Shown: positions 1 to 64,000 of the stretch, piece by piece | Position numbering within the stretch: the stretch's first letter is position 1 | Layout: each line of letters starts with the position of its first letter | Source: Planctomycetota bacterium | GTDB taxonomy: Bacteria > Planctomycetota > UBA1135 > UBA2386 | Assembly (NCBI GenBank): GCA_965662465.1 | Contig: CBFIIO010000016.1 | Location: forward strand, 7,587-71,586 | Direction of reading: 5' to 3' | Length of the DNA stretch: 64,000 nucleotides | Notes under the pieces: model-generated | The model's input: the letters and a program-made list of their open reading frames with translations, nothing else | The model's database searches: none | What the model was told of the DNA's origin: nothing | Translations under genes and position numbers: made by a program

Positions 1-2
1 TT

Positions 3-839
3 TTGGAGCAGCTCGATCAGCATTTTGGGGTTGCGGTTGTCGCTGCGTATTCGCCAGCAGAACTCTTGCTCCGCGAGGCTTTATGTCCCGAACAATTCGC
101 GCTAGCCGTTGAGCAATTGCAGTTTGATTTTGCAGCGGAGCTCGCTGCTCTTCGCGCGCTTCCAGTCGCCGATCGTGCTCGCGAGGTTGCTGCCGCAAGA
201 GAGCGTAGTCGTGTTGCGCAGGCCTTGGTTGAACCCGTTCGTGTGGCCTTGATTGGTCAGCAAAATGCTGGCAAGTCCTCGTTATTCAACCGGCTATTGT
301 TTCGGGAACGGGCGCTAACTGGTGCGACGCCTGGATTGACTCGAGACGCTATCGCCGAAGTCACAACCTTGTCTGGCTATCCCTACGAGTTGGTTGATAC
401 CGCAGGCGAGGGGCAGGCGGAGTCGACGTTGGATGCTGCTGCGATTGAAAGTGGTCGTTCTTGGCGGTCTGGAGCTTTGCTGGTTTTGGTTGTCGATGGG
501 TCGCTTGGTCCACAGGGCAGCGATCGAGAATTGGCTGCTATTAGTGACCTTGTGGTCAGCAGTAAGTCAGATCTTGGGCAGGCTGCGTGGCCGGTCGGGC
601 TGGCTCGTGATGCTGAAATCTCAGCCCATCATGATTCTGCCGAGGCAGCCCGGTCTACGCTCGGAAGCCTGTTAGCTAGGTTTCGCGGATTGCCCGTTAC
701 AGGCTCTAAATCAGCCGCAGGAGTGGATGCTGGCCATGCTTTTGGGCGGCTTGGAGGCTTCGCTGCGCTCAATGAAGTTGACCGACAGCAGCTGATCGCC
801 CTCGATGCGGATTGCTCCGCGGGGCCGTCGTCGGCATGA
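3..839 (+). CDS. mnmE: MnmE/TrmE-like tRNA-modification GTPase, 5'-truncated by the window edge
   Basis: G1 GQQNAGKS, switch-I PGLTRD, G3 DTAG and G4-like SKSD, preceded by a helical segment. The C-terminal FC(I/V)GK motif of canonical MnmE is absent. Confidence 0.65.
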   Translation: MEQLDQHFGVAVVAAYSPAELLLREALCPEQFALAVEQLQFDFAAELAALRALPVADRAREVAAARERSRVAQALVEPVRVALIGQQNAGKSSLFNRLLFRERALTGATPGLTRDAIAEVTTLSGYPYELVDTAGEGQAESTLDAAAIESGRSWRSGALLVLVVDGSLGPQGSDRELAAISDLVVSSKSDLGQAAWPVGLARDAEISAHHDSAEAARSTLGSLLARFRGLPVTGSKSAAGVDAGHAFGRLGGFAALNEVDRQQLIALDADCSAGPSSA

Positions 840-851
840 TCTCTTATCTCG

Positions 852-2195
852 ATGACCGAACACGTCAAGCGTGACCTGGTTTCCATCGAGGACCTAAGCA
901 CTGCTGAGATCCTCGAACTCTTTCGCCACGCTGATGAATTCCGTGCGAACTTGCATGCGTGGTCTGACCTGTGTCGCGGTGCCATCATGGCGACGCTGTT
1001 CTTCGAGCCTAGCACTCGAACGCGTTTGAGCTTCGAGTCGGCCATGCTGAGACTGGGCGGGGGAGTCATCAGTGCAGCAGAGACTGGTTCCACCAGCAGG
1101 AGTAAAGGTGAATCGTTAGCCGACACCGTGCGGGTTGTCGGCGGTAGCTATGCTGACATCCTTGTGGTGCGTCATCCTGAGGATGGCGCTGCCCGGGTTG
1201 CAGCGCAGTATGCGACGGTGCCAGTCATCAATGGTGGCGATGGTGCTCACGAGCACCCTACGCAAACACTCTGCGATCTCTATACGCTGTGGAAAGAGAA
1301 GGGGCGCCTGCAGGGGCTTGAGGTTGTCTTGTGTGGTGACCTTCGCTACTCGCGGACCATCCATTCGTTTTGCTATGCGTTGGCGCGGTTCGGTGCCAAT
1401 ATCGTCACGATGCCGTATCCGGGCTTTGAGTTGCCTGACTACGTGTTGCATCGATTGCGCCGCGATTTCGGCGTTCAGGCGGTCAGCGCATCAGTCGGCG
1501 ACTTGCCTGGGTTGGCGAGCAGCGCGAACTCGGCCGCTTACCTGACGTCCAGCAAGCCGCATCAACTTGCACTCTTTACGAAGCTCGGCAGTTTTGAGGT
1601 TTCTCGCATCGACGCGATCTACATGACGCGCGCGCAGCGCGAGCGACATGAAGGGCAAGACACTAGCGATTATCCGAGGGTGACTCGTTCGACGATGGGG
1701 GCAGCGTCTACGAAGGATGCCAGTGTCATGCACCCGATGCCTCGGGTCGATGAGATCAGCTACGATCTCGATGACGATCCTCGCTCTATTTACTTTCGCC
1801 AAGCAGAGCTTGGTGTGCCGATGCGAATGGCGCTGATGGCCTACCTGCTTGGCAAGATCCAGTTGCGTGCGCCGAAGCCAGATTTGTTGTCTGTCATGCC
1901 TGGGATTTCCGCCGGTGCTGGTTTGCGCTGCTGTAACGAGCGCTGCATCACCAACAATGAAGGTGTTCGGTATTTGAATCGCGACTTCCGGGTCCGAGAT
2001 GTTGAGTCGCCACCGACTTTGTCTTGCGCGTTTTGTGAGCGGGAACTCGAGGCTCGTTTCGTTGGCAACGCCAATAGTCGCATTGTGTATCGTTATAATG
2101 CGGCGGAGGTTCGGCGAATTAAGGCAGCGAATCGCGTCTACTTTGAGTCCGAGGCTCAGGCGGAAGCGGCCGGCTTCAAATGGCGGCATTCTTAG
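852..2195 (+). CDS. pyrB: Aspartate carbamoyltransferase catalytic subunit fused to a PyrI-like Zn domain and a further C-terminal domain
   Basis: ATCase motifs FFEPSTRTRLSFE, KGESLADT, VRHP, HPTQTLCD, YMTRAQRER and HPMPR. The extension has C-x4-C (CCNERCITN) and CAFC, as in the PyrI zinc domain. Confidence 0.93.
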   Translation: MTEHVKRDLVSIEDLSTAEILELFRHADEFRANLHAWSDLCRGAIMATLFFEPSTRTRLSFESAMLRLGGGVISAAETGSTSRSKGESLADTVRVVGGSYADILVVRHPEDGAARVAAQYATVPVINGGDGAHEHPTQTLCDLYTLWKEKGRLQGLEVVLCGDLRYSRTIHSFCYALARFGANIVTMPYPGFELPDYVLHRLRRDFGVQAVSASVGDLPGLASSANSAAYLTSSKPHQLALFTKLGSFEVSRIDAIYMTRAQRERHEGQDTSDYPRVTRSTMGAASTKDASVMHPMPRVDEISYDLDDDPRSIYFRQAELGVPMRMALMAYLLGKIQLRAPKPDLLSVMPGISAGAGLRCCNERCITNNEGVRYLNRDFRVRDVESPPTLSCAFCERELEARFVGNANSRIVYRYNAAEVRRIKAANRVYFESEAQAEAAGFKWRHS

Positions 2196-2611
2196 GTTGG
2201 CAACGGCGATCCAGCGCCGCTTGATCTGGCGCTCCCCGGTCGGTTGAGCGGAATCGCACGGGTAAACTGCTAATGGCGCTCGCTTTGTCCATCATTGGAT
2301 TGGGAGGCCGTTTCACAAGTCACGGTATGATCGGTGGTTGGGGATGCTTGAAGCTGATGGATCTCGCGGCATGATGTTTGTTGTCCTCGGTACGAGACTT
2401 CAGGTGTTCTGGCGCTAACCCCGGCGCGAGGCTTCACCCGATGTAGCACCGCTCGAATCCCTGTGATTGCCACTTTGCTTGTGGTTGTCGCGAGAGTTTG
2501 AACGGATCCTCGTCAGTAACCCCGATCGCTTGTCAGTGGCGCAATCGTCCCGCGCCCATGTTGGTGATCCAAGAACTACACATGTCGCCTGATTCCCAAT
2601 CGCTGATTCCT

Positions 2612-5600
2612 ATGATGGCAGACAAGAACCTGATGATTGTAGACCCCACAAACTCGACTCGTTCGGTATCAGTATTCGCACTAGTGACTGCGCTGGCTTT
2701 GCTCGTCTTTACGGGATGTAGCGGAAGCGGTGGCGGGGTTGCTGACGCTACACCTGGCGGCACCGTTCAGCCGGAGTTGAGCTTGGTCGAATATGGACGG
2801 CTCGTGGATGTCTACGGTCTCCAAGTGACGCCCGAAGGTTCTGCAATCACGTTGTTCCGTGATGATGTGATGGTTGGCGGTGACATCCAGGATCAGCGGC
2901 CGACTGAGTCGAATCTGACCGATGCCGAAATCCTCTACGACTTCATCGCTGCCGATCCGGACACTCTGCAGCCGCGTTTGTTCATTCCACGTGAGGTGAC
3001 AAGTAGCGAGTTCCAGGATGCTTTCGATGCACTGGATGATCAACTTCGTTCGGTTTCTCCGATGCTCTTCGGTGAAGGTGGTCCTGGGGTTCCGTTCTCG
3101 GTTGTTCCGCGCAATGCAGCGGTTCGGTTGTCGTTCTCTGCACCACTAGGAATCGATGACTCGTTCTTTGTTGAGCGCGACGCAAACGGTTCGGTGGTTT
3201 CGCTACGGAACACGGAAGCCGTGCAGCTGTTGCGTATCGTCGATGATCCGACGCAGCCAAATGGTTTCGTGCCGCTAGCAGTGCGCGTCGTAGTGGGGGG
3301 GGATCAACTCATTCTCGATCCAGTCTTGTTGGGTACGGAAGGTCTGCAATACCAGACTTCCAACAACGCTGCCGGACTGCCTGCCTCACCAGATCAACTA
3401 GGTGCCAATATTCGCGTTGCGATTGCGCTGGAAGGGCCCCTCGCCATTCCTGGCTTGCGCGCCCAGACCACTGGCGGCCTGACCGGCCTGAACAACAGCG
3501 GTCGTAGTTCGGTCGTGCGCGACTTCCGCTCAGGTAACGAGTCAGATGACTCCTCTGATATCGCCCGCGGATTCGTTCGTGACCCATTGCCGTTACGGGT
3601 TGTCGGCGAGATTCCCATGTATCTCGAGCGAGTCGAGAACATCAATGCCTTCACGCAAGAAGTCACGGTCTACAAGAACTCGCTTTCTCACGAGATCGAC
3701 CGTGGCGATGTGTTGCGCTTTATCTCCGACAGTTCTGGCGTGCCGTTTGGTAGCTCTGAGGTCGTTGCCGACCCAGAAGATGACCGCGACAATCCGACGA
3801 TTCAGCATGTTCGCGTCCGCATTCGTCGCGTTGAGAATCTTGAGAATATCGACCCTAGCAATTTGCCGGGATACCCAGCGTCCTTGACGGAGCGTGAAGC
3901 ATGGTTGGTGCAAAATGCTCCGCGTGCCGTCGTGCTCGCAGAGTTCACTGCCGGTGGTGTCGCTGGGCGTGATGACCCGCGCAACTTCTTGTCCTTCACA
4001 CCGGGGCCACTTGAGCTCAACGGTTACAAGCCACAGCAAAACGAGTTCGTATCACCGTTCGCTGGCTCGATCGTTCGCTTCACCAAGCCGGTCGACATGG
4101 AGACCGTCAAGTGGGCCGACACGTTCTTCTTTGCGATGCGTGACCTCAGCACTGAGGACAGCATTGAAGAGTTTATCGCGAATCGGCCGACGGCGCTCGG
4201 CGTCGGGATGAATCCGGCGACTTTCGATCTTGCCAAATACCGTACGCCTTACCTGATTACGGCTCGCGTGTTTGATGAAGATGGGTCGCAAACGTCGTTG
4301 CGGCTACAGCCGACGACGGGCTTCTATCTCGATGACACGATGCGGAATGCTCCGGCTGGCGCAGACTACAGCTACTTCTTGCATCTGATTTCCGATTCCG
4401 ATGACGGCGGGATCCGCGACTTGGCCGGTAACCGGCTTGATCTGCAGGGACTCACTTCGGATCGCAGCAACAGCGTTGTGATCCCGTTCACCGTTGATAC
4501 CCGCATGAATGGCAACGAGCCCGTTTTTGCGGACAACTTGTCCGTGTCCATTGTTCGTCGCTTTGCGTCGCGGGATGAAGATGCGAACCCTAGCTACTTC
4601 TTGCCGTCTGAAGTGCAGCCAGCGAGCACTGGTTCGGTCGCTGCCGCATACCCTCTCGAAGACTTGTTTGGTGGTTTCATCTACGTAGATGGCAAACTCC
4701 TGGCTCGTCCGACAACGCGTATTCGGGTCACGGGCGATAACCTCAACCAGTCACCGGTGCAGCAGCAGCTAGCACCACCAAATCCGATTGGCACCCTGGC
4801 ATGGTGCCCGCAGTCGGTTGGTGGCGAATTGCAGGTGGGATCTAACAGTGCCAATAACTTGGTCAACGCCGGGATTCAAAACCCGCTCAACCCATATGGG
4901 TGTCGTTTGCAGACGCTATGGCGCGAAGTTGACCTAAGTCTCTCCCGTTCTGACCCGTTTGATTTCAATCTCGATATTGAGCAGATGTATTGGGCTCCCT
5001 ACACGGGAACCAACCTCTCCTTTGACGAGTTTGACCGTGTTTCCCTTTACCTTGGCCACAGTGAATACCGGCCGATCCCTTGTGTCGGTGACTTTAGCTC
5101 GCTGCCGTCGCTGCCAGGATCGGGCCTGCAAAACCAATTCGAGGGCAACTTTGCATGGAACCCGTTGCCAACGGGCACCGGCAACACGGCTGAGAGTCAG
5201 TCACCTCGTAGTGCTGCCTACATAGATAAGGCGATGACGATCGATCCTTCGGACGTTGTCTTTGAAATCAACGGCGTCAATCGCTTCTTGCCGCTGCCTG
5301 AGTTCCAGGAACCCTACTTTGTTTACCGCGATGAAACGGTGGTCGAGCAAGGTGGGCGTGCGGACGCAAGTTCCGGCTCGGACTTGAGCGGCCAGGTTTC
5401 TTCTCCATATGTCCTGTCGCCATTCAGTATGGGGCAGGGGCGTCGTTGGGTTGATCCTGATGGCCAGCCAGGCAACGTCCGCTTCGTCAGTTCGTTCTGG
5501 AACGATTCTCGTAACCGCCAACTCAGCAGCGCTGGATCCCTCGACAACTATACGGGTGGCCTTGTTGGCAATGTCGCTTTGCCTTTGCTCGCTGACTTCT

Positions 5601-6538
5601 GGACCTACTGCGATTCGTCCGAATTGCCAGCCGGCGGAGGGTATGTTGCTCTGGGCACCAACGGCTGGCAGACAGCGGTCACGGTCCAGTCGGATCCGCG
5701 GCCAGCTTTCCGAATCCTGAGTGCCGGTCGCTCGGCTACGCAGACTCAGCCAGCGCTGTGCCGCTCACCAGGCGATCCCCAGTGGAATCAGGCATCTGGC
5801 GGCTTCACCCCGACAGGTCAGGCGACGTCAGCTGCTGACAATACGTTTTATTGGATCATGATGGACGTGCTGAAGCGTCAGAGTGTCATCACCAACGGCT
5901 TCGTCGATCTTTACAACCCTCACCGTGTGCCGGAAGGCTTTGTGGATCCACGCCTTGGGCCGTTCTACATCGTCGGTGGCGTGCCTAGTGCTCCGCAGGA
6001 CGTGCTGCCGACGTTTGCCTACGAGTTTGATCCACCGCTGTCGCAGTTGCCGTCAGGCACTTCTCTGGTGCCGCAATTCCGGGGCGCGAGTGCTGTTGAC
6101 AGCACGCCGTTCTACTGGAACGCCTGGATCAACTCTGTGACGCCGTTGTTCCCAAATCCGAACCTGCCGGTGAATCCAGGGTTTGATACCAGCATGCGTG
6201 AGCAGTTGAAGCCTACCGCTGACAACTTTGCGCTCGATCCTTACAAGGCTGGCGACGCGCATATGCGCAAGTGGGACACGCGTCCGATCCCGGGTTCAGG
6301 GCAAGCACGCAACTGGTGGACTTACCTATATAACCGCACGGTAACGACCTACGTAGAGAACCCGAACGACTTGATGGACCCGACCTACACGTTGCAGTTT
6401 GCGGGGCCGAACGAGACGTTCAACCCGCAGGACATCCGTTACGTGAACTGGCGCTTCATCACTAGCAACAACACGAGTGCCAACCCGCCAGTCTCGCCTT
6501 CTATCGAGACCTTCTCCTTGTCGTTCCGCTGGCAGTAA
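2612..6538 (+). CDS. Giant secreted lipoprotein (about 1300 aa), Ig-like-domain family type I; paralog of 10566..14552
   Basis: Long ORF (track start 2498; likely start 2612, 2615 or 2633). Lipobox LLVFTG-C followed by an SG linker. Ig-like segments (IVRFTKPVD...GGIRDLAGNRL). Many motifs shared with 10566..14552. Confidence 0.8.
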   Translation: MMADKNLMIVDPTNSTRSVSVFALVTALALLVFTGCSGSGGGVADATPGGTVQPELSLVEYGRLVDVYGLQVTPEGSAITLFRDDVMVGGDIQDQRPTESNLTDAEILYDFIAADPDTLQPRLFIPREVTSSEFQDAFDALDDQLRSVSPMLFGEGGPGVPFSVVPRNAAVRLSFSAPLGIDDSFFVERDANGSVVSLRNTEAVQLLRIVDDPTQPNGFVPLAVRVVVGGDQLILDPVLLGTEGLQYQTSNNAAGLPASPDQLGANIRVAIALEGPLAIPGLRAQTTGGLTGLNNSGRSSVVRDFRSGNESDDSSDIARGFVRDPLPLRVVGEIPMYLERVENINAFTQEVTVYKNSLSHEIDRGDVLRFISDSSGVPFGSSEVVADPEDDRDNPTIQHVRVRIRRVENLENIDPSNLPGYPASLTEREAWLVQNAPRAVVLAEFTAGGVAGRDDPRNFLSFTPGPLELNGYKPQQNEFVSPFAGSIVRFTKPVDMETVKWADTFFFAMRDLSTEDSIEEFIANRPTALGVGMNPATFDLAKYRTPYLITARVFDEDGSQTSLRLQPTTGFYLDDTMRNAPAGADYSYFLHLISDSDDGGIRDLAGNRLDLQGLTSDRSNSVVIPFTVDTRMNGNEPVFADNLSVSIVRRFASRDEDANPSYFLPSEVQPASTGSVAAAYPLEDLFGGFIYVDGKLLARPTTRIRVTGDNLNQSPVQQQLAPPNPIGTLAWCPQSVGGELQVGSNSANNLVNAGIQNPLNPYGCRLQTLWREVDLSLSRSDPFDFNLDIEQMYWAPYTGTNLSFDEFDRVSLYLGHSEYRPIPCVGDFSSLPSLPGSGLQNQFEGNFAWNPLPTGTGNTAESQSPRSAAYIDKAMTIDPSDVVFEINGVNRFLPLPEFQEPYFVYRDETVVEQGGRADASSGSDLSGQVSSPYVLSPFSMGQGRRWVDPDGQPGNVRFVSSFWNDSRNRQLSSAGSLDNYTGGLVGNVALPLLADFWTYCDSSELPAGGGYVALGTNGWQTAVTVQSDPRPAFRILSAGRSATQTQPALCRSPGDPQWNQASGGFTPTGQATSAADNTFYWIMMDVLKRQSVITNGFVDLYNPHRVPEGFVDPRLGPFYIVGGVPSAPQDVLPTFAYEFDPPLSQLPSGTSLVPQFRGASAVDSTPFYWNAWINSVTPLFPNPNLPVNPGFDTSMREQLKPTADNFALDPYKAGDAHMRKWDTRPIPGSGQARNWWTYLYNRTVTTYVENPNDLMDPTYTLQFAGPNETFNPQDIRYVNWRFITSNNTSANPPVSPSIETFSLSFRWQ

Positions 6539-7019
6539 TCGGCGTTGCTGCAAGGATTCATTCCACAACAGCCGGGCTTTGGTTCGGCGCCCGCGGCAAC
6601 CAACCGCTGGCAATGTTCTCTGTAATCATTTCGACCATTCCCCACCGATCGCGTGCGTCCGTAACGCTTTCGGTTTGATCGTTTCAACCCCTCCAAATCC
6701 CGAACCCCCGAAGGCTTCCGCCTTTTCCTTCTGCAACTTCCCAGTATCGAGTTTCACCATGTGACAACTGGTGATTACGATTCCAACCATCCCTCAGTTG
6801 CGAGCGGGCATCTCCGAGGATGCTCATTCCTGACCTGAGACTGGAAAGGCTGCGGCAGACAATGCTTTTGGAAACCTTCTCCCGAACTCAAATGGTGTCT
6901 TCTTTCAATCACTTGGCTATCTGCCACGCGTTTGGAATCGTTCACCAGATAGCCCTGAATAGCGAAGATCTATCGACGAGCGTCGACTTCGCGGCTAAGC
7001 GGGCCTGAAAACTAGCGCC

Positions 7020-10000
7020 ATGATTCGAAAGTCCTCGATCCGGTTGTCTTCTTTAGCAGCTCTGGCTGTATTTGCTGCTTGTTCAGGCGGCAGTTCGTCC
7101 GATGGGTCGAGCACAGGCGGGGACTTTATTGTTCTCAGCACGGAGCCGAGCGACAACGCCCAGCTCTTTCTGAATGATCCGATCCGGATCGACTTCAGTA
7201 ATCCTGTGGATCTGAGCTCGGTCGACTTGACGACCTTTAGTTTCCAGGTGTTCGACCAAATCGGAAACTCGGTAGCCGAACCTGTCGCTGGCTCCTTCCG
7301 CTTAGGAGTTAGTCCTGGCGATACTGAGGTGGGTCGCCGCCTTGAGTTTGTGCCAGTATTGCCGACTAACGACCTTTTCACGAACGGCGGTTTCCGTCCT
7401 GGCCGCACCTACATGGTTCAGCTGGTCGGCGGTAGCCAAGTCAACAACACGGTCATTCGGGATGCCTCCGGACGAGGCTTGGATCTGCCGCAAAGCTTCC
7501 AGTTTTCGACGGCCGACGGCACCGCCCCTGGTCAGCTTTTCCGCAACACCGCGGGTGGCGGTCCGAAGCGCACTGGCTTTGAGATCACTCCGACACCCGA
7601 CACAACCGGTGTCGTCCTGAACAAACTCGGTAATCCGCCGGTCGAGTTGCGTCTGAAGTTTGACCAGCCGCTGAACCCTTCGAGTTCCAACGTGCCGGTC
7701 GCGATCGTGACCGACCCGTTGTTGCGTAACAGCAATAGCCGTGGTCGCGTCTTCGTCGAATACGACGATCCGGAGTTGGGTAACAACATTTGGATCCCAG
7801 CAGACGTCGAACTCGAGTTCAACGGCATCGATGGTTCCACGCTGGTGCTCCGGCCGCTCGGAGTCATGCCAAACAACGCGTTGGTCCGCGTGGTCGTCGA
7901 GCGAACTCTCGAAGACATCTCGGGCGAGTCGAACGTCGCTAACGTTGCTTATGAGCGTGTCTTTGGCTCCTTCGAGACGAAGCGGGCTTACGAGCAGCAG
8001 TTCGACGGCATCGTTGATAACTTCCTAGCGACGTCGAATGTTGACCTGAACGCGGCATTCTCTGAGCCGCTTGGCGAGGTTGGTCCAGGTTACTTGAAGG
8101 CTGGTTTCGACTTCGAGGGCACTGTGACTGGTGCAGTCTTCGAGCCGACGGCACCAGAGACGATTCTGAATACGAACTTCACGCTCGTGAACCCGCAGAA
8201 CGGTTCTCCGTTCAACGTCTCTGGGGGAGTCTTCAACTTCAACAGAGTGACCATCCCGGCCGGCAAGGTCGTCCGTGGTCAGGGCACCAACCCGATGGTG
8301 TGGCTGGTTGCAGGCACGTTCGATGTTGCTGGCGTATTGTCAGTGCGCGGCGGAGATGGCCAGAGGGTCAACACCTCGGGTAATGCCAATGTCGCCAAGG
8401 CCGGCGGCGCTGGTGTTTGTGGCGGCGGCGATGGTGGAGATGGTTCCCCGAGTAGCGTTGCGCGTGACCTGGCTGGCAGCACCGGTAAAGGCCCGCAGCA
8501 GGTTGTTGGCTTAGGTGGCGCTGGTGGCGTTTTGTCGTGCTCGGCTGGTTGTGCCCGCGGTGCCGGCGGCGGTGGCGGTTCCTTGGCGACTCAGGGTGAT
8601 CCTAACTACAAGCAGAAGATTGCCGCATCGGGTACTGCTACTCCTCTAAACCCGTTTGCGATCTTCCAGCAGCAAAACGGCACTGGTGGTAATGGCTGTG
8701 CCGGCATTGCCGGATCGGTGACGCGAAACCTCGAGGGTGGTGTGCCCGGTCCAACGGTGTTCGTCGATGCCCGTAACGACAATAACTTCTGGGGGATTGG
8801 CGTGCGCTTTGACCAAAGCCTCCGGATTACCGGTGAACTTGCCGTGCCCACGGGCGGCGGCGGCGGCGGCGGTGGCGGTGACCTCTCCTATAACTCTAAC
8901 TGTGGAGTCGAAGACCCCAACTTCGAGAACGATAGTTCCGGCGGCGGCGGTGGTGGTGGCGGTGGTGTCCTCATTGTTAAGGCGCTTGGTCCGATCATCA
9001 TTCGTGAAACTGGCACGATCTCTGCCGACGGTGGTAGTGGTGGTGGTGGGGAGCCGTCGAGTTCTTCAACCGCTGGTGGCGGTGGTGGCGGCGGTGCCGG
9101 CGGCATGGTTGTGCTGATGTCTGCCGACAGCATCGAGATCAATGCTCGCGGCAACACCTACGCGGCTAACGACTACGACTTCTCGATCTCTGCCGATGGT
9201 GGCGTTTGCGTTACTGGGTCCCAGCCGCCGATCATTCAGGGCAAGTATCCTGCCAGTGGCCAGATCATTGGGACATCGTTCCGGACGAACTACGACTCTG
9301 TTCCGCTTGGCGGCTTTGGAGGCATGGGAATCGTGCAATTGATGGCGCCTCCCGGAGATCCTGCAACCACAACGGATGGCACGAACACGATCCTCGACGA
9401 CAACATTCAGGTTGTTTTCAACGGTGCCAACGTCAGTGGAGCGCAGAAGCAAGCTGTTCTTGCTTGGCGCGGCTTCCCTAACGAATTTGGACAAGGCGTA
9501 GATGACTCGGGTGCACTAATCACGGCGCCAATTGACTCGCAAGGTGACATTCGGCCAGCTCCGACGTTGTTGCCAACGGCATTCGCCCGCAAGTCTCGCT
9601 TGCGCTCAAAGTGGATTGACACTGGCGCAACTGCTCGTCGTGAATTGGTTGTTCCGGACGAACTGCCGCGAGGAATCGTCACCAGTGGTGGCGTCCAGTC
9701 GGGGCCCACTTACGAGTGGTCTGGTGTTGAGGCGAGCCCTGGATTGGCTCTCGGTTATGCTGATCATGTCGTCGCGCAAGGGCGCGCATCGGTGCTCTAT
9801 CCGACGGTCGTCACGGCGACATCGATCTTGACAAGGAATGCGAACTCGACGTTCCTGGGTCGTCCTGCATATCGCTTGCTGTTGGCGCAGTCCTCGCTTG
9901 GCTCGACCAATGATCGCTATGTGCAATACGAGGCAGAGATGCTGGCTGGTGATGGCTCGGTTGCAGCTAGCTATCGAATCCTCTCGCACACCGCGAACGA

Positions 10001-10412
10001 GTTGGTGTTGTCACCAGAGAATGGTGCCCTCGACTTGAGTGCCGTTGATGTGCGTGTCGTTGCAAAGTTCTTCGATGTGGTGACCGATGGCCTGCCAGGC
10101 CTTGGCGGTAGCTACATCGGCACTGCCGGCGCTCGTATCCCAGTCGCGAACATTCGCTTCGGGTTTGCATTCCACCAAAATCCTCAGGATGCAAATGCTG
10201 ACCGCTACCCGGCGGCCCCAAATACCTTTGCTTACGACCTGACGGACCCGGCGGTGCAGGAGCAGATTCGTGCTCTCGGCGCGACCTTTGTGCAGTGGGA
10301 CATCTTGTTTGATACCGGATTTAAGACGGTCCCTCAGGATGAACCACCGGCTCTCAACCCGGAGACACCTCGTCCCGAACTGCGGTTCCTCCGTCTACCT
10401 TTCCGCTTTTAG
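7020..10412 (+). CDS. Giant lipoprotein (1130 aa) with Big_5-like Ig domains and a polyglycine-rich region, type II
   Basis: Lipobox AVFAA-C. Big_5-like pattern IRIDFSNPVDLSSV...LEFVP...PGRTYMV...IRDASG. Multiple G5-G9 tracts. Ends LRFLRLPFRF. Confidence 0.8.
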   Translation: MIRKSSIRLSSLAALAVFAACSGGSSSDGSSTGGDFIVLSTEPSDNAQLFLNDPIRIDFSNPVDLSSVDLTTFSFQVFDQIGNSVAEPVAGSFRLGVSPGDTEVGRRLEFVPVLPTNDLFTNGGFRPGRTYMVQLVGGSQVNNTVIRDASGRGLDLPQSFQFSTADGTAPGQLFRNTAGGGPKRTGFEITPTPDTTGVVLNKLGNPPVELRLKFDQPLNPSSSNVPVAIVTDPLLRNSNSRGRVFVEYDDPELGNNIWIPADVELEFNGIDGSTLVLRPLGVMPNNALVRVVVERTLEDISGESNVANVAYERVFGSFETKRAYEQQFDGIVDNFLATSNVDLNAAFSEPLGEVGPGYLKAGFDFEGTVTGAVFEPTAPETILNTNFTLVNPQNGSPFNVSGGVFNFNRVTIPAGKVVRGQGTNPMVWLVAGTFDVAGVLSVRGGDGQRVNTSGNANVAKAGGAGVCGGGDGGDGSPSSVARDLAGSTGKGPQQVVGLGGAGGVLSCSAGCARGAGGGGGSLATQGDPNYKQKIAASGTATPLNPFAIFQQQNGTGGNGCAGIAGSVTRNLEGGVPGPTVFVDARNDNNFWGIGVRFDQSLRITGELAVPTGGGGGGGGGDLSYNSNCGVEDPNFENDSSGGGGGGGGGVLIVKALGPIIIRETGTISADGGSGGGGEPSSSSTAGGGGGGGAGGMVVLMSADSIEINARGNTYAANDYDFSISADGGVCVTGSQPPIIQGKYPASGQIIGTSFRTNYDSVPLGGFGGMGIVQLMAPPGDPATTTDGTNTILDDNIQVVFNGANVSGAQKQAVLAWRGFPNEFGQGVDDSGALITAPIDSQGDIRPAPTLLPTAFARKSRLRSKWIDTGATARRELVVPDELPRGIVTSGGVQSGPTYEWSGVEASPGLALGYADHVVAQGRASVLYPTVVTATSILTRNANSTFLGRPAYRLLLAQSSLGSTNDRYVQYEAEMLAGDGSVAASYRILSHTANELVLSPENGALDLSAVDVRVVAKFFDVVTDGLPGLGGSYIGTAGARIPVANIRFGFAFHQNPQDANADRYPAAPNTFAYDLTDPAVQEQIRALGATFVQWDILFDTGFKTVPQDEPPALNPETPRPELRFLRLPFRF

Positions 10413-10565
10413 TCGCTGTTTTGCCCTCGGGCATCTCAGCTTGCGGATCAAACCCACAAACAATCCCTTCTGATACTTGATACCTGTCCCTGGAACCTCA
10501 ACTAGAACTCCGGGAACAACCAGCTCCAGCGCCTGCGGCAGGACATAGCAACCAAGGCACCTGAC

Positions 10566-13500
10566 ATGATGCAAACCAACAACCATTCCCGTGCATGGCT
10601 CCTCGCCGTTGCCCTCGCCGCACTGTCGGCCTGCGATGGACGGACTACAGGTGGAAACTCGGGCCAAGGCGGATCATCTCCTTCGCTCCTTAGCGTCGAC
10701 ATAGGCCGTTTGGTCGACGTGTACTCCTTCCGCCGGATTGACCCGAGTATTAGCGACAGGCGTTTGCGCGTGAATCGTGAGCTTGAATTGGTCGCGACGA
10801 ACTTGGTCATCAACGCGAATATCGAGTCTCAGTCGTTGTTCAATGCAGCGGGCAGCCCTGCCGAGAACGCAAACTACGAGTTCCTGCCGTTCAGCAAGGA
10901 AGTCGGTCATGAGCAGTTGGTCATCCTGTGGGATAACCGTCCAGGTGACGAGCAGCAGAACTTCGATGCTGCATTCGCGAACGCTCAGTCAGGGTTGTCA
11001 CAGTTGCCAGCCTCTTACCGAGGTCAAAACACGCAGACTCGTCCGATCCCGATTGTGCCGCGCAACGCAGCAATCCGACTGAGCTTCAGTGCCCCGCTGG
11101 ATGTGCCGACTGATTTCTTCGTGTCGAATCCAGCTGCGATCCAGTTGCTCGAGTTTAAGGGTGACCCAAATCTTGTGAATCCGGCCGACGCATTCCGGAT
11201 CTTGCCGTATCGCGTCATTCCGCAAGGTGACACGATCATCTTGGACACGACGATTCTTGGCGGCGAAGCAGGCGGTGGGATCACTTCTCCTGGTTTGCCC
11301 CTGTCTGCTGACAACGTCACCGCGAACATTCGGATTGCGATTCCTACCCGTGGAACTGTTCAGCCTGCGTTCTACGTCGATGCCGACGGTGTTGCCGAGT
11401 TGAACGGCAAGGACAGTGCAGATCGTAACTCCGTCATTCGTGACTTCCGTTCTGGCAACCTTGCCGATGGCATTGCTGGTCGCCTTTCCGAGCCAGAGAC
11501 TCCGAAGATTGTTGGCCAGATGGGTATGGGCATCATTGCCCTCAACCAAGCCAGTCGTGTGATCACGGTCACGAAGCGTCAAAACTTCATTCCAATCCGT
11601 GCTCGCTACCCCTTCGTAGATGGACCGTTGTCGAGCTCCGGTTTGCCGCTCGGTCCATTAGCTGTTCCGACGCAACGCTCGCTGCGTTCCGGCGATTTGA
11701 TCGCGCAGGATGTTGTCGTTCAGTTGACGAATGGAACGTTTGAGACCGTGGCGCTACGCGCTGAAGTCTTGGAGAACTTGCGTGTTGAATCGAGTGCGAC
11801 CAGTCCTGCAGTAGGCACCGCACCGGGTGCTCCCAGCGGTGACTCAGGGCAGGGTGAGTTGTGGGAAACGGCTGAGTTGCGCGTCGCCACTTTGGCGCCG
11901 GGCCGTGACTCTGATGGCAACCCGGTTGCTTTCCGTTCCAATGCGACCCCAGAAGGCGAGGACTGCGAGATCCGGGCGATCTACGTTGAGGAAATCCCGT
12001 TCTCCAGCGGTGGCAACGTGCTGACCGACCGTCCGTGGCGAAACATGTTCTTGCGGATTGAACCGTCGCCCGGTTTGAGTGGCATCAACGTCGATCCGAA
12101 CGCCTCGATTGCCATCGAGTTCACGAAGCCAATGGACCTCGATCAGGTCGACAACACTGGCAACCTTCTCGTGACAAACGTGGCATCTGCTGTCGAATCA
12201 TTTGGAGAGCAGATGACAGATCCGAAGCGTGCAACCACGCGTGTGGTTCCGACGCGCCTGACAGATTTGTCGGGTGACGGCACGGTCTTGCGACTGCAAC
12301 CGCCGCTTGGTTTCGCACACATTGGCTCGCTTGATCCCTCTGCTCCGGCAGAGACATACAGCTTCCACGTGCGACTGAGTGCTGGCGGCGTCACCGACCT
12401 CGCGGGAAACGGTCTTGAGATTTATGACGACATCGCCAACCCGCAAGAAGCGTGGTCGGTAGACTTCACTCTCGATCCGAACGCGGACCCAAATCCAATC
12501 GGCTGGCATACCTACATGTTCAGCGCAGAGGACGAAGACGGAACCTTGCCGGGCTCCGTTGATATGTTCGGTCAGTTCCGACTTGAGAACGGTCGCTTGT
12601 TTGGGGCTTCGGGTGTTCGATTCCAGCGTTCGGCCAACAGCAACAGCTTGGCAACCGTCAGTCGCGTTAACCGGGGAGAATGCTGGGACTCCGGTGATCC
12701 AGCTGATCCCGTAGAGAACCCGTTTGGATTCATCGGCACAGCGGCAACAGCTAATCAGACGGTCCTGCCGGCTGCCGGCCCGCCCGTCGGAGTTGTCCCA
12801 GTGGATCCGGCGACGAACGCGCCGCACCCTGGCACCCTCTACTGGAATCCGCAGATGAGTGACCAGATCTCGCCGGCACCTCAGGTTTACGTGGAATTCC
12901 AAACGGTTCCTCAACCGGTTGGTCGGGTGATTGAGCCGTTGAAGCCACAAGGCTCGCGCATGCAGATGCGCTTCCTTGAAGATGACTTCACGCTTAGCTA
13001 CACCCAGCCGTCAGAGTTCGGGCTTGATGTTGAGCAGATGTATTGGAGTCCGTTCAACGACGAAACCGTGCTCTATGACGAGTTCGATCGCTTTACGATG
13101 GCGTTGGGCCACGCCCGATCGCGTCCAGATGAGCGCTGGCTATTGATTCTTGATCCTGCGGATCCGGAAGTTTCCTGGTGTGTCATGGACTGCGCCAGCA
13201 TGGGTTCGAGTTTGTCCTCGAACTTCGCTGACAACCCACTGCAGGGTTCCTCATTGACGCCTGTCTTCCAGGATCGGATCTACACGATCAATCCGAACGA
13301 AGCATTCCGCGATGAGGTGAACACGACATACGTTCCGTTCCCGACCTTCGACACCAGCTATACGTGGCGCGACTCTCGTCTTGTGACGATTGATGCGACG
13401 GGGAACGTCATTGGGCTTGGTGGTGCGCAAAATCCGAATGCCAACGTCCCGAACGATGACGTTACGGCAAATATTGATTCGCCTTGGATCACCTCAGTAG

Positions 13501-14552
13501 TCGATCCCGAGTTTGCTCAGTTCGGTAGCGGCACCTGGGTGCAAGATCCAGGCGACTTTGTTGGCACCAACCAGCGTGACCACGACCCGATCGCTCTGCC
13601 GCTGCTTGTCGACATGAAGCTGTTTGCTGAGGACCCGTCGAATGGCATCGCTTCCGCGACCAATGGTTTCCAGGTAGCGACGCTCGGTCCGCCAAGCGCC
13701 GGTTTCCCAGCTGCACCAGGCGGTTACTACGACACAGCCGCAAGTGGCTGTGGTGGTGGCTACCCCGCATGGCCGCGCGTTCGCGTGCATGCATCGGGTG
13801 GCTTCGACTTGATCACAGGATCGGAGATTCTCGTCGATCCAGCCAATGCCCTGAGCGCTCAGGCAAGCATCGTTAAGGATGCTGGTTTGGGATCGGCTAC
13901 GACAGCGCTGTTTTTGGCGCCCGAGGGTGACGGCATGTTGCATTGGTCACGTGCCGACTTCGTTCGCAAGGTTTCGACTGCGACATTTGGTTTCATTGAC
14001 ACGCTGCAGCCGCAACGCGCTGAGATTGTTGATCAAAACCAATCGGTGCAGATCGAAGACGGTTTCCCCAACTGGTTGGGAGTTAGCCCGCTACTTCGCA
14101 TTTCCGATGTATTGGTTCAGATCGATCCACCTCAGAACCGGCAGCCTGCCGGCACTGGTGTGATTGTTGAACTGCGAGCTGCAGAGACGATCTTCAACTC
14201 CGGAGAACTCTACAATCCAATCTTTGGAGCCAATGCGAGCGACACGCTGCCAGACTTGGGTGCGGTTCCTCCGGACCCGGGCCGCGGTAACTTGCTCAAT
14301 GCAAACTACGCGTGTGAGGCTTACCGCTACTCGACCGCTAATGTGTCGGCTGCACCGCGCGTAACAGCGACCGGATTGACCAAGTATGTCACGGAAGATG
14401 AAATCACTGATATCCGTAACTCCTCGACTGGTCTCTACCCACGATTCCTGAATCCACGGATCGTAATGACCAACAATGTTGATGTGAGCCCGGCGCTGTC
14501 GCCTTCGTTGCGAAGCATGAGCATTGTGTATCGTTTGGCGCCTGGCCAATAG
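10566..14552 (+). CDS. Giant secreted lipoprotein (1328 aa), Ig-like-domain family type I; paralog of 2612..6538
   Basis: Lipobox AALSA-C. Shares GRLVDVY, VPRNAAxRLSFSAPL, RDFRSGN, FTKPxD, DLAGN and D(I/V)EQMYW with the first gene. Confidence 0.8.
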   Translation: MMQTNNHSRAWLLAVALAALSACDGRTTGGNSGQGGSSPSLLSVDIGRLVDVYSFRRIDPSISDRRLRVNRELELVATNLVINANIESQSLFNAAGSPAENANYEFLPFSKEVGHEQLVILWDNRPGDEQQNFDAAFANAQSGLSQLPASYRGQNTQTRPIPIVPRNAAIRLSFSAPLDVPTDFFVSNPAAIQLLEFKGDPNLVNPADAFRILPYRVIPQGDTIILDTTILGGEAGGGITSPGLPLSADNVTANIRIAIPTRGTVQPAFYVDADGVAELNGKDSADRNSVIRDFRSGNLADGIAGRLSEPETPKIVGQMGMGIIALNQASRVITVTKRQNFIPIRARYPFVDGPLSSSGLPLGPLAVPTQRSLRSGDLIAQDVVVQLTNGTFETVALRAEVLENLRVESSATSPAVGTAPGAPSGDSGQGELWETAELRVATLAPGRDSDGNPVAFRSNATPEGEDCEIRAIYVEEIPFSSGGNVLTDRPWRNMFLRIEPSPGLSGINVDPNASIAIEFTKPMDLDQVDNTGNLLVTNVASAVESFGEQMTDPKRATTRVVPTRLTDLSGDGTVLRLQPPLGFAHIGSLDPSAPAETYSFHVRLSAGGVTDLAGNGLEIYDDIANPQEAWSVDFTLDPNADPNPIGWHTYMFSAEDEDGTLPGSVDMFGQFRLENGRLFGASGVRFQRSANSNSLATVSRVNRGECWDSGDPADPVENPFGFIGTAATANQTVLPAAGPPVGVVPVDPATNAPHPGTLYWNPQMSDQISPAPQVYVEFQTVPQPVGRVIEPLKPQGSRMQMRFLEDDFTLSYTQPSEFGLDVEQMYWSPFNDETVLYDEFDRFTMALGHARSRPDERWLLILDPADPEVSWCVMDCASMGSSLSSNFADNPLQGSSLTPVFQDRIYTINPNEAFRDEVNTTYVPFPTFDTSYTWRDSRLVTIDATGNVIGLGGAQNPNANVPNDDVTANIDSPWITSVVDPEFAQFGSGTWVQDPGDFVGTNQRDHDPIALPLLVDMKLFAEDPSNGIASATNGFQVATLGPPSAGFPAAPGGYYDTAASGCGGGYPAWPRVRVHASGGFDLITGSEILVDPANALSAQASIVKDAGLGSATTALFLAPEGDGMLHWSRADFVRKVSTATFGFIDTLQPQRAEIVDQNQSVQIEDGFPNWLGVSPLLRISDVLVQIDPPQNRQPAGTGVIVELRAAETIFNSGELYNPIFGANASDTLPDLGAVPPDPGRGNLLNANYACEAYRYSTANVSAAPRVTATGLTKYVTEDEITDIRNSSTGLYPRFLNPRIVMTNNVDVSPALSPSLRSMSIVYRLAPGQ

Positions 14553-14567
14553 GCCGCCATTAGCCTG

Positions 14568-14645
14568 ACGCTTGTCAGGCACGCTTGTCAGGCAATGTTG
14601 TCAGGCAATGTTGTCGGGCAATGCTGACAGGCAATGCTGACAGGC
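14568..14645. repeat. Six tandem 13-bp repeats (acgcttgtcaggc / aatgttgtcaggc / aatgctgacaggc)
   Basis: Units read directly at 14568, 14581, 14594, 14607, 14620 and 14633. The first unit forms a hairpin gcctgac-gctt-gtcaggc (14563-14580). Confidence 0.9.
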
Positions 14646-14835
14646 ATTGCGTCGTGCGCAACATCCATTCGGGCCGCCCAACGGGTGGCCCGTTTGTCAT
14701 TGTGCATTCGGTGTCAATGGTCGCTGACGCAAGGTGCCGGTTGACTGGGCGATCCGGGAGCATTTCGACAGACGGCACGTTTATGAGTTGGCTTTTGGGT
14801 ATGTGACTCTCTCTCCGATACCATGAGCAACACAC

Positions 14836-16695
14836 ATGGCTTCCCATCGGCCGAAACTCTTATTGCTCCTGACTCTGCCCCTTCTCGCAGGGATGTCGGC
14901 TTGTTTGGGGAAGAAGTCTGTTGGGGTGTCCCTATCGATTGATCGCACTTCGCCGGCTCTAGATGATCCTTCGAAGCCAGTGCTGCTCAACGAGGCCCTG
15001 ACGATCTACTTCAGCGAGCCGATTCTGCCGACGAGCGTCACTTCCGATTCGGTCTCATTGATTGATGAGTCTGGGCATAAGGTTCCAGGGCAACTTCGAG
15101 CCGGTAAAGCGGGCAATGATTGGGTTCAGTTTGTCCCAGATCCGCCTCTTGCTGCGGATTTAGATGACGGCTCCTTTCGACCGGGAGCTCATTACCGTTT
15201 GGTCTTTACCGGACGGGGGCGTGTCGATCGCGTTAAGTCACAGGATGGCCGTCGTTCGCTAGCCGACCTCCATTCATTTGATATCTACATCGCAGATCGC
15301 AACCAAGCTCCAGTTGGGTTGCCGTCAATCTTGCGTCCGCCAGCCAGTGATTTGCCGCTGATGATGCGAACATCGGACGGCCCAGTACACGTTGCCGCAG
15401 ACGTGCCGCGGTTGTTGCTGCATTTCACATTGCCAATATTGCCGACGAGTTTGCGGTCAGAAGCGTTTCGAATCCGCCTGCAAGACGGCGGTATTTTGGT
15501 GCCTCGAGGTATTCGGGCAGTGCCGTCTCCATTCGACAAATTGGACTTCCCAGGAAGTACCATTGAAATCGATCTTGGCTCGGTGCCGCGGTTAGAAGAT
15601 GGCACGCCGCGTCCTCTTACAGAAATGGATTTCATCAGCGTTGTTCTGGTCAGCGAAGGCGGGCTGGTCGACTACGCCGGTCGTTCGCCGTTACCAGGCA
15701 CTCATTATTGGAGTGTGGTCGAAGGTCGGAGTGTGCCCATTTGCAGTTGGCCCGACGGTGAGCAGTATTACTCCAGCGAAGATCAGCTGCACGCGGGCTT
15801 CGAGGTTCGCGGTGCCAATATTGTGCCTAAGGTGCGCGTCGAGGCTGGCAATGGCAGTCTAGGAGCATTCTGGCCGACGAAGGATATCACGCTCAGAACC
15901 GGTGAGTCTTTTGACCGCGGCGACGGAGTTCGAGTGGTCAGCTCTGGGCCAGATTTCCACTTTGCATCGATCAATATCCCCGCGGATGTCACTGTGACGG
16001 TTGATGCAAGCAGTGGTCCTGTGCGCCTGCTTGCGACCGGCGGCATGCGTCTGGCAGGCTCGCTTAGTCTGAATGGCCCAGCGACTGCGTTACCAGCGCG
16101 AGCTTTCATATCCCGCCCGGTCGCTGATTTGATCAGCAGCGCAAGGGTTGCATTGGTCGCCGCTGGGGACCTGCAGGTCTACGGAGATATCACCAGTTCG
16201 GCTAGCATTTCCGAATCCGAGACCCCTTTGTTGCTGGCTACTGCTGGTTGGCTGCGGCTTCACGGCGAACTGCCGTTCCAGAGTGTGTTGGTTGTCGACC
16301 CAGCCGATCGTGGTGGGTGGCATATTGAGGGGGTTCGTGGCCAATCCAAGCCGTATCCAGCGGCGTTTACCGTAGGGCTTGCCGCCGGTGCTGAAATCGC
16401 GTTCCAGGGCCTGCTCCCATGGCGTCAGTTGCCGTCACACCTCGACAGTGGCGTGCTCCAGATTGGTGATGTGCCGAGTGAGTTGGCTGTCGAGTGGCAG
16501 GCTACGGCGGCTGATGCGATTCGTCGGGAGCTTCCAGACCTAAGAACTGACCGTATCGGTCGCTGGCAGCCGGCCAGAGACCGTGACGTTCTTGTCGTCG
16601 GTGGCGGTGGATTTGTTCGTTTGAAGCTGAGTGCCAGGGTCCGTGAGGGCGAGATACTGCCTAGCATTCGTGAATTGCGACTCGTTGAGAACTAG
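14836..16695 (+). CDS. Lipoprotein (619 aa) with Big_5-like Ig domain; short type II family member without polyglycine tracts
   Basis: Lipobox AGMSA-C. LTIYFSEPILPTSV...VQFVPD...FRPGAHYRL. FHFASINIP module shared with the type II paralogs. Ends PSIRELRLVEN. Confidence 0.78.
   Translation: MASHRPKLLLLLTLPLLAGMSACLGKKSVGVSLSIDRTSPALDDPSKPVLLNEALTIYFSEPILPTSVTSDSVSLIDESGHKVPGQLRAGKAGNDWVQFVPDPPLAADLDDGSFRPGAHYRLVFTGRGRVDRVKSQDGRRSLADLHSFDIYIADRNQAPVGLPSILRPPASDLPLMMRTSDGPVHVAADVPRLLLHFTLPILPTSLRSEAFRIRLQDGGILVPRGIRAVPSPFDKLDFPGSTIEIDLGSVPRLEDGTPRPLTEMDFISVVLVSEGGLVDYAGRSPLPGTHYWSVVEGRSVPICSWPDGEQYYSSEDQLHAGFEVRGANIVPKVRVEAGNGSLGAFWPTKDITLRTGESFDRGDGVRVVSSGPDFHFASINIPADVTVTVDASSGPVRLLATGGMRLAGSLSLNGPATALPARAFISRPVADLISSARVALVAAGDLQVYGDITSSASISESETPLLLATAGWLRLHGELPFQSVLVVDPADRGGWHIEGVRGQSKPYPAAFTVGLAAGAEIAFQGLLPWRQLPSHLDSGVLQIGDVPSELAVEWQATAADAIRRELPDLRTDRIGRWQPARDRDVLVVGGGGFVRLKLSARVREGEILPSIRELRLVEN
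16290..16328 (+). repeat. 39-bp dispersed repeat, copy 1 (encodes VVDPADRGGWHI)
   Basis: ggttgtcgacccagccgatcgtggtgggtggcatattga, 37/39 identical to 46205..46243. Confidence 0.92.
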
Positions 16696-16855
16696 CGATT
16701 GCTGGAATCGGTTCGGCGGGACCGTATACTGTTGGCAGCCAACGGGCGGTCAGACGCATCATAGGTCAGTATGATGTGGCGGCCATAGGGGTCGCGTCCC
16801 ATCGGCAAACGGTCAGTCAGTAGCTCGCGCGCGCGCGGCTTTCGCAAGGTTGTAC

Positions 16856-17830
16856 ATGAACACGGCAGTGTTCCAAATCGGAGCTGCTCTGCTTGGGGCG
16901 TGCATCGGTTCATTTCTGAATGTCGTCATTTGGCGGCTGCCTCAGGATGACCGTGCTCGTCGTAATCTTGGCGGTCGGTCATATTGTCCTGGTTGTGGCA
17001 AGATGATCCGATGGAACCACAATGTGCCGGTGTTCGGTTGGCTGTTCCTGCGCGGCAAAGCTGCATGCTGCGGCACCCGTATTTCCTTTCGTTATCCGTT
17101 CGTCGAGTTGCTGACTGCCGCCTTGTTCTACGCGTTGGCGGCGTGGCCCCCGTTCGGTTCGGCGCTCGTAACAGATGCGGTCACTGGCTTGGTGACGATT
17201 GACGCCGCCGCGATGGGCGCGTTTGTCGCGAGTGTGATCTTTGCCTCGATGCTCGTCGCTCTGACGTTCATCGATTTCGACACGTATCTGTTGCCCGACG
17301 CGTTAACCAAACCAGGCATGGTGATTGGCCTAGTCGCAGGCGTTTGGCCCGGCGTTGCCGGCATGATGTCACTCGACGCGATAGATTCGCCCGAATTGGT
17401 TCCATCGATGATTGCGACTGTGAGCGGTCTTTTGGTCGGTGGCGGTGTGACGTGGGGGGTGCGCATTGCCGGCAGTGCCGTCTTTAAAAAAGAGGCAATG
17501 GGCTTTGGCGACGTCAAGCTGATGGCAATGATCGGTGCGTTCGTCGGTTGGCAGGGTAGCTTGTTGACGTTGTTCCTTGGCTGCGTCTTCGGCGCCATTG
17601 TTGGCAGTGTCTTGACCTTGCGTAGCGGCAATGCTCGCATCCCCTTTGGTCCTTATTTGGCCATGGGGGCGATCGTCACGCTGTTTGGTCAGGGACCAAT
17701 CCTTACTTGGTTATTTGTCGACTGGCCAGCATGGCAGCGCGACAACCCATCGTCAGTGTTCGCAGTGCTCGGAATTGGCCTGTGCGCATTGGTTGCTCTT
17801 CTATGGATCATCCGTCGAGGTCGGCGTTGA
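16856..17830 (+). CDS. pilD: Prepilin peptidase (A24) / N-methyltransferase
   Basis: GSFLNVVIWRLP, RSYCPGC, NVPVFGWLFLRG, ISFRYPFVELLT, catalytic Asp motifs FIDFD and GFGDVKL, and IPFGPYL. Start placed at ATG 16856 after aaggt (track TTG 16850). Confidence 0.95.
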   Translation: MNTAVFQIGAALLGACIGSFLNVVIWRLPQDDRARRNLGGRSYCPGCGKMIRWNHNVPVFGWLFLRGKAACCGTRISFRYPFVELLTAALFYALAAWPPFGSALVTDAVTGLVTIDAAAMGAFVASVIFASMLVALTFIDFDTYLLPDALTKPGMVIGLVAGVWPGVAGMMSLDAIDSPELVPSMIATVSGLLVGGGVTWGVRIAGSAVFKKEAMGFGDVKLMAMIGAFVGWQGSLLTLFLGCVFGAIVGSVLTLRSGNARIPFGPYLAMGAIVTLFGQGPILTWLFVDWPAWQRDNPSSVFAVLGIGLCALVALLWIIRRGRR

Positions 17831-17954
17831 TTCATCTTTTCTATCCACGAGTTGCGCTGTGCATGATTGTGCGCATGTTCGTTGCTCTGTATTTCATTCG
17901 TTCGCTTGTTCTCGACAGTCTGTGTTCGACAGCTGTATCCGTCTGGGAGGCACC

Positions 17955-18587
17955 ATGAAGTTCCGTAAGGCATTGCTCATTCTTTCGCTCGTAGCTACGT
18001 CGCTTGCGACTAGTTGCACCACTCGTTACCAGGACATGTTGAGGGATCGTGATAATCAGATCCGTTCGCTCAGTGGCGATCTGGCGCGCATGCGCGGTGA
18101 GAACGAAGAGCTGCAAAACCGTCTGGTATCGACGCCGAGTCCGGCACCGATGGCAGAATCAGCCGATCTCCTGACCGATCTTCGGCGTGATCTCGGCGAC
18201 GATGCTGATGTTAGCTACCGCCGTGGTCGCATCAGTATCGGCGTCAACAATCGGGTCACCTTTGACTCTGGTAGCACACGCTTGAAGGCTTCGTCTCACA
18301 AGGTGCTGCGCAGTGTTGCCGCGGTGTTGAAGTCGCAGTTTGAAGGCCGTCGGTTCTTCATTGAGGGCCACACCGATACTGATCCAATTAGCAAAACGAA
18401 GGACAAGTATTCGAGCAACCGCGACTTGTCGTCAAAGCGCGCTGATGCAGTAGCTCAATATCTCGTGTCACAAGGCGTATCTGAGTCGGCGATTGTTGTT
18501 GTTGGTTATGGCGAGTTCGATCCTTTGGACTCCAAAAGGAAGGCAGCTAATCGTCGTGTAGAGATCGTCGTCGGCGACATGCTCTAG
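17955..18587 (+). CDS. OmpA/MotB-family peptidoglycan-binding lipoprotein with coiled coil
   Basis: RBS ggagg, then MKFRK...ATS-C lipobox, a coiled coil, and IEGHTD...NRDLSSKRADAV...GYGE...NRRVEI. The track start 17631 is over-extended. Confidence 0.88.
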   Translation: MKFRKALLILSLVATSLATSCTTRYQDMLRDRDNQIRSLSGDLARMRGENEELQNRLVSTPSPAPMAESADLLTDLRRDLGDDADVSYRRGRISIGVNNRVTFDSGSTRLKASSHKVLRSVAAVLKSQFEGRRFFIEGHTDTDPISKTKDKYSSNRDLSSKRADAVAQYLVSQGVSESAIVVVGYGEFDPLDSKRKAANRRVEIVVGDML

Positions 18588-19302
18588 GCCTCAATAGGTC
18601 TTTCATGTGCCGTTGTGTGCGAACTCAATTCGCGTAGATGAAAGGGCCGACCAAACGGGCGTTGTCGATCGGTTGCATCGGCATGTCGGTCATGGCTGTG
18701 AATATCCTTTGGATAGCAAGGGCCGGATAGCCGTAGGTTCATCCAGCGGTCATGGTCATTTGTAGGCATAAGGGCTGTGTAGCTGGCTGCGTAGTGGTCC
18801 AGTTCGATCCAGGCGCACCGGCTGATCTCGGCACCGCAGATGATGCTCCGCACGTTTGAATGACTAGCCGCTGTGGTTGCCGAGGCCCTTCGGCAGCCAA
18901 TTGGTTGGTCGTTGGCCGGCGATTTCGAGGCGATTGTCTCGGATAGTTACTCGTCGCCAAGTGCACGAAACTAGGGTTTGGTAGCCGCCTCGAATGTGTC
19001 GATTTATTCGACAGGATCGCGTTTGGTTACGGGGTCAGGCAGCTTGGAGCCGCAGCTGTTGGGTCACAACTCTTGCTGCTAATGGGCTTTACGGGTGTGG
19101 TGCTCATCCAGGCTAGAGTCTCATTCGACTCGCTGGGGTGGGGCATTTTGGTGCGCAGCGACCATGACAATGGGCACCCCCGCACAAGAACTGGGGTCAT
19201 TTTGTAAGACGGTCGATCATGGTCCTAAATCCATATGGCCTCGTGCGCCGATACCCATAGCGATCAGTCAAGTCGGCTGATTGAGCACAGGAGCGCGACA
19301 GC

Positions 19303-20418
19303 ATGGTCTCTATGGAAGAACTGCTGAACCTGATGGTTCAGCGTGGTGGTTCTGACCTTCATCTTTCCGTTGGTTCCCCGCCACGGATCCGTGTCGACGG
19401 CAAGTTGATCGATACGGAATACGAACCTCTGATGCCGGAGGCGACGAAGAAACTCGTGTACTCAGTGCTCGGCGCCGACCAAGTTGCCAAGTTCGAGAAG
19501 AATCTCGAACTCGACTTCTCATTTGGAGTCGCGAATCTTGGTCGCTTCCGTACTAACGCATTCGTGCAGCGCAGCACAGTAGCCGCTGTCTTGCGCGTGA
19601 TCCCGTTCGAGGTTCATGACTTTGACGCGATCGGATTGCCGGTTTCTGTTTGCGAGCAAATCTGCAGTCTGCCGCGCGGGCTGGTTCTTTGCACAGGCTC
19701 AACCGGTTCTGGCAAATCGACGACCTTGGCCTCCATGGTCAATTACATCAACGAGCAGCGGCAGGGTCACATTGTCACGATTGAAGATCCAATCGAGTTT
19801 TTGCATCGCAATAAGGGCTGCCTCATCAATCAGCGTGAAGTCGGTGGGGATACGCACGGATTTGGAAAGGCACTGAAGTCGGTCTTACGTCAAGACCCCG
19901 ACGTCGTCCTGGTCGGCGAGATGCGTGATCTTGAGACTATCGAGGCGGCGCTGACTTTGGCTGAAACTGGTCACTTGACGTTTGCGACACTGCATACATC
20001 CGACGTTACACAGACAGTTAATCGCATCGTCGATGTGTTCCCTGCGCATCAGCAGCAACAGATCCGCACGATGCTGTCTTTCACATTGCAGGCAATCATT
20101 TGTCAGCAACTAGTGCCGAAGCAGCACGGCAAGGGACGGGCTTTGGCTGCTGAGGTGATGATTGCGAATCCGGCAATCCGCGCTTTGGTTCGCGATAACA
20201 AATCGCATCAGATCATGTCGATTCTTCAGACCAGTGCACAGTTAGGCATGAAGACCATGAACCAGTCGTTGTTCGAGCTTTATCGCGCTGGCACGGTTTC
20301 GTTCGAGGATGCGATTGCGCACACCAGTGACGAAGGCGACTTCCAACGTTTGATGGAGCGGGCAGGAATCAGTAACGCTGGTTCTACCTTGGTCGGAAGT
20401 GGGAGGCGTTCGCTCTAA
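19303..20418 (+). CDS. pilT: Type IV pilus retraction ATPase
   Basis: SDLHLSVGSPP, Walker A GSTGSGKST, TIEDPIE, LRQDPDVVLVGEMRD, GHLTFATLH, and an AIRNLIRE-like motif AIRALVRD. Confidence 0.95.
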   Translation: MVSMEELLNLMVQRGGSDLHLSVGSPPRIRVDGKLIDTEYEPLMPEATKKLVYSVLGADQVAKFEKNLELDFSFGVANLGRFRTNAFVQRSTVAAVLRVIPFEVHDFDAIGLPVSVCEQICSLPRGLVLCTGSTGSGKSTTLASMVNYINEQRQGHIVTIEDPIEFLHRNKGCLINQREVGGDTHGFGKALKSVLRQDPDVVLVGEMRDLETIEAALTLAETGHLTFATLHTSDVTQTVNRIVDVFPAHQQQQIRTMLSFTLQAIICQQLVPKQHGKGRALAAEVMIANPAIRALVRDNKSHQIMSILQTSAQLGMKTMNQSLFELYRAGTVSFEDAIAHTSDEGDFQRLMERAGISNAGSTLVGSGRRSL

Positions 20419-20421
20419 GCC

Positions 20422-22137
20422 ATGACTCAGTTCGCTAAAAAACTTCGAGGCATTCTCGAGAAGGCAGGCAAGCTTGAAACCGGTGCTGGCGACACATTGC
20501 TAGCTGAGGCGCGAGCTCAAAAGCGTCCGTTCACCGAGATCCTAGTTAAGAAGGGGGTCGCGACCGAACAAGACCTCGTTGCGTTGATTGCTAAGGCCGC
20601 CAATATCCCGCCGATCGACTTGTCAAAATTGACCCTGAACAAAGAGGTTCTTGAGTCAGTTCCAGAAGACGTCGCGCGGGACTACGGCGTGTTTCCGGTC
20701 GATAAGATCGGTTCGATCATTACGATTGCGGTCGCTAACCCATTCGATGTTCTCAAGTTCGATGACATTCGGATCGTTACTGGTTGCACGCTACGGCTCG
20801 TCGTTAGCACGGAAGAAGAGATTGAGCGCACGCGCGGTAAGAGCTACCAGCAAGAAAGTGAGAGCGTTGATGGCATCCTCGACTCATTTGACGATGCTGA
20901 CGTCTCTCTAAAAGAGGACGCTGATGAAGATGACGGCACGGACCTCTCTGCCATCAGTGATGAAGATTCGCCAGTCGTCAAGTTGGTGAACAAGATGATC
21001 CTGGATGCCTGCAACCAAGGCGTTTCAGACATCCACATCGAACCCTTTGAGAAGAAAGTGATCGTTCGATATCGCAAGGATGGCACCATGGCGGAGGCGA
21101 TGACCTTGCCGAAGCGGATGCAAAACAACATCACTTCGCGCATCAAGATCATGTCAAAGCTGGATATCGCCGAGAAGCGAAAGCCCCAAGATGGCAAGTT
21201 CCAGATGAAGATTGGCCGTAAGGCCGTCGATTTCCGGGTGTCGATTTTGCCAGTTGTCTGGGGTGAAAAGACCGTCTTCCGGATTCTTGACTCAAGCAAC
21301 CTTGCAACTGACATCAAGGAACTCGGTTTCGAAAAGCAGTCAATGGCAGACTATCTGTGGGCCTGTTCGCAGCCCTACGGAATGATTCTTGTCACTGGTC
21401 CAACGGGCTCAGGAAAGTCTACGACTCTCTACTCCGCGGTCCGACATATTGCATCGCCTGACATCAATCTGGTAACGGTTGAAGATCCAGTTGAATACCA
21501 GTTAGAAGGCATCAACCAGGTTCCTGTTAATCCAAAGGCTGGACTGACTTTTAGTGGCGCGTTGCGATCGATTCTTCGTCAAGACCCTGACGTTGTGTTG
21601 CTCGGTGAGGTTCGTGATGCCGAAACGCTTGAGATTGCAGTGAAGGCTGCGCTGACGGGTCACCTAGTTCTTAGCACGCTGCATACAAACGATGCCCCTT
21701 CGACGATCACTCGTATGGTCGACATGGGCTGTGATCCGTTCATGGTCTCTAGTTCGACATTGCTGATCTGTGCTCAGCGACTTGGACGGCGGTTATGTCC
21801 GAGTTGTAAGAAGCCGGTGGATATTCCGAAGGCTGCCCTGCTCAAACTCGGCTACCGCGAGGAAGACTTTGAAGATCCAGACATCCCGATGACTCTGTTT
21901 GAGCCTGCTGGGTGTCCGCGTTGCAACAAGGGATACAAGGGGCGGTTTGCGCTGCTCGAGACGATGCGCATGACTGAGGCCGTGAAGCGCATGGTTGTTG
22001 ACGGCGCACACTTAGCTGACATCAAGAAGCAGGCTCTCGCCGATGGCATGTTGACTCTTCGTCGCTGCGGCTTGTTGAACGCTGCTCGTGGTGTCACCAG
22101 TTTGCAGGAAATTGAGGCGCAGACGATGGCCGACTGA
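20422..22137 (+). CDS. pilB: Type IV pilus / T2SS assembly ATPase PilB/GspE
   Basis: SDIHIEP, LDIAEKRKPQDG, Walker A GPTGSGKST, TVEDPVE, LRQDPD, GHLVLSTLH, and tetracysteine CPSC...CPRC. Confidence 0.93.
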   Translation: MTQFAKKLRGILEKAGKLETGAGDTLLAEARAQKRPFTEILVKKGVATEQDLVALIAKAANIPPIDLSKLTLNKEVLESVPEDVARDYGVFPVDKIGSIITIAVANPFDVLKFDDIRIVTGCTLRLVVSTEEEIERTRGKSYQQESESVDGILDSFDDADVSLKEDADEDDGTDLSAISDEDSPVVKLVNKMILDACNQGVSDIHIEPFEKKVIVRYRKDGTMAEAMTLPKRMQNNITSRIKIMSKLDIAEKRKPQDGKFQMKIGRKAVDFRVSILPVVWGEKTVFRILDSSNLATDIKELGFEKQSMADYLWACSQPYGMILVTGPTGSGKSTTLYSAVRHIASPDINLVTVEDPVEYQLEGINQVPVNPKAGLTFSGALRSILRQDPDVVLLGEVRDAETLEIAVKAALTGHLVLSTLHTNDAPSTITRMVDMGCDPFMVSSSTLLICAQRLGRRLCPSCKKPVDIPKAALLKLGYREEDFEDPDIPMTLFEPAGCPRCNKGYKGRFALLETMRMTEAVKRMVVDGAHLADIKKQALADGMLTLRRCGLLNAARGVTSLQEIEAQTMAD

Positions 22138-22198
22138 TCAGGCGAATTGCAGTCAGCTAGATCAGCAAGTCAGTGAGAGATAACTAGGGGAATAGGAA

Positions 22199-23443
22199 AT
22201 GGCTACCAAGTTCAAATTTGAGGCACGCGATGCGACCGGCAAGGTTGTTAAGGGAGCCATTACGGCATCATCTCAATCTGAGGTGGTGGCCGAAGTACGT
22301 CGGCGTCAATTGACTCCGCTTGAGATCAACAAGTCACTGGGTCTCGGTAGCCTGTTTTCGAAGTCGGTCGGGCCGAAATCAAAGAAAGGTCTCGCCAAGA
22401 GAGCGTCTGCCAAGAAGGGCGAGCTTGAGATCTTTACGCGTCAGCTCGCGACGATGCTTAGCGCTGGTATTCCGATGCTGGAAGCTCTTGAGATAATGGC
22501 GGATCAGGCCGAAAGCCCTGGGTTCGCCTTTTGTCTAGACAAAGTCGTTGAGTCGATCCGCAATGGTTCGGACTTGTCCAAGGCGATGGAGCCGCACAAG
22601 AAGGTCTTCAGCCACATCTATGTCAGCATGATTCGGGCTGGTGAGGTCTCTGGCCAGATCGACATCATTCTTCAGCGTTTGGCTGATTACCTAGAGGCCG
22701 CTGCGCACCTTCGCAACGAAATCAAATCGGCGATGACCTATCCGGTGATTTCGCTGATATTGGTGATTGGCATCGCATCATTTTTGATGATTGGCATCGT
22801 GCCGTCATTCAAACCGGTGTTCGAGTCACTCGAAGTTGAGTTGCCGGCATTGACCGTTGTGATCATGGACATCGCGTTCTTCATGCGCGACTACTGGTAT
22901 GTGATCTTTGGTGGCATGGCAGCTTTGATCTTTGGCACCATGGCTGCGGTTAAGACTGAGAAGGGTTGCTATGTGAAGGATGTGATCATCCTACGCATCC
23001 CGGTCTTTGGAGTCCTGTTCAAGAAGGTTGCCCTTTCACGCTTCGCTCGCACATTTTCGACACTGATAAAAAGTGGTGTTCCGATTTTGGGTGCGATGGA
23101 AATTGTGTCTGATACCTCAGGCAACAAAGTCATCTCTGGAGTCGTAGATCGAGCTCGAGACAGTGTTCGTCAAGGGGACAGCTTATCTGACCCCTTTATG
23201 TCGTCTTCAGTGTTCCCTCCAATGGTCGTTAAGATGATGGCCATTGGTGAGCGTTCCGGCGCACTTGACGCCTTGCTCGAGAAGATCGCTGAGTTCTATG
23301 ACCAGCAAGTTGAAGCCGAGGTTAAGGGGCTTACCGCGATGATCGAGCCAATCATGATTGCCATTATGGGCATCATCGTTGGGGGCATCGTGTTGGCCGT
23401 GTTCTTACCCATCTTCAAGCTGCAAGAAACGCTGTCGGGTTGA
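22199..23443 (+). CDS. pilC: Type IV pilus inner-membrane platform protein PilC (GspF family)
   Basis: FTRQLATMLSAGIP, GEVSGQID, KSAMTYP, RFARTFSTLIKSGVP, GERSGALD, and MIEPIMI...FLPIF. Confidence 0.95.
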   Translation: MATKFKFEARDATGKVVKGAITASSQSEVVAEVRRRQLTPLEINKSLGLGSLFSKSVGPKSKKGLAKRASAKKGELEIFTRQLATMLSAGIPMLEALEIMADQAESPGFAFCLDKVVESIRNGSDLSKAMEPHKKVFSHIYVSMIRAGEVSGQIDIILQRLADYLEAAAHLRNEIKSAMTYPVISLILVIGIASFLMIGIVPSFKPVFESLEVELPALTVVIMDIAFFMRDYWYVIFGGMAALIFGTMAAVKTEKGCYVKDVIILRIPVFGVLFKKVALSRFARTFSTLIKSGVPILGAMEIVSDTSGNKVISGVVDRARDSVRQGDSLSDPFMSSSVFPPMVVKMMAIGERSGALDALLEKIAEFYDQQVEAEVKGLTAMIEPIMIAIMGIIVGGIVLAVFLPIFKLQETLSG

Positions 23444-23534
23444 TCGCGTCATTATGCGATTGGCATCGCCACTAGAGCTTTTGCGTGTAGCTCGACAGAA
23501 CTGAACGCGCTGGAGTCAGGCAAAAAGGGAATCC

Positions 23535-24413
23535 ATGAATCAATCAATCAGCCGTGTGCTGCTCTATGGCAGTGCAGCGCTTGCTATTTCTGGGATCGCG
23601 ATTACGTGGGCTACAACGTCGACGGATGCCGACGTAGTGACACTGCTGAGCAGCGCTGACTCACAGTTGCGTTTGGCGCATGCGATGCCTGTTTTCGACT
23701 CGGAAGGGAATCGATTGGATTCACGCGATGTCATGATTGTCAGTGCGATTGAGCAGCTGGTAAAGGTTGAGCGCAATGAGCCTGGATTGGCTGTTACTGC
23801 CGAGTTCCGCGGATTTGCACACATGCTGCAGGATGAATTCGCTGCGGCTGCCGCGTGTTATCAAGAAGCTAGCACGCGCGGTGATTGCAGTGACGAGCAA
23901 CGGGATGTCCTGACCTTTAATCAAGCGCGCATGCTGGTTCAGGCTGATCAGCCAGATCAGGCGCTGGCATTGTTTGCTGCAAATAAAGTGGCTCTTGATG
24001 CGCGCTACGGCCATCAGCGTCGACTAGAGGAGGCCACAATCCTAAGTGGCTTGAACAGGTCGGCGGAGGCTGTTGTTCGCCTTGACATTATTAGGTCCGA
24101 CGAGAGCGCATCGCCCATGGCACTGCTGCAAGCAGGCCGTGTGTATACGAGTCTTCACTGTTTAGAAGCCGCGGAAGATGTGCTCATGCGGACCCGAAAA
24201 GAACTTGTCATAGCTGATTACTACCTTGCTCAACTCAAGTTGTGCCAGGGGCAAACCGATATCAGCATGGAGTTGTTGGAGCGTGTCTCGAAGGCGCGGC
24301 CGATCGAGGTGAGGCGGATGCTTCTTGATGAAGCGAACGCCTGGTCGGCTGTCTTGACAGATGCGCGCTTCCAAGAGCTCTCGAAGGTGGTTCCAGCGTC
24401 CCCTGGGCGCTGA
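23535..24413 (+). CDS. TPR-like helical repeat protein with N-terminal signal/anchor
   Basis: Hydrophobic N-terminus and repeated A..CYQEA / QARMLVQ...ALALF / YYLAQLKL...S.ELL helical pairs. Lies between pilC and the pilin. Confidence 0.65.
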   Translation: MNQSISRVLLYGSAALAISGIAITWATTSTDADVVTLLSSADSQLRLAHAMPVFDSEGNRLDSRDVMIVSAIEQLVKVERNEPGLAVTAEFRGFAHMLQDEFAAAAACYQEASTRGDCSDEQRDVLTFNQARMLVQADQPDQALALFAANKVALDARYGHQRRLEEATILSGLNRSAEAVVRLDIIRSDESASPMALLQAGRVYTSLHCLEAAEDVLMRTRKELVIADYYLAQLKLCQGQTDISMELLERVSKARPIEVRRMLLDEANAWSAVLTDARFQELSKVVPASPGR

Positions 24414-24499
24414 TCTCAGCTTTGAAGTAGTCGAGTGATAGGGGAAACGAACGCAGCTAATTCGGCTGCATCAATCAAAGGTTGTTCATGGAGAATCAA

Positions 24500-25225
24500 A
24501 TGTCTAAGCGGGAACAGGGCTTTACGCTCATCGAACTCATGATCGTTGTTGCGATCATTGCCATCATTGCATCAATTGCTATTCCGAACCTTCTCAGTGC
24601 GCGTCTCAACGCCAACGAGTCGGCCGCAATCGCGACGTTGAAGAACATCGCATCAGGCCAATCGCAGCTGCAGGCTTCGGGCACCATCGACGTCAACGGC
24701 AACGGCCAAGGCGAATACGGCTTCTTCGGCGAATTGTCTGGCCGCATCGCTGTTCGTGGCAGCACGCTTGTGGTTACCCCACCAGTGCTTTCGGCTGCTT
24801 TCGGTAACGTTGGAACTGCTGGCACGCCACAAGAGTCTCGCGTTTCGCGTTCGGGCTACGTCTTCCAGATGTTCCTCCCAAGTGTTACTGCAGCAGGCCT
24901 TGCTGAAGATGCAGGTGGTGGTGACTTGACCAACGACAACGGTGTCGATCCGGGTCAAAGCGAAGTGCTTTGGTGCTGCTACGCATGGCCATCCACGGTT
25001 GGCAGCAGTGGCAACCGCACGTTCTTCATCAATCAGTCTGGCGACGTTCTCTCGACGAACGCTGCAGCTGGTGGCATGGCCAGTCGCTACAGCAACTCCG
25101 GTAGTGTGCTTCCGACTTTCGATGCTGCCTACACTGGTGCAACGATGGATACTGCCGTTGGCATCAACGCAGCAACCACCGGTGTCCCGGCCAATGATGG
25201 CAACACCTGGGTCGTAGTCCAGTAA
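24500..25225 (+). CDS. Type IV pilin-like protein (large, 241 aa) with class III signal peptide
   Basis: MSKREQG|FTLIELMIVVAIIAIIASIAIPNL with E at +5. RBS ggag before ATG 24500. Followed by a strong hairpin. Confidence 0.92.
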   Translation: MSKREQGFTLIELMIVVAIIAIIASIAIPNLLSARLNANESAAIATLKNIASGQSQLQASGTIDVNGNGQGEYGFFGELSGRIAVRGSTLVVTPPVLSAAFGNVGTAGTPQESRVSRSGYVFQMFLPSVTAAGLAEDAGGGDLTNDNGVDPGQSEVLWCCYAWPSTVGSSGNRTFFINQSGDVLSTNAAAGGMASRYSNSGSVLPTFDAAYTGATMDTAVGINAATTGVPANDGNTWVVVQ

Positions 25226-25267
25226 GGGCTACTAAGTATGTAGCTGTCTTTCGGCTGCTACATCGAG

Positions 25268-25315
25268 CAATGCCTGCGTGCGGCTTCGGCCTCGCGCGGG
25301 CATTGTTGGTTTTGG
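25268..25315 (+). terminator. Intrinsic terminator after the pilin gene
   Basis: 17-bp stem caatgcctgcgtgcggc / gcctcgcgcgggcattg (one mismatch, two G-U pairs) with a c(UUCG)g loop, followed by a T-rich tail. Lies between convergent pilin and tatD genes. Confidence 0.8.
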
Positions 25316-25403
25316 TTGGTTAGATTGCTATCCCGGTGACCAGAGGCATCATGTAAGCCTCTGCTGGCCAAGCGCCGCCCTGGCAGTATTGCGCCAATAT
25401 GCG

Positions 25404-26153
25404 CTAGCCGAATAGTTCGATCGCGTTTTTGTAAGTTGCCGCAGCTGCCTCTTCCAATGATAGGCTTCGAACTTCTGCGAGTTTCGTCAGCGTCTCGATT
25501 ACGAGCGCTGGTTCATTGCGGCGTCCTCGCTTTGATTGCGGCGGTAGGAACGGTGCATCGGTTTCGACGAGTATGCGATCGATTGGCGCAAAGGCACATG
25601 CTGCTCGCAACGCATCATTCTTTGGATAGGTGAGTGGCCCAGCAAAAGAGAGGTGCAGACCCAGTTCGAGTGACTTTTGTGCCTCGGGGATGCCGCCAGA
25701 GAAACAGTGCATTACACCGCGGACTGGTTCTTCATTATCTAGCAGCTTGAAGAGCGGCTCGAAGGCATCGCGGCAGTGGAAGATGACTGGCTTGTCCAGT
25801 TCTCGGGCTAATGCGAGGTGCGCTCGTAAGGACGCCTCTTGTTGATCAAGTGGCGTGCGATCGCGGAAGCAATCAAGGCCGGTTTCACCGACTGCGACGC
25901 ACGTCTTGTCGTGCGCGAGCTGGCTGATGATTGGCCATTCTTCCTCAAACTTGGCGCTGTCATTCGGATGCAAGCCAGCACTCCACCGGACTCCGGGCAA
26001 GCTTGATAGTTCTCGCGCAGCTTGGCTGGTGGCTGCGTCAATACCGACAACAAGAAGTGCTCCAACTGAGGCTGCGACGGCCCGCGAGTGGTCATCCTCT
26101 GGAGCTACTTTTCCGTCGAGGCCAATGTGGCAATGGGAGTCATAGACCTGCAT
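25404..26153 (-). CDS. tatD: TatD-family DNase / metal-dependent hydrolase
   Basis: DSHCH, GLHP, AVGETGLD, FHCRDA, GVMHCFSG, ETDAPFL and RNEP. Confidence 0.93.
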   Translation of the reverse strand: MQVYDSHCHIGLDGKVAPEDDHSRAVAASVGALLVVGIDAATSQAARELSSLPGVRWSAGLHPNDSAKFEEEWPIISQLAHDKTCVAVGETGLDCFRDRTPLDQQEASLRAHLALARELDKPVIFHCRDAFEPLFKLLDNEEPVRGVMHCFSGGIPEAQKSLELGLHLSFAGPLTYPKNDALRAACAFAPIDRILVETDAPFLPPQSKRGRRNEPALVIETLTKLAEVRSLSLEEAAAATYKNAIELFG

Positions 26154-26594
26154 AAGTTATCTCTCTAAGCGTCCTGCTCAGGACTCAGGGTAGCCAAAGC
26201 CAGTGTCACGGCGAGTGTCGTTTTACGTCGTCGACACGCGTTGCTGCGGTGGCTCATACCCTAGGTTGGTTCTGTTCTGGTTGCAGCGGGCCGCAAGTTT
26301 GGGTGCCCTTGGACGGGCGCTATATTGCAGCCGGGGTTGGCGGCAGAGTGCGCGGCTTCCTGGCGTTGTCGGCGATGCCTTTCCCGATGTCGGTAATTAT
26401 TGGGCTGTTCAATGGTTTTACTCCGTAAATGGCGCGACCGATCAGCCGTGTTACGCCGCAGAAGGTCTCGCGACTGTCACATTCAGAAAATATTGACATC
26501 AAAAGCCTTTACGCTCGTTATTCGAAGGCTGGGGCCCCATGTAAACATCGTGATCTTCCCCGAGCGGCCTACGCGTGAAATCAAAGAGTCGAAA

Positions 26595-27683
26595 GTGAGC
26601 ATACATAGAGCAGCGATCTTAGTCGGTGTTGCATTTCTGTCGCCGTTGCTAGCCCAGGCGCCAGTTGTCAATGCAGCCCGTGGCGTCGAGCAGTTTGCTA
26701 AGAAATCGGCGACCGTACAAAAGCGGCTAGTCTCGGAATTGCGGGAAGTGGCGTCTGCAATTGGCGGCGACTACCACGACGCAATGCGCGTGGTTCTAGC
26801 GGCTGCCGACGAGCGCAAGGACGTGGCAGGCAAGGTTGGCAAGTTTAAGAAGCCAAAGAAGCGTGCTCCCAAGAAAGCCGTCGATAGTTGGCAGATGCCC
26901 ACGACGCTTACCTATGTGTATGGGAGAAGATTGATCGAGCCAGAAGGTCGAACGAAGACTCAGCGGCTTCAGCTGGCCCGCCGGGTTGCCGTCGAGTTGA
27001 TCTTGCTCGGACTCATGCCTGATGCGGATCGTTTACTGGCTGAGTTGGAGCGAGAGCTCGACAGCGACCGCGCCGCGGATCAGTTTGCAGCGTTCTTGGA
27101 ATCATGGCGTAACGGTGACGAGAGCTTCTACGAAGCTTTGGATCGTACGGCCGGGACTGAGGACAGCGTGTTTTTTTACGACGTCATGTTGGGTGACTTC
27201 GTTGCCGGTTTCGCGAAGAAGTCCAAAGACATAAAGAAGGGCCTCAATGCGTCGCACGATGCTTTGCACGAGGGCTTTCTTTGCTATCGCCAATACCGCG
27301 CGTTCCGCGAGGCTGTCGCTCTGTCGTTAGTTTTGCCGCCAGACGTTCCGTTGCCGCAGCACTTGAAGCGTTACGAAGAGAAATTGACTGGCAGCTACTC
27401 GTTACGCGAGCAGGTGTTGATGACGCTAGCTTTGCATGGTTTCGATCCGATGGCCGTTGTGAAGTTGGTGACCGAGAACGCCGATCCATTGTCGAACCCT
27501 CTATGGGGCAATCGTCATGATCCTTACCCCGCTTGGACGAGGTCGTTTGAGGCTGCGATCCCTGGCATGGTTGAGGACGCAGGTAGCACGGATGCCTTCT
27601 TGAAGATGGGCATCGAAAAGCGTCAGAGCGACGCCAGAAAGATCCGTAAGATCGCCGGCATCGTTGGCTTTCTACCGATGTGA
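26595..27683 (+). CDS. Hypothetical secreted, mostly helical protein
   Basis: Open frame (track start 26400). GTG 26595 gives a signal-peptide-like SIHRAAILVGVAFLSPLLA-QA. No recognised family. Confidence 0.6.
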   Translation: MSIHRAAILVGVAFLSPLLAQAPVVNAARGVEQFAKKSATVQKRLVSELREVASAIGGDYHDAMRVVLAAADERKDVAGKVGKFKKPKKRAPKKAVDSWQMPTTLTYVYGRRLIEPEGRTKTQRLQLARRVAVELILLGLMPDADRLLAELERELDSDRAADQFAAFLESWRNGDESFYEALDRTAGTEDSVFFYDVMLGDFVAGFAKKSKDIKKGLNASHDALHEGFLCYRQYRAFREAVALSLVLPPDVPLPQHLKRYEEKLTGSYSLREQVLMTLALHGFDPMAVVKLVTENADPLSNPLWGNRHDPYPAWTRSFEAAIPGMVEDAGSTDAFLKMGIEKRQSDARKIRKIAGIVGFLPM

Positions 27684-27831
27684 AGCTGGCAAATCCGCAC
27701 GCCAGATGCGGCGCGACGATGGCTTGGAGCAGCCAGCGTTACTGCTGCAAATCTTGGCAGCGCGGTAAACCTCTACGCAGCCAAGTCAGCGTTTAGCTCT
27801 ATCAGCAATGCTGTCTCGCGGACGGGGCCAG

Positions 27832-28491
27832 TTACTTGCTACGCAATTGACGGTCATGCTCTTGAGCAAACGCAGCTACTGCTTCCGTGTTGACCTCGTT
27901 TGCTGCTTGCAGCACGTCATCAATTACTTCTTGGAGCAGTGCGTCAGATTCATTTAAGAGCGGCGTAACCAACTCTTCGAATCGCGAAAACACCTTAGCG
28001 TCTGTGACGACGGGTATTCTAGCTGCGCGCACGGCGGCGCGGCGTAGTTGCTGATCCGCGCTTTTGGCGAGCTGGCCGAGGTTCTTCCAGAGCTTCTTGT
28101 TCTTGCAGGTCAGTGGCCCGAGAACGCCGTCGGCAATGCGTGCTGATAAGCTTTCGATCGAGGCGTCTTGTAGGAGGCTTTCGACAAATGGGTGGTCTTG
28201 CGGCTCCAGCAGTGCTGCGCGCATTGCGAGGATCTCGACCCCTACGCAGCGAAGCTCATAGGTCTTGGTCGCCCAAAGTGTGCGGACGAACGCAGTCATT
28301 TGTGCGCGACCCATCTCCGGATAGAGCTGGGTTAGATCGTTCGCAGCTGCGGTGATCTCGCGCTGATCCGCGCCCAAGAACTTTATGCTTTCGCCATGTT
28401 GGGCAGTTAGCTCCGCAATCAGCTCTTCCGAACCCTTCTTGGTTAACCGCTGGCGCAGTAGCGCCTGCTCACGTCCGAAGTTCATGCTCAT
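27832..28491 (-). CDS. AlkD-like (DNA alkylation repair family) HEAT-repeat protein
   Basis: FLG...R, LWATKTYELR and LRRAA helical repeats. Start overlaps the CBS stop codon (ATGA). Confidence 0.6.
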   Translation of the reverse strand: MSMNFGREQALLRQRLTKKGSEELIAELTAQHGESIKFLGADQREITAAANDLTQLYPEMGRAQMTAFVRTLWATKTYELRCVGVEILAMRAALLEPQDHPFVESLLQDASIESLSARIADGVLGPLTCKNKKLWKNLGQLAKSADQQLRRAAVRAARIPVVTDAKVFSRFEELVTPLLNESDALLQEVIDDVLQAANEVNTEAVAAFAQEHDRQLRSK

Positions 28492-29846
28492 GCTGACGGT
28501 TTCTTGGTCAGGCGTTCTATGAGGTCGAGTTTGGTAATGATGCCCTTCACGTGGCGATCCTCGTCAACAACGAGCGCGACCTCTCCTCGCTCGAAGATAT
28601 GCGGAAGTTCTCTCGCGTCCGCATGGGGAGCAATGGTCGAAACTTTGCGAACCATGATCTCAGCGATCGAGGTTGCTGGAGAGGCGCCTTCAACGATTAC
28701 GCGTAAGGCGTCCGACTCAGTGAGAATGCCGGCCAGCTTGCCATCATCGGTGACAGGGACTTGTGAGAAGCCTGCTTCCTTAAACATCGTCACCGCTTTA
28801 CTAAGCGGGTCGGCAACATCGACGCTGCGGACGGTGCGCTGTGGCATCGAGCGCAACAGCTCCTCGACGGTGCCCACTGCCCAGGATTCTTCAAGGAAAC
28901 CGTTCTCGCGCATCCAGCGGTCATCAACATACTTGGTTAGGTAGTTGCGAACACCGTCGGAGAGAATGCAGGCAATGCGTGCTCCCTTCGGGAAGTCCTT
29001 CGCTACTTGCATTGCTGCCCATGCAGCTGCGCCGCACGAACCGCCGACTAGCAAGCCTTCTTGTCTGATCAATTGGCGAGCTGTGCGGAAGCTGTCGCGG
29101 TCGTTAGAGCGAACCCACTGATCGACTAGGTCGCGATCAAACACATCAGGGATGAAGTCGTAGCCAATGCCTTCGACCTTGTAGCTTTTGATCTCGCTAG
29201 GACCTGCCAGGATCGAGCCTTCGGGGTCGACGCCAATGATCTTGCAGTTCGGCATGCGTTTCTTGACCACGCGCGCGACGCCAGTCAGCGTTCCGCCGGT
29301 GCCGGCCGTGATGACTACCGCGTCGAGGTTGTCTTCAAATGCGTCACAGATTTCGACGCCAGTACCTTCTTCATGGGCAATTGGGTTCGACGGATTCCCA
29401 TACTGGTCGAGAATGTGCGAGTTCGGGATTACTTCCCGCAATCGTTTGGCGACGCTGATGTGGCTTTCTGGTGCATCCCATGCGGCTTCGGTCGGGGTCC
29501 GAATAATTTCCGCACCGAGTGCCTCAAGGACCACCTGCTTTTCGCGCGACATCTTCTCAGGCATCGTGATGATGACCCGGTAGCCACGCACCGCAGCGGC
29601 CAAAGCTAGGCCGATGCCGGTATTGCCCGAAGTCGGCTCAATTAGTGTGTCGCCTGGCTTGATGCGGCCCGATTTCTCAGCGTCTATTAGCATTCGGACG
29701 CCAATACGGTCCTTAACGGAGCCTCCAGGGTTCAGGAACTCACACTTAGCGTAAAGCTCTTGATCTAGGTGGCGGCCAATACGGGCCAGGCGGACGATTG
29801 GAGTATTGCCAACCGTTGAGAGGATCGAATCGTGAATGCGCGTCAT
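28488..29846 (-). CDS. cbs: Cystathionine beta-synthase (PLP) with C-terminal CBS domain pair
   Basis: KCEFLNPGGSVKDRIG, EPTSGNTGIGLA, GTGGTLTG, KVEGIGYDFIP, GLLVGGSCG and a C-terminal CBS pair. Start placed at MTRIHDS (track start 29891). Confidence 0.9.
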   Translation of the reverse strand: MTRIHDSILSTVGNTPIVRLARIGRHLDQELYAKCEFLNPGGSVKDRIGVRMLIDAEKSGRIKPGDTLIEPTSGNTGIGLALAAAVRGYRVIITMPEKMSREKQVVLEALGAEIIRTPTEAAWDAPESHISVAKRLREVIPNSHILDQYGNPSNPIAHEEGTGVEICDAFEDNLDAVVITAGTGGTLTGVARVVKKRMPNCKIIGVDPEGSILAGPSEIKSYKVEGIGYDFIPDVFDRDLVDQWVRSNDRDSFRTARQLIRQEGLLVGGSCGAAAWAAMQVAKDFPKGARIACILSDGVRNYLTKYVDDRWMRENGFLEESWAVGTVEELLRSMPQRTVRSVDVADPLSKAVTMFKEAGFSQVPVTDDGKLAGILTESDALRVIVEGASPATSIAEIMVRKVSTIAPHADARELPHIFERGEVALVVDEDRHVKGIITKLDLIERLTKKPSA

Positions 29847-29999
29847 AATGTGCCTGCGAGAGACCCTGAGATCTAACCAGGATGTGGCCAATAAGGGAAT
29901 GACCTGGACTGTTCAGATCGCAGTCTTCGGGTCGGGATTTGTTTTCTTTCGATACGCTGCTTGTTCAGCTGACCTCTTGCCCGCATCGTCTTTTGGGCC

Positions 30000-31799
30000 G
30001 TGAATGAGTCTGAGTCCAATAGCGTCCCGCCCTCCAATTCCAGCTCACCGAGCGAGCCGACTGAGGCGCCACCGAAGGCTTCTAAGCCTTCGGTAGCATC
30101 TGAGCCTTCGGTGGCATCGGGGTCTGCGGATTCCTCTGCTCCTGTGGCCAGTCCAGATTCCGCTTCTGGCGGTCAGGTTGGCGGTGCACCTGAGGCTGCT
30201 CCTGTCCCTGGCGAACGATCGCCAGGCGATTCCGAGGGGCAAGATTCCGATGGCCAAAAGCGTCGTCGCCGGCGCCGTCGTCGCCGCAAGGCTGCAGTGG
30301 AGGTCGTGGCAGGGGCTGATGGAGATCATCCACAGAGCGCGGGTCCGGACTCTGGTCAGAGTGGCGCTGGAGTAAATGGCCCAGCAGATGAAGCCGTAGC
30401 GGATGGCGCGACAGCTGTAGTTGGCGAGTCTGAGGGTCGTCCTGCCCGGGCGAGAAAAAATCGCCCGAAGAAGGAGCGTGGTGGCCGAGATCGCTCCAGC
30501 AACAACGAGCGTGGCAATCAAAAGACGGGGAGCAAGGGTCGTGCTCGACACGACGAGCCACGTAATGACCGCCGCCGTGGGGGCAAGGATTCGCAGCATT
30601 CGGCAACGATTGCTGTTCGGGCGCTGTCTGAGATGGCGCAAGCCTTGTTGCATATAGAAGGTGTTGATCCGTTGGCAATGCCTCGATATCTCGACCTGCA
30701 GTTGCGCGTCCCTCTGGATGGCGGCAATGACGTGCGTCATGCAGCCGGAACTGCCGTCGAGCAGATCTTGAAGCGCGTTCGCGAAGTGCGCGAGCATGAG
30801 CAAGCGCTACGACCAGGTGCAGTCTACAGCTATTTTTCGGACAGCTCCCATGATGAGGGGTGCCGTCCTATCGAGCCCCGCCATGTCTTTGACGGCTACT
30901 CGTCGACTGGCAAGCCAAAGTTCACGGACTTCGTCACGCTCGCGATTGAGCGCAAGGATCCCAATATTGAGCGCATGCTCTCAGGGGAAGACATCGTGTT
31001 GACACAGGTGTCTATGGGGCGCGTGTTGCGTACGCAGCAGCTTGCTGAATTTGGCAGTAACTCCCCAGTCTTCAAGATTCTGGGCCAGGTCGATGCAGGC
31101 TTGTTCCGCGTCCTTGGTGATGCTGGTCGCTGTGCGTTCAGCTTCCAGCTATTGCGTGGAGCGACTCTTGAGGGTCGTGTTCGCTTGCGTCTTCATCCAG
31201 TTGGGGCAGTCGATCCAATGGATCTTGCCGATCCTGCATTGATGCAAATCCTTAGTCGATTCCAGCGCAAACTCGATACCGAAGCACTGCGCTTGGAAGG
31301 CAAGCTCAAGGGTGGAGATGTCGATGAGGAGGAGTTTGTATTGCCATTGCTGCAGGACTTCGCCAAGCAGTTGCAAAGCCGGACCCGCAATACCGGTCGC
31401 CGTACTCAGCATGGCATTGAGCGAAGCGAGGAAGGCCAGCGCCCAACTTCGAAGGCCTATCCAGATGCTGGCGAAGCAAGTGATGACTCGATTCTTTGGG
31501 ACATAGACCAAAGCACGATCGTGGTACTTGGTGCAAAGGGACGAGTTCACGTGTTCTCGCCCCAAGCAAAGCATGTGACTTCCGTTGTAATGCAGCGGCC
31601 AGCTGTTGAGCGTCGTCGTCAGCAAAGCCGCTGGCGATTGGCTGAGCCTGAAGAGCGAGGCGAGTTCCGGATCAGCGTGAAGCAATTGATTGCATCCGGT
31701 AACGACCAGGCTGCAGCCGGCGAGTCGGTTGCGGCAGCGGCTGGCATTGCGTCGCCGCCCGCTGAATCCACGACTTCGGCGAAGGAGCCTAAGACGTGA
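30000..31799 (+). CDS. Hypothetical protein with long disordered Arg/Ser/Pro-rich N-terminus and a globular C-terminal region
   Basis: 599-codon ORF. The first about 200 aa are low complexity (KRRRRRRRRK). Stop overlaps the mog start (GTGA). Confidence 0.75.
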   Translation: MNESESNSVPPSNSSSPSEPTEAPPKASKPSVASEPSVASGSADSSAPVASPDSASGGQVGGAPEAAPVPGERSPGDSEGQDSDGQKRRRRRRRRRKAAVEVVAGADGDHPQSAGPDSGQSGAGVNGPADEAVADGATAVVGESEGRPARARKNRPKKERGGRDRSSNNERGNQKTGSKGRARHDEPRNDRRRGGKDSQHSATIAVRALSEMAQALLHIEGVDPLAMPRYLDLQLRVPLDGGNDVRHAAGTAVEQILKRVREVREHEQALRPGAVYSYFSDSSHDEGCRPIEPRHVFDGYSSTGKPKFTDFVTLAIERKDPNIERMLSGEDIVLTQVSMGRVLRTQQLAEFGSNSPVFKILGQVDAGLFRVLGDAGRCAFSFQLLRGATLEGRVRLRLHPVGAVDPMDLADPALMQILSRFQRKLDTEALRLEGKLKGGDVDEEEFVLPLLQDFAKQLQSRTRNTGRRTQHGIERSEEGQRPTSKAYPDAGEASDDSILWDIDQSTIVVLGAKGRVHVFSPQAKHVTSVVMQRPAVERRRQQSRWRLAEPEERGEFRISVKQLIASGNDQAAAGESVAAAAGIASPPAESTTSAKEPKT

Positions 31800-32329
31800 G
31801 CAAGCCGCGAATTGGTATCGTCACGATCAGTGACCGGGCAAGCGCTGGCGTCTACGAAGACAAAAGTGGGCCCGCCATCGAGTCAGCCCTCAGCGATTAC
31901 TTGGCGACAGAGTGTGTCTTTGAGAAGCGCGTAATCGCCGATGAGCGTGAGTTGATCGGTAGCACGCTGCGCGAGTTGGCCGCGGCAGGCTGCTGTCTGA
32001 TTTGCACTACTGGCGGAACAGGGCCATCGCCGCGCGACCTGACACCAGAGGCAATTCGCGACGTATGTAATAAGGAACTCCCTGGATTCGGTGAGAAGAT
32101 GCGGGCCGCGTCGCTAGATGTCGGTGTCCCAACTGCTATTTTGTCGCGGCAGACTGCCGCCATCTTAGATCGTGCACTCGTCGTTACTTTGCCAGGGAAG
32201 CCGGGCTCTATTCGTGTGTGTCTTGATGCGGTCTTCCCTGCGATTCCGTATTGCATCGACTTGATTGGCGGCGCCCGGCTTGAGGGCAACGCGGAAGTTG
32301 TGCAAGTGTTTCGCCCACCGGGTAAGTGA
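31796..32329 (+). CDS. mog: Molybdopterin adenylyltransferase
   Basis: GIVTISDRASAGVYEDKSG, TTGGTGPSPRDLTPEA, PGFGE, ILSRQTA and LPGKP. Confidence 0.93.
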   Translation: MSKPRIGIVTISDRASAGVYEDKSGPAIESALSDYLATECVFEKRVIADERELIGSTLRELAAAGCCLICTTGGTGPSPRDLTPEAIRDVCNKELPGFGEKMRAASLDVGVPTAILSRQTAAILDRALVVTLPGKPGSIRVCLDAVFPAIPYCIDLIGGARLEGNAEVVQVFRPPGK

Positions 32330-32389
32330 CGACCTGCTTAGTTTGCCGCCAGCCTGCACATTGACCGAAGATTTAGAGATACAGAGACC

Positions 32390-32857
32390 ATGACTGACAA
32401 GCCGAGCAAGGAACAGTTCGTTGAGATGTTGCGCCCATTAGCGGAGACGCTCAAAAGCCTCGATGTGGATGCGGCAGACGCTGCTGCTCAGGCTGAGAAG
32501 CTCGTGGCGTTTGGTGGCCAAGCCATTGCAGGTATCCGCACGGCAGCTATCGCGAGTATTGACTCTGATTGGCTGATGCCAAAGGAGGCTGGCGGAGTTC
32601 GCTTTGGTCGCGTTGCAAAGGAACTGTGCGGCTTTAGCGTCGACTGTGTTTTGATGAACGGTCCAGGCCCTCGTCATCGCCATCCGAATGGCGAGATTGA
32701 TTTATGCTTTGCAACTGACGGTGAGTCTCACTTCGATCGGCACCCAGAAGGATGGGTCGTCTACGGCAAGGGTAGTGTCCACATTCCAACTGTTTCTGGC
32801 GGTCAGATGCTGATCCTCTACTTCTTGCCTGACGGCGCCATCGAGTTCTTGGGCTAG
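32390..32857 (+). CDS. DUF4863 / PnbB-like (hydroxylaminobenzoate lyase-like) cupin-type protein
   Basis: HRHPNGEIDLC...F...GWVVY...SVH.PTV.GG..LILYFLP.GAIEF, recalled as the DUF4863 signature. Confidence 0.72.
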   Translation: MTDKPSKEQFVEMLRPLAETLKSLDVDAADAAAQAEKLVAFGGQAIAGIRTAAIASIDSDWLMPKEAGGVRFGRVAKELCGFSVDCVLMNGPGPRHRHPNGEIDLCFATDGESHFDRHPEGWVVYGKGSVHIPTVSGGQMLILYFLPDGAIEFLG

Positions 32858-32911
32858 CAATCTGTGACTAGGCGCGCGCCGCAGTATGAGCGCGCTGCTG
32901 CACCTGGCTGC

Positions 32912-33931
32912 CTACTTGTGTTCTTCGAGTACTGCTTGGATTGCGTTGGCAACGGTGTCTGTGGGGGCCGACTTGAGTTTCTCTTCAAACCACTCGACGG
33001 CCTGCTTGCCTTCAATTTCATTCACTGCCCGAATGCAAATTGTTAAGAACAGCGGGTTTTGTTGCTCGAGTGGAGGGTTGTCGTAGACCTTTTTGATCGT
33101 GGCTAAAGCTGCCGTCGATTTGCGGCGTCCGAGTTCCTTGATGCAGTCCTGAATCGTGATCGCATCATGCTCTATTCGACTGAGCATGACGTGTAGCGTC
33201 TCTTCTATTTTGGGGTCGTCGCTAAGGATGTAGCGCTGCACATAGTTGTTGAAGCCGGTGGTTGCGAAGGCTGCTTTGTCAGGGATTGGCTGGCCGTTCC
33301 CTTGGACGCGATTGAGGTCGATGCCACGGCTCGACTCAGTCATCAAGATTTGGCGCAGCAATTGACCTGCAAGTGGTTTGTCGTGGGACAGCAGCAAGTC
33401 GGCTGCCATCCAGCGCAATCGCGGTGACGGCAGGCGGCGCCCTTGTAATACGTCTTTGGCGATTTGCTTGCCTGCTGGTCCATTCAGGCGGATCGCGATT
33501 TCCATCAGCACCTTGATCTCGTTGAAGTCTTTCCGTGCATCGACTTCGCGCAGCCGCTTAGTGATCGGTTCCCATGCGGAAGTCCCCAGTGATTCAAAGG
33601 CCCGCACGATTGCTACGAGTTCTTTTTTTGCGTTTTGGAAGTCGGGTTCGGTGATGCGGGCGTTCGCCGTCATCGGCGCGTAGACCTTCAGTTTTTCGAG
33701 CAGTGCGTCAGGTCCTTTGCCAACGGATGTCTGTTCGAGGCGCATTCGGGTTACTTCCCCGAGCAGTTCCGAGAGCGTCTCCCCATTTTTTTGGAGTTGT
33801 TCGCGCTGGGCGGCGAGTGCATTTTCGGCCTTCATTCCGCTGTAGCCAGCGAATGCGAGGGTGCCGATCAAGGCGACGGATAGGAGTGGGGTCACCGTCG
33901 AGCGGCGAGGTTGGGTTGCGGGCAAAGTCAT
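32912..33931 (-). CDS. Hypothetical membrane-anchored coiled-coil / HEAT-repeat protein
   Basis: N-terminal TM (LLSVALIGTLAFAGY), a coiled coil, then helical repeats (LRWMAADLL, CIKELGRR, CIRAVNEI). Confidence 0.65.
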   Translation of the reverse strand: MTLPATQPRRSTVTPLLSVALIGTLAFAGYSGMKAENALAAQREQLQKNGETLSELLGEVTRMRLEQTSVGKGPDALLEKLKVYAPMTANARITEPDFQNAKKELVAIVRAFESLGTSAWEPITKRLREVDARKDFNEIKVLMEIAIRLNGPAGKQIAKDVLQGRRLPSPRLRWMAADLLLSHDKPLAGQLLRQILMTESSRGIDLNRVQGNGQPIPDKAAFATTGFNNYVQRYILSDDPKIEETLHVMLSRIEHDAITIQDCIKELGRRKSTAALATIKKVYDNPPLEQQNPLFLTICIRAVNEIEGKQAVEWFEEKLKSAPTDTVANAIQAVLEEHK

Positions 33932-34407
33932 CTTTCGGAAGTTTAGAGGTTCCGCGAGCGGGGGTCACTGCATGTTCGATGTCGAACATCACGACGTGCC
34001 GAACTGCACTTACATCAGGTTTGAGCGGTCTTGAACAGTCTTGAACAGCCTGAAATAGGGTCGTTGCGATCGGTTGATTAGTCGCAAGTGCATATACTGC
34101 ATTAGTTTAATGCCTCATTCCACCCCTGGAAGAGAGATCCTCAGTTCCCGGCACGGAAATTGTCGGCGGCACCACGTACGGTTGTCTTGTTGCATCTCCT
34201 CGATGTCCTGACAAGCCGGTCTTGCAGCAACTGTCCTGGTATGATTTTGTGGTCAAATCTACGCCTTCACCCTACCTTTTACCGTTCACCTCTCACGGTA
34301 ACCGGGACTGCTGTTATTGCGGCCCCTTGGAAATACGTCGGCTCAGATCAGTGGATCAAATGTCATCTGAAAAGTCTGACTCTGCCAGTTCTCGATACGG
34401 AGCAAAT

Positions 34408-37056
34408 ATGACTGTTGGTTTACGGACAGGATTAGCACTACTCGTTGCCCTGTCCTTTCTTGTGTTGGCTGGTTGTTCTGGCGGTTCCAGTAGCACTGGC
34501 GGCGGAGGTTTCGACTGCAACGGCAACTCAACAGGTGTTCTCTGTCTTGAGCAATGCAACCTCGGTTGTTCGACGACCGGTTGCTCGCGCACCGACATCG
34601 CGCAGAACGAGATCATCATTCTGACCTTCAGTGAGAACCTCGATCCGAACTCAGTCGATGAGTCGTCAATTCGTTTTCGCACTGCCTCTGGTGATGAGCC
34701 AGTGGGCGAGTTCTTTGTGAATGACAATCGAGTTGAGTTTGTGCCGACACTCTCAATTTCAGGCGGCCAAACGTTCTTTGGCTTTACTGGCGGCGAGACC
34801 TACACGATGACGATCCTTGGCGGAGTCGACGAGCAATCTGTTGTTCGTGGCACGTCTGGCCGACCGTTTGGCAACACGCTCACGTGCACGTTGCAGTCGA
34901 CTCTAGGCATTGTCGACCTCAATCAAATCCCGCCGTCGGCGACTTTGATCGTGCCAACTGCAAATCAGTTGACGGCTGCGCCGCTCAACACGGAGATCCA
35001 ACTTGAGTTCAACGAGTTGATCGACGCGACGCCGTTCTTGACCGGTACGCAAAGTCCGGTGTCATTCAGCGTTCGCCGAACCCGTTCCGACGGTATGGGT
35101 GGGTTTGAGTGTGACCCGCAGTCGCAGCCGCAAACCTTAGGTGGTTCGCAGCAGTTGACGTTTGATCCCAGTCGCGGAGTGTCGGTGCTGAACTTCGTTC
35201 CGGCCCAAGACCTGCCGGGTAACGTTTGCGTTGAGATCAGTGTTACGGATGGTGTCACCGACTTGTCTGGCCGCGCTGCGCAGCCGCAAGTTTTTGTGTT
35301 CAGGACGGTGGTTGTGCCGCTCGTCGATGTCGAAATCGTTGAAAACTTCGATGACGACTTAAATCTTGATGTCGACGCATCAGCGGGTTCGTGGGCTGGC
35401 GGTGTCGCTTCGTTCGCGACCATCGGCGGAGATGGCCGACACGGTGACTTCTCTTTGGACTTAGCGGTTGATAAGGACCAAATCGTAAGTGGTAAGCGGC
35501 TGTTCGAGTTCAACTGTGACAGCACGATCATCCCTCCTGAAAACACGACGACTGGATTCGCGACTGCGGTTACCGATGGACGCTTCTTCTTCTCGAAGAT
35601 GGTGCTGCCGGGTGATGTTCGCCTTCGCTTTGTTGGCACCACCCCGCCCGTCTTTACGGTCGCCGGACGCCTTGATATTCAGGGCGATCTAGACCTGCTC
35701 GGTCAGTCGGTTACTACCGCTCAGCTTCCGACTTCGCCAACTGGGCAAGACGGTGCTTTGGGCGGTGTCTACGGTGGCCAAGGCGGCCAGGGCGGCGACA
35801 AGTGTTCCGGTTTCAATTCGCTTCCGTCTTACAGCGGGCGTAACGGTAGTGACGTCAGAGTGATCGCTGGCCATGGCTACTTCAGTGCCACCTCAGGCAC
35901 TGGCGGGCGTGGCTCTGCGCTCTACCCGGCCGATGGCCTCAACACGAGTATGCAGTTTGGGATTCCTAACCCGACTGGCTTGGCTTACTGCCTCTCGGCT
36001 GCCGCTGGCGGCAGTGGTGGCGGCCTCCGGGATCCAGGCTCTCAGGGGCTTGTTGAAGGTATCTTTAGTGCGGGAGTTGCGGTGCCAAACATGAGTACGT
36101 TCATGGGGCCGTCTGCTGCGCCAGGCCAACGCATGGTCTTGTTCCCATTCCCTCCGGCGACTGGCTCGCAGGTTAGCTCACAGCACTTCTTGGTTGGTGG
36201 TTCTGGTGGCGGCGGTTCTGCGAGTGGTTGTGCCCTGTCGATTTCTCTGGCTCGTCAATGGGCATCAGGTGCAGGTGCAGGCGGTGGTGGTGGTGCGATC
36301 GCGTTGCGTTCGGGCGGTTCACTTCGCATTGCCCCTACGGCCAGTGTTCTAGCTGGCGGCGGTTCGGCCTTTAGCGCACCTGTTGGGATTGCTGGTGGTC
36401 CGCAAGTTGTGCCTGCTGGCGGTGGCTCTGGTGGCTCTGTCGTGATTCAAAGCGGTGGTTTGACCGAGATCATCGGCGCGATCAACGTCGAGGGTGGCGA
36501 AGGCGGTCGTTTCGAGAAGCGTGGCGGCAGTGGCATCTTCCCTTCTTCTGGAACGGTTAAGATTAATGGGGGAGATGGCTCTCCTGGGTTCGTTCGCCTC
36601 GAAACGCCAATCACCCCAGATCTGTCTGCTCTGGGTTCGATGTCGCCTGCTGCTAGTCCCGACAACGTCGGGCCGTTGCTGGAGGCTGACAATCTAGTCA
36701 GCGTGCGTTCGCGCTACTACTCGACGAACCTGATCTTTGGCCCGGTGTTCTCACACTATGTGATTGAGGCAACCGTTGATGGCCAGCCAATTGTCTACAG
36801 CGACAATCCAGCGATCTCACCCGTTGAGGCTGGTCAAGGTTCTGCACTCAGAACCTTGTGGCAAGCCGCAGATCTAGACGTCGTGACCGGGGAAGTCTTA
36901 AGCACTCGGCCTTGGCGTCTATCCGTTCGTAGTAGTCAGACGCAGGTCGGAATTGCTTCCGATGGTCTTAATGGCTACCGCTTCATGCTATTGGTTGACC
37001 AGACGCTTGCTACGACAGTCACCATCGATCGCCTTGTTGTGGTTTACAGTAACTGA
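34408..37056 (+). CDS. Large lipoprotein (about 880 aa) with Cys-rich N-motif, two Big_5-like Ig domains and a polyglycine region, type II
   Basis: RBS ggag then ATG 34408 (track start 34222). Lipobox LVLAG-C. CxxxCxxGCxxxGC. ILTFSENLD and QLEFNELID. G-rich tracts. Ends IDRLVVVYSN. Confidence 0.8.
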   Translation: MTVGLRTGLALLVALSFLVLAGCSGGSSSTGGGGFDCNGNSTGVLCLEQCNLGCSTTGCSRTDIAQNEIIILTFSENLDPNSVDESSIRFRTASGDEPVGEFFVNDNRVEFVPTLSISGGQTFFGFTGGETYTMTILGGVDEQSVVRGTSGRPFGNTLTCTLQSTLGIVDLNQIPPSATLIVPTANQLTAAPLNTEIQLEFNELIDATPFLTGTQSPVSFSVRRTRSDGMGGFECDPQSQPQTLGGSQQLTFDPSRGVSVLNFVPAQDLPGNVCVEISVTDGVTDLSGRAAQPQVFVFRTVVVPLVDVEIVENFDDDLNLDVDASAGSWAGGVASFATIGGDGRHGDFSLDLAVDKDQIVSGKRLFEFNCDSTIIPPENTTTGFATAVTDGRFFFSKMVLPGDVRLRFVGTTPPVFTVAGRLDIQGDLDLLGQSVTTAQLPTSPTGQDGALGGVYGGQGGQGGDKCSGFNSLPSYSGRNGSDVRVIAGHGYFSATSGTGGRGSALYPADGLNTSMQFGIPNPTGLAYCLSAAAGGSGGGLRDPGSQGLVEGIFSAGVAVPNMSTFMGPSAAPGQRMVLFPFPPATGSQVSSQHFLVGGSGGGGSASGCALSISLARQWASGAGAGGGGGAIALRSGGSLRIAPTASVLAGGGSAFSAPVGIAGGPQVVPAGGGSGGSVVIQSGGLTEIIGAINVEGGEGGRFEKRGGSGIFPSSGTVKINGGDGSPGFVRLETPITPDLSALGSMSPAASPDNVGPLLEADNLVSVRSRYYSTNLIFGPVFSHYVIEATVDGQPIVYSDNPAISPVEAGQGSALRTLWQAADLDVVTGEVLSTRPWRLSVRSSQTQVGIASDGLNGYRFMLLVDQTLATTVTIDRLVVVYSN

Positions 37057-37170
37057 TTGTTGCTCTTGGTTTGAGTGATTGCTGGTCAACGTCAGCTTCA
37101 CCTGCTCCGTTTGATCCGCACTTAGTATTTGCTTCGCATTCAGTAATCGACTGATCCTTTTCGTCTCATT

Positions 37171-39855
37171 ATGCGCAACGCCCTTTCTATCTTCCTTTTT
37201 GCCAGTGTGCTGGTGCTTGTTGGCTGCAGCGGTGGCAGTGGCTCTGGTTCGGGAGGATTCAGGATCCCATGTCAAAACGGGGCAGACTTCTGTCTGATCA
37301 GTTGTGACTTGGGGTGTTCGCAGACTGGCTGCTCCATCACGGAAATCGCTGAGAACCAAGCGCTGCGTTTCAAGTTTTCGGATGAAGTGGATCCGGCGAC
37401 AGTCAATGGTTCGAGTGTTTCTCTTCGCACGGCAACCGGTGTTGCACCGCAGGGCGACTTCGAGGTTGTTGGCAGTGAGGTGGTTTTCCGCCCACGTGTT
37501 ACCACTCAAAACGGAGTTAGCACATTCGGCTTTTTGCGCAACGAGAGCTATATCCTCTCACTCGCAGGTGGCTCGACCATTGCGCAGAGTGTGACCAACA
37601 TGTCTGGCGATGGTCTTTCGAATGAGTTTACGTGCACGGTAATCGCTTCTCGCGGCATCCTCGACGCAGATGGTGAAGCGCCGACTGTCGAGTTGCTGTC
37701 TCCAACTGTGCAAGTTAACGCGCCGGTCAACCCAACGATTGTGTTGCGCTTTTCTGAGTTGATCGACACGACGCCGCTGCAAGTTTCGCTCGGAGAAGCC
37801 TCGCCGATTCGGGTTGTTTTGCGCGGCACGCTGCCGACCGGCGAATGTGATTCTGATTCCGACGGCACCGCTCTTGAAGGCGTTCCGCAACTCTCGACCG
37901 AATTGGTCGGGCAGCGTGAAGTCACTGTGGTTACCTTCCAACCGGCGGTTCAGTTGCCGGGTAATTCCTGCATCACGGTGCGTGTGACCGCAGACCTTCG
38001 TGACCTATCTGGTCGCTCGGGTGTGCCGGCAAAGTTCGTCTTTTTGACCGAGCAAGGTGTCTCGACTCCGATTGAGATCACCGAGACGTTTTCTAGCAGC
38101 GCCAAGCAAGAAGTTTTGGTGTCTGGTGGCGTCTGGGGCGGAGCGCAAGGTCCTGGCGCGCGCGCAGGTCTGATTGGTAGTGATGGTCGTCACGGTTCGT
38201 TCGATGCGAACTACGGCACTAACTTGGGTGGCGGCATCTTTGTTTGGAACGTCGACAACACTACGATTCCAGCGGCTGCATCGCTGACCGGCTTGGAATA
38301 CATCGTCACCGATGGACGTTTCTTCTTTACGGACCTTGTCATTCCAGAAGGCATGACGATTCGATTTGTTGGCTCAGTGCCGCCCGTCATTTACGTGCGT
38401 GGCCAAGCCGACATTCGTGGTTCGATTGAGGTTAACGGCACGGATGCTCCTAGCACGGTTGCTGCCAGTGGCTTAGCCACGGGTCAGCAAGTCTCTAGCT
38501 TCAATGCAGTTGTTAGCTTGACTGGTCAACCGGGTACGGCTGGTGGAGTTGGTGCTGGTGCTGGTGGCAAGGGTGGTGACCGTGGCGACAACACGGGGAC
38601 TGGCGCTGGCCAGTATTCGGGGCAGGCTGGAGCCGACATCAGCGTCAGCGCTGGTCATGCATACTCGGGCGCTGCTTCGGGCACCGGCGGTAGAGGCAGT
38701 TTAGTGTCCCCAGTAACCGGTGTTTGGGCTGTCCCAACCCCAACTGTTGGCGGCATTGTTTACTGTGCTTACTTCAGCCCGGGAGGCTCAGGTGGTGGCT
38801 TTAGCGGCTCTGGTGGAGCGCCAAGCAACCCTGTTTACACGGGCACGGGCGCTGGCTCGGTGAACTTTAGTACGCCAGTAGGTGCCGGCCAGCCCTTTAG
38901 CGTGACCCCATATCCGCCTGCCAATCCTCCGCCTGGGTATTCCTCGTTGGAGCACTTTACCGTTTCTGGTTCCGGAGGCGGTGGTGGCGGTAGTCACGGC
39001 TACGGTTTGATCGCCCTTGGTAGCCCAGCTCAGAGGTTCATGGCTGGTCACGCCGGAACTGGCGGTGGCGGCGCGTTTGCCATTCGCGCAGGCGGCTCGC
39101 TCATCATTGGTCCAGCAGCCCAACTGTCGGCTCGCGGTGGTGATGGTGTCATCATCAATGGTAGTCCAGCGAACAACAATTCGTCCCCTGGTGGTGGTGG
39201 CTCTGGGGGCTCGCTGCTTCTTCAGTCAGGCCAGCAGGTTTCCATCGCTGGCGACATCAACGCCCGCGGCGGCACGGGCAGTCGAAACAGGCTCGTCGAC
39301 AACGGTCTGCAAAGAGTCGAAGCGACTGCTGGCGATGGTGCGTCAGGCTTTTTCCGGGCCGAAGCTCCAAACTCGTCTTCGGGTAATCCGAATGTCTCGT
39401 TTGGTGGCACGAGCATCCCGGTCTTCAACTCGGCAACAATGTCTGGTGAGCTAACGGACCGCGATGGCCTGTCTGGTGATACCTCACTGTTCTACACGAC
39501 TGGCTTGGTGTTCCCGCCGTCATGGGGTTTCTACGAACTCGACGTCGACTTTGATGGCGATGGCATTGTCGATCAAACTTATGACGACAGCGGCGCTGTT
39601 GGTTCGATTAAGGCATCTGAGCCCAACGGGCCGATCACCTTGCCGCTGGTTATTAGCTTCCAAGGAGCCAACCTCAACCAAGCCGGCACGCAGCCAGTTG
39701 GCCCATTGGGGCCATGGCGCGATGGTATCGGCCCAGGAGCAGGGCAAGGTATTAACCTAGACGCAGTGACTGGGTTCCGCTTCTCGATCATTTACAACCG
39801 CACGCTCTTCCCCAACGCAGTGATCAAAGAGTTGCGCGTGTTTGCGCAGTCGTGA
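37171..39855 (+). CDS. Large lipoprotein (894 aa), tandem paralog of 34408..37056
   Basis: Lipobox LVLVG-C. Same Cys motif and Ig pairs (FKFSDEVD, LRFSELID). DGRHG and VTDGRFFF shared with the neighbour. G-rich tracts. Ends IKELRVFAQS. Confidence 0.8.
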   Translation: MRNALSIFLFASVLVLVGCSGGSGSGSGGFRIPCQNGADFCLISCDLGCSQTGCSITEIAENQALRFKFSDEVDPATVNGSSVSLRTATGVAPQGDFEVVGSEVVFRPRVTTQNGVSTFGFLRNESYILSLAGGSTIAQSVTNMSGDGLSNEFTCTVIASRGILDADGEAPTVELLSPTVQVNAPVNPTIVLRFSELIDTTPLQVSLGEASPIRVVLRGTLPTGECDSDSDGTALEGVPQLSTELVGQREVTVVTFQPAVQLPGNSCITVRVTADLRDLSGRSGVPAKFVFLTEQGVSTPIEITETFSSSAKQEVLVSGGVWGGAQGPGARAGLIGSDGRHGSFDANYGTNLGGGIFVWNVDNTTIPAAASLTGLEYIVTDGRFFFTDLVIPEGMTIRFVGSVPPVIYVRGQADIRGSIEVNGTDAPSTVAASGLATGQQVSSFNAVVSLTGQPGTAGGVGAGAGGKGGDRGDNTGTGAGQYSGQAGADISVSAGHAYSGAASGTGGRGSLVSPVTGVWAVPTPTVGGIVYCAYFSPGGSGGGFSGSGGAPSNPVYTGTGAGSVNFSTPVGAGQPFSVTPYPPANPPPGYSSLEHFTVSGSGGGGGGSHGYGLIALGSPAQRFMAGHAGTGGGGAFAIRAGGSLIIGPAAQLSARGGDGVIINGSPANNNSSPGGGGSGGSLLLQSGQQVSIAGDINARGGTGSRNRLVDNGLQRVEATAGDGASGFFRAEAPNSSSGNPNVSFGGTSIPVFNSATMSGELTDRDGLSGDTSLFYTTGLVFPPSWGFYELDVDFDGDGIVDQTYDDSGAVGSIKASEPNGPITLPLVISFQGANLNQAGTQPVGPLGPWRDGIGPGAGQGINLDAVTGFRFSIIYNRTLFPNAVIKELRVFAQS

Positions 39856-41078
39856 TCTCGAGATCATCGAGCGCCGCCGCCGATTTGCGGCGTGCGCCGA
39901 TAACGACGCTGGCAGCTCAGCACGTTGCGCTTGACGCAGATAACGTGCTCTCACCGGGGTGCGTCGAATGGGACGCTAATGGACGCATCGTCGCCCTGCG
40001 GCGAGTCCGCAAGTCGGAGCTTGTACGGGATCTGGCGGTGTTGCCCGGCTTAGTCAACGCGCATGCGCATTTGCAACTTGAGCCATTGGCGCGGATGGAG
40101 CGCCGTTTCTTGCCGTGGGTGTCTGCGGTAGTCGCAGCTCGCAGCAAGCGTCAATCGAAGGATCATCGTCGCATTGCGCTTAGTTCACTTCGTGAATTGC
40201 TGCGGTCGGGGACGACTGCTGTAGGTGAGATCGATTCGACTGGCGCTACTGGTATGGCCCTGCGTCGTCTACCGATGGCTGGCCGTTGCTATCGCGAAGT
40301 GACGGGCTTTCACCTTTTGCGACGTGATGCCCGTGCTTTGGTTCGTGGCGTATTCCCGAAAGAGACTGGTTGTATGCGGTCTGGCTTGTCTCCTCATGCT
40401 CCGTATTCTGTCTCTGCTGATCTGATGCGTGCAGCCGCGCAGCGAACTCGTAACCTAACCATTCATTGTGCTGAGTTGCCTGAGGAACAGCAGTTCTTGA
40501 GGACGGGAAGTGGGCCGTTTGCAGAGCTTTTGGAGAGATTGGGTCGGTTGCCCGATGGCTTTCGTGCACCTGGTTGTGGTGCTGTGCGTTGGCTTGAGAA
40601 ACTTGAGGTGCTGCAGGCAAATACCCTGCTGGTGCATTGCCAGGAGCTTGAGCGGGGTGATGTCGGTCGGATTTCTTCGTCGGGCGCCTCGGTTGTTGTT
40701 TGCCCGGGGACTATTCGCTACTTCCAGCGCACGCCCCCTCAGATTTTTAAGTGGCTGCAGGCCGGTATCCCGGTCGCCTTGGGAACGGACTCCCACGCAA
40801 GTAATAAGGGGCTGTCGATGCGGCGAGAGCTGGCTCTGGCGGCTGAGATGTGGCCTGAGTTGCACCCGCGGCAACTGCTCTCGATGGCGACTTCAGTTGG
40901 TGGTCGAGCGCTGGGTGGCCCTTTTGGTGGTCTGAGACGTCGTCGGCGTGCCGATTTCCTCACCGTGCGGGCCAGCGGCTCGTGGGAGGATACTCTAGCC
41001 GCATTTGTTCATGATCAGGTGCCTATTGAATGGGTTGTTCTGGCTGGGCAGGTGCACCGTATCTGCGCCGAGCGTTGA
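39852..41078 (+). CDS. Amidohydrolase-superfamily metalloenzyme (deaminase-like)
   Basis: PGLVNAHAHL, SPHAPYSVS, IHCAE, LVHC and LGTDS. Confidence 0.85.
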   Translation: MISRSSSAAADLRRAPITTLAAQHVALDADNVLSPGCVEWDANGRIVALRRVRKSELVRDLAVLPGLVNAHAHLQLEPLARMERRFLPWVSAVVAARSKRQSKDHRRIALSSLRELLRSGTTAVGEIDSTGATGMALRRLPMAGRCYREVTGFHLLRRDARALVRGVFPKETGCMRSGLSPHAPYSVSADLMRAAAQRTRNLTIHCAELPEEQQFLRTGSGPFAELLERLGRLPDGFRAPGCGAVRWLEKLEVLQANTLLVHCQELERGDVGRISSSGASVVVCPGTIRYFQRTPPQIFKWLQAGIPVALGTDSHASNKGLSMRRELALAAEMWPELHPRQLLSMATSVGGRALGGPFGGLRRRRRADFLTVRASGSWEDTLAAFVHDQVPIEWVVLAGQVHRICAER

Positions 41079-41112
41079 GCTAGACGTCGCCCATGTCTAA
41101 AGTTCTAGCCAA

Positions 41113-42096
41113 GTGACGACGCTTCTTGACCTCTTTCGCTCTCAGCAGAGCTTCTTACTTACAGGTCATGAGAACCCCGACGGTGACTGTGTCGGTGCTC
41201 AGGTAGCTCTCTCGCAATTGCTGCTCTCGATGGGGAAGACGGTTCATATCGTCAATCCTGATCCACTCTCTAAGAGCTATGAGTTCTTGGCTGAGCACAC
41301 TTCATTTGGCACTGCTAAGAATGAGGCTGATCTGCCAGAGTTTGATGTCGCAGTGTTGCTTGATTGCTCGCAGCTCTCTCGGGTTGGTTCGCTAGGCAAG
41401 AGCATTGCTGCACGCAATAAAACAATCGCTGTAATTGACCATCACGTTGGCTGTGAGAACGGCGACGGGAGTGTCTCCTATGTTGATCCGACTGCGGCGG
41501 CTACCGGCGCATTAGTGCGGCGCCTATACGCTGACTTTGGGGCCGAGCTAACGATGCCCGCTGCGCAGGGTATCTTCTTATCGCTTGTTTCTGATACCGG
41601 ATGGTTTCGATACTCAAACTCCGACGCAGAGGTTTTTGCGATGGCCTCCGAGTTGGTTGCTCTCGGTGTCGATAGCTCTCAAGTGTATGACGCAATCAAC
41701 CGGCGTAATCATCCAAGCTCACCGCAACTCTTGTCAGACGCGCTTGAGGAAAGTCAGTTACTCCTCGATGGGCGGATGGCGCGCATTAGTCTAGGCAGGT
41801 CTCTTCTCGAGCGTTGCTCTAGATTGAACTTTGATACTGATCTCATCATGGAGCCTTTGCGTTCGGTTGAGGGGGTTGAGGTCGTGGCATTGCTCAAGGA
41901 GCGTTTCGATGGCATCGTTAAATGTTCGTTGCGCGCTCGTGGCGATGTTGATGTGCAGGCCATCGTGAAGCCCTTTGGCGGCGGAGGTCACAAGAAGGCT
42001 GCTGGGGCAAGTCTTTCGATGAGCCTCACTGAAGCCGAGTCCGCAATTGAAACCGCGGTGAAGCAAGCCTTCGCTGCTCAGGCCGGAAACCAATAA
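41113..42096 (+). CDS. nrnA: DHH/DHHA1 phosphoesterase (NrnA-like oligoribonuclease / pAp phosphatase)
   Basis: GHENPDGD, LDC, IDHH, DTGWF, SLR and GGGGHKKAAG. Confidence 0.88.
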   Translation: MTTLLDLFRSQQSFLLTGHENPDGDCVGAQVALSQLLLSMGKTVHIVNPDPLSKSYEFLAEHTSFGTAKNEADLPEFDVAVLLDCSQLSRVGSLGKSIAARNKTIAVIDHHVGCENGDGSVSYVDPTAAATGALVRRLYADFGAELTMPAAQGIFLSLVSDTGWFRYSNSDAEVFAMASELVALGVDSSQVYDAINRRNHPSSPQLLSDALEESQLLLDGRMARISLGRSLLERCSRLNFDTDLIMEPLRSVEGVEVVALLKERFDGIVKCSLRARGDVDVQAIVKPFGGGGHKKAAGASLSMSLTEAESAIETAVKQAFAAQAGNQ

Positions 42097-42106
42097 GCAG
42101 GGTAAC

Positions 42107-42856
42107 TTGTCGACGTTTGCGATTATCTCTGATGTGCATAGCAACCTCGAGGCGCTTGAGGCTGTCTTGCTTCGTATCGAAGAGCTTGGTGTAGAGGACG
42201 TCGTTTGCTTGGGGGATGTCGTCGGTTATGGCGCTGATCCATTGCCCGTTACCTTGATGGTGATGAAGCGCTGTAAATGGACGATTCTAGGCAATCATGA
42301 TTGGGGCATGTTCCACACCATGGACGACTTCAATCCCTTGGCGCGCGAAGCTTTGATGTATACGCGCCAACAGCTGCGCCCGTTTTTCTTGCGGCCCAGA
42401 CGCCGTCAGGCGCATGAGTTCTTGCGCGATTTGCCGGATCGTATGTCTGACTACGGCTTCAACTTTTATCACGGTTCGCCTCGAGATCCGGTGATGGAGT
42501 ACGTTCTGAAAAGCGATGGCTTTCTGGAGCCTGAGAAGATGGAGCAGTTGTTTGCGCTCGTCGAAGTGCCGTGCTTTGTCGGCCACACTCATTGGCCTGG
42601 TGTGCACAGGCCGGACTTTCGCTTTACGCAGGCTACTGACGAAGAGAGCGAGTTCTTGATTGATGGGCCGTGCATCGTCAATGTGGGGAGCGTCGGGCAG
42701 CCGCGCGATGGAGATCCTCGGGCTAGTTTCGCTGTAGTGCGCGGCAATCGGGTTCAGATTGAGCGTGTTGCTTACGATTTCCGGCGTACTCAAGCAAAGA
42801 TTTTGGCAGCCGGATTACATCCGGCACTTGCCGAACGTTTGGCGCGGGGCAAGTAG
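42107..42856 (+). CDS. Calcineurin-like metallophosphoesterase (YfcE-type)
   Basis: SDVHSN, LGDVVGYG, GNHD, HGSP, GHTH and NVGSVGQPRDG. Confidence 0.9.
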   Translation: MSTFAIISDVHSNLEALEAVLLRIEELGVEDVVCLGDVVGYGADPLPVTLMVMKRCKWTILGNHDWGMFHTMDDFNPLAREALMYTRQQLRPFFLRPRRRQAHEFLRDLPDRMSDYGFNFYHGSPRDPVMEYVLKSDGFLEPEKMEQLFALVEVPCFVGHTHWPGVHRPDFRFTQATDEESEFLIDGPCIVNVGSVGQPRDGDPRASFAVVRGNRVQIERVAYDFRRTQAKILAAGLHPALAERLARGK

Positions 42857-42858
42857 TG

Positions 42859-43191
42859 ATGCCCGACGACAAGAGCCAAGAGATTGTTGTCGTCTTATGC
42901 ACTGTCCCATCTGACTGCTCTGAGTCGATCGCACAAACTGTCGTGGAAGAGCGGCTGTGCGCATGTGTCAATATTCTGCCGGCAGTACGTTCTGTCTTTC
43001 GCTGGCAGGGCAAGGTTGATGTTGCCGATGAGCACTTGATGATCGCCAAGACTACATTGGCTGCTTCGGGTTCGTTGCAGGGCCGCCTTGTGGAGTTGCA
43101 TCCATACGATGTTCCCGAGGTCATCATTTTACCTGTTGCTGCTGGTTTACCGCCCTACCTGTCTTGGGTTGTCGACTCAGTGCGTTCATAG
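42859..43191 (+). CDS. cutA: Divalent-cation tolerance protein CutA
   Basis: LCACVNI, SVFRWQGK, E..MIAKT and HPYDVPEV. Confidence 0.93.
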   Translation: MPDDKSQEIVVVLCTVPSDCSESIAQTVVEERLCACVNILPAVRSVFRWQGKVDVADEHLMIAKTTLAASGSLQGRLVELHPYDVPEVIILPVAAGLPPYLSWVVDSVRS

Positions 43192-43200
43192 GAGCCTCTG

Positions 43201-44820
43201 ATGTCTTCTTCGATAGAGCCTGAGAGCAAAGCTGTCGAGGTTGCTGTCGACCAGGTGCACGGTTGGCGCATCTTGATTGCAATTGGCGTTGGTCTAGTTT
43301 GTTTTTGGGTCGGTCACTACTTGCCGTTTCCGGTGGCAGCAGATCTTGCCCCTGACCAAGAACAGATTGGGCCAGCTGCATGTCGACTTTTGTTCTGCGT
43401 TGGTCTGACAACCTCGTCATGGTTGATGGGTGCTATGCCAATCGCGGCTGCGTCCTTGTTGCCTTTGGCGTTGCTGCCAATGTTGGGGGTGCGCTCCACA
43501 GCTGATTTGACGACTGGCTACGGTCACCCCATTTTGTGGTTGTTTGGTGGCGGCTTTGTGTTGGCGCAAGCAGTAGAGCGTTGTGGCTTGCATCGTCGAA
43601 TGGCGCTCAAAATCGTTGCGGCACTTGGGCCTTATCCTCGGAGGCTAGTTCTTGGATTCTGTCTGTCGGCGACCTTTGCCTCAATGTGGATTAGCAACAC
43701 GGCAGTTGCATTGCTGCTGTTGCCCATTGGATCAGTGTTGGTGCGGCGCACTGCGGAATTAGGTGAACTATCCCCAAAGTCGCAGTCTAATTTTGGCGCC
43801 GCAATTATGTGTGGCATTGCGTTTGGCGCGACCATTGGTGGCATGGGGTCACCGATTGGCACCGCCCCAAATGCATTGTTCTTTACCAACTATGAGCCGC
43901 TCGTAGATCAAGGTGCGAGGCCGATCTCGTTTTTATTGTGGCTGCTCGCCTTTGCGCCTTTTGCGTTGCTGCTCTCCTTTTGCGCAAGTCAGGTTTTGTC
44001 GCGCATTGCATTGAGGTTGCCGCGAGAACGCTTTGCTCGTGGCGACGAACTGCTTCATGAAGCACGCTCGCTGCCTCGCTGGAGAAAGGCCGAGGTGCGC
44101 ACTGCATTGTTGTTTGCCTCGGCAGTCGTGTTGTGGATGACACGAGGTGACCTGCAGCTAGGTGACGACTCGGTGATTCATGGTTGGGCGCACTACTTGG
44201 TCCCGGCAGGCGAACGGGACCGCTTCTTAGCAGATGGCTCAGTTGCCGTGCTCGTCGCGATCTTAGCTTTTTTGATTCCATCGGGAACGGACGAGCGCCC
44301 TAAGCAGCGTTTGTGCGATTGGGAGACAGCACGGCAGATGCCGTTTGATTTACTGTTGCTGCTCGGCGCTGGCATCGCGATGGCGCAGGCTTTTGGGCCT
44401 ACTGGATTGTCTGCAGCCTTCGGCGAATTGCTGCGGCCAATGATTGGCTCGATGCATCCAGTATTGCTGATCCTGTCGATCATTCTTGCAGTGTCTTTGC
44501 TATCTGAAATCGCTAGCAATACAGCGGTAGCGACATTGGCCTTACCAATTGTTCGTGAGGGCGCGATTGCTGCGGATATGAACCCGCTAGTGCTAATGCT
44601 GCCGGTTGTGATTGGTGCTTCTTGCAGCTTCATGTTGCCGATCTCGACGCCACCGAACACGATTGTGTTTGCCTCTAGGCAGATCCGATTCGGTCAGATG
44701 GCGCGTGCTGGCGTTGGACTTAATCTGTTGTCGGCCTTGGTGCTGTTACCGGTGTTATGGTTCTGGGTGTTGCCGCTCTGCGGCGTCGACACGAGTGCTC
44801 TGATAAAAGGCAGCAAGTGA
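43201..44820 (+). CDS. SLC13/DASS sodium-coupled anion transporter
   Basis: LFGGGFVLA, SMWISNTA, IGGMGSPIGTAPN, SEIASNTA and SFMLPISTPPN, with many TM helices. Confidence 0.92.
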   Translation: MSSSIEPESKAVEVAVDQVHGWRILIAIGVGLVCFWVGHYLPFPVAADLAPDQEQIGPAACRLLFCVGLTTSSWLMGAMPIAAASLLPLALLPMLGVRSTADLTTGYGHPILWLFGGGFVLAQAVERCGLHRRMALKIVAALGPYPRRLVLGFCLSATFASMWISNTAVALLLLPIGSVLVRRTAELGELSPKSQSNFGAAIMCGIAFGATIGGMGSPIGTAPNALFFTNYEPLVDQGARPISFLLWLLAFAPFALLLSFCASQVLSRIALRLPRERFARGDELLHEARSLPRWRKAEVRTALLFASAVVLWMTRGDLQLGDDSVIHGWAHYLVPAGERDRFLADGSVAVLVAILAFLIPSGTDERPKQRLCDWETARQMPFDLLLLLGAGIAMAQAFGPTGLSAAFGELLRPMIGSMHPVLLILSIILAVSLLSEIASNTAVATLALPIVREGAIAADMNPLVLMLPVVIGASCSFMLPISTPPNTIVFASRQIRFGQMARAGVGLNLLSALVLLPVLWFWVLPLCGVDTSALIKGSK

Positions 44821-46580
44821 CAAGTAAAATCAGCAAGCAGATGTCTGTGCCAGGTATCGAGGAGAAGGGTCACAAGGGCGCTTTGCTCGCTTGGATTGGG
44901 ACATTCTTACTGTTCGTTTGTGTTGCGCATGGCAACTTTGAAACCACCGATGCTGGGTTCTCGATGCATTCTGCGCGATCGCTTTGGAACCGTGGCGATA
45001 GCGCACTATTAACTGCGGCCCAGGGTGGCGATCACATTGGGGAAATTGCCGCTGCTGAATACATACGTCATTGGGAAAGCGTTGGCCCGCGTAAGAGCGG
45101 CTTGACCTTCAACGACCGCACCTACGTGTGGTATCCAATGGGTCACGGTTTCTTGATGGCTCTGTTCATGCCTATGGCGGAGGTGTTTGGAAAGCTGCTG
45201 CCTGATGCAGATGCTCGGCTGCAGGACAAAGTTCAGCCTTTTCAGCAGTCTTACTTAGAAGGCAGTCCAGTCGTTACTCAGGCGACGATTTCGATATTGA
45301 TGCCGGCGATGTGTTTCGCAACTTCGCTGCTATTGCTTTACCGAATTGCGCGCGAACTCGGGGCAGCTCAACGAGATGCTGTGTGGTCGACTCTGGCTAT
45401 TGGAATGGCTACGCAAGCATTTGCGCTGGGACGCGAGCAGCTCTCCGATGGACCCGGCTTGATGTTTTTGCTTGCAGCAATGCTGCCGATCATTCGCATC
45501 CATATAGGAACGCAATCTAGGCGAAGCGCAGCTTGGGCTGGCTTAATGGTTGGTCTCGCAATGTTGCTTCGCTACCAGAACATGTTCTCAGTTCTGACGT
45601 TTGGACTGTTGTTGGTGATCATTTGTGTTCGCCGCAAGAACTTCCGCGATCTCTACATGTTTGCCCTCGGTGGAGCGCCGGTATTGGTTGTGTTCTTGCT
45701 GACCAACTATTTGAGGTTTGGCAATCCGATGGTCACTGGTTACCCAACCGAGGCAAATTGGTTTTCGGCCCCTTGGACGGCTGGCCTGTGCAAGATGCTG
45801 TTTGGAGCAGGGCGTGGTGTGATGTGGTTCTCGCCATTGCTTTGGTTGGCTCTGCCTTATGCAATACAGTGGCAACGTAGAGTTGAGTTGCGCTGGCTGG
45901 CTTGGGTGATGTTTGCGACACCGCTACTCATTTTTATGTCGGCACAAGGTTGGCAGGGCGGCCAAGCCTGGGCAATCCGCTATGTGACTCCTGGTGTCGT
46001 GGCGCTGCTGGCTATCGTTTTGCCGCAGACAAAGCCGTGGCATACATGGCCACAGTTGTGGCGTGCGCTCGTCGTTGTGGGTTGGTTTGTAAGCCTCACG
46101 AGTGTGGTGGCTCCAGTTCGTGGCCAGCTACAGCTTGCATCGCAGGCAATAACAGCGGAACGCACTCAAGCATTTGAGGACGGGCGTATCACCGCTGCTG
46201 AGGCGGTTGTCGATCCAGCCGATCGTGGTGGATGGCATATTGACTACACCCCGTTGATTGCTAATTGGCGCTACGCGTTGAGCTCTCGCCCTAACTTCTT
46301 TGAAGACGAGAATCAGAAGCCGCGAAATGGCAGCGAAAACGGCATCGTTGCGATCTATGGAGTGAAGGCATTCGACGAAGGAAAGCAGGGGTCGGTTCCT
46401 AGTCACTGGGCAGATCGGGGTGGACGACATCTTTGGTGGCGCTTTTGGGGAGACCTATACGGTGTCAATTGCTGGTTTCTGGTGCTGCCTGTCGCAATTT
46501 TAGGCGCTCTATTGGCCCTACTTGGTTGGCGTCAACTCGGCAAACCGTCGGATTCTTCGGCGCTGCCGGACAATTCGTAG
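44817..46580 (+). CDS. Polytopic membrane protein, GT-C / PMT-like glycosyltransferase candidate
   Basis: About 12 hydrophobic segments. Acidic residues in the first loop (FETTDA). GTGA overlap with the DASS stop (alternative ATG 44841). Confidence 0.55.
   Translation: MTSKISKQMSVPGIEEKGHKGALLAWIGTFLLFVCVAHGNFETTDAGFSMHSARSLWNRGDSALLTAAQGGDHIGEIAAAEYIRHWESVGPRKSGLTFNDRTYVWYPMGHGFLMALFMPMAEVFGKLLPDADARLQDKVQPFQQSYLEGSPVVTQATISILMPAMCFATSLLLLYRIARELGAAQRDAVWSTLAIGMATQAFALGREQLSDGPGLMFLLAAMLPIIRIHIGTQSRRSAAWAGLMVGLAMLLRYQNMFSVLTFGLLLVIICVRRKNFRDLYMFALGGAPVLVVFLLTNYLRFGNPMVTGYPTEANWFSAPWTAGLCKMLFGAGRGVMWFSPLLWLALPYAIQWQRRVELRWLAWVMFATPLLIFMSAQGWQGGQAWAIRYVTPGVVALLAIVLPQTKPWHTWPQLWRALVVVGWFVSLTSVVAPVRGQLQLASQAITAERTQAFEDGRITAAEAVVDPADRGGWHIDYTPLIANWRYALSSRPNFFEDENQKPRNGSENGIVAIYGVKAFDEGKQGSVPSHWADRGGRHLWWRFWGDLYGVNCWFLVLPVAILGALLALLGWRQLGKPSDSSALPDNS
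46205..46243 (+). repeat. 39-bp dispersed repeat, copy 2 (encodes VVDPADRGGWHI)
   Basis: ggttgtcgatccagccgatcgtggtggatggcatattga, 37/39 identical to 16290..16328. Confidence 0.92.
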
Positions 46581-46662
46581 TCCCTGTCGGCAGGTTATTG
46601 GATCGCGGGGTAAAGCCGATGGCACCGTGCGTTCGATAAGACGGGCGGAGTCTCCGCTCATC

Positions 46663-48249
46663 ATGAACCTGCTTCTACCTTTGCTTGCCTGCATCATTCA
46701 GGATCCACAAGCTGCTGAAATCTCGGGTTCGGTGCCGGTCGAACCAATCTTACGGCCATCTATTGAGCAAGTTGCCAGCGATTCCAGCGCTAGGCTCGAT
46801 GTCGTCAAGCTCAAGAACGGCGATGATCTGATAGGTAGGGTTACCGCTGATCTTGATGGCTATGTCGAGATCGAGATCGAAGATGGGGCGACGATTGGAG
46901 TTAGCCGCGCGCAAGTAAAAGAGATCCTGAAGAAGTCTTTTGCAGTGTCGGTTAGGGCCAGTGTTGTGCGACCTGAGACAGCATGGTTCGTATTGCATGA
47001 CGCCGACGGGGCATCCGTTGGCTGGCTGCATTCATCCGTGACTACGTCGAATAACGGCACGTTTACCGTTAACGAAGAATACGAGTTCGTCAACGGTAAG
47101 CGTCGCTATCAGATTACGAACCAGTGCACCGCTGACAAGAGCGGTCGCGGTCTGCGTTGCTACTACCGTGAACGCGTTAGCCATCCAAAGTTGCTTAGCC
47201 AGATGCAGGGCGTTGATCACATGGGGTCTGGTGACCGAATTGACGACGAGCGCATTGTGGATGCTGTGATCGAAGGTGAGCAGTTGGTGGTCAGACGCAT
47301 CGACGGTCGTGGTCGTAGCGAGCGTCAGCTACCTTGGCATGCGGACTCTACGTTTCCGCTGTTGGCGAGAGCGCTTGCACGCCAGGCAAAATCCGTTGTT
47401 GGACCAGTTGCGATGTTTGATCCGCAAGGTGAAGAGCTCATCATCCGACGCGTTGATGGTACTGGTGCACGTAAGATGACTGTGGCTGGTCTGCCTCAGC
47501 ATGTTAGTGAAGTTGCTGAGACTGATGCCTCGGGCGGCAATCCGATCAATCGTGCATGGGTGGATGTAAATCTTAAGATTGTGCGTCGTGAGCTTGCTGG
47601 CCCGGCGTTGGTTGCTGTGCCAAGCAGCGCCGAAAGTGCGCGTGGCGCCGTCGGTGTTAGCAGTATCGAGAGCGCCATTGTTGCCGAAGCCGATGGTCGA
47701 TTTGGCTTATGGATTCCAAGTCCATCCTGGACCCGGATTGATCCACTACCGGCTGGACACTTAATGCTTCGCTGTGATGTGCACCAAGCTGAATTGCGAC
47801 TAGCGCTGATTGATCACTTGGCGTCAGGCACTGTGTTAGAGACTGCTACAGACGCGGTTGCCAATTGGTTCTTGCTGCTTTATCCGAAGCTACAAGTAGA
47901 CAGCCGATACAACGTGCGGATTCGTGGCCGTCAAGCTATGCGCATATCTGCTACAGATACTCGCAATGTCGATCGCGCCACAATCGATGTGATCCCTTTT
48001 GAAGATCATTATCTGGTGTTGATTTGCCATGCTCCAAAGCGCGCTTGGGACGAATTGCTGCCGGATTTTGAGTTTGTCCGCCGAACTGTAGAGCTCGACG
48101 CTGCTGGTTTGAATCCGTCGCTGCAAGGTCCGCTTCGTCGAAGTCGCGGTGGCCCTAGTCGTCAACCAAGTGGTCCGGTGCCAGCGCCAACGCCGGCGCC
48201 ACGGATCGTGAAGTCCGAGGGCTTAGATCGCGTGCGCATTCCCGAGTAA
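46663..48249 (+). CDS. Hypothetical secreted multidomain protein
   Basis: MNLLLPLLACII signal-like start (track start 46522). Small beta domain VKLKNGDDLIGRV, a beta-rich middle region, and a possible PsbP/DcrB-like C-terminal domain. Confidence 0.65.
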   Translation: MNLLLPLLACIIQDPQAAEISGSVPVEPILRPSIEQVASDSSARLDVVKLKNGDDLIGRVTADLDGYVEIEIEDGATIGVSRAQVKEILKKSFAVSVRASVVRPETAWFVLHDADGASVGWLHSSVTTSNNGTFTVNEEYEFVNGKRRYQITNQCTADKSGRGLRCYYRERVSHPKLLSQMQGVDHMGSGDRIDDERIVDAVIEGEQLVVRRIDGRGRSERQLPWHADSTFPLLARALARQAKSVVGPVAMFDPQGEELIIRRVDGTGARKMTVAGLPQHVSEVAETDASGGNPINRAWVDVNLKIVRRELAGPALVAVPSSAESARGAVGVSSIESAIVAEADGRFGLWIPSPSWTRIDPLPAGHLMLRCDVHQAELRLALIDHLASGTVLETATDAVANWFLLLYPKLQVDSRYNVRIRGRQAMRISATDTRNVDRATIDVIPFEDHYLVLICHAPKRAWDELLPDFEFVRRTVELDAAGLNPSLQGPLRRSRGGPSRQPSGPVPAPTPAPRIVKSEGLDRVRIPE

Positions 48250-48389
48250 CACGGTCTACGTGAGACATCGCATGTGCAACATGCTAGCTGCTCAGTTGCT
48301 GCTGATCTGAGAGTCGTAACTGGCGTAGAGCTATCCTGCACTAGTGGTGTATCGCGGCTGCTGAACTCGTGAAGACAGTTGCCGCTGGA

Positions 48390-49928
48390 TTACATCTTCA
48401 TGCCGTCGATGGCGAAGCCTCTTAGCGAAGCAGCTTGCCAGACATCTATCTCGTTGACGGACGGACGATCATCGAGGTCTGCAAGCGTGCGTGCCATTCG
48501 GAGCATTCTGACGCGACTACGAGGGCTTTGGTGGTGGCGTTGAAGCATCTCATCAAGTGCGTTCATTGCAGTTTCGTCAGCGTCGCAGGCGGTGGCAAGG
48601 TGGCGACCGCTAAGGCGAGCGTTTGGAGTGAATGTTGGATCATTGCTGTGTCTGCATCTGTGCCTTTGTCGTTCATGCGCGATCATGACCCGATCTCGTA
48701 GTGCTTTCGTGGTGCCGCTTGATTCTTCTGGTTGCCGCAATTCGGCGGGTGTCAATGCAGGCACTTCAACTCGTAAATCGATGCGGTCGAGTAGCGGTCC
48801 AGAAAGTCGACGCCGGTAGCGGGTGATCGCGGCAGGTGTGCATAAGCACGGTCTTAGGCGATGGCCTAGGTAGCCGCAGGGGCACGGGTTCATCGCTGCT
48901 GTTAGCAGGAACTGAGCAGGCATGGTTACCGTGCGTTGTGCGCGACCAACGGTGACTGTGCCGTCTTCCAGCGGTTGCCGCATTGCCTCGAGGACGTCGC
49001 GTCGAAACTCAGGTAACTCGTCTAGGAATAAGACTCCGTGGTGTGCAAGTGTGACTTCACCAGGACGAATATCTGTACCTCCGCCTAGCAGGCTAGCTGC
49101 AGAGCTTGTGTGGTGCGGCGCACGCAGGGTTCGCTGCGCACCGTTGCCGAGTGACAACCCCGCGGTTGCGTGCACTTGTAGGACTGCGAGGCGTTCACTT
49201 GCAGATAGTGGCGGCAGAATGCCGGGCAACCGTCGTAGCATTGCACTTTTGCCTGTGCCGGGTGGGCCTGTGAACAATAGGTTGTGGCCACCGGCTGCGG
49301 CGACGGTCAGCGCCAGCTTTGGGGTCGTATGACCACGTAGATCGCCGAGGTCCGGTAGCAGGGGCGGAGTTGTGCTTGATCGTGCTGGTATTGGTGGCAA
49401 TGGACGTTTGCCGGCTAGCCAGTCGATTGCGTCGGCGAGCGTTTCAGCGCCATGCAGTGATAATTGGTCGATAATGGAGCAGGTAGCAGCATCCGTCGGG
49501 CAGCACAGCAGCCCGGTAGCTTGGTGCTTTCGGGCAGCGATTGCGACGCTCACTGCGCCACGTGCCGGCAGAAGGTGGCCCCTCAAGCTGATCTCTCCGA
49601 ATGCGAATAGGCCGACTGCACGTTCGGGAGGATAGAGGCCTGCGGCCCCGGCTAGTGCTAAGGCAAGAGGTAGATCGAAGCCGCTCCCCTGCTTCTTTAA
49701 TGATGCAGGGGCAAAGTTGACCGTAGTTACGCCACGTGGTGGCGAAAGATCGAGTGCGAAAAATGCCTGCAATACGCGGTGGTAGGCTTCGCGAACGCAT
49801 GCATCGACCAGTCCGAGTAATTTGGGGGTGCCATCACCCGCGCTTCGGCAGGTGGCTTCGACTTGTACAGGCACAGCATCTACCCCTTGCACCATGCCGC
49901 AACCGATCGTGATTGTTGATGTCCGCAC
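48390..49928 (-). CDS. comM: YifB/ComM Mg-chelatase-like AAA+ ATPase
   Basis: NFAPASLKKQGSGFDLP, GPPGTGKS, RAPHHTSS, LAHHGVLFLDELPEF, AMNPCPCG and SGPLLDRIDL. Confidence 0.92.
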   Translation of the reverse strand: MRTSTITIGCGMVQGVDAVPVQVEATCRSAGDGTPKLLGLVDACVREAYHRVLQAFFALDLSPPRGVTTVNFAPASLKKQGSGFDLPLALALAGAAGLYPPERAVGLFAFGEISLRGHLLPARGAVSVAIAARKHQATGLLCCPTDAATCSIIDQLSLHGAETLADAIDWLAGKRPLPPIPARSSTTPPLLPDLGDLRGHTTPKLALTVAAAGGHNLLFTGPPGTGKSAMLRRLPGILPPLSASERLAVLQVHATAGLSLGNGAQRTLRAPHHTSSAASLLGGGTDIRPGEVTLAHHGVLFLDELPEFRRDVLEAMRQPLEDGTVTVGRAQRTVTMPAQFLLTAAMNPCPCGYLGHRLRPCLCTPAAITRYRRRLSGPLLDRIDLRVEVPALTPAELRQPEESSGTTKALRDRVMIAHERQRHRCRHSNDPTFTPNARLSGRHLATACDADETAMNALDEMLQRHHQSPRSRVRMLRMARTLADLDDRPSVNEIDVWQAASLRGFAIDGMKM

Positions 49929-50081
49929 ACTGTCTTCAGTGCGTCGGAATCATTCGCGGTGACACTACTTTACGAACAATCCATGAATCCCGACCATGCA
50001 TCGAGGCATGTTTGTTGGCTCTTGGCGGGCAGCCACCTTGTTTGCATCTCTGATGTTTGGCGCATCAACCGCGCCGCTTAG

Positions 50082-51788
50082 CTACCAGTCTCTGGCAGCA
50101 GCTTCGCTAGCTCGTTCCGATAGGTCGAGGCATAGCATGCGAGCGTCATGCAACGTTAAGTCGGGGATACGTGTTGGGCTGCCGCCCGCGACGTAGACTG
50201 TCAAATCCGCTACGCCCAGTAGTTGGCCTATGATCGTTTGGCGCACTACGACAGCTTGAATCTTCGCAGTCGGAACACAGGCGAAGTTTTTACCAATGAT
50301 GCCGTGCTGTAGCGCAAAGAACTCTGTGCCTCGTGCCCATCCAAGGTTGCGCCAGACAAGCACTCCCATGATCGTCCAAAGGGGAATGAGCAGCAGGGCG
50401 AATAAGCTGAGAGATTCGGCTCGCCACCAAAATGCAGCGATCCCTATGCCGGACAGCAGGACGCCTTGCATGGCGGTGCGCGCAATCAATTTAGGAGACC
50501 CGCGGCGCCACTCGAATTGCGTCTTTTCGATGCCTGGCAGCAAAGATGGTAGCAGCGCGCGTGCGGTTGTGTTGCTTGTTAACGGCACAACAACGTCCCA
50601 GCCAGCACTTGTGTCTTGGCCATCAGAGCGACTGCTGCCAGCAGAGTCGGCTTTGACGACCGCGTAGCCGCAGAGGCGACGCAACCATGTTTGCTCAATC
50701 GTCACGCGTTGCACTCGGGCCCTAGGCAAGGTCTTTTGCCGAGTCGTTAACAATCCATAGCGTCGTTGCAGGACGTCGCCCCGTAGCACGATCTGGAAGC
50801 CATGGAATTGCACTAGGTTGCCAATGGTCGAAGTGATGATGCCAAATGCCATCACAACGAATAGCAAGCCGGCCAGAACGCTGAGTATGATTACCGGTGA
50901 GAAGGAGTACAGCCATTCACGGAAGCTGTTGGCGATGCCTGCCAACTGCGTAACCATGCCAAGTTGATTCGTGACTTCGTAAGCGGCGTAGGCGGATACG
51001 GCAAAGGCACCAAGGCGCATGTCGGTAGCGCCACGTACGATCAGCTCCCAGGCAGTGCTGCGGTGAACAAGCCACTCGACTTCTGGTGTTTCAGGGGCCT
51101 TTGGCTGCCCTGGGCCGGTAGCCAGTTCATCCTTATCTAGAGCGCTGGTTTCGGGTGTCGACCTTCTCGAGTCCTCAATACTCGATAGACGCGCAGCTAG
51201 TAACACCTCTCGCAAATGCTCTGCATCACGCCTTGAAAGTGCATCGAGCTTGGCTTCGACACCGCGACCGGATGCCGTTTCGACCATTACTACGGAAAGT
51301 CCAAGAGCGCGGCGAAGCAGAGTCGATTCGAACCCTAGATCCTGAATGCGATCTAGCGGTATGCGACGTTCTTGACGATGCAGCAGACCTTCACGGATGC
51401 GCAGCTCATCGGCGGTTAGGGTGTATTCAAGAGTCAGATAACGAATTACCGAGATGCCCAGCTGCAGTACGAACAGGACGAGCGCTCCAACCAAAAACCA
51501 TTCGTAGGCCGCGATGCCGAGCATCAAGGGGAACGCGACTTGTCGTAAAGCATCGATCAGTCGCAGCAGTAGGATCGCTGGATGAAGATGACCATTGGCC
51601 AGGACGATCGACTGATCACTTGCCGTGCCGCTTGATGCCGCTGGCTCGACGGTTTCTGACGACGTTTCTGGCTGACTGCCAGAGGAGAAGTTGTCGGCCG
51701 AGACCGGTGGCAAGTCGCGCAACCGATCGGCTGCTAGATCGGGCGGAATGTCCGAAGGCTGTGGGGGGATATCAGAGCCGTCCGTCAC
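50082..51788 (-). CDS. YdbT-like membrane protein with bacterial PH (bPH_2) domains
   Basis: EGLLHRQERRIPLDRIQ, YGLLTTRQKTLPRARVQRV and KIQAVVVRQ. GTG start overlaps the end of the upstream gene (track start 51887). Confidence 0.85.
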   Translation of the reverse strand: MTDGSDIPPQPSDIPPDLAADRLRDLPPVSADNFSSGSQPETSSETVEPAASSGTASDQSIVLANGHLHPAILLLRLIDALRQVAFPLMLGIAAYEWFLVGALVLFVLQLGISVIRYLTLEYTLTADELRIREGLLHRQERRIPLDRIQDLGFESTLLRRALGLSVVMVETASGRGVEAKLDALSRRDAEHLREVLLAARLSSIEDSRRSTPETSALDKDELATGPGQPKAPETPEVEWLVHRSTAWELIVRGATDMRLGAFAVSAYAAYEVTNQLGMVTQLAGIANSFREWLYSFSPVIILSVLAGLLFVVMAFGIITSTIGNLVQFHGFQIVLRGDVLQRRYGLLTTRQKTLPRARVQRVTIEQTWLRRLCGYAVVKADSAGSSRSDGQDTSAGWDVVVPLTSNTTARALLPSLLPGIEKTQFEWRRGSPKLIARTAMQGVLLSGIGIAAFWWRAESLSLFALLLIPLWTIMGVLVWRNLGWARGTEFFALQHGIIGKNFACVPTAKIQAVVVRQTIIGQLLGVADLTVYVAGGSPTRIPDLTLHDARMLCLDLSERASEAAARDW

Positions 51789-52272
51789 CACGCATCTGCA
51801 CGATACGATCGCGCAGCTCTTGAGCTTCTTGGATGGGCAGGCCGGGCACGCGGAATGCGGAGCCTTCGTTACCTGCGGTGAACACAACCAGCGTCGCTAA
51901 CCCAAAGATCCGTTCAATCGGGCCGCGAACTAAGTCGACGTGCTGCATGCGTCGTACTGGAATAGCACGTTCCTCAACGAAAAAGATTCCGTATCGCATA
52001 AGTAGCAACTCGTCGACGAACCCGTAGCGCCAGCGCGCATAGCTAAGCGGCGGAATCAGGATCGCTAGTGACAGCACAGTCAGGCACATCCCGAGGAGGA
52101 TGTTGTCGTAGACGGGTGACCAGGAATCCCATTTTTCGGCAATCAGGGGTCGCCCGAGGAACCAGGCTATGCTGGTCAGGATAAAAGCGGTGAGTCCGTC
52201 GCCAAGGATCCAATACGGCACCACGCGCGCAGCAAGGCGCTGTGGTGGGCGTAGGGTCTCGGAAGAAGTCAT
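51772..52272 (-). CDS. YdbS-like membrane protein with one bPH_2 domain
   Basis: Two TM helices, then YARWRY...RYGIFF...IPVRRMQHVDLVRGPIERIFGLATL. Start MTSSETL after aggag-like sequence not evident; placed at ATG 52272. Confidence 0.85.
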   Translation of the reverse strand: MTSSETLRPPQRLAARVVPYWILGDGLTAFILTSIAWFLGRPLIAEKWDSWSPVYDNILLGMCLTVLSLAILIPPLSYARWRYGFVDELLLMRYGIFFVEERAIPVRRMQHVDLVRGPIERIFGLATLVVFTAGNEGSAFRVPGLPIQEAQELRDRIVQMRGDGRL

Positions 52273-52824
52273 GAGAGGAGCGTGCAGGTATTTTGTGGTC
52301 GGTGCAATGGCGATAAGGCTACTAGCGCAGGTGTGGTGGCGACTGGCCGCGGCCAATTAGCTGCATACGGTGACCTTAACGGCAGCTTCCTTTGGGAAAA
52401 CTTTCTGGATTGAGATTGGAGCGAGTCGCAGCGAGACCGGCCAGATCAAGCCATTAGATCGAGTTAGCAGCAGGTAAACCTATTGGGCTGATAAGCAGTC
52501 ACACGTCGTGTGTCGCAGGTTCCCTGGGGTCACCTGCCATGATCGGATCGCATCGATTTTTTTCGCTTTCGGCCTGCTACTCAATGCGCTTATTCCGGGC
52601 CTTCCTAGGCAAAGTAATGAGGTCGCTTCCATTGCATCGCGGTTGCGGCTCATCGGACAAGAGTATGAGACCCACGGTTTGTCTGGCGGAGTGGTGCATC
52701 ACGGCAAGATGGGTCTTCTGCAGGTTATGGATTCGCCCATTTGGAGAACGATTTCGCTGCAATTGACGAAATGACGCAACGGTCTACCGATTGGCGTCCA
52801 TCTCTAAGCCAGTGACTAGGCATG

Positions 52825-52841
52825 TTGGTATGGAATCTGCT
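52825..52841 (+). promoter_or_regulatory. Candidate sigma-54 (-24/-12) promoter
   Basis: TTGGTATGGAATCTGCT versus consensus YTGGCACGRNNNTTGCW: GG-N10-GC spacing is exact, with three transition mismatches. Lies in a 750-bp divergent intergenic region. Confidence 0.3.
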
Positions 52842-53110
52842 GCCCTGACTTTGCAGGAAATGTGGGCGGCGTAAACGACCCGCTCAGTGCAGCCTGTGGG
52901 CTATGGGCTATGGGCTAGGCTTTGGGGTGCGGCGAAAAAAAAGGGTCGGTGAGTTGTGCAGCACACCGAAGCCGAGTCACGGGTTAGCACTATGCTCTGT
53001 AGGATCCCCGGCGATCAAATAGCGGTCGTGATCATGTGTAACCTTCAGGTCACCCTGCTTGTTAGATTGGCGCAAGATATCGCGTTCTTGGTTAGCGAGA
53101 GGCAGAAGTA

Positions 53111-53977
53111 ATGAGCAAGTTATGTTGGTCGGTTCTAGGAAACTCTCAGAAGCTCGATGGCGGCTCGATGTTTGGGAATGCACCCAAGGCAATGTGGAGT
53201 CAGTGGGCAAAGGTTGATGAAGCCAACCGCATCGATCTGGCGTGCCGTTGTTTGCTGGTGAAAGACGGCGATCGAACCATCCTCTTTGAGGCGGGCATTG
53301 GAGCGTTCTTTTCGCCGCCACTACGCCAGCGGTTTGGTGTGCAAGAGAGCGAGCACGTCTTGATAGCTAACTTGGCGAAGGTCGATGTTCAGCCTGAAGA
53401 CGTTGATGTAGTGGTGTTGTCGCACTTGCACTTCGACCATGCTGGTGGCGTGTTGTCTGCGCATCAAGAGCAGGTCGCGTCTGAGTTGGTGTTTCCGAAT
53501 GCTAGGTATGTAGTTGGCGAGGAAGCATGGCAGCGGGCTGTGAAACCGCACTCGCGTGATCGGAAGAGTTTCATCCCAGAGTTGCAGCCACTGCTTGAGG
53601 CGACTGGCCGCCTTGAGCGCGTGGTTGGAGAACGCAGTGAAACTCTGGGCGATGATTACCGACTGCATGTTAGCAACGGTCACACGCCGGGCATGATGAT
53701 CGCAGAGATCTGTGGCGACGACGGCCCAATCATATTTTGTGCCGACTTAATCCCTGGCGTGCCGTGGGTTCGTCGAGCGATAACGATGGGTTACGATCGA
53801 TTCCCGGAACTGCTCATCGACGAAAAAGCTGCGTTGCTCGATGACCTTGTCGAGCGTTCTGGGCGATTGTTTTTTACTCATGATCCAGATGTCGCAATGT
53901 GTCATTTGCAGCGCAATGAACTGGGGCACGTCGTTGCAGCTTCGCCAATTGCAAAAATGGCTGGGCAGTTGGCATGA
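53111..53977 (+). CDS. MBL-fold metallo-hydrolase (YtnP-like)
   Basis: [29 protein letters not shown] and FTHDP. Confidence 0.9.
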
Positions 53978-54073
53978 CTTGATTTGGTGCCTCTTCTCGA
54001 TTGCTCATGGCGGGGGTGTAGAAGTTGCAAATGAGGCTTATGGAAGCGTTGGACTCAACCGTCGCTCAATGGC

Positions 54074-54520
54074 ATGCTTGGCAAGATGATCCGTATAATT
54101 CAGGCGTTAGTTGGGCTGATATCAGCCCTGTTTGTCTGTAGCTGTGGCGGGACTAGCCCGGCAGTCGGAGTCTACGAGCTAGACACCGGGGCGATGCGGA
54201 CTGCTTATCTGAAGCAGGTTGGAGCAGGAGAGCTAAACTCTTTGCAGAAGGTTCAGCTTGAAGCAATTAGCTCGGCATCGGGCAGCATGGAATTGAACGC
54301 CGATGGCACCTGCAAGATCAGTTACGCGAGCGCAGGCCAGCCACCCTCATCTGATTCGGGGACTTGGGAGTTCAGCGGCGATAAAATCATCCTAACGGGC
54401 AAAGATATGAAGGCCGGTAATGACGTTGTGATGGAACTTCCGTTCGACGGTCATTGCGCGACGCTATTTCTCGGCCCTGGAGTGTTTGGCACGAGGAAGT
54501 TTCGCAAAGTCGAGAATTAG
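54074..54520 (+). CDS. Small lipoprotein, lipocalin-like beta fold
   Basis: Lipobox FVCS-C, GVYEL, MELNADGT and GTWEFSGDKIIL. Confidence 0.6.
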   Translation: MLGKMIRIIQALVGLISALFVCSCGGTSPAVGVYELDTGAMRTAYLKQVGAGELNSLQKVQLEAISSASGSMELNADGTCKISYASAGQPPSSDSGTWEFSGDKIILTGKDMKAGNDVVMELPFDGHCATLFLGPGVFGTRKFRKVEN

Positions 54521-54586
54521 GCTGCGATTCGCTGGAGAAGCGGGATGGCATCTTTTGTTCTGGTCTGCAGAAAGGAGTAGTCAATT

Positions 54587-54973
54587 ATGATCATGTTGCG
54601 CAAACCTTTAGTGGCGGCTCTTTTAACTTTGGCTGCGTGTGGCGGAGGCTCCTCATCGCAGGGCGGTCAAGGTGCTGGCGCGAGTCCAATGGCGGGAAAT
54701 TGGACTGCGGCATCAGGTATGAAACTCACTTTTGATGGAGAGAGTAACAAGCTGAATGCGCACGGTATCCCGCTAGAGGACGGTCGTCATGATCATGCTC
54801 ACGGTACTTACACCTACGACGGGAAGACTCAGGCCGTGACTCTGACAGTCAGTCTTTTTGGCCTTGGCAAGGGTGATGCATGGCAAGGCTCAGTTGTTGG
54901 GGAAAGTCTCAATATTCAGTCGGGCGAAGCGAAGCTTGTGTTCGATAAGGGCGGCGTCGACGACGGCCATTAA
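54587..54973 (+). CDS. Small lipoprotein with His-rich loop
   Basis: Lipobox TLAA-C, GNW, GRHDHAHGTY. Confidence 0.65.
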   Translation: MIMLRKPLVAALLTLAACGGGSSSQGGQGAGASPMAGNWTAASGMKLTFDGESNKLNAHGIPLEDGRHDHAHGTYTYDGKTQAVTLTVSLFGLGKGDAWQGSVVGESLNIQSGEAKLVFDKGGVDDGH

Positions 54974-55091
54974 CGGGCAGGATATTTTGCAGGCAGGTAG
55001 GTGGATCCTTGTTCGTATTGATCGACTCTTCATTGCTTGCATATGCTTACCCGCATGTGGTTAAACTTGTAGTTCGGGACTTGAGAAGCCA

Positions 55092-55547
55092 ATGACCAAT
55101 TTGCAGCCTAGTGAATCGACTGACACCATCCTCGTGACGGCGGCGGCTGAGTTTATGCCCCAAGAGGTCTTGCCGCATGAGTTCTCCGATCCTTCTCAAG
55201 CCGAAGAGTCGGGCGCGGTTGAGAGCTTTGTCTTTCGCTACAAAGTCACGATGTCCAACGTCGGTGAAGAGTCAGCAAGTCTACTCTCACGACACTGGAT
55301 CATCGTAGATGGGGAAGGCAAGCGTGAGGAAGTGCAAGGGCGCGGCGTCGTTGGTGAGTATCCAACTTTGGCTCCAGGTGAGAGCTACAGTTACATCAGC
55401 TACTGCCCGCTGCCAACAACCTGGGGCACCATGGAAGGCTCCTACACATTTGAGCGTGAAGACGGGTCGAAGATTGTCGCAGCGATACCCCGTTTCTTCT
55501 TGGTTCCAACTGCACCGCCACTAGAGCTCGAGCAGCCGTCGATCTAG
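55092..55547 (+). CDS. apaG: ApaG protein
   Basis: YKVTMSN, LLSRHWII.DG, V.G.GVVGE.P.L.PGE and GTMEGSY. Confidence 0.92.
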   Translation: MTNLQPSESTDTILVTAAAEFMPQEVLPHEFSDPSQAEESGAVESFVFRYKVTMSNVGEESASLLSRHWIIVDGEGKREEVQGRGVVGEYPTLAPGESYSYISYCPLPTTWGTMEGSYTFEREDGSKIVAAIPRFFLVPTAPPLELEQPSI

Positions 55548-55656
55548 CCCGGCTGTATGACTGGCCGGTCGCATGATTGGCCGGCTGTATGACTGGCCGG
55601 CTGTATGACTGGCCGGTTGTATGCCTGGCCTGCTGCATGTCTGGGTGGGCTGTGTG
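55545..55656. repeat. About seven tandem 16-bp repeats (consensus ctggccggctgtatga) beginning at the apaG stop codon
   Basis: Units at 55545, 55561, 55577, 55593, 55609, 55625 and 55641. Units 3 and 4 differ by one base; terminal units are degenerate. Confidence 0.9.
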
Positions 55657-55814
55657 CTTCGCTCGTCAAAACACCTAGGCCGGTAGTGGAGCTGGTCAGC
55701 AGTAGATCCATCTGCCCTGCTGGAGGTGGGGTAGCTCGCAGCAAATCTCCTGTTCCTCCCAGGTGAAGGTATACAGGCTTGGTTTGCCCGGTAGCTTCGC
55801 GCTAGTCTCCGCGC

Positions 55815-57341
55815 GTGGCAAAGATCCTTCTCGGCGAACCTAATCTTCCCCTCACGACTCTCATTGCGCTGAGCCGCCCTAAGAATCGCATTGCGCTGAC
55901 GGATAAGAGCAAAGAGCGCGTCGATAAGTGCCGTGCGATTGTCGACAAGGCCGTGAAGAGGGGCGCGACGATGTATGGCATCAATACCGGGTTTGGCAAG
56001 CTCGCAGGTGTTCGCATTCCCGATGATCAATTAGGGCAACTGCAAAAGAATTTGCTGCTTAGTCATGCGACTGGCGTTGGCGAACCTTTGACCATCGAGC
56101 AGAGCCGCTTGGCGTTTGCTTTGCGCATTCACAACCTGGCACTCGGTAGTTCTGGCGTGCGTCGCAAGTTGATCGACCAAGCGGTTGCTCTGTGGAACGC
56201 GAATATGATCCCGGTCATTCCTAGCCAGGGGTCCGTCGGTGCATCTGGCGACCTTGCGCCGTTGAGTCATATGGCGCTGCCGCTGATTGGCTTTGGGGAA
56301 GTGCATCATGACGGCAAGGTAATCAGCGGTAGCGCGGCCCTTAAGAAGCTCAAGCGGAAGCCACTGGAACTGTGCGAGAAAGAAGGTCTCGCATTGATTA
56401 ATGGCACGCAGATCATGACCGCTATTGGTTGCTTGGTTGTAGAGCAGGCGTCGCAACTTTGCAGGGTGGCTGACATCGCATGTGCGATGACAGTGGAGGC
56501 ATTGCGTGCCAGTGAAAAGCCATTCGATGCGCGTGTTCATGAGATACGTCCGCATGGAGGTCAGCAGGCAACCGCGTCTAACTTGCGTGCGTTGCTTGCT
56601 AACAGCGCGGTCATGACCAGTCACAAGAAGTGCTCGAAGGTTCAAGATGCCTATTCGCTGCGCTGTTCTCCCCAGGTTCATGGAGCTGCAAAGGATGGCG
56701 TGCGCTATGGGCTTGATGTGTTGGTTACAGAGGCCAATTCAGTCACTGACAATCCTTTGGTCTTTCCCGGCGCAGTGATTAGCGCAGGCAACTTTCATGG
56801 CCAGCCAGTTAGTCAGGCGATGGATTTCGTCAAGATCGCGGTCAGCACGCTTGCGAACATTAGCGAGCGTCGCATCGAACAAATGGTCAATCCGGACATC
56901 TCTGGACTGCCCGCGTTTCTGGCCAAGGATCCAGGCCTCGAAAGTGGCTTCATGATTCCGCAGGTTGTTGCAGCCTCACTTGCGAGCGAAAATAAGACGC
57001 TGGCGCATCCGGCAAGTGTCGACACCATTCCGACTAGCGCGAATCGCGAAGACCATGTCTCGATGGGGGTGACTGCGGCACGCTTTGCGGCAACCGTCGT
57101 ATCCAACACCGCGAAGGTGCTAGGCATCGAAATCTTATGCGGCGCGCAAGGATTAGACCTCGGCGAGAAATTGAAGTCAGGCGATGGCGTCCAGGTGGCT
57201 TATCGGGCCTTGCGCAAGCGCGTGGCTGGTCTTGATGGAGATCGTTTCTTGGCTCCGGATCTAGCTGCGGCAGAAGCGGTCATTGTTGACGGTTCACTGG
57301 TCGCTGCCGTTCAGAAGAAGGTCGGGCCACTGTCGGTCTAG
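55815..57341 (+). CDS. hutH: Histidine ammonia-lyase
   Basis: YGINTGFG, MIO-forming GSVGASGDLAPL, KEGLALINGT, QDAYSLRC, GNFHG and SANREDHVSMG. Confidence 0.95.
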   Translation: MAKILLGEPNLPLTTLIALSRPKNRIALTDKSKERVDKCRAIVDKAVKRGATMYGINTGFGKLAGVRIPDDQLGQLQKNLLLSHATGVGEPLTIEQSRLAFALRIHNLALGSSGVRRKLIDQAVALWNANMIPVIPSQGSVGASGDLAPLSHMALPLIGFGEVHHDGKVISGSAALKKLKRKPLELCEKEGLALINGTQIMTAIGCLVVEQASQLCRVADIACAMTVEALRASEKPFDARVHEIRPHGGQQATASNLRALLANSAVMTSHKKCSKVQDAYSLRCSPQVHGAAKDGVRYGLDVLVTEANSVTDNPLVFPGAVISAGNFHGQPVSQAMDFVKIAVSTLANISERRIEQMVNPDISGLPAFLAKDPGLESGFMIPQVVAASLASENKTLAHPASVDTIPTSANREDHVSMGVTAARFAATVVSNTAKVLGIEILCGAQGLDLGEKLKSGDGVQVAYRALRKRVAGLDGDRFLAPDLAAAEAVIVDGSLVAAVQKKVGPLSV

Positions 57342-57484
57342 TCTTGGCGCAGCCCTCAATCGATTAAAATACGTCATCATTCGACGTCCCGGTCATGTTG
57401 GCTGCTGAGTTGTATCGGCAAACACTACGTGTCTGATACATGCCATTGGCTTGCATCAGGGCCGCAGCGTCTATCGTAGGTTTG

Positions 57485-59116
57485 ATGTTCTCCCCACGAT
57501 CCCTCGCCCTCTTTGCCTTCTCGTCTTCGGCGCTGATTGCTCAAGTTAGCCCTGAACAATTTGCCGCGATTAAGAAGGAGGGCCTTGGTCAGTCGCAAGT
57601 GATGGCGCACCTTGACCACCTCGTGAATCGTATTGGTCCGCGCTTAACTGGCTCGGAGAATCTGACGGTTGCTGGCGAGTGGGCCGTTGATGCGTTCCGG
57701 AGTTTTGGCATTGAGAATGCTAGGCTCGAAAAATGGGGTGACTACGCGGTTGGCTTCAATCGCGGTCCGTGGTGGGGACGGATGACCAAGCCCATTGAGA
57801 TGGAGTTTGTGTGCAACACCAATGCCTGGACTGCAGGAACCCGCGGACCTTCCCGCGGCATCGTCGTCGCGGCCCCAGAGGATGCCGAAGAATTAGCTGC
57901 AATGAAGGGCAAGCTTCATCACGTTTGGATGCTGAACCCTGGTGGCCGGATGTTGAAAAGTCTGACCGCGGCGATGGAGGCAGAGGGTGGCTTCGGCTTT
58001 GTGACTGGTCGGGCGGGACGCCGCGGCGAACTTTTGCTGACTGGTGGTCGGCCGAGCACCGACATGGACGACTTGCCGAGTTTGCCAATGATACGGTTAC
58101 GCAATGACGCCTATGAAGAGGTCGCCGATCAGATGGAGAGGGGGCCGGTCGAGCTGGAATTTGATATCCGTAACCATTTTCGCAAAGGGCCAATCCCGCT
58201 CTATAACGTAATCGCGGATATCGTCGGAACAGAGAAGCCGGACGAGTTTGTCGTTGTAGGTGGTCATCTCGATAGCTGGGATGGGGCGACGGGCACGACT
58301 GATAACGGCACCGGCTCGGCAACCACATTAGAGGCTGCTCGCATCTTGATGGCCATTGGCGCCAAGCCTCGTCGAAGCATCCGCTTCATGCTCTGGAGTG
58401 GAGAGGAGCAAGGGTTGCTCGGATCTAGGGCATGGGTGCAGCAACACAAAGACGAGATGGTGCAATACAGCGCCAGTCTTGTTCACGATGGTGGGACCAA
58501 CTACCTGTCTGGCATTGCAGGCATGAAGGAAATGCGGCCGCAACTCGAAATTGCGTTCGAGCATGTCCTATCGCTATCCGACGAGATGCCATTCAAGATC
58601 TCTAACATCGAAGCATTCACTCCGATCGGCAGTGACCATGAAGCGTTCACCGCGGTTGGTGTGCCTGGCTTCTTCTGGCGGCAGGCAGGCCGTGCCAACT
58701 ATACGTTCACCCATCACACGCAAAACGACACCTACGGCGCTGCGATCCCTGAGTATCAAATTCACTCCTCGGTGGTCGCTGCTACTGGTGCGCTTGGGTT
58801 GGCAAACTTGCCGGAGCTGTTGTCACGCGAGAACATGAAGGTTCGTCGTGGTTTCAGTGGCGGTGCTCGGCGTAGTCGACGCCAGCTCGGTGTGCAAATG
58901 GGTGAAGATGGGGTCACAATTCGGTCAATCGTAGCCAAGAGTGTGGCTGCCAAGGCTGGTCTCAAAGTTGGCGACCGGATCGTTAAGATCGGTGATCAGG
59001 AGATTTCGTCCCAGGCCGATCTGCGTCGGGGTCTGCGCGGTGGCGCGGCTACCAAGAAGGTGAGTTACTTGCGCGGTTCTGAGGAGAAATCTCTCAGTGT
59101 AACCTTCCCTAGGTAG
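57485..59116 (+). CDS. Secreted M28-family metallopeptidase with C-terminal PDZ domain
   Basis: Signal peptide. [29 protein letters not shown] and HH..ND. PDZ LGV...[13 protein letters not shown]. Track start 57440. Confidence 0.88.
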
Positions 59117-59370
59117 CCAGTATTCGGTCAGTTGCGGGTTCTTTTGCCGAAGCCACGGAGTATGGCCAGCGTGAATTTGCCATCTCAGATGGGAAGGCAG
59201 CCAGCTGTTCGTGCGGCGCAAGTTGCCCGCAAACGTCCTGCCAGTGCGTGGAATGTGGTTCACAGTTGAGTCGGTGTCGCTGCCAGTCTTTGGCGAATCG
59301 AATTCGATCTTGCCGGTTAAGTCAGTGGACTGATGTTGCGTTGACCGGTCGCGCTTGCCACGCTACCGGC

Positions 59371-61011
59371 ATGACTGAATATCGGGCACCGCGCGGCACA
59401 ACATTGAATTGTGCGAATTGGCAGATCGAAGGGGCGTATCGCATGGTCCAAAATAACTTGGACCCTGAGGTCGCCGAAGACCCTGAAAACCTCATCGTCT
59501 ATGGCGGTCTCGGCAAGGCCGCGCGCAACCCTGAGGCGCTGCAGAAGATTTTGGCGACGTTGCGCCGGCTTCAGCCTGACGAAACCATGTTGGTTCAGTC
59601 CGGCAAGTGCGTTGGTGTCTTCAAGACACATACCGATGCCCCGCGCGTTTTGATTGCAAACAGCAATCTCGTCGGTGATTGGGCGAATTGGGATGAGTTC
59701 CGCCGCCTCGATGCGCTTGGTCTAATGATGTATGGCCAGATGACTGCTGGGAGTTGGATCTACATCGGCAGCCAGGGAATTGTGCAGGGGACCTATGAGA
59801 CCTTCGTGGCCGCCGCCAAAATGCACTTTCAGAGTGACCTAAAAGGTCGGCTAGTTGTGACAGCTGGTCTTGGTGGGATGGGCGGTGCCCAGCCTCTAGC
59901 GATTACGATGGCTGGTGGTGTTTGCTTAGCAGCTGATGTTGAGGGGTGGCGGATCGACAAGCGCCTTGAGACGAAGTATCTCGATGAGCGTATCGATGAC
60001 CCTATTGCTGCGATCAAAGCAGCGCAGGCAAAAGCTGCCGCCGGCGTGCCTTGGTCGATCGGTATTTGCTGCAACGCTACCGAGTTGTTGACCGTCTTGC
60101 GTGACGAGCGTGTTGTTCCCGACATGCTGACGGACCAGACTTCCGCGCATGACATGTTGATTGGTTATGTGCCGGACAACATGTCGGTTGAGCAGTCCAG
60201 CAGTCTGCGTGACTCCGATCCAAAGGGTTATCTCGAAGAGTCTAGGCGCACGGTTTCAAAGCACGTGTCGCTGATGCTGGAATTGCAGGAGATGGGGGCC
60301 ATCACGTTTGACTATGGCAACAACATCCGGACCGAGGCACGGGACCACGGCATTGCTGAGGCATTCCGTATCAAGGGATTCATTCCGGAATACATCCGTC
60401 CCTTGTTCTGTGAAGGGCGCGGACCATTTCGTTGGGTTGCGCTGAGCGGTGATCCTGCGGATATCGCACGGACCGACGAACTCGCGCTCGAGATGTTTGG
60501 CGACAACGAATCGCTAACGACATGGATTAAGAAGGCGCAGGCGCAGATCGCATGGCAGGGTTTGCCATCTCGGATCTTGTGGCTCGGCTATGGCGAGCGC
60601 GCTCGCTTTGGGGTTGCGGTCAACGAATTGATCAAGAAGGGCGAGATATCTGCGCCGATCGTATTTGGTCGTGACCATCTAGATTGTGGCTCGGTGGCTT
60701 CGCCATATCGTGAAACCGAGGCGATGAAGGATGGCAGTGACATGATTGCTGACTGGCCACTGCTTAATGCGATGCTCAATGTTGCCTCCGGCGCAACCTG
60801 GGTCTCGCTCCATCACGGTGGTGGAGTTGGCATGGGCAAGTCGATCCACTCCGGGCAGGTCACTGTGGCCGACGGCACGGATGAGGCTGCAGCCCGGATC
60901 CAGCGAGTGTTTACCTGCGATCCGGGATCTGGCGTTATGCGTCACGCAGACGCCGGCTACGAGACCGCGCAAGCGTTTGCTCGCGACAACAGTGTGGATC
61001 TCGGGGGCTAA
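59371..61011 (+). CDS. hutU: Urocanate hydratase
   Basis: [57 protein letters not shown] and HHGGGVGMG. Start MTEYRAPRG (track start 59248). Confidence 0.96.
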
Positions 61012-61133
61012 CCGAATTGGCGTCGGATTGTGATTCGGTAGTTGTAGGCAGGTTGCATCGCGCTCGAGTGGTGCGTGGATTCCGCCAAACCGGAGCAGGT
61101 GAAGCCTTCCATTCGAGCTATGATCGTGCGTTT

Positions 61134-61976
61134 ATGCGGCCGTTTTTGATCCTTTGTGTCTGGGCTCTCGCCAGTGCGGGAGGAGCGGCCCAGGCCGAAC
61201 TCCCGCCAGTTTCGCCTCCCGCAGTGTCGCCTCCCGCAGTGTCGCCTCCCGCAGGTGCGATCCCGCAGGAGTCTGTCGCAAAATTGACGGATAAGCAGCG
61301 GATTGAAGCGACCAATCTGCTGGCGCGTTATGCCAAGCAAAGCCAGGGCGTCGAGGTGCTGGTTGCCGATTACATTCAGAGGCGCACCACCACGCTCAGC
61401 AAGAAGCCGTTGCTTAGTAGCGGCGGCTTCGTATTTGTTCGCGACCCTGCCTGCGTTGTCTTCCGCGCCGACAAGCCGCGTCAGTCGGTGGTTCGCTTGA
61501 CCTCGAAGAGCTATGAGGTCTTCCGGCCACGTCGTAAGCGTCTCGAGCGTTTCTCGATGGGTGGTTTAGACCTTGCTCAGGGGCTATTTGCGGCGGTTGG
61601 CGGTGATGCCAAGCAGTTGCTGAAGGACTTCGATATCTTAGGTTTTTCGTCTGCAGAGCCTTCTACGGAGCCAGAAATAGAGCCAGAAAAAGAGCTGGAA
61701 AAGGCTGGTCGCGGCTCGTCTGGCAGCGCGACGATCCAGCTAGTGCCGAAGAGCAAGCTGATGCGCGAGCGCCTGCGCGAGTTGCTGATCCAGTTGGATG
61801 TCACTGCTGCCAATGAGCCTGAAGTAGCGCTGCGCTCGGTTTCCTATCGTGATCAGTCGGGAGACTTGGTTGAGATCGAGCTGGCCAAGGTGCGCAAGAA
61901 CCCAAAAGACCCTCCGTCTGCGGAAATCGATGTGCCGAGCGATACGCGGATCATGGATCATAAGGCTCGCCGTTAA
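61134..61976 (+). CDS. LolA-like outer-membrane lipoprotein carrier family protein
   Basis: Signal peptide and PPAVS repeats, then ADYIQRR...SSGGFVFVRD...F...P....V.L, LVPK and D.SGD..EI, a LolA/LppX-like pattern. Track start 61017. Confidence 0.6.
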   Translation: MRPFLILCVWALASAGGAAQAELPPVSPPAVSPPAVSPPAGAIPQESVAKLTDKQRIEATNLLARYAKQSQGVEVLVADYIQRRTTTLSKKPLLSSGGFVFVRDPACVVFRADKPRQSVVRLTSKSYEVFRPRRKRLERFSMGGLDLAQGLFAAVGGDAKQLLKDFDILGFSSAEPSTEPEIEPEKELEKAGRGSSGSATIQLVPKSKLMRERLRELLIQLDVTAANEPEVALRSVSYRDQSGDLVEIELAKVRKNPKDPPSAEIDVPSDTRIMDHKARR

Positions 61977-62247
61977 CTCTGTAGACTTAACCTAGTTGCT
62001 AACTTCATCAGGCCAGTCCTTGGCGGTGGGAGCTTGATGACGTAACATAGCTGCCGTCGCGGGGCGGTCATCCCGGCGATACTTCTGCCCCGGCTGCGGC
62101 CAGGTCAGATAACTGGTGCGAATTGTTGTTCGCATTGGGCAGGTTACTAACGGGGTCATTCCACGGTCCGGTCAAGCGAGTTCGCTCGTGAGGTCGTGCA
62201 ATGATCCAAGCATGCTGAGGTCGAAATCATTCGATCGGGAGGTAGCT

Positions 62248-63141
62248 ATGAAGCAGAACGAACGGTTGTTGGTCTACGCGGTCACGGGATTCCTTGCGCT
62301 CATCTTGGTGATTGCAGTTCTCTTTGGTGGCGATCAGATCAATCCAGCGAAGCAGCAAGAAAACTCCGCTAAGGGGCTCAGCGATCTGTTGGATCCGAAA
62401 GAGCCTAAAGCAGCGCCCGCATCGCAAGACGATGCGTTGGTCGAAGCGATGGCCAAGCAACTCGAAGCTAGCAAGGAACCCGTCCAGCAGCCGCTCATCG
62501 CGAAGCCGCAGCGGGATCGTGAGATCGTCGAGCGCGCCAATGGCCCGAGTCGCACGGATCAGATGGTGCGCTGGGTCACTGTTAAGACCGGCGATGGCTA
62601 CGAGAGGCTCGTCCGCCGTTGGTGCGGCGAAGAAGGTTTCGATGACTACGTCGCGGAAGCAAAAAGTCTCAACGAGGACAAGCCAACCCTCATAGCCGGT
62701 ATTAAAATCATGGTTCCGTTGGTTTCTGACGAAAAACTCGTCGAGCTGATCGAGGAGCGAGCGACCCGGGTGGTCCACGTCATCGACTCCAGCCGCACGC
62801 TTGGCAGCGACCAAGGCGCTTCGTTTACTGCTGGCGATCCGACTCCGTCTGCTAGTGCCACCCTTGACGTGCCGGGTCGCAATAGGCCTAACAGCACGGT
62901 TTCACCGGGTGTTGCTGCTGGGGGCGGGCGCAACCCTTCGGTTGATCGTGGCGCAGCTGTCAGCCCCGTCGGCCAGATCTACCAAGTGAAGTCAAAAGAC
63001 AACCTTTGGTCGATCGCCGCGAAAATCTACGGCAAAGGATACGCTGACCAGATGGTGCTGGAGATGAAGGAGCTGAATCCGGGCCTTACCGACAGGATTC
63101 AGATCGGGCAAACAATCAAGTTGCCCGCCAAAGGCGAGTAG
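62248..63141 (+). CDS. Membrane-anchored protein with two LysM domains
   Basis: RBS ggaggt, N-terminal TM, VTVKTGDGY...LN...IAGIKIMVP and YQVKSKDNLWSIA...LNP...IGQTIKLP. Confidence 0.85.
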   Translation: MKQNERLLVYAVTGFLALILVIAVLFGGDQINPAKQQENSAKGLSDLLDPKEPKAAPASQDDALVEAMAKQLEASKEPVQQPLIAKPQRDREIVERANGPSRTDQMVRWVTVKTGDGYERLVRRWCGEEGFDDYVAEAKSLNEDKPTLIAGIKIMVPLVSDEKLVELIEERATRVVHVIDSSRTLGSDQGASFTAGDPTPSASATLDVPGRNRPNSTVSPGVAAGGGRNPSVDRGAAVSPVGQIYQVKSKDNLWSIAAKIYGKGYADQMVLEMKELNPGLTDRIQIGQTIKLPAKGE

Positions 63142-63187
63142 CTGGTCGTTTGATTCGCCTCGGACCAGATCGAGGCGCAAAAATCCG

Positions 63188-63252
63188 CTGCGAACTGGCC
63201 CCCGCTGCGAACTGGGCTACTTGCGAACTGGGCTACTTGCGAACTGGGCTAC
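63188..63252. repeat. Four tandem 16-17-bp repeats (ttgcgaactgggctac) running into the stop codon of the sigma-54 activator
   Basis: Units at 63188 (degenerate), 63205, 63221 and 63237. The last unit contains the minus-strand TAG at 63249-63251. Confidence 0.9.
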
Positions 63253-63998
63253 TTCAGTCCGTAGCGATCGAGCTTTTTGTAGAGATTGCTGCGCTGCAGT
63301 TCGATGTTCTCGGCGGTGCGTTTGATGTTGCCGTTGAATTCAAGCAGCTTGCGCCGCAAGAACTCCTTCTCGGTTGCGGCGCGGAAGTCTTCGAGTCGCG
63401 AGTAGGCAAACCAATCGGTTTGGCCTTCTGACGATCGACCCGGCTGAGGGGGCGCGTTGCACTCCAAGTCGGCAACGTCGATCTCCGTATTGTCCGATAG
63501 GACCGCCGTGCCTTCGAGCACGTTCTTCAATTGGCGGACGTTGCCGGGCCATGGTTGGCCGCGTAGCCAGTCCGTGGCTGTTTTGGCGAGGCGCTTTTGC
63601 CCGAGTCCATTTCGTTTCGTTGCAGCTTTTAAGAAATGGTCCGCGAGCAGGGCGACGTCATCCGGCCGCTCGCGCAGTGCTGGCAGGTGAATGCGAACGA
63701 CGTGAAGACGATAGTATAGGTCTTCGCGGAACGTCTTGTCCTTGACCATCGCTTCCAGATCCTGGTTGGTGGCAGCGACAACACGGACGTCGATCTTCGT
63801 GGTGGTTTGGCTGCCGAGTCTCTGCACGACGCTCTCTTGCAGCGTGCGAAGTAGCTTGGCCTGCATCGCCAGGGGCATGTCGCCGACTTCGTCGAGAAAT
63901 AAGGTGCCACCGTCTGCTTGTTCGAAGGCGCCGGCTCGTGCCGTCTGCGCTCCGGTAAATGCGCCTTTTTCGTGGCCGAAAAGCTCACTCTCGGCCAG
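63249..63998 (-). CDS. Sigma-54-dependent transcriptional activator (NtrC/NtrX-like), 5'-truncated by the window edge
   Basis: The frame continues past the track start 63878: [48 protein letters not shown], and a C-terminal Fis-type HTH. Confidence 0.93.
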
Positions 63999-64000
63999 GT

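What the first reader, a model, noticed from the sequence alone, without database searches (positions are those of the whole stretch)
2612..25225. Candidate undescribed surface system: tandem giant Ig/polyglycine lipoproteins heading a type IV pilus locus
Seen: four co-oriented lipoproteins (about 1300, 1130, 1328 and 619 aa, all with lipoboxes and Big_5-like Ig repeats, in the order type I, II, I, II) are followed on the same strand by pilD, an OmpA-like lipoprotein, pilT, pilB, pilC, a TPR protein and a large pilin, closed by a strong terminator. Two more paralogs lie at 34.4-39.9 kb. Known: T4P loci usually carry PilY1 adhesins and minor pilins, not arrays of kilo-residue lipoproteins. Inference: these proteins form a lipid-anchored surface coat, adhesin or scaffold that works with the pilus (attachment, gliding or prey/particle binding), or an envelope-spanning channel in place of the usual PilQ/PilMNOP partners. 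I recognise no named family for them.
Basis: partly seen in the sequence, partly recalled or inferred. Interest (0 to 1): 0.85.

Follow-up and report, generated by a model that had tools for sequence, protein, structure and literature searches.

The report
Clade-wide giant envelope lipoproteins beside pilus genes
Four very large, undescribed lipoproteins sit upstream of type IV pilus genes in every member of the Saltatorellus/OM190 order of Planctomycetota, but they persist in relatives that have lost the pilus, so they look like a core cell-envelope module, not pilus parts.

Summary
The gene layout is real. Four co-oriented lipoprotein genes (A 2612-6538, B 7020-10412, C 10566-14552, D 14836-16695) precede pilD, an OmpA-like lipoprotein, pilT, pilB, pilC, a TPR-like gene and a large pilin, closed by a strong hairpin.

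They form two families. Type I is A and C. Type II is B, D, the E/F pair at 34.4-39.9 kb and a further copy on contig C7.

Type I occurs in 334 of 339 genomes of one GTDB order (104/104 high-quality genomes) and in 0 of 285 other Planctomycetota sampled. That order contains the cultured Saltatorellus, Rohdeia and Engelhardtia.

The block GTPase-pyrB-I-II-II'-pilD-OmpA-(EF-G-like)-pilTBC-pilin is conserved across the order. The pilus link is not obligate:
- 25 of 25 genomes of one family lack the PilC orthologue, and the two checked in detail also lack orthologue-level PilB, PilT and pilin yet keep the lipoproteins with pilD and OmpA.
- The genome has its own pilM-to-pilQ operon.
- Type II paralogues stand in unrelated contexts.
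- A conserved hairpin separates C from D.

AlphaFold models are confident, compact and all-beta, with no whole-chain analogue in the PDB.

Best reading: a lineage-defining lipid-anchored envelope or surface module of unknown function, historically nested with pilus genes.

The parts
852..2195 (+). pyrB (aspartate carbamoyltransferase with a PyrI_C zinc domain); the conserved left-hand anchor of the syntenic block
   Evidence: Pfam OTCace_N, OTCace and PyrI_C; NCBIfam asp_carb_tr. It lies upstream of type I in all families examined.
2612..6538 (+). A: type I lipoprotein (1308 aa), paralogue of C
   Evidence: ORF and lipobox VFTG|C. 25% identical to C over the full length. No Pfam or NCBIfam family. 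Orthologues 45-83% identical in the 29 complete loci.
7020..10412 (+). B: type II lipoprotein (1130 aa) with N-terminal Ig-like (Big_5) domains, a Gly-rich beta-solenoid-like region and C-terminal beta-sandwich domains
   Evidence: Big_5 34.4 bits. Glycine runs invariant across 52 orthologues. AF2 pLDDT 83.3, pTM 0.77. Foldseek matches only the Ig-like domains.
10566..14552 (+). C: type I lipoprotein (1328 aa)
   Evidence: Lipobox LSA|C. 301 homologues, the top 120 at 49-81% identity and all unnamed. AF2 of residues 129-1328: pLDDT 88.8, pTM 0.79. No real PDB match.
14670..14692 (+). Terminator-like hairpin between C and D
   Evidence: 10-bp stem with 9 GC pairs. dG -23.1 kcal/mol, z -3.85. 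The C-D spacer has the strongest hairpins in relatives: median -32.8 against -22 to -26 for the other spacers. No metatranscriptome contig bridges it.
14836..16695 (+). D: short type II' lipoprotein (619 aa); the fastest-evolving of the four
   Evidence: Lipobox MSA|C. hhalign to the B profile: probability 96% over B residues 1-446. Median orthologue identity 44%.
16850..17830 (+). pilD prepilin peptidase
   Evidence: Pfam A24_N_bact 3.7e-29 and Peptidase_A24 1.2e-19. It stays adjacent to D' in all families examined, including f3.
17955..18587 (+). OmpA-like peptidoglycan-binding lipoprotein with an N-terminal coiled coil
   Evidence: Pfam OmpA 3.6e-22. NCBIfam YiaD/MotB/Pal-like hits, all below cut-off. 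Lipobox ATS|C.
19303..20418 (+). pilT retraction ATPase
   Evidence: T2SSE 2.2e-43. Orthologues 70-91% identical within the family.
20422..22137 (+). pilB extension ATPase
   Evidence: T2SSE 2.1e-134 plus MshEN.
22199..23443 (+). pilC platform protein
   Evidence: T2SSF x2, 2.8e-69. The orthologue is present in all families tested except f3 and f100.
23535..24413 (+). TPR-like protein with an N-terminal membrane segment
   Evidence: Only weak TPR_2 and TPR_END hits, below cut-off. Conserved in position within family f1.
24482..25225 (+). Large T4a-type major pilin (247 aa)
   Evidence: N_methyl 8e-10. Partial match to Myxococcus-type PilA. Highest metatranscriptome contig depth of the region, 28.
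25266..25308 (+). Intrinsic-terminator-like hairpin with a U-rich tail, closing the pil operon
   Evidence: dG -34.3 kcal/mol, z -5.19.
34408..37056 (+). E: type II paralogue
   Evidence: Big_5 1.4e-12. hhalign to the B profile: probability 99% over B 54-743. In cultured relatives an E/F-like gene lies just beyond the pilin; in f3 it lies downstream of the short prepilin.
37171..39855 (+). F: type II paralogue; its stop overlaps the start of an amidohydrolase gene by 4 nt
   Evidence: 37% identical to E. Big_5 1.1e-10. Overlap with ORF 39852-41078. The same 4-nt overlap occurs in G138.

Best explanation
A-D belong to two undescribed families of large, compact, all-beta lipoproteins. Type I is A and C. 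Type II is B and D, together with E, F and a copy on contig C7.

Together they form a lineage-defining core cell-envelope module of the Saltatorellus/OM190 order of Planctomycetota.

Inferred mechanism:
1. The proteins are exported by Sec, lipidated at the lipobox Cys and anchored in the outer membrane.
2. There they assemble as a type I / type II hetero-oligomeric layer. Surface exposure is more probable than a periplasmic location.
3. The layer is built from SbsA-type Ig-like domains, a Gly-rich beta-solenoid and lectin-like beta-sandwiches.
4. The neighbouring OmpA-like lipoprotein may tie the layer to peptidoglycan.

The layer would serve as a structural and/or glycan- or particle-binding coat.

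The adjacency to pilD and pilTBC-pilin is an ancient, conserved gene neighbourhood. It may reflect co-localisation or PilD-dependent export. The lipoproteins are not obligate parts of the pilus machine.

Shown here: the families, their distribution, the synteny, independence from the T4aP genes, and confident folds.

Inferred, not shown: lipidation, location, hetero-oligomerisation and function.
For: Distribution:
- Type I is universal in the order: 334/339 genomes, 104/104 high-quality genomes, 147/147 genera. This includes genomes of only 1.5-2 Mb.
- It is absent from 285 other Planctomycetota genomes sampled.
- Exact-sequence look-up shows that three genomes of the order are Rohdeia mirabilis Pla163 (Pla163_28640), Saltatorellus ferox Poly30 (Poly30_54620) and Engelhardtia mirabilis Pla133 (Pla133_38880).

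Independence from the pilus:
- All 25 f3 genomes and one f100 genome have PilC hits only at paralogue level (31-38%), against 59-66% in the other families tested.
- G138 and G286 also lack orthologue-level PilB, PilT and pilin. They keep GTPase-pyrB-I-I-II-II'-pilD-OmpA-EFG-like.
- The genome has its own pilM...pilQ operon.

Constraint on sequence:
- Median orthologue identity is A 68%, B 62% and C 59%, about the same as PilD (59%) and OmpA (63%). This is unlike fast-evolving adhesins.

Structure:
- AF2 gives pLDDT 88.8 / pTM 0.79 for C and 83.3 / 0.77 for B. These are rigid compact bodies, not beads on a string.
- The best whole-chain PDB hit is the S-layer protein SbsC.
- Big_5 is the SbsA Ig-like domain (UniRef names).

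Transcription:
- A conserved strong hairpin follows C and the spacers are long.
- In a marine metatranscriptome of a ~93-95% identical relative, contig depth is A-C 5-8, E/F 3-7, pilin 28, pilD-pilC 0-2.6 and neighbours 0-1.
- This suggests separate and comparatively strong expression of the lipoprotein genes.
Against: - No experiment or prediction locates the proteins. Periplasmic versus surface is open.
- S-layer proteins usually evolve fast. These do not.
- The SbsC match is weak (E 2e-4, TM 0.1).
- In every family that has the T4aP, the lipoprotein genes are next to it, with type II genes on both sides of the pil genes. A functional tie to the pilus or to PilD is therefore not excluded.
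- D-pilD-OmpA stay together even in f3.
- The expression evidence comes from one run, at contig level, from a related strain.
- Retention of D'/pilD/OmpA in f3 was read in only two genomes.
Confidence: 0.5

Rival explanations
1. Pilus accessory module. The lipoproteins work with the T4aP as a lipid-anchored adhesin or as a scaffold around the pilus exit site. Family f3 keeps them for a secondary role.
For: - The order I-II-(I)-II'-pilD-OmpA-pilTBC-pilin is invariant in 64 species-level loci of family f1.
- The same block is present in the f2 and f4 genomes read directly and in all three cultured Saltatorellaceae.
- Type II genes flank the pil genes on both sides.
- OM190 members are reported as particle-associated (PMC5607371).
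- This clade, unlike other Planctomycetes, has PilT (bioRxiv 10.1101/817700).
Against: - The lipoproteins are retained in 25/25 f3 genomes that lack the PilC orthologue. In the two f3 genomes read in detail, PilB, PilT and pilin are also missing.
- The block also includes pyrB and a GTPase.
- A hairpin and long spacers separate A-C from D and the pil genes.
- Transcript depth differs between the lipoprotein genes and pilD-pilC.
- Type II and extra type I copies occur in unrelated contexts.
- No homology to any known T4P component.
Confidence: 0.22
2. Cargo of a PilD-dependent type IV filament machine. Like PulA, SslE or InvL, the large lipoproteins are carried across the outer membrane and displayed on the surface by a secretin/pseudopilus system. 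This is why they are kept beside the prepilin peptidase gene. The reading is compatible with the coat reading.
For: - D'-pilD-OmpA adjacency is the one link kept in all families examined, including f3, where a short prepilin gene and an E/F-like lipoprotein still follow.
- The genome has several secretins and a gspD-E-F-like set.
- Precedent: SslE is a large lipoprotein whose secretion needs the PppA prepilin peptidase and T2SS-beta (PMC3707838). T2SS also places PulA and InvL on the surface (PMC12802150).
Against: - The adjacent machine is a T4aP (PilT and a large pilin), not a T2SS.
- No GspC/L/M or minor pseudopilins lie nearby.
- No catalytic domain was detected in A-D.
- No direct evidence of secretion.
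Confidence: 0.18
3. Envelope-spanning channel that replaces PilQ and PilMNOP.
For: No pilMNOPQ genes lie in the window next to pilBCD.
Against: - Contig C9 carries pilM (PilM_2, 3.3e-54), two small pilN/pilO-sized ORFs without a Pfam match, a pilP-position ORF and a secretin with N0 and Secretin domains (2.2e-38), followed at a distance by a PilT paralogue.
- The genome holds six secretins in all.
- The AF2 models show short-stranded beta-sandwich and solenoid domains, not a membrane barrel.
Confidence: 0.03

Closest known systems
T2SS-displayed surface lipoproteins (PulA of Klebsiella, SslE/YghJ of E. coli, InvL of Acinetobacter)
   Same: Lipoproteins of about 1000 aa or more, encoded beside type IV filament machinery genes. 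SslE secretion needs the PppA prepilin peptidase (PMC3707838; PMC12802150). Here D is followed directly by pilD and a small lipoprotein.
   Different: Those proteins carry known catalytic or adhesin domains and use a T2SS. A-D have no recognisable catalytic domain. They sit beside a T4aP that has PilT. They form two co-conserved families that are universal in one order. Export dependence is untested.
S-layer proteins with SbsA/SbsC-type Ig-like (Big_5, PF13205) domains
   Same: Big_5 domains in B, E and F, and weakly in C and D. The best whole-chain Foldseek hit of C is SbsC. All-beta multidomain build; comparatively well represented in a metatranscriptome.
   Different: A-D are lipid-anchored, not SLH- or charge-anchored. 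They are strongly conserved (59-68% median identity), where S-layer proteins vary. The models are compact (pTM 0.77-0.79). The structural match is weak (TM 0.1). No lattice evidence.
Known T4aP outer components: PilQ secretin, PilP lipoprotein, PilF/PilW/Tgl pilotins, TsaP, PilY1
   Same: Envelope lipoproteins encoded beside pilBCD-type genes; an OmpA-like peptidoglycan binder is present, in the way of TsaP/FimV-type anchors.
   Different: No sequence or fold similarity. Five to ten times larger than PilP or the pilotins. The genome has its own pilM...pilQ. The lipoproteins persist without the T4aP.
Polyglycine-II / glycine-rich beta-solenoid modules (phage gp38-type adhesin tips, ALK/LTK glycine-rich domain)
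   Same: B has invariant Gly runs (G9, G9, G7) alternating with short hydrophobic strands. In the AF2 model this stretch is mostly unassigned by DSSP, with pLDDT 56-88.
   Different: Foldseek against the PDB and viral libraries returned only Ig-like matches, plus one weak 'glycine-rich domain' phage protein (E 2.2e-4, low TM). The PGII reading is neither supported nor excluded. A, C and D lack such runs.

Membership tests
Bacterial lipoproteins (Lgt/LspA substrates) | N-terminal signal peptide ending in a lipobox with an invariant Cys | tested here: met
   A VFTG|C, B FAA|C, C LSA|C, D MSA|C, OmpA-like ATS|C. The Cys is nearly invariant in orthologues. Lipoboxes found in most orthologues.
Bacterial lipoproteins (Lgt/LspA substrates) | Actual acylation and membrane anchoring | not testable with these tools
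   Needs lipid labelling, globomycin sensitivity or mass spectrometry in a cultured relative.
Big_5 / SbsA Ig-like domain proteins (PF13205) | Pfam score above the gathering cut-off (23.6 bits) | tested here: inconclusive
   B 34.4, E 48.6 and F 42.7 bits pass. C 21.6 and D 18.3 bits fail. A has no hit. 8 of 45 type I members hit weakly.
T4aP machinery components | Homology to a known T4P protein family | tested here: not met
   No Pfam, NCBIfam or PDB match for A-D other than Ig-like domains.
T4aP machinery components | Conserved gene adjacency to pilB/pilC/pilD | tested here: met
   64 loci of f1; f2 and f4 genomes read directly; by proximity in G240 and G174; three cultured strains.
T4aP machinery components | Phyletic co-occurrence with the T4aP core genes | tested here: not met
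   Type I is in 104/104 high-quality genomes. The PilC orthologue is absent from 25/25 f3 genomes and one f100 genome. PilB, PilT and pilin orthologues are absent in G138 and G286.
Secretin/alignment-complex substitute | Absence of PilQ and PilM-P from the genome | tested here: not met
   Six secretins. A pilM...pilQ operon on C9: PilM_2 3.3e-54, Secretin 2.2e-38.
T2SS-displayed lipoproteins (PulA/SslE type) | Large lipoprotein encoded next to a prepilin peptidase and filament machinery genes | tested here: met
   D is followed by pilD after 155 nt. The adjacency is kept in all families examined.
T2SS-displayed lipoproteins (PulA/SslE type) | Secretion or surface display dependent on the machine | not testable with these tools
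   Needs mutants and surface-accessibility assays.
S-layer proteins | Structural similarity to solved S-layer proteins | tested here: inconclusive
   SbsC is the top hit, but at E 2e-4, probability 0.33-0.41 and TM 0.06-0.10.
S-layer proteins | Self-assembly into a 2-D lattice on the cell surface | not testable with these tools
   Needs EM or cryo-ET of cultured Saltatorellaceae.
Polyglycine-II bundle proteins | Fold match to a solved PGII domain | tested here: inconclusive
   None among the top 50 PDB or viral Foldseek hits.

The most novel reading that the evidence does not exclude
Type I and type II lipoproteins, with the OmpA-like anchor, build a previously unknown lipid-anchored envelope lattice or machine specific to the Saltatorellus/OM190 lineage. 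It is exported or positioned with the help of PilD-dependent filaments. It underlies the clade's unusual envelope behaviour (shape-shifting, 'trunk' formation, particle attachment).
Probability: 0.15. Interest if true: 0.85.

Novelty: new variant of a known kind. Interest (0 to 1): 0.55.

Why it matters
The Saltatorellus/OM190 lineage is a deep, globally distributed and mostly uncultured branch of Planctomycetota. Its isolates change shape despite having peptidoglycan, and the molecular make-up of its envelope is unknown.

This work finds two families of proteins of about 600 to 1,300 residues that every good genome of the order carries and no other sampled planctomycete has. They are retained even in genomes of 1.5-2 Mb.

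They have confident folds without a whole-chain analogue among solved structures. They are well represented in a marine metatranscriptome.

They are prime candidates for a lineage-specific envelope structure. Their presence in three cultured, fully sequenced strains makes the question experimentally tractable.

The work also corrects a tempting over-reading of gene neighbourhood: conserved synteny with pilus genes here does not mean dependence on the pilus.

Tried and rejected
- **Replacement of PilQ/PilMNOP.** Rejected: six secretins and a pilM...pilQ operon on C9.
- **Known family by sequence.** Pfam, NCBIfam and PDB profile searches gave only Big_5.
- **Known fold.** Foldseek of both AF2 models against the PDB, and of B against viral structures, matched only generic Ig-like domains. 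SbsC matched weakly. Domain-wise searches were not possible because model coordinates are not exposed.
- **gp38/ALK-type polyglycine-II bundle in B.** Not supported by the top hits, and not excluded.
- **Block inserted between pyrB and pyrC.** Rejected: the gene after F is a TRZ/ATZ or aminofutalosine-deaminase-like amidohydrolase, not a dihydroorotase.
- **PilY1 (PF05567) in the genome.** Uninformative, because the control genomes did not ring either.
- **Rfam.** Nothing in the window.
- **Metatranscriptomes X21-X23.** They matched only the GGC-repeat (poly-Gly) stretch at 8.8-9.1 kb, from other organisms.
- **Consensus promoter scan.** Fewer sites than in shuffles.
- **A first profile (A1) missed type I in G208.** A broader profile (A6) and tblastn found it.
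- **Names for distant type I homologues.** Only 'hypothetical' or 'Ig-like domain-containing'.


Full report
**1. The observation**

The window (contig C16:7587-71586 of a 4.55-Mb, 91-contig MAG) carries four long + strand ORFs exactly where stated: A 2612-6538, B 7020-10412, C 10566-14552 and D 14836-16695.

Each begins with a signal peptide ending in a lipobox cysteine: VFTG|C, FAA|C, LSA|C and MSA|C. That cysteine is nearly invariant in orthologues.

The downstream genes are, by Pfam and NCBIfam:
- pilD
- an OmpA-family lipoprotein
- pilT, pilB and pilC
- a weakly TPR-like protein
- a 247-aa T4a-type prepilin

A hairpin of -34.3 kcal/mol with a U-rich tail follows the pilin.

A and C are full-length paralogues at 25% identity. 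B and D share their first ~446 residues (hhalign probability 96%). E and F at 34.4-39.9 kb are 37% identical to each other. They belong with B (hhalign probability 99% over B 54-743).

- Big_5 passes Pfam's threshold only in B, E and F.
- Polyglycine runs are a feature of B, and faintly of E/F.
- The A-D genes are separated by long spacers of 154-482 nt.
- A strong hairpin lies between C and D.

**2. Two families, one order**

C has 301 detectable homologues. The best 120 are 49-81% identical over the whole length, and all are unnamed proteins of Planctomycetota MAGs.

A scan of one genome per GTDB species returned 64 loci. Every locus long enough shows the same order: GTPase, pyrB, A, B, C, D, pilD, OmpA, (EF-G-like), pilT, pilB, pilC, TPR, pilin.

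Across 300 genomes spread over the phylum, type I was found only in the window's order and in none of 285 other genomes.

With a broader profile (A6), 334 of 339 genomes of that order have it. That is 104 of 104 high-quality genomes and 147 of 147 genera, including genomes of only 1.5-2 Mb.

A HMMER profile search of 1.84 billion representatives found 625 family members.

Exact-sequence look-up identified three closed genomes of the order:
- Rohdeia mirabilis Pla163 (Pla163_28640)
- Saltatorellus ferox Poly30 (Poly30_54620)
- Engelhardtia mirabilis Pla133 (Pla133_38880)

These are the cultured 'Saltatorellota' of SILVA clade OM190 (bioRxiv 10.1101/817700). One of the related MAGs is labelled CL500-15, an OM190 lineage reported as particle-associated (PMC5607371).

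**3. What the neighbourhood does and does not say**

Other families of the order keep the block but shuffle the lipoprotein genes:
- I-I-II-II' in G271 (f4) and in f3 (G138, G286)
- I-II-II' in G191 (f4) and in f2, including Rohdeia and Saltatorellus
- four tandem type I genes in Engelhardtia

In the cultured strains an E/F-like type II gene lies just beyond the pilin. The pil genes are therefore nested between type II genes.

Three facts warn against reading this as a pilus operon.

First, the conserved block also holds housekeeping pyrB and a GTPase.

Second, the lipoproteins outlive the pilus:
- All 25 tested genomes of family f3 and one of f100 have only paralogue-level PilC (31-38% identity). 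Every tested genome of f4, f99 and f101-f104 has an orthologue at 59-66%.
- In the two f3 genomes examined closely, PilB (38-40%), PilT (43-45%) and the pilin are likewise missing genome-wide.
- Their block reads GTPase-pyrB-I-I-II-II'-pilD-OmpA-EFG-like-short prepilin. In G138 an E/F-like type II gene and an amidohydrolase follow; in G286 an E/F-like gene is seen downstream by tblastn. Compared with the other families, pilT-pilB-pilC and the large pilin are absent from the block.

Third, family members occur elsewhere:
- a 51.5%-identical copy of B stands alone beside arg genes on contig C7
- E/F are translationally coupled to an amidohydrolase
- extra type I copies lie away from pil genes in G004, G071, G256 and Saltatorellus

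The idea that the lipoproteins replace PilQ/PilMNOP fails. The genome has six secretins. Contig C9 carries an operon in the pilM-N-O-P-Q arrangement in which pilM and the secretin are confirmed by Pfam.

**4. Transcription units and expression**

pilT through the pilin are tightly packed, with gaps of 4-92 nt. A-D are not.

The hairpin after C is -23.1 kcal/mol in the window (z -3.85). It is a conserved feature. In 58 relatives the best hairpin within 260 nt after the C stop has a median of -32.8 kcal/mol. The other spacers give -22 to -26.

A marine metatranscriptome holds contigs of a ~93-95% identical relative. Contig depths are:

| Region | Depth |
|---|---|
| pilin | 28 |
| A-C | 5-8 |
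| E/F | 3-7 |
| pilD to pilC | 0-2.6 |
| most neighbouring genes | 0-1 |

One contig spans the A-B junction. None spans C-D.

The uneven depth argues for RNA, not DNA carry-over. It also argues for lipoprotein transcripts that are separate from, and stronger than, the pil motor genes. This is one run at contig level, so it is weak evidence.

**5. Structure**

AlphaFold2 with orthologue alignments gave:
- C residues 129-1328: mean pLDDT 88.8, pTM 0.79
- B: mean pLDDT 83.3, pTM 0.77

Both are essentially all-beta. pTM values this high for chains of 1100-1200 residues imply compact bodies with fixed domain packing, not flexible strings.

Foldseek against the PDB found no whole-chain analogue. For C the best hits are the S-layer protein SbsC (E 2e-4, TM about 0.1), then lectin, CBM and capsid-P-domain-like jelly rolls at E 0.3-1. 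For B only the N-terminal Ig-like domains match: LdtMt2 domains A/B, CopC, and phage SbsA-Ig proteins. PDB sequence profiles found nothing.

B consists of:
- three Ig-like domains
- a stretch of short strands, followed by a region (residues ~440-730) with 27.8% Gly and invariant G-runs
- well-predicted C-terminal sandwiches

The most conserved stretch of type I (C ~770-930) carries the invariant D821, W827 and D838 and the nearly invariant E823 and H849. It could be a metal or glycan site. That is a lead, not a finding.

**6. Rate of evolution**

Median identity to the window's proteins across 29 complete loci:

| Protein | Median identity |
|---|---|
| A | 68% |
| B | 62% |
| C | 59% |
| D | 44% |
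| PilD | 59% |
| OmpA-like | 63% |
| PilC | 77% |
| PilB | 83% |
| PyrB | 82% |

Constraint spread over more than 1,100 residues is typical of proteins with many fixed contacts. It is not typical of variable adhesins.

**7. Interpretation**

The best-supported reading (about 0.5) is a lineage-defining, lipid-anchored envelope module made of type I and type II proteins. It is probably an outer-membrane or surface layer, and the adjacent OmpA-like lipoprotein may tie it to peptidoglycan.

Its position beside the T4aP genes is ancient but not functionally obligate.

Rivals:
- A genuine pilus accessory (about 0.22).
- Cargo displayed by a PilD-dependent secretin/pseudopilus machine, in the manner of PulA, SslE or InvL (about 0.18). 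This is compatible with a surface coat and would explain the unbroken D'-pilD link (PMC3707838, PMC12802150).
- A PilQ substitute (about 0.03).

**8. Novelty**

Both families are undescribed beyond 'SbsA Ig-like domain-containing'. The kind of thing, large Ig-domain envelope lipoproteins, is known.

What is new:
- the architecture
- the two-family pairing
- universality in one deep lineage
- the nesting with pilus genes

Three cultured strains carry the set, so the questions above are testable.

Noticed in passing
window 18588-19302 (OmpA-pilT spacer); L005:18113-20152 and relatives: A divergent EF-G-like GTPase (about 30% identical to the genome's own best EF-G match on contig C11) sits between the OmpA-like gene and pilT in about 27 of 39 related loci, including Rohdeia, Engelhardtia and family f3. 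It is missing in the window, which has a 716-nt spacer instead.
   Followed up: partly
G000 contig C7:61384-64965 (- strand): A stand-alone paralogue of B (51.5% identity over the full length) lies next to genes provisionally read, from position and N-terminal sequence only, as arginine-biosynthesis and regulator genes, far from any pilus genes.
   Followed up: partly
G000 contig C9:105801-110898 and 116258-117379: An operon in the pilM-pilN-pilO-pilP-pilQ arrangement (pilM and the secretin confirmed by Pfam; a short run of N sits in the pilO/pilP region) is followed by RNase E/G-like, L21-like and Obg-like genes and a PilT paralogue.
   Followed up: partly
family f3 and f100 of the order (e.g. 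G138:C9, G286:C19): A whole family of small-genome relatives (1.5-4.6 Mb) appears to have lost pilT-pilB-pilC and the large pilin. It keeps the lipoprotein block, pilD, OmpA, the EF-G-like gene and a short (131-172 aa) prepilin-like gene.
   Followed up: partly
window 39852-41078 and G138:C9:31472-32644: The stop of the last type II gene (F) overlaps by 4 nt the start of a TRZ/ATZ or aminofutalosine-deaminase-like amidohydrolase. The same 4-nt overlap recurs in a distant family, which suggests conserved translational coupling.
   Followed up: partly
Engelhardtia mirabilis G325:C1:5126494-5141440; Saltatorellus ferox G448:C1 (four sites): Type I copy number varies widely. Engelhardtia has four tandem copies. 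Saltatorellus has four dispersed copies, one of them with its own type II partner. Rohdeia has one.
   Followed up: partly
window 852-2195: PyrB carries a C-terminal PyrI zinc-domain match (PyrI_C 1.7e-08) plus about 45 further residues, i.e. a catalytic-regulatory fusion.
   Followed up: no
G000 contig C60:6799-20493: A second filament-type cluster: four prepilin-like genes, a 1742-aa protein, an 891-aa protein and a PilM-like gene. Contig C25 holds a pilB-pilT-pilB ATPase trio.
   Followed up: no
window 6558-6636: The metatranscriptome contig of a close relative lacks 77 nt of the A-B spacer, so this long intergenic region varies in length between strains.
   Followed up: no
window 8840-9105: The GGC-rich stretch that encodes the polyglycine runs of B attracts many unrelated metatranscriptome contigs with spurious 'joints'. 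Read-mapping here is unreliable.
   Followed up: no
window 26400-27683: An unannotated 427-aa ORF (only a weak DUF7242 hit) is one of the few neighbouring genes with clear metatranscriptome contig coverage (depth about 6).
   Followed up: no

Follow-up and report, generated by a model that had tools for sequence, protein, structure and literature searches.

Why should two unrelated protein-coding genes, some 30 kb apart in one bacterial genome, carry an almost identical stretch of DNA in the same reading frame? The question is raised by the window analysed here, a stretch of 64,000 nucleotides from an uncultivated marine planctomycete, in which positions 16290-16328 and 46205-46243 agree at 37 of 39 nucleotides, both on the + strand and in equal codon phase, and both encoding the peptide VVDPADRGGWHI[E/D]. 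The first copy lies in gene 1 (14836..16695, + strand), which encodes a lipoprotein of 619 aa that has Ig-like domains and is beta-rich in its C-terminal part, and the second in gene 2 (44817..46580, + strand), which encodes a 587-aa polytopic membrane protein of GT-C fold and PMT/ArnT-like character.

The shared 39-mer and its occurrence in nature

The original prediction of a near-identical in-frame 39-bp pair holds in its coordinates, identity, strand and frame, as it does for the two differences: GAC/GAT at 16299/46214 and GGG/GGA at 16317/46232 are both synonymous third-position transitions. The flanks share an ungapped identity of 0.25, equal to random, in agreement with the claim that they are unrelated. 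A chance match had been held to be very unlikely, and indeed the pair has a self-BLAST E-value of 7.7e-8, with 0 of 100 dinucleotide-preserving shuffles of the window yielding two matches. The prediction had also named a common genome-wide repeat, and misassembly or consensus bleed, as outcomes that would undo it. Only these two copies are present in the whole 4.55 Mb assembly when up to 8 mismatches are allowed, and self-BLAST combined with sorting of all short repeats in the genome returned no second clear isolated in-frame patch between unrelated long ORFs, the remaining short repeats being tRNA pieces, paralogue motifs, tandem repeats, repeat elements and contig ends.

As the source genome is a MAG of 91 contigs, assembly or polishing might have joined the two loci chimerically or let the consensus of one bleed into the other. 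Against such an artefact, the longest exact run common to both copies is 17 nt, too short for a k-mer join, and both genes are colinear with their orthologues on either side of the patch. Each copy also appears in its own context in independent runs and assemblies of the years 2014-2025: with its own flanks and 0 differences, each was recovered from three DNA runs (two studies) and one metatranscriptome, while five independent contigs bearing gene 1, from lineages A and B (defined below), agree at all 39 nt of the gene 1 copy, and 13 contigs give one consistent table. The shared stretch is real in nature and fixed across many ocean samples, and the probability left to an artefact is negligible.

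Two direct repeats 29.9 kb apart might also mark the attL/attR sites of an integrated mobile element or the template/variable repeat pair of a DGR, the latter reading drawing on the one mismatch that is A in gene 2 and G in gene 1. An integrated element would be expected to leave an interval that is absent in relatives, holds integrase or mobility genes and is bounded by junction repeats. Here, the 30-kb interval is a conserved syntenic block found in relatives without the repeat, its content is housekeeping and pilus/T2SS-like (prepilin peptidase, OmpA, T2SSE/F, PALP-CBS, amidohydrolase, DHH, symporter), and both genes are full length across the repeat, on which grounds an att-site or genomic-island idea was dropped. 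In a DGR, differences would be confined to template adenines and a reverse transcriptase would lie nearby, whereas the other mismatch is T/C, the A of gene 2 is by its lineage history a later change in the donor, and the neighbours of gene 1 and gene 2 include no reverse transcriptase. Both origins are so improbable that they can be set aside.

The motif in gene 2 and the loop in gene 1

The longest ORF of gene 2 starts at 44757, with 44817 as the probable start, and every public assembly calls the resulting form of 587 aa. Profile matches are to Pfam PMT and the NCBIfam LA_3751/LA_3752 family (PF02366 score 24.7 bits, cutoff 22.7), homologues are annotated as glycosyltransferase family 39 (GT39), PF13231, and the AF2 model (pLDDT 93.6) has ArnT 5F15 as its best PDB fold match, with AftD, Pmt4, ALG9 and OST also among the top Foldseek matches. 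By its polytopic fold and PMT/ArnT similarity gene 2 can be classed as a GT-C glycosyltransferase, with a predicted enzyme activity. The 39-nt stretch at 46205..46243 (+ strand) encodes VDPADxGGWH, which is kept in 125 gene 2 homologues (D in 123/124, W in 116/124, followed by near-invariant P, N and W) and, as VDPAD[YVL]GGWHP, in all genus and family orthologues; this conservation marks it as a native motif of gene 2, modelled by AF2 as an ordered short helix. The peptide ADRGGRHL (46410..46433, + strand), which had been put forward as a diverged second copy of the cassette, is instead a separate invariant family motif directly before the last TM helix: it lies within W[EA]DRxGRHLWWRFWGDL, whose D, R, R and H are invariant in 124-125 homologues.

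The setting in gene 1 is a different one. The ORF has a lipobox-like N-terminus and a weak Pfam match to Big_5, full-length orthologues are present in 39 of 41 related genomes, a transcript is found in a metatranscriptome, and the AF2 model (pLDDT 91.6) has only generic Ig-like matches in the PDB. In this model the cassette forms a loop between two strands, at the lowest local confidence (~76). Across 95 homologues the site shows an entropy of 2.2-3.6 bits together with indels, and DPAD/GGWH occurs only in the window's own cluster. The cassette site of gene 1 is a hypervariable, indel-rich surface loop.

Direction, timing and boundaries of the copying

Three lineages allow the history of the two sites to be read: A, that of the window; B, ~94-96% identical; and C, a sister at ~87% nucleotide identity. 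Gene 1 of lineage C (L041, L044) reads CTG GTT GCC GAC TCT CGC GGA GTT GGT TCT GTT TCA CGT ATT GAA and still encodes the ancestral loop peptide LVADSRGVGSVSRIE, and gene 2 of the same lineage (L042, same sequencing run, SRR19040530) already has the motif DNA. Gene 1 of lineage B (L047) carries the cassette, and the motif is present in gene 2 throughout, in lineages A, B and C as well as in every orthologue. Because lineage C keeps the old gene 1 loop, its gene 2 has the motif, and A and B have the cassette, both the direction and the replaced tract are known: gene 2 was copied into gene 1, non-reciprocally and recently, in an ancestor of the window's lineage. Gene 2 contains none of the loop sequence that gene 1 had before.

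In DNA alignments against lineage C (L041, L044), the ancestral TCTCGCGGAGTTGGTTCTGTTTCACG (26 nt) gives way in gene 1 to the minimal copied tract CCAGCCGATCGTGGTGGGTGGCA (23 nt, 16300..16322, + strand), with a net loss of 3 nt that keeps the frame. The tract is identical to gene 2 of lineage B at 23/23 positions and to that of lineage C at 21/23, and its synonymous states GAT CGT GGT GGG are those of gene 2 in lineages A and B, with lineage C differing (GAC CGG). The change is sharply localised: 16 differences, including the 3-nt gap, fall within one 30-column alignment window of gene 1, whereas the rest of the gene averages 3.75 and never exceeds 9 (P ~8e-8 per alignment window, 1.5e-4 corrected).

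On either side the tract is bordered by short matches that predate the event, and the 39-nt stretch of gene 1 (16290..16328, + strand) corresponds to the maximal copied patch including both. On the left, the extended microhomology GGTTG(T)CGA (16290..16298, + strand) is gene 1's own sequence and is found in the donor too (lineage C gene 1, GGTTGCCGA; donor, GGTTGTCGA), and over the wider pre-event site lineage C gene 1 (GGTTGCCGAC) and the gene 2 donor (GGTTGTCGAT) agree at 8/10 positions. On the right, TATTGA (16323..16328, + strand) is again native to gene 1, with the same TATTGA in lineage C, and meets TATCGA in the donor, a match of 5/6 (5/7 over a wider stretch). The longest exact pre-event identity between the sites is 5 nt. 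These alignments place the junctions at pre-existing microhomologies (left, GGTTG.CGA; right, TAT.GA) and bound the copied patch at no less than 23 nt and no more than about 32-39 nt. The left junction is patchy, with a donor-like T at 16295, then C at 16299, which is the recipient's own base, and then donor sequence; it therefore needs either resolution of a mismatch-containing heteroduplex or an independent C>T change, and the T at 16295 may accordingly be donor-derived or independently acquired.

The donor site has a history of its own. Its A at 46232 and T at 46240 arose later and only in the window's lineage, lineages B and C having GGG and ATC there, and the second of these changes, ATC>ATT, is towards gene 1. 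Gene 2 of lineages A, B and C further departs from the genus consensus in four codons, N>V, Y>R, P>I and H>D, all of them in the direction of a gene 1-like state. An early reading of the two sites as a bidirectional mosaic of alternating gene 1-like and gene 2-like pieces was mostly dropped, as gene 2 of lineage C already has V, R, I and D before the gene 1 patch; that the flanks resemble each other is more readily ascribed to pre-existing microhomology that enabled the event. Nevertheless, the gene 1-ward donor changes, which a single neutral event leaves unexplained, hint at repeated exchange or else at selection for likeness, and an older exchange between the sites may have occurred besides the patch event.

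Mechanism, fate and relation to known systems

The best explanation, and in our assessment a very probable one, is a single non-reciprocal ectopic short-patch replacement of gene 1 sequence by gene 2 DNA, bounded by microhomology and probably neutral. RecA-dependent homologous gene conversion between two diverged repeats would give the same kind of product, a non-reciprocal copy between two direct-oriented sites of one replicon. The genes are, however, unrelated, with a flank identity of 0.25, and before the event the sites had at most 5 consecutive identical bases, besides matches of 8/10 (left) and 5/7 (right). The minimal efficient processing segment is ~20-30 bp; donor and recipient do not share flanking homology of this length, and 5 nt is far below the requirement of RecA-dependent recombination. 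Homologous conversion thus appears highly improbable, and of the original proposal of a recent ectopic gene conversion or micro-cassette transfer, the transfer stands, now with direction, timing and boundaries, while homologous conversion gives way to an apparently illegitimate, microhomology-bounded event.

Such events have been described as SPDIR, in which ectopic intra- or extragenomic ssDNA anneals at (extended) microhomologies with mismatches and produces microindels of 3 to ~100 bp, at a wild-type rate of <1e-12 per cell (Liljegren et al. 2023, bioRxiv 10.1101/2023.11.22.568220). The sequence features of an SPDIR-type event are seen in gene 1: a clustered change within this size range in one tract of an otherwise colinear gene, a new tract identical to an ectopic non-homologous donor (23/23, flank 0.25), pre-existing (extended) microhomology at both junctions, and non-reciprocity with an unchanged donor. 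By this route, a single-stranded donor fragment of gene 2 would pair through the extended microhomology with ssDNA exposed at a replication fork and be incorporated into the nascent strand, taking the place of 26 nt that code for the gene 1 loop, 30 kb upstream of the donor and likewise on the + strand. An equal product is expected from a two-step replicative template switch; indeed, the scars of SPDIR, replicative template switching and break repair with templated insertion are identical in sequence.

The same short-patch mechanism could have used an extragenomic donor, namely a gene 2 fragment of a close relative acquired by transformation, since SPDIR can use taken-up DNA (bioRxiv 10.1101/2023.11.22.568220) and marine populations of the lineage co-occur. 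Nothing tells the two options apart, but the patch agrees at 23/23 with the lineage's own gene 2 state, so that a donor within the genome suffices and is the more parsimonious choice; we infer that the donor strand was intragenomic and regard an outside source as unlikely. For a third-party donor, the exact degenerate pattern was absent from genome, viral and metagenome contig collections, which perhaps hold no records near the source genome.

The loss of 3 nt kept the frame, and the loop tolerates almost any sequence, which would have allowed the patch to survive and become fixed; it is probably neutral, though its 13 codons are too few for dN/dS. Selection offers another account of the fixation. 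The original prediction had considered that the cassette might be a site embedded in both mRNAs, where a protein or an sRNA would bind and coordinate them, or a short linear motif linking the lipoprotein with the GT-C protein. In either case copying would still be the origin, and selection for likeness would explain both the fixation and the later donor ATC>ATT. In favour of such an element, the genes are syntenic neighbours about 30-39 kb apart throughout the family, lineages A and B carry the cassette in identical form, donor-side changes are towards gene 1-like codons, and gene 1 is transcribed in a metatranscriptome. At the RNA level, however, no Rfam family is found in the window, folding energies equal those of shuffles (z -0.9 to +0.7), and antisense partners occur at chance, with a single 15-mer match inside a 551-aa ORF. 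At the protein level, the peptide is modelled as a floppy loop in gene 1 and an ordered helix in gene 2, and the recipient loop varies freely across 95 homologues with no other lineage having gained the motif. Moreover, 0 differences over 39 nt at 4% divergence are expected ~20% of the time. Neither the RNA site nor the linear motif finds support here, and a shared functional element is quite unlikely.

A bolder variant is that of an adaptive transplant, whereby the lipoprotein's surface loop would display the conserved extramembrane helix motif of the GT-C protein and gain a docking or decoy interaction with the motif's binder, repeated small exchanges keeping the sites alike; the donor ATC>ATT and the four gene 1-like donor codons would be its hints. 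If true, illegitimate recombination would have made a natural interaction motif in one step, a prospect that we consider very unlikely.

Under the preferred short-patch replacement, the case of gene 1 is a clean instance, from nature, of a mutation type that is rare but already known, and no regulatory or mobile element; nor does it reveal a new system of either kind. What is known of short-patch illegitimate replacement comes mostly from selection experiments with a single laboratory bacterium; here, donor, recipient, untouched sister allele and both microhomology junctions are all visible for one natural event. It indicates that short-patch events can carry a ready-made peptide motif in frame between unrelated proteins, and provides a useful positive control for templated-mutation-cluster pipelines on metagenome-assembled genomes.

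Several known systems bear a partial likeness to the patch. As in DGRs, a short templated replacement affects a surface-exposed variable loop of a target protein; unlike in DGRs, the differences are not adenine-specific, a reverse transcriptase is missing next to either gene, and a single historical event with a stable product has a coding motif of another gene as its donor. With RecA-dependent ectopic gene conversion of paralogues it has in common non-reciprocal copying between two loci of one genome, but paralogy and homologous flanks are missing and consecutive identity is limited to <=5 bases. Short template-switch mutations during replication (Loytynoja and Goldman 2017, PMC5453318; Walker et al. 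2021, PMC7954356) likewise join a substitution cluster and a small indel into one templated event, although their models are local, mostly inverted and span tens to hundreds of bases, whereas the template of gene 1 lies 30 kb off and is direct. The likeness to SPDIR extends to the replacement of an unrelated stretch of slightly different length by a short ectopic one, junctions at mismatch-tolerant (extended) microhomologies, a size within 3 to ~100 bp, non-reciprocity, locus independence and a donor that is usually intragenomic. SPDIR is RecA-independent and suppressed by RecJ/ExoX/DprA/RecFOR; the gene 1 event is read from sequence and, unlike the selected laboratory revertants in which SPDIR was described, is a fixed natural event of an uncultivated marine Planctomycetota lineage, one by which a protein has received, in frame, the conserved motif of another.

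A unique 39-nt repeat in two unrelated genes

The two copies of the 39-mer lie on the + strand at 16290-16328, inside the 619-aa ORF (14836-16695) of an Ig-like lipoprotein (gene 1), and at 46205-46243, inside the ORF (44757/44817-46580) of a polytopic membrane protein (gene 2). Re-examination of both ORFs bore out the original prediction as to coordinates, strand and frame: the copies are 37/39 identical, share one codon phase, both encode VVDPADRGGWHI[E/D], and differ by two mismatches that are both synonymous. Exactly two copies are present in the whole assembly (4.55 Mb, 91 contigs; up to 8 mismatches allowed), two matches occurred in 0/100 dinucleotide-preserving shuffles of the window, self-BLAST pairs the copies at an E-value of 7.7e-8, and their 60-nt flanks agree at 25% of positions, no more than random. 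The pair is therefore real and beyond chance, with flanks as unrelated as had been claimed, and it is not a dispersed, genome-wide repeat.

The longest exact run common to both 39-mers is 17 nt, too short for a de Bruijn graph join, which argues against an assembly artefact. Both copies are found in their own flanks, with zero differences, in contigs of three DNA runs (two studies; 2014, 2015 and 2025) and one metatranscriptome, and the picture is fully consistent across thirteen contigs from Tara, ENA and Logan assemblies. The short exact run and these independent contigs rule out an artefact, including the misassembly or consensus bleed initially considered. A 218-nt marine metatranscriptome contig (X9) is identical to 16220-16437, the region of the gene 1 cassette; transcription of gene 1 in situ is thus probable, although the contig could stem from DNA carry-over. 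The suggestion that the repeat is an sRNA-binding site found no support: no Rfam family was found in the window, folding 81 nt around each copy, on either strand, gave z between -0.9 and +0.7, and k-mer matches to a trans partner elsewhere in the genome were at chance level, with a single 15-mer antisense match inside a 551-aa ORF.

Native and foreign contexts of the motif

Gene 2 matches PMT (PF02366) weakly but above threshold, as well as the NCBIfam LA_3751/LA_3752 putative glycosyltransferase, and its homologues carry the annotation glycosyltransferase family 39. The best structural matches of its AF2 model (pLDDT 93.6, pTM 0.93) are GT-C enzymes, namely ArnT (5F15), AftD, Pmt4, ALG9 and OST catalytic subunits. 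While the longest ORF starts at 44757, the product called in all public assemblies is 587 aa long and starts at 44817. Its gene thus shares 4 nt with the end of the preceding Na/sulfate-type symporter gene (43201-44820), an arrangement suggestive of translational coupling. At the motif site orthologues read VDPAD[YVL]GGWHP[HNR][YF][TS]PL, and D469 (123/124), W473 (116/124), P479, N483 and W484 are near-invariant in 125 homologues; the motif is modeled as an ordered short helix (H467-473) in the extramembrane stretch that separates the last two TM helices. One genus member, G014, has two gene 2 paralogues (C177:6480-8288 and C44:29453-31177; 68% and 54% identity to the window's protein).

Gene 1 has a weak Big_5 match, and its AF2 model (pLDDT 91.6) finds generic tandem Ig-like structures only. 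In its orthologues the aligned site is a loop that varies in both length and sequence (e.g. LVAEA-RGGESSSR-IEG), with an entropy of 2.2-3.6 bits and indels, flanked by invariant L485 and near-invariant G499; the model places residues 488-496 in a loop that joins strands 484-487 and 497-499 and has the lowest local confidence. Among 95 homologues, DPAD or GGWH occurs only in the window's own cluster at 90% identity or above. Examination of the orthologues, as originally proposed, thus identifies the motif as native to gene 2, where it is conserved, and foreign to gene 1, where the loop is variable.

Homologues of both genes come from marine Planctomycetota MAGs, as judged by source names, and full-length orthologues are present throughout the genus and family, spaced by ~30-39 kb across the family where both are on one contig. 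Gene 1 closes a series of very large genes for Ig-like lipoproteins (1130-1330 aa; window 10566-25300, relatives L044 and L048) and lies directly upstream of a conserved cluster encoding a prepilin peptidase, OmpA, two T2SSE ATPases, T2SSF and a pseudopilin; the interval to gene 2 contains this cluster, a PLP-CBS enzyme, two more Big_5 lipoproteins, an amidohydrolase, a DHH protein and a symporter. Because of this conserved synteny and the colinearity of both genes across the repeat, the 39-mers are ruled out as att sites of an inserted element.

Direction, timing and boundaries of the transfer

Three nested lineages were recovered: A (the window), B (~94-96% nucleotide identity to it) and C (~87%). 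The alignment of lineage C to the window breaks around a tandem array (55549-55660) of about seven slightly decayed copies of the 16-nt unit CCGGCTGTATGACTGG. Gene 1 of lineage C (L041, L044) has the ancestral loop, CTG GTT GCC GAC TCT CGC GGA GTT GGT TCT GTT TCA CGT ATT GAA, and its gene 2 (L042, L043) already reads GTT GTC GAT CCA GCC GAC CGG GGT GGG TGG CAT ATC GAC; L042 and L044 share one run, SRR19040530. In lineage B the gene 1 patch (L047) is identical to the window's and gene 2 (L045, L046) reads GAT CGT GGT GGG TGG CAT ATC, to which lineage A adds two further changes, GGG>GGA (46232) and ATC>ATT (46240). Since C has the ancestral loop and both A and B have the patch, its arrival in gene 1 postdates the divergence of C and predates that of A and B. 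Its identity to gene 2 is 23/23 for the A/B type and 21/23 for C; the source was a gene 2 of the A/B type, and the donor remained unaltered.

Across gene 1, A and C differ at 16 positions, including a 3-nt gap, inside one 30-column window, against a mean of 3.75 and a maximum of 9 in the others (P ~8e-8 per window; 1.5e-4 after Bonferroni correction). The minimal copied tract is 16300-16322 on the + strand, 23 nt in place of 26 nt, and the junction similarities (left GGTTG.CGA, right TAT.GA) were both present beforehand in ancestral recipient and donor. One of the two mismatches, GAC/GAT, is a base that the recipient kept at the patch edge; the other, GGG/GGA, is the later donor mutation. The transplant amounts to 8-10 residues of a conserved GT-C motif placed in a variable lipoprotein loop.

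In gene 2 of A, B and C exactly four codons depart from the genus consensus (N-VDPAD-Y-GGWH-P-H; L022-L029), namely N>V, Y>R, P>I and H/N>D, and all four differ in the direction of the gene 1-site codons GTT, CGN, ATY and GA-; the later change at 46240 again goes towards gene 1. In the second motif of gene 2 (W[EA]DRxGRHLWW, including ADRGGRHL at 46410-46433), three bases in 7 nt differ between A and B, CGT AGT GGC becoming CGG GGT GGA (46416-46424) and yielding GGT GGA as at the first site. Together with 46232 and 46240, the lineage A changes bring the two gene 2 sites closer to each other and the donor closer to gene 1. None of these changes is individually significant; those of lineage A could be further micro-exchanges, without statistical significance. 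The four codons stem from an older reverse exchange, or else they are chance microhomology through which the transfer later became possible, and weak selection for similarity between the sites may be an alternative to the older exchange. If microhomology decides where such events happen, resemblance in the flanks is as expected.

Mechanism and relation to known mutation classes

RecA-dependent gene conversion requires ~20-30 bp of homology, and as the pre-event sites had at most 5 consecutive identical bases in common, it is very unlikely here. The original proposal of ectopic gene conversion or micro-cassette transfer is therefore retained as ectopic copying from gene 2 to gene 1, but not as RecA-dependent conversion. 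A search for a third-party donor found the degenerate pattern in none of the representative genomes, viral contigs or JGI metagenome contigs. A diversity-generating retroelement was rejected, the mismatches not being adenine-specific and the history one-off; no reverse transcriptase domain was found among the neighbours of the genes. When all short repeats of the genome were classified, no second clear case of such a patch emerged.

The left junction is patchy, with a donor-like T at 16295 and a recipient C at 16299, and could represent a resolved mismatch-containing heteroduplex or an independent transition. Survival of the patch is readily explained, because the net loss of 3 nt keeps the frame and the target loop accepts almost any sequence.

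The event is a confirmed, well-resolved natural case of a known rare mutation class. [quoted passage not shown] In SPDIR, ectopic single-stranded DNA of intra- or extragenomic origin anneals at microhomologies at the replication fork and is incorporated like Okazaki fragments, producing microindels of 3 to ~100 bp (bioRxiv 10.1101/2023.11.22.568220). Similarly, a single strand of gene 2 would have annealed at the junction microhomologies of gene 1 at the fork. A double replicative template switch would yield an identical product; however, the short template-switch literature (PMC5453318, PMC7954356) concerns local switches, whereas the template here is ectopic, in another gene.
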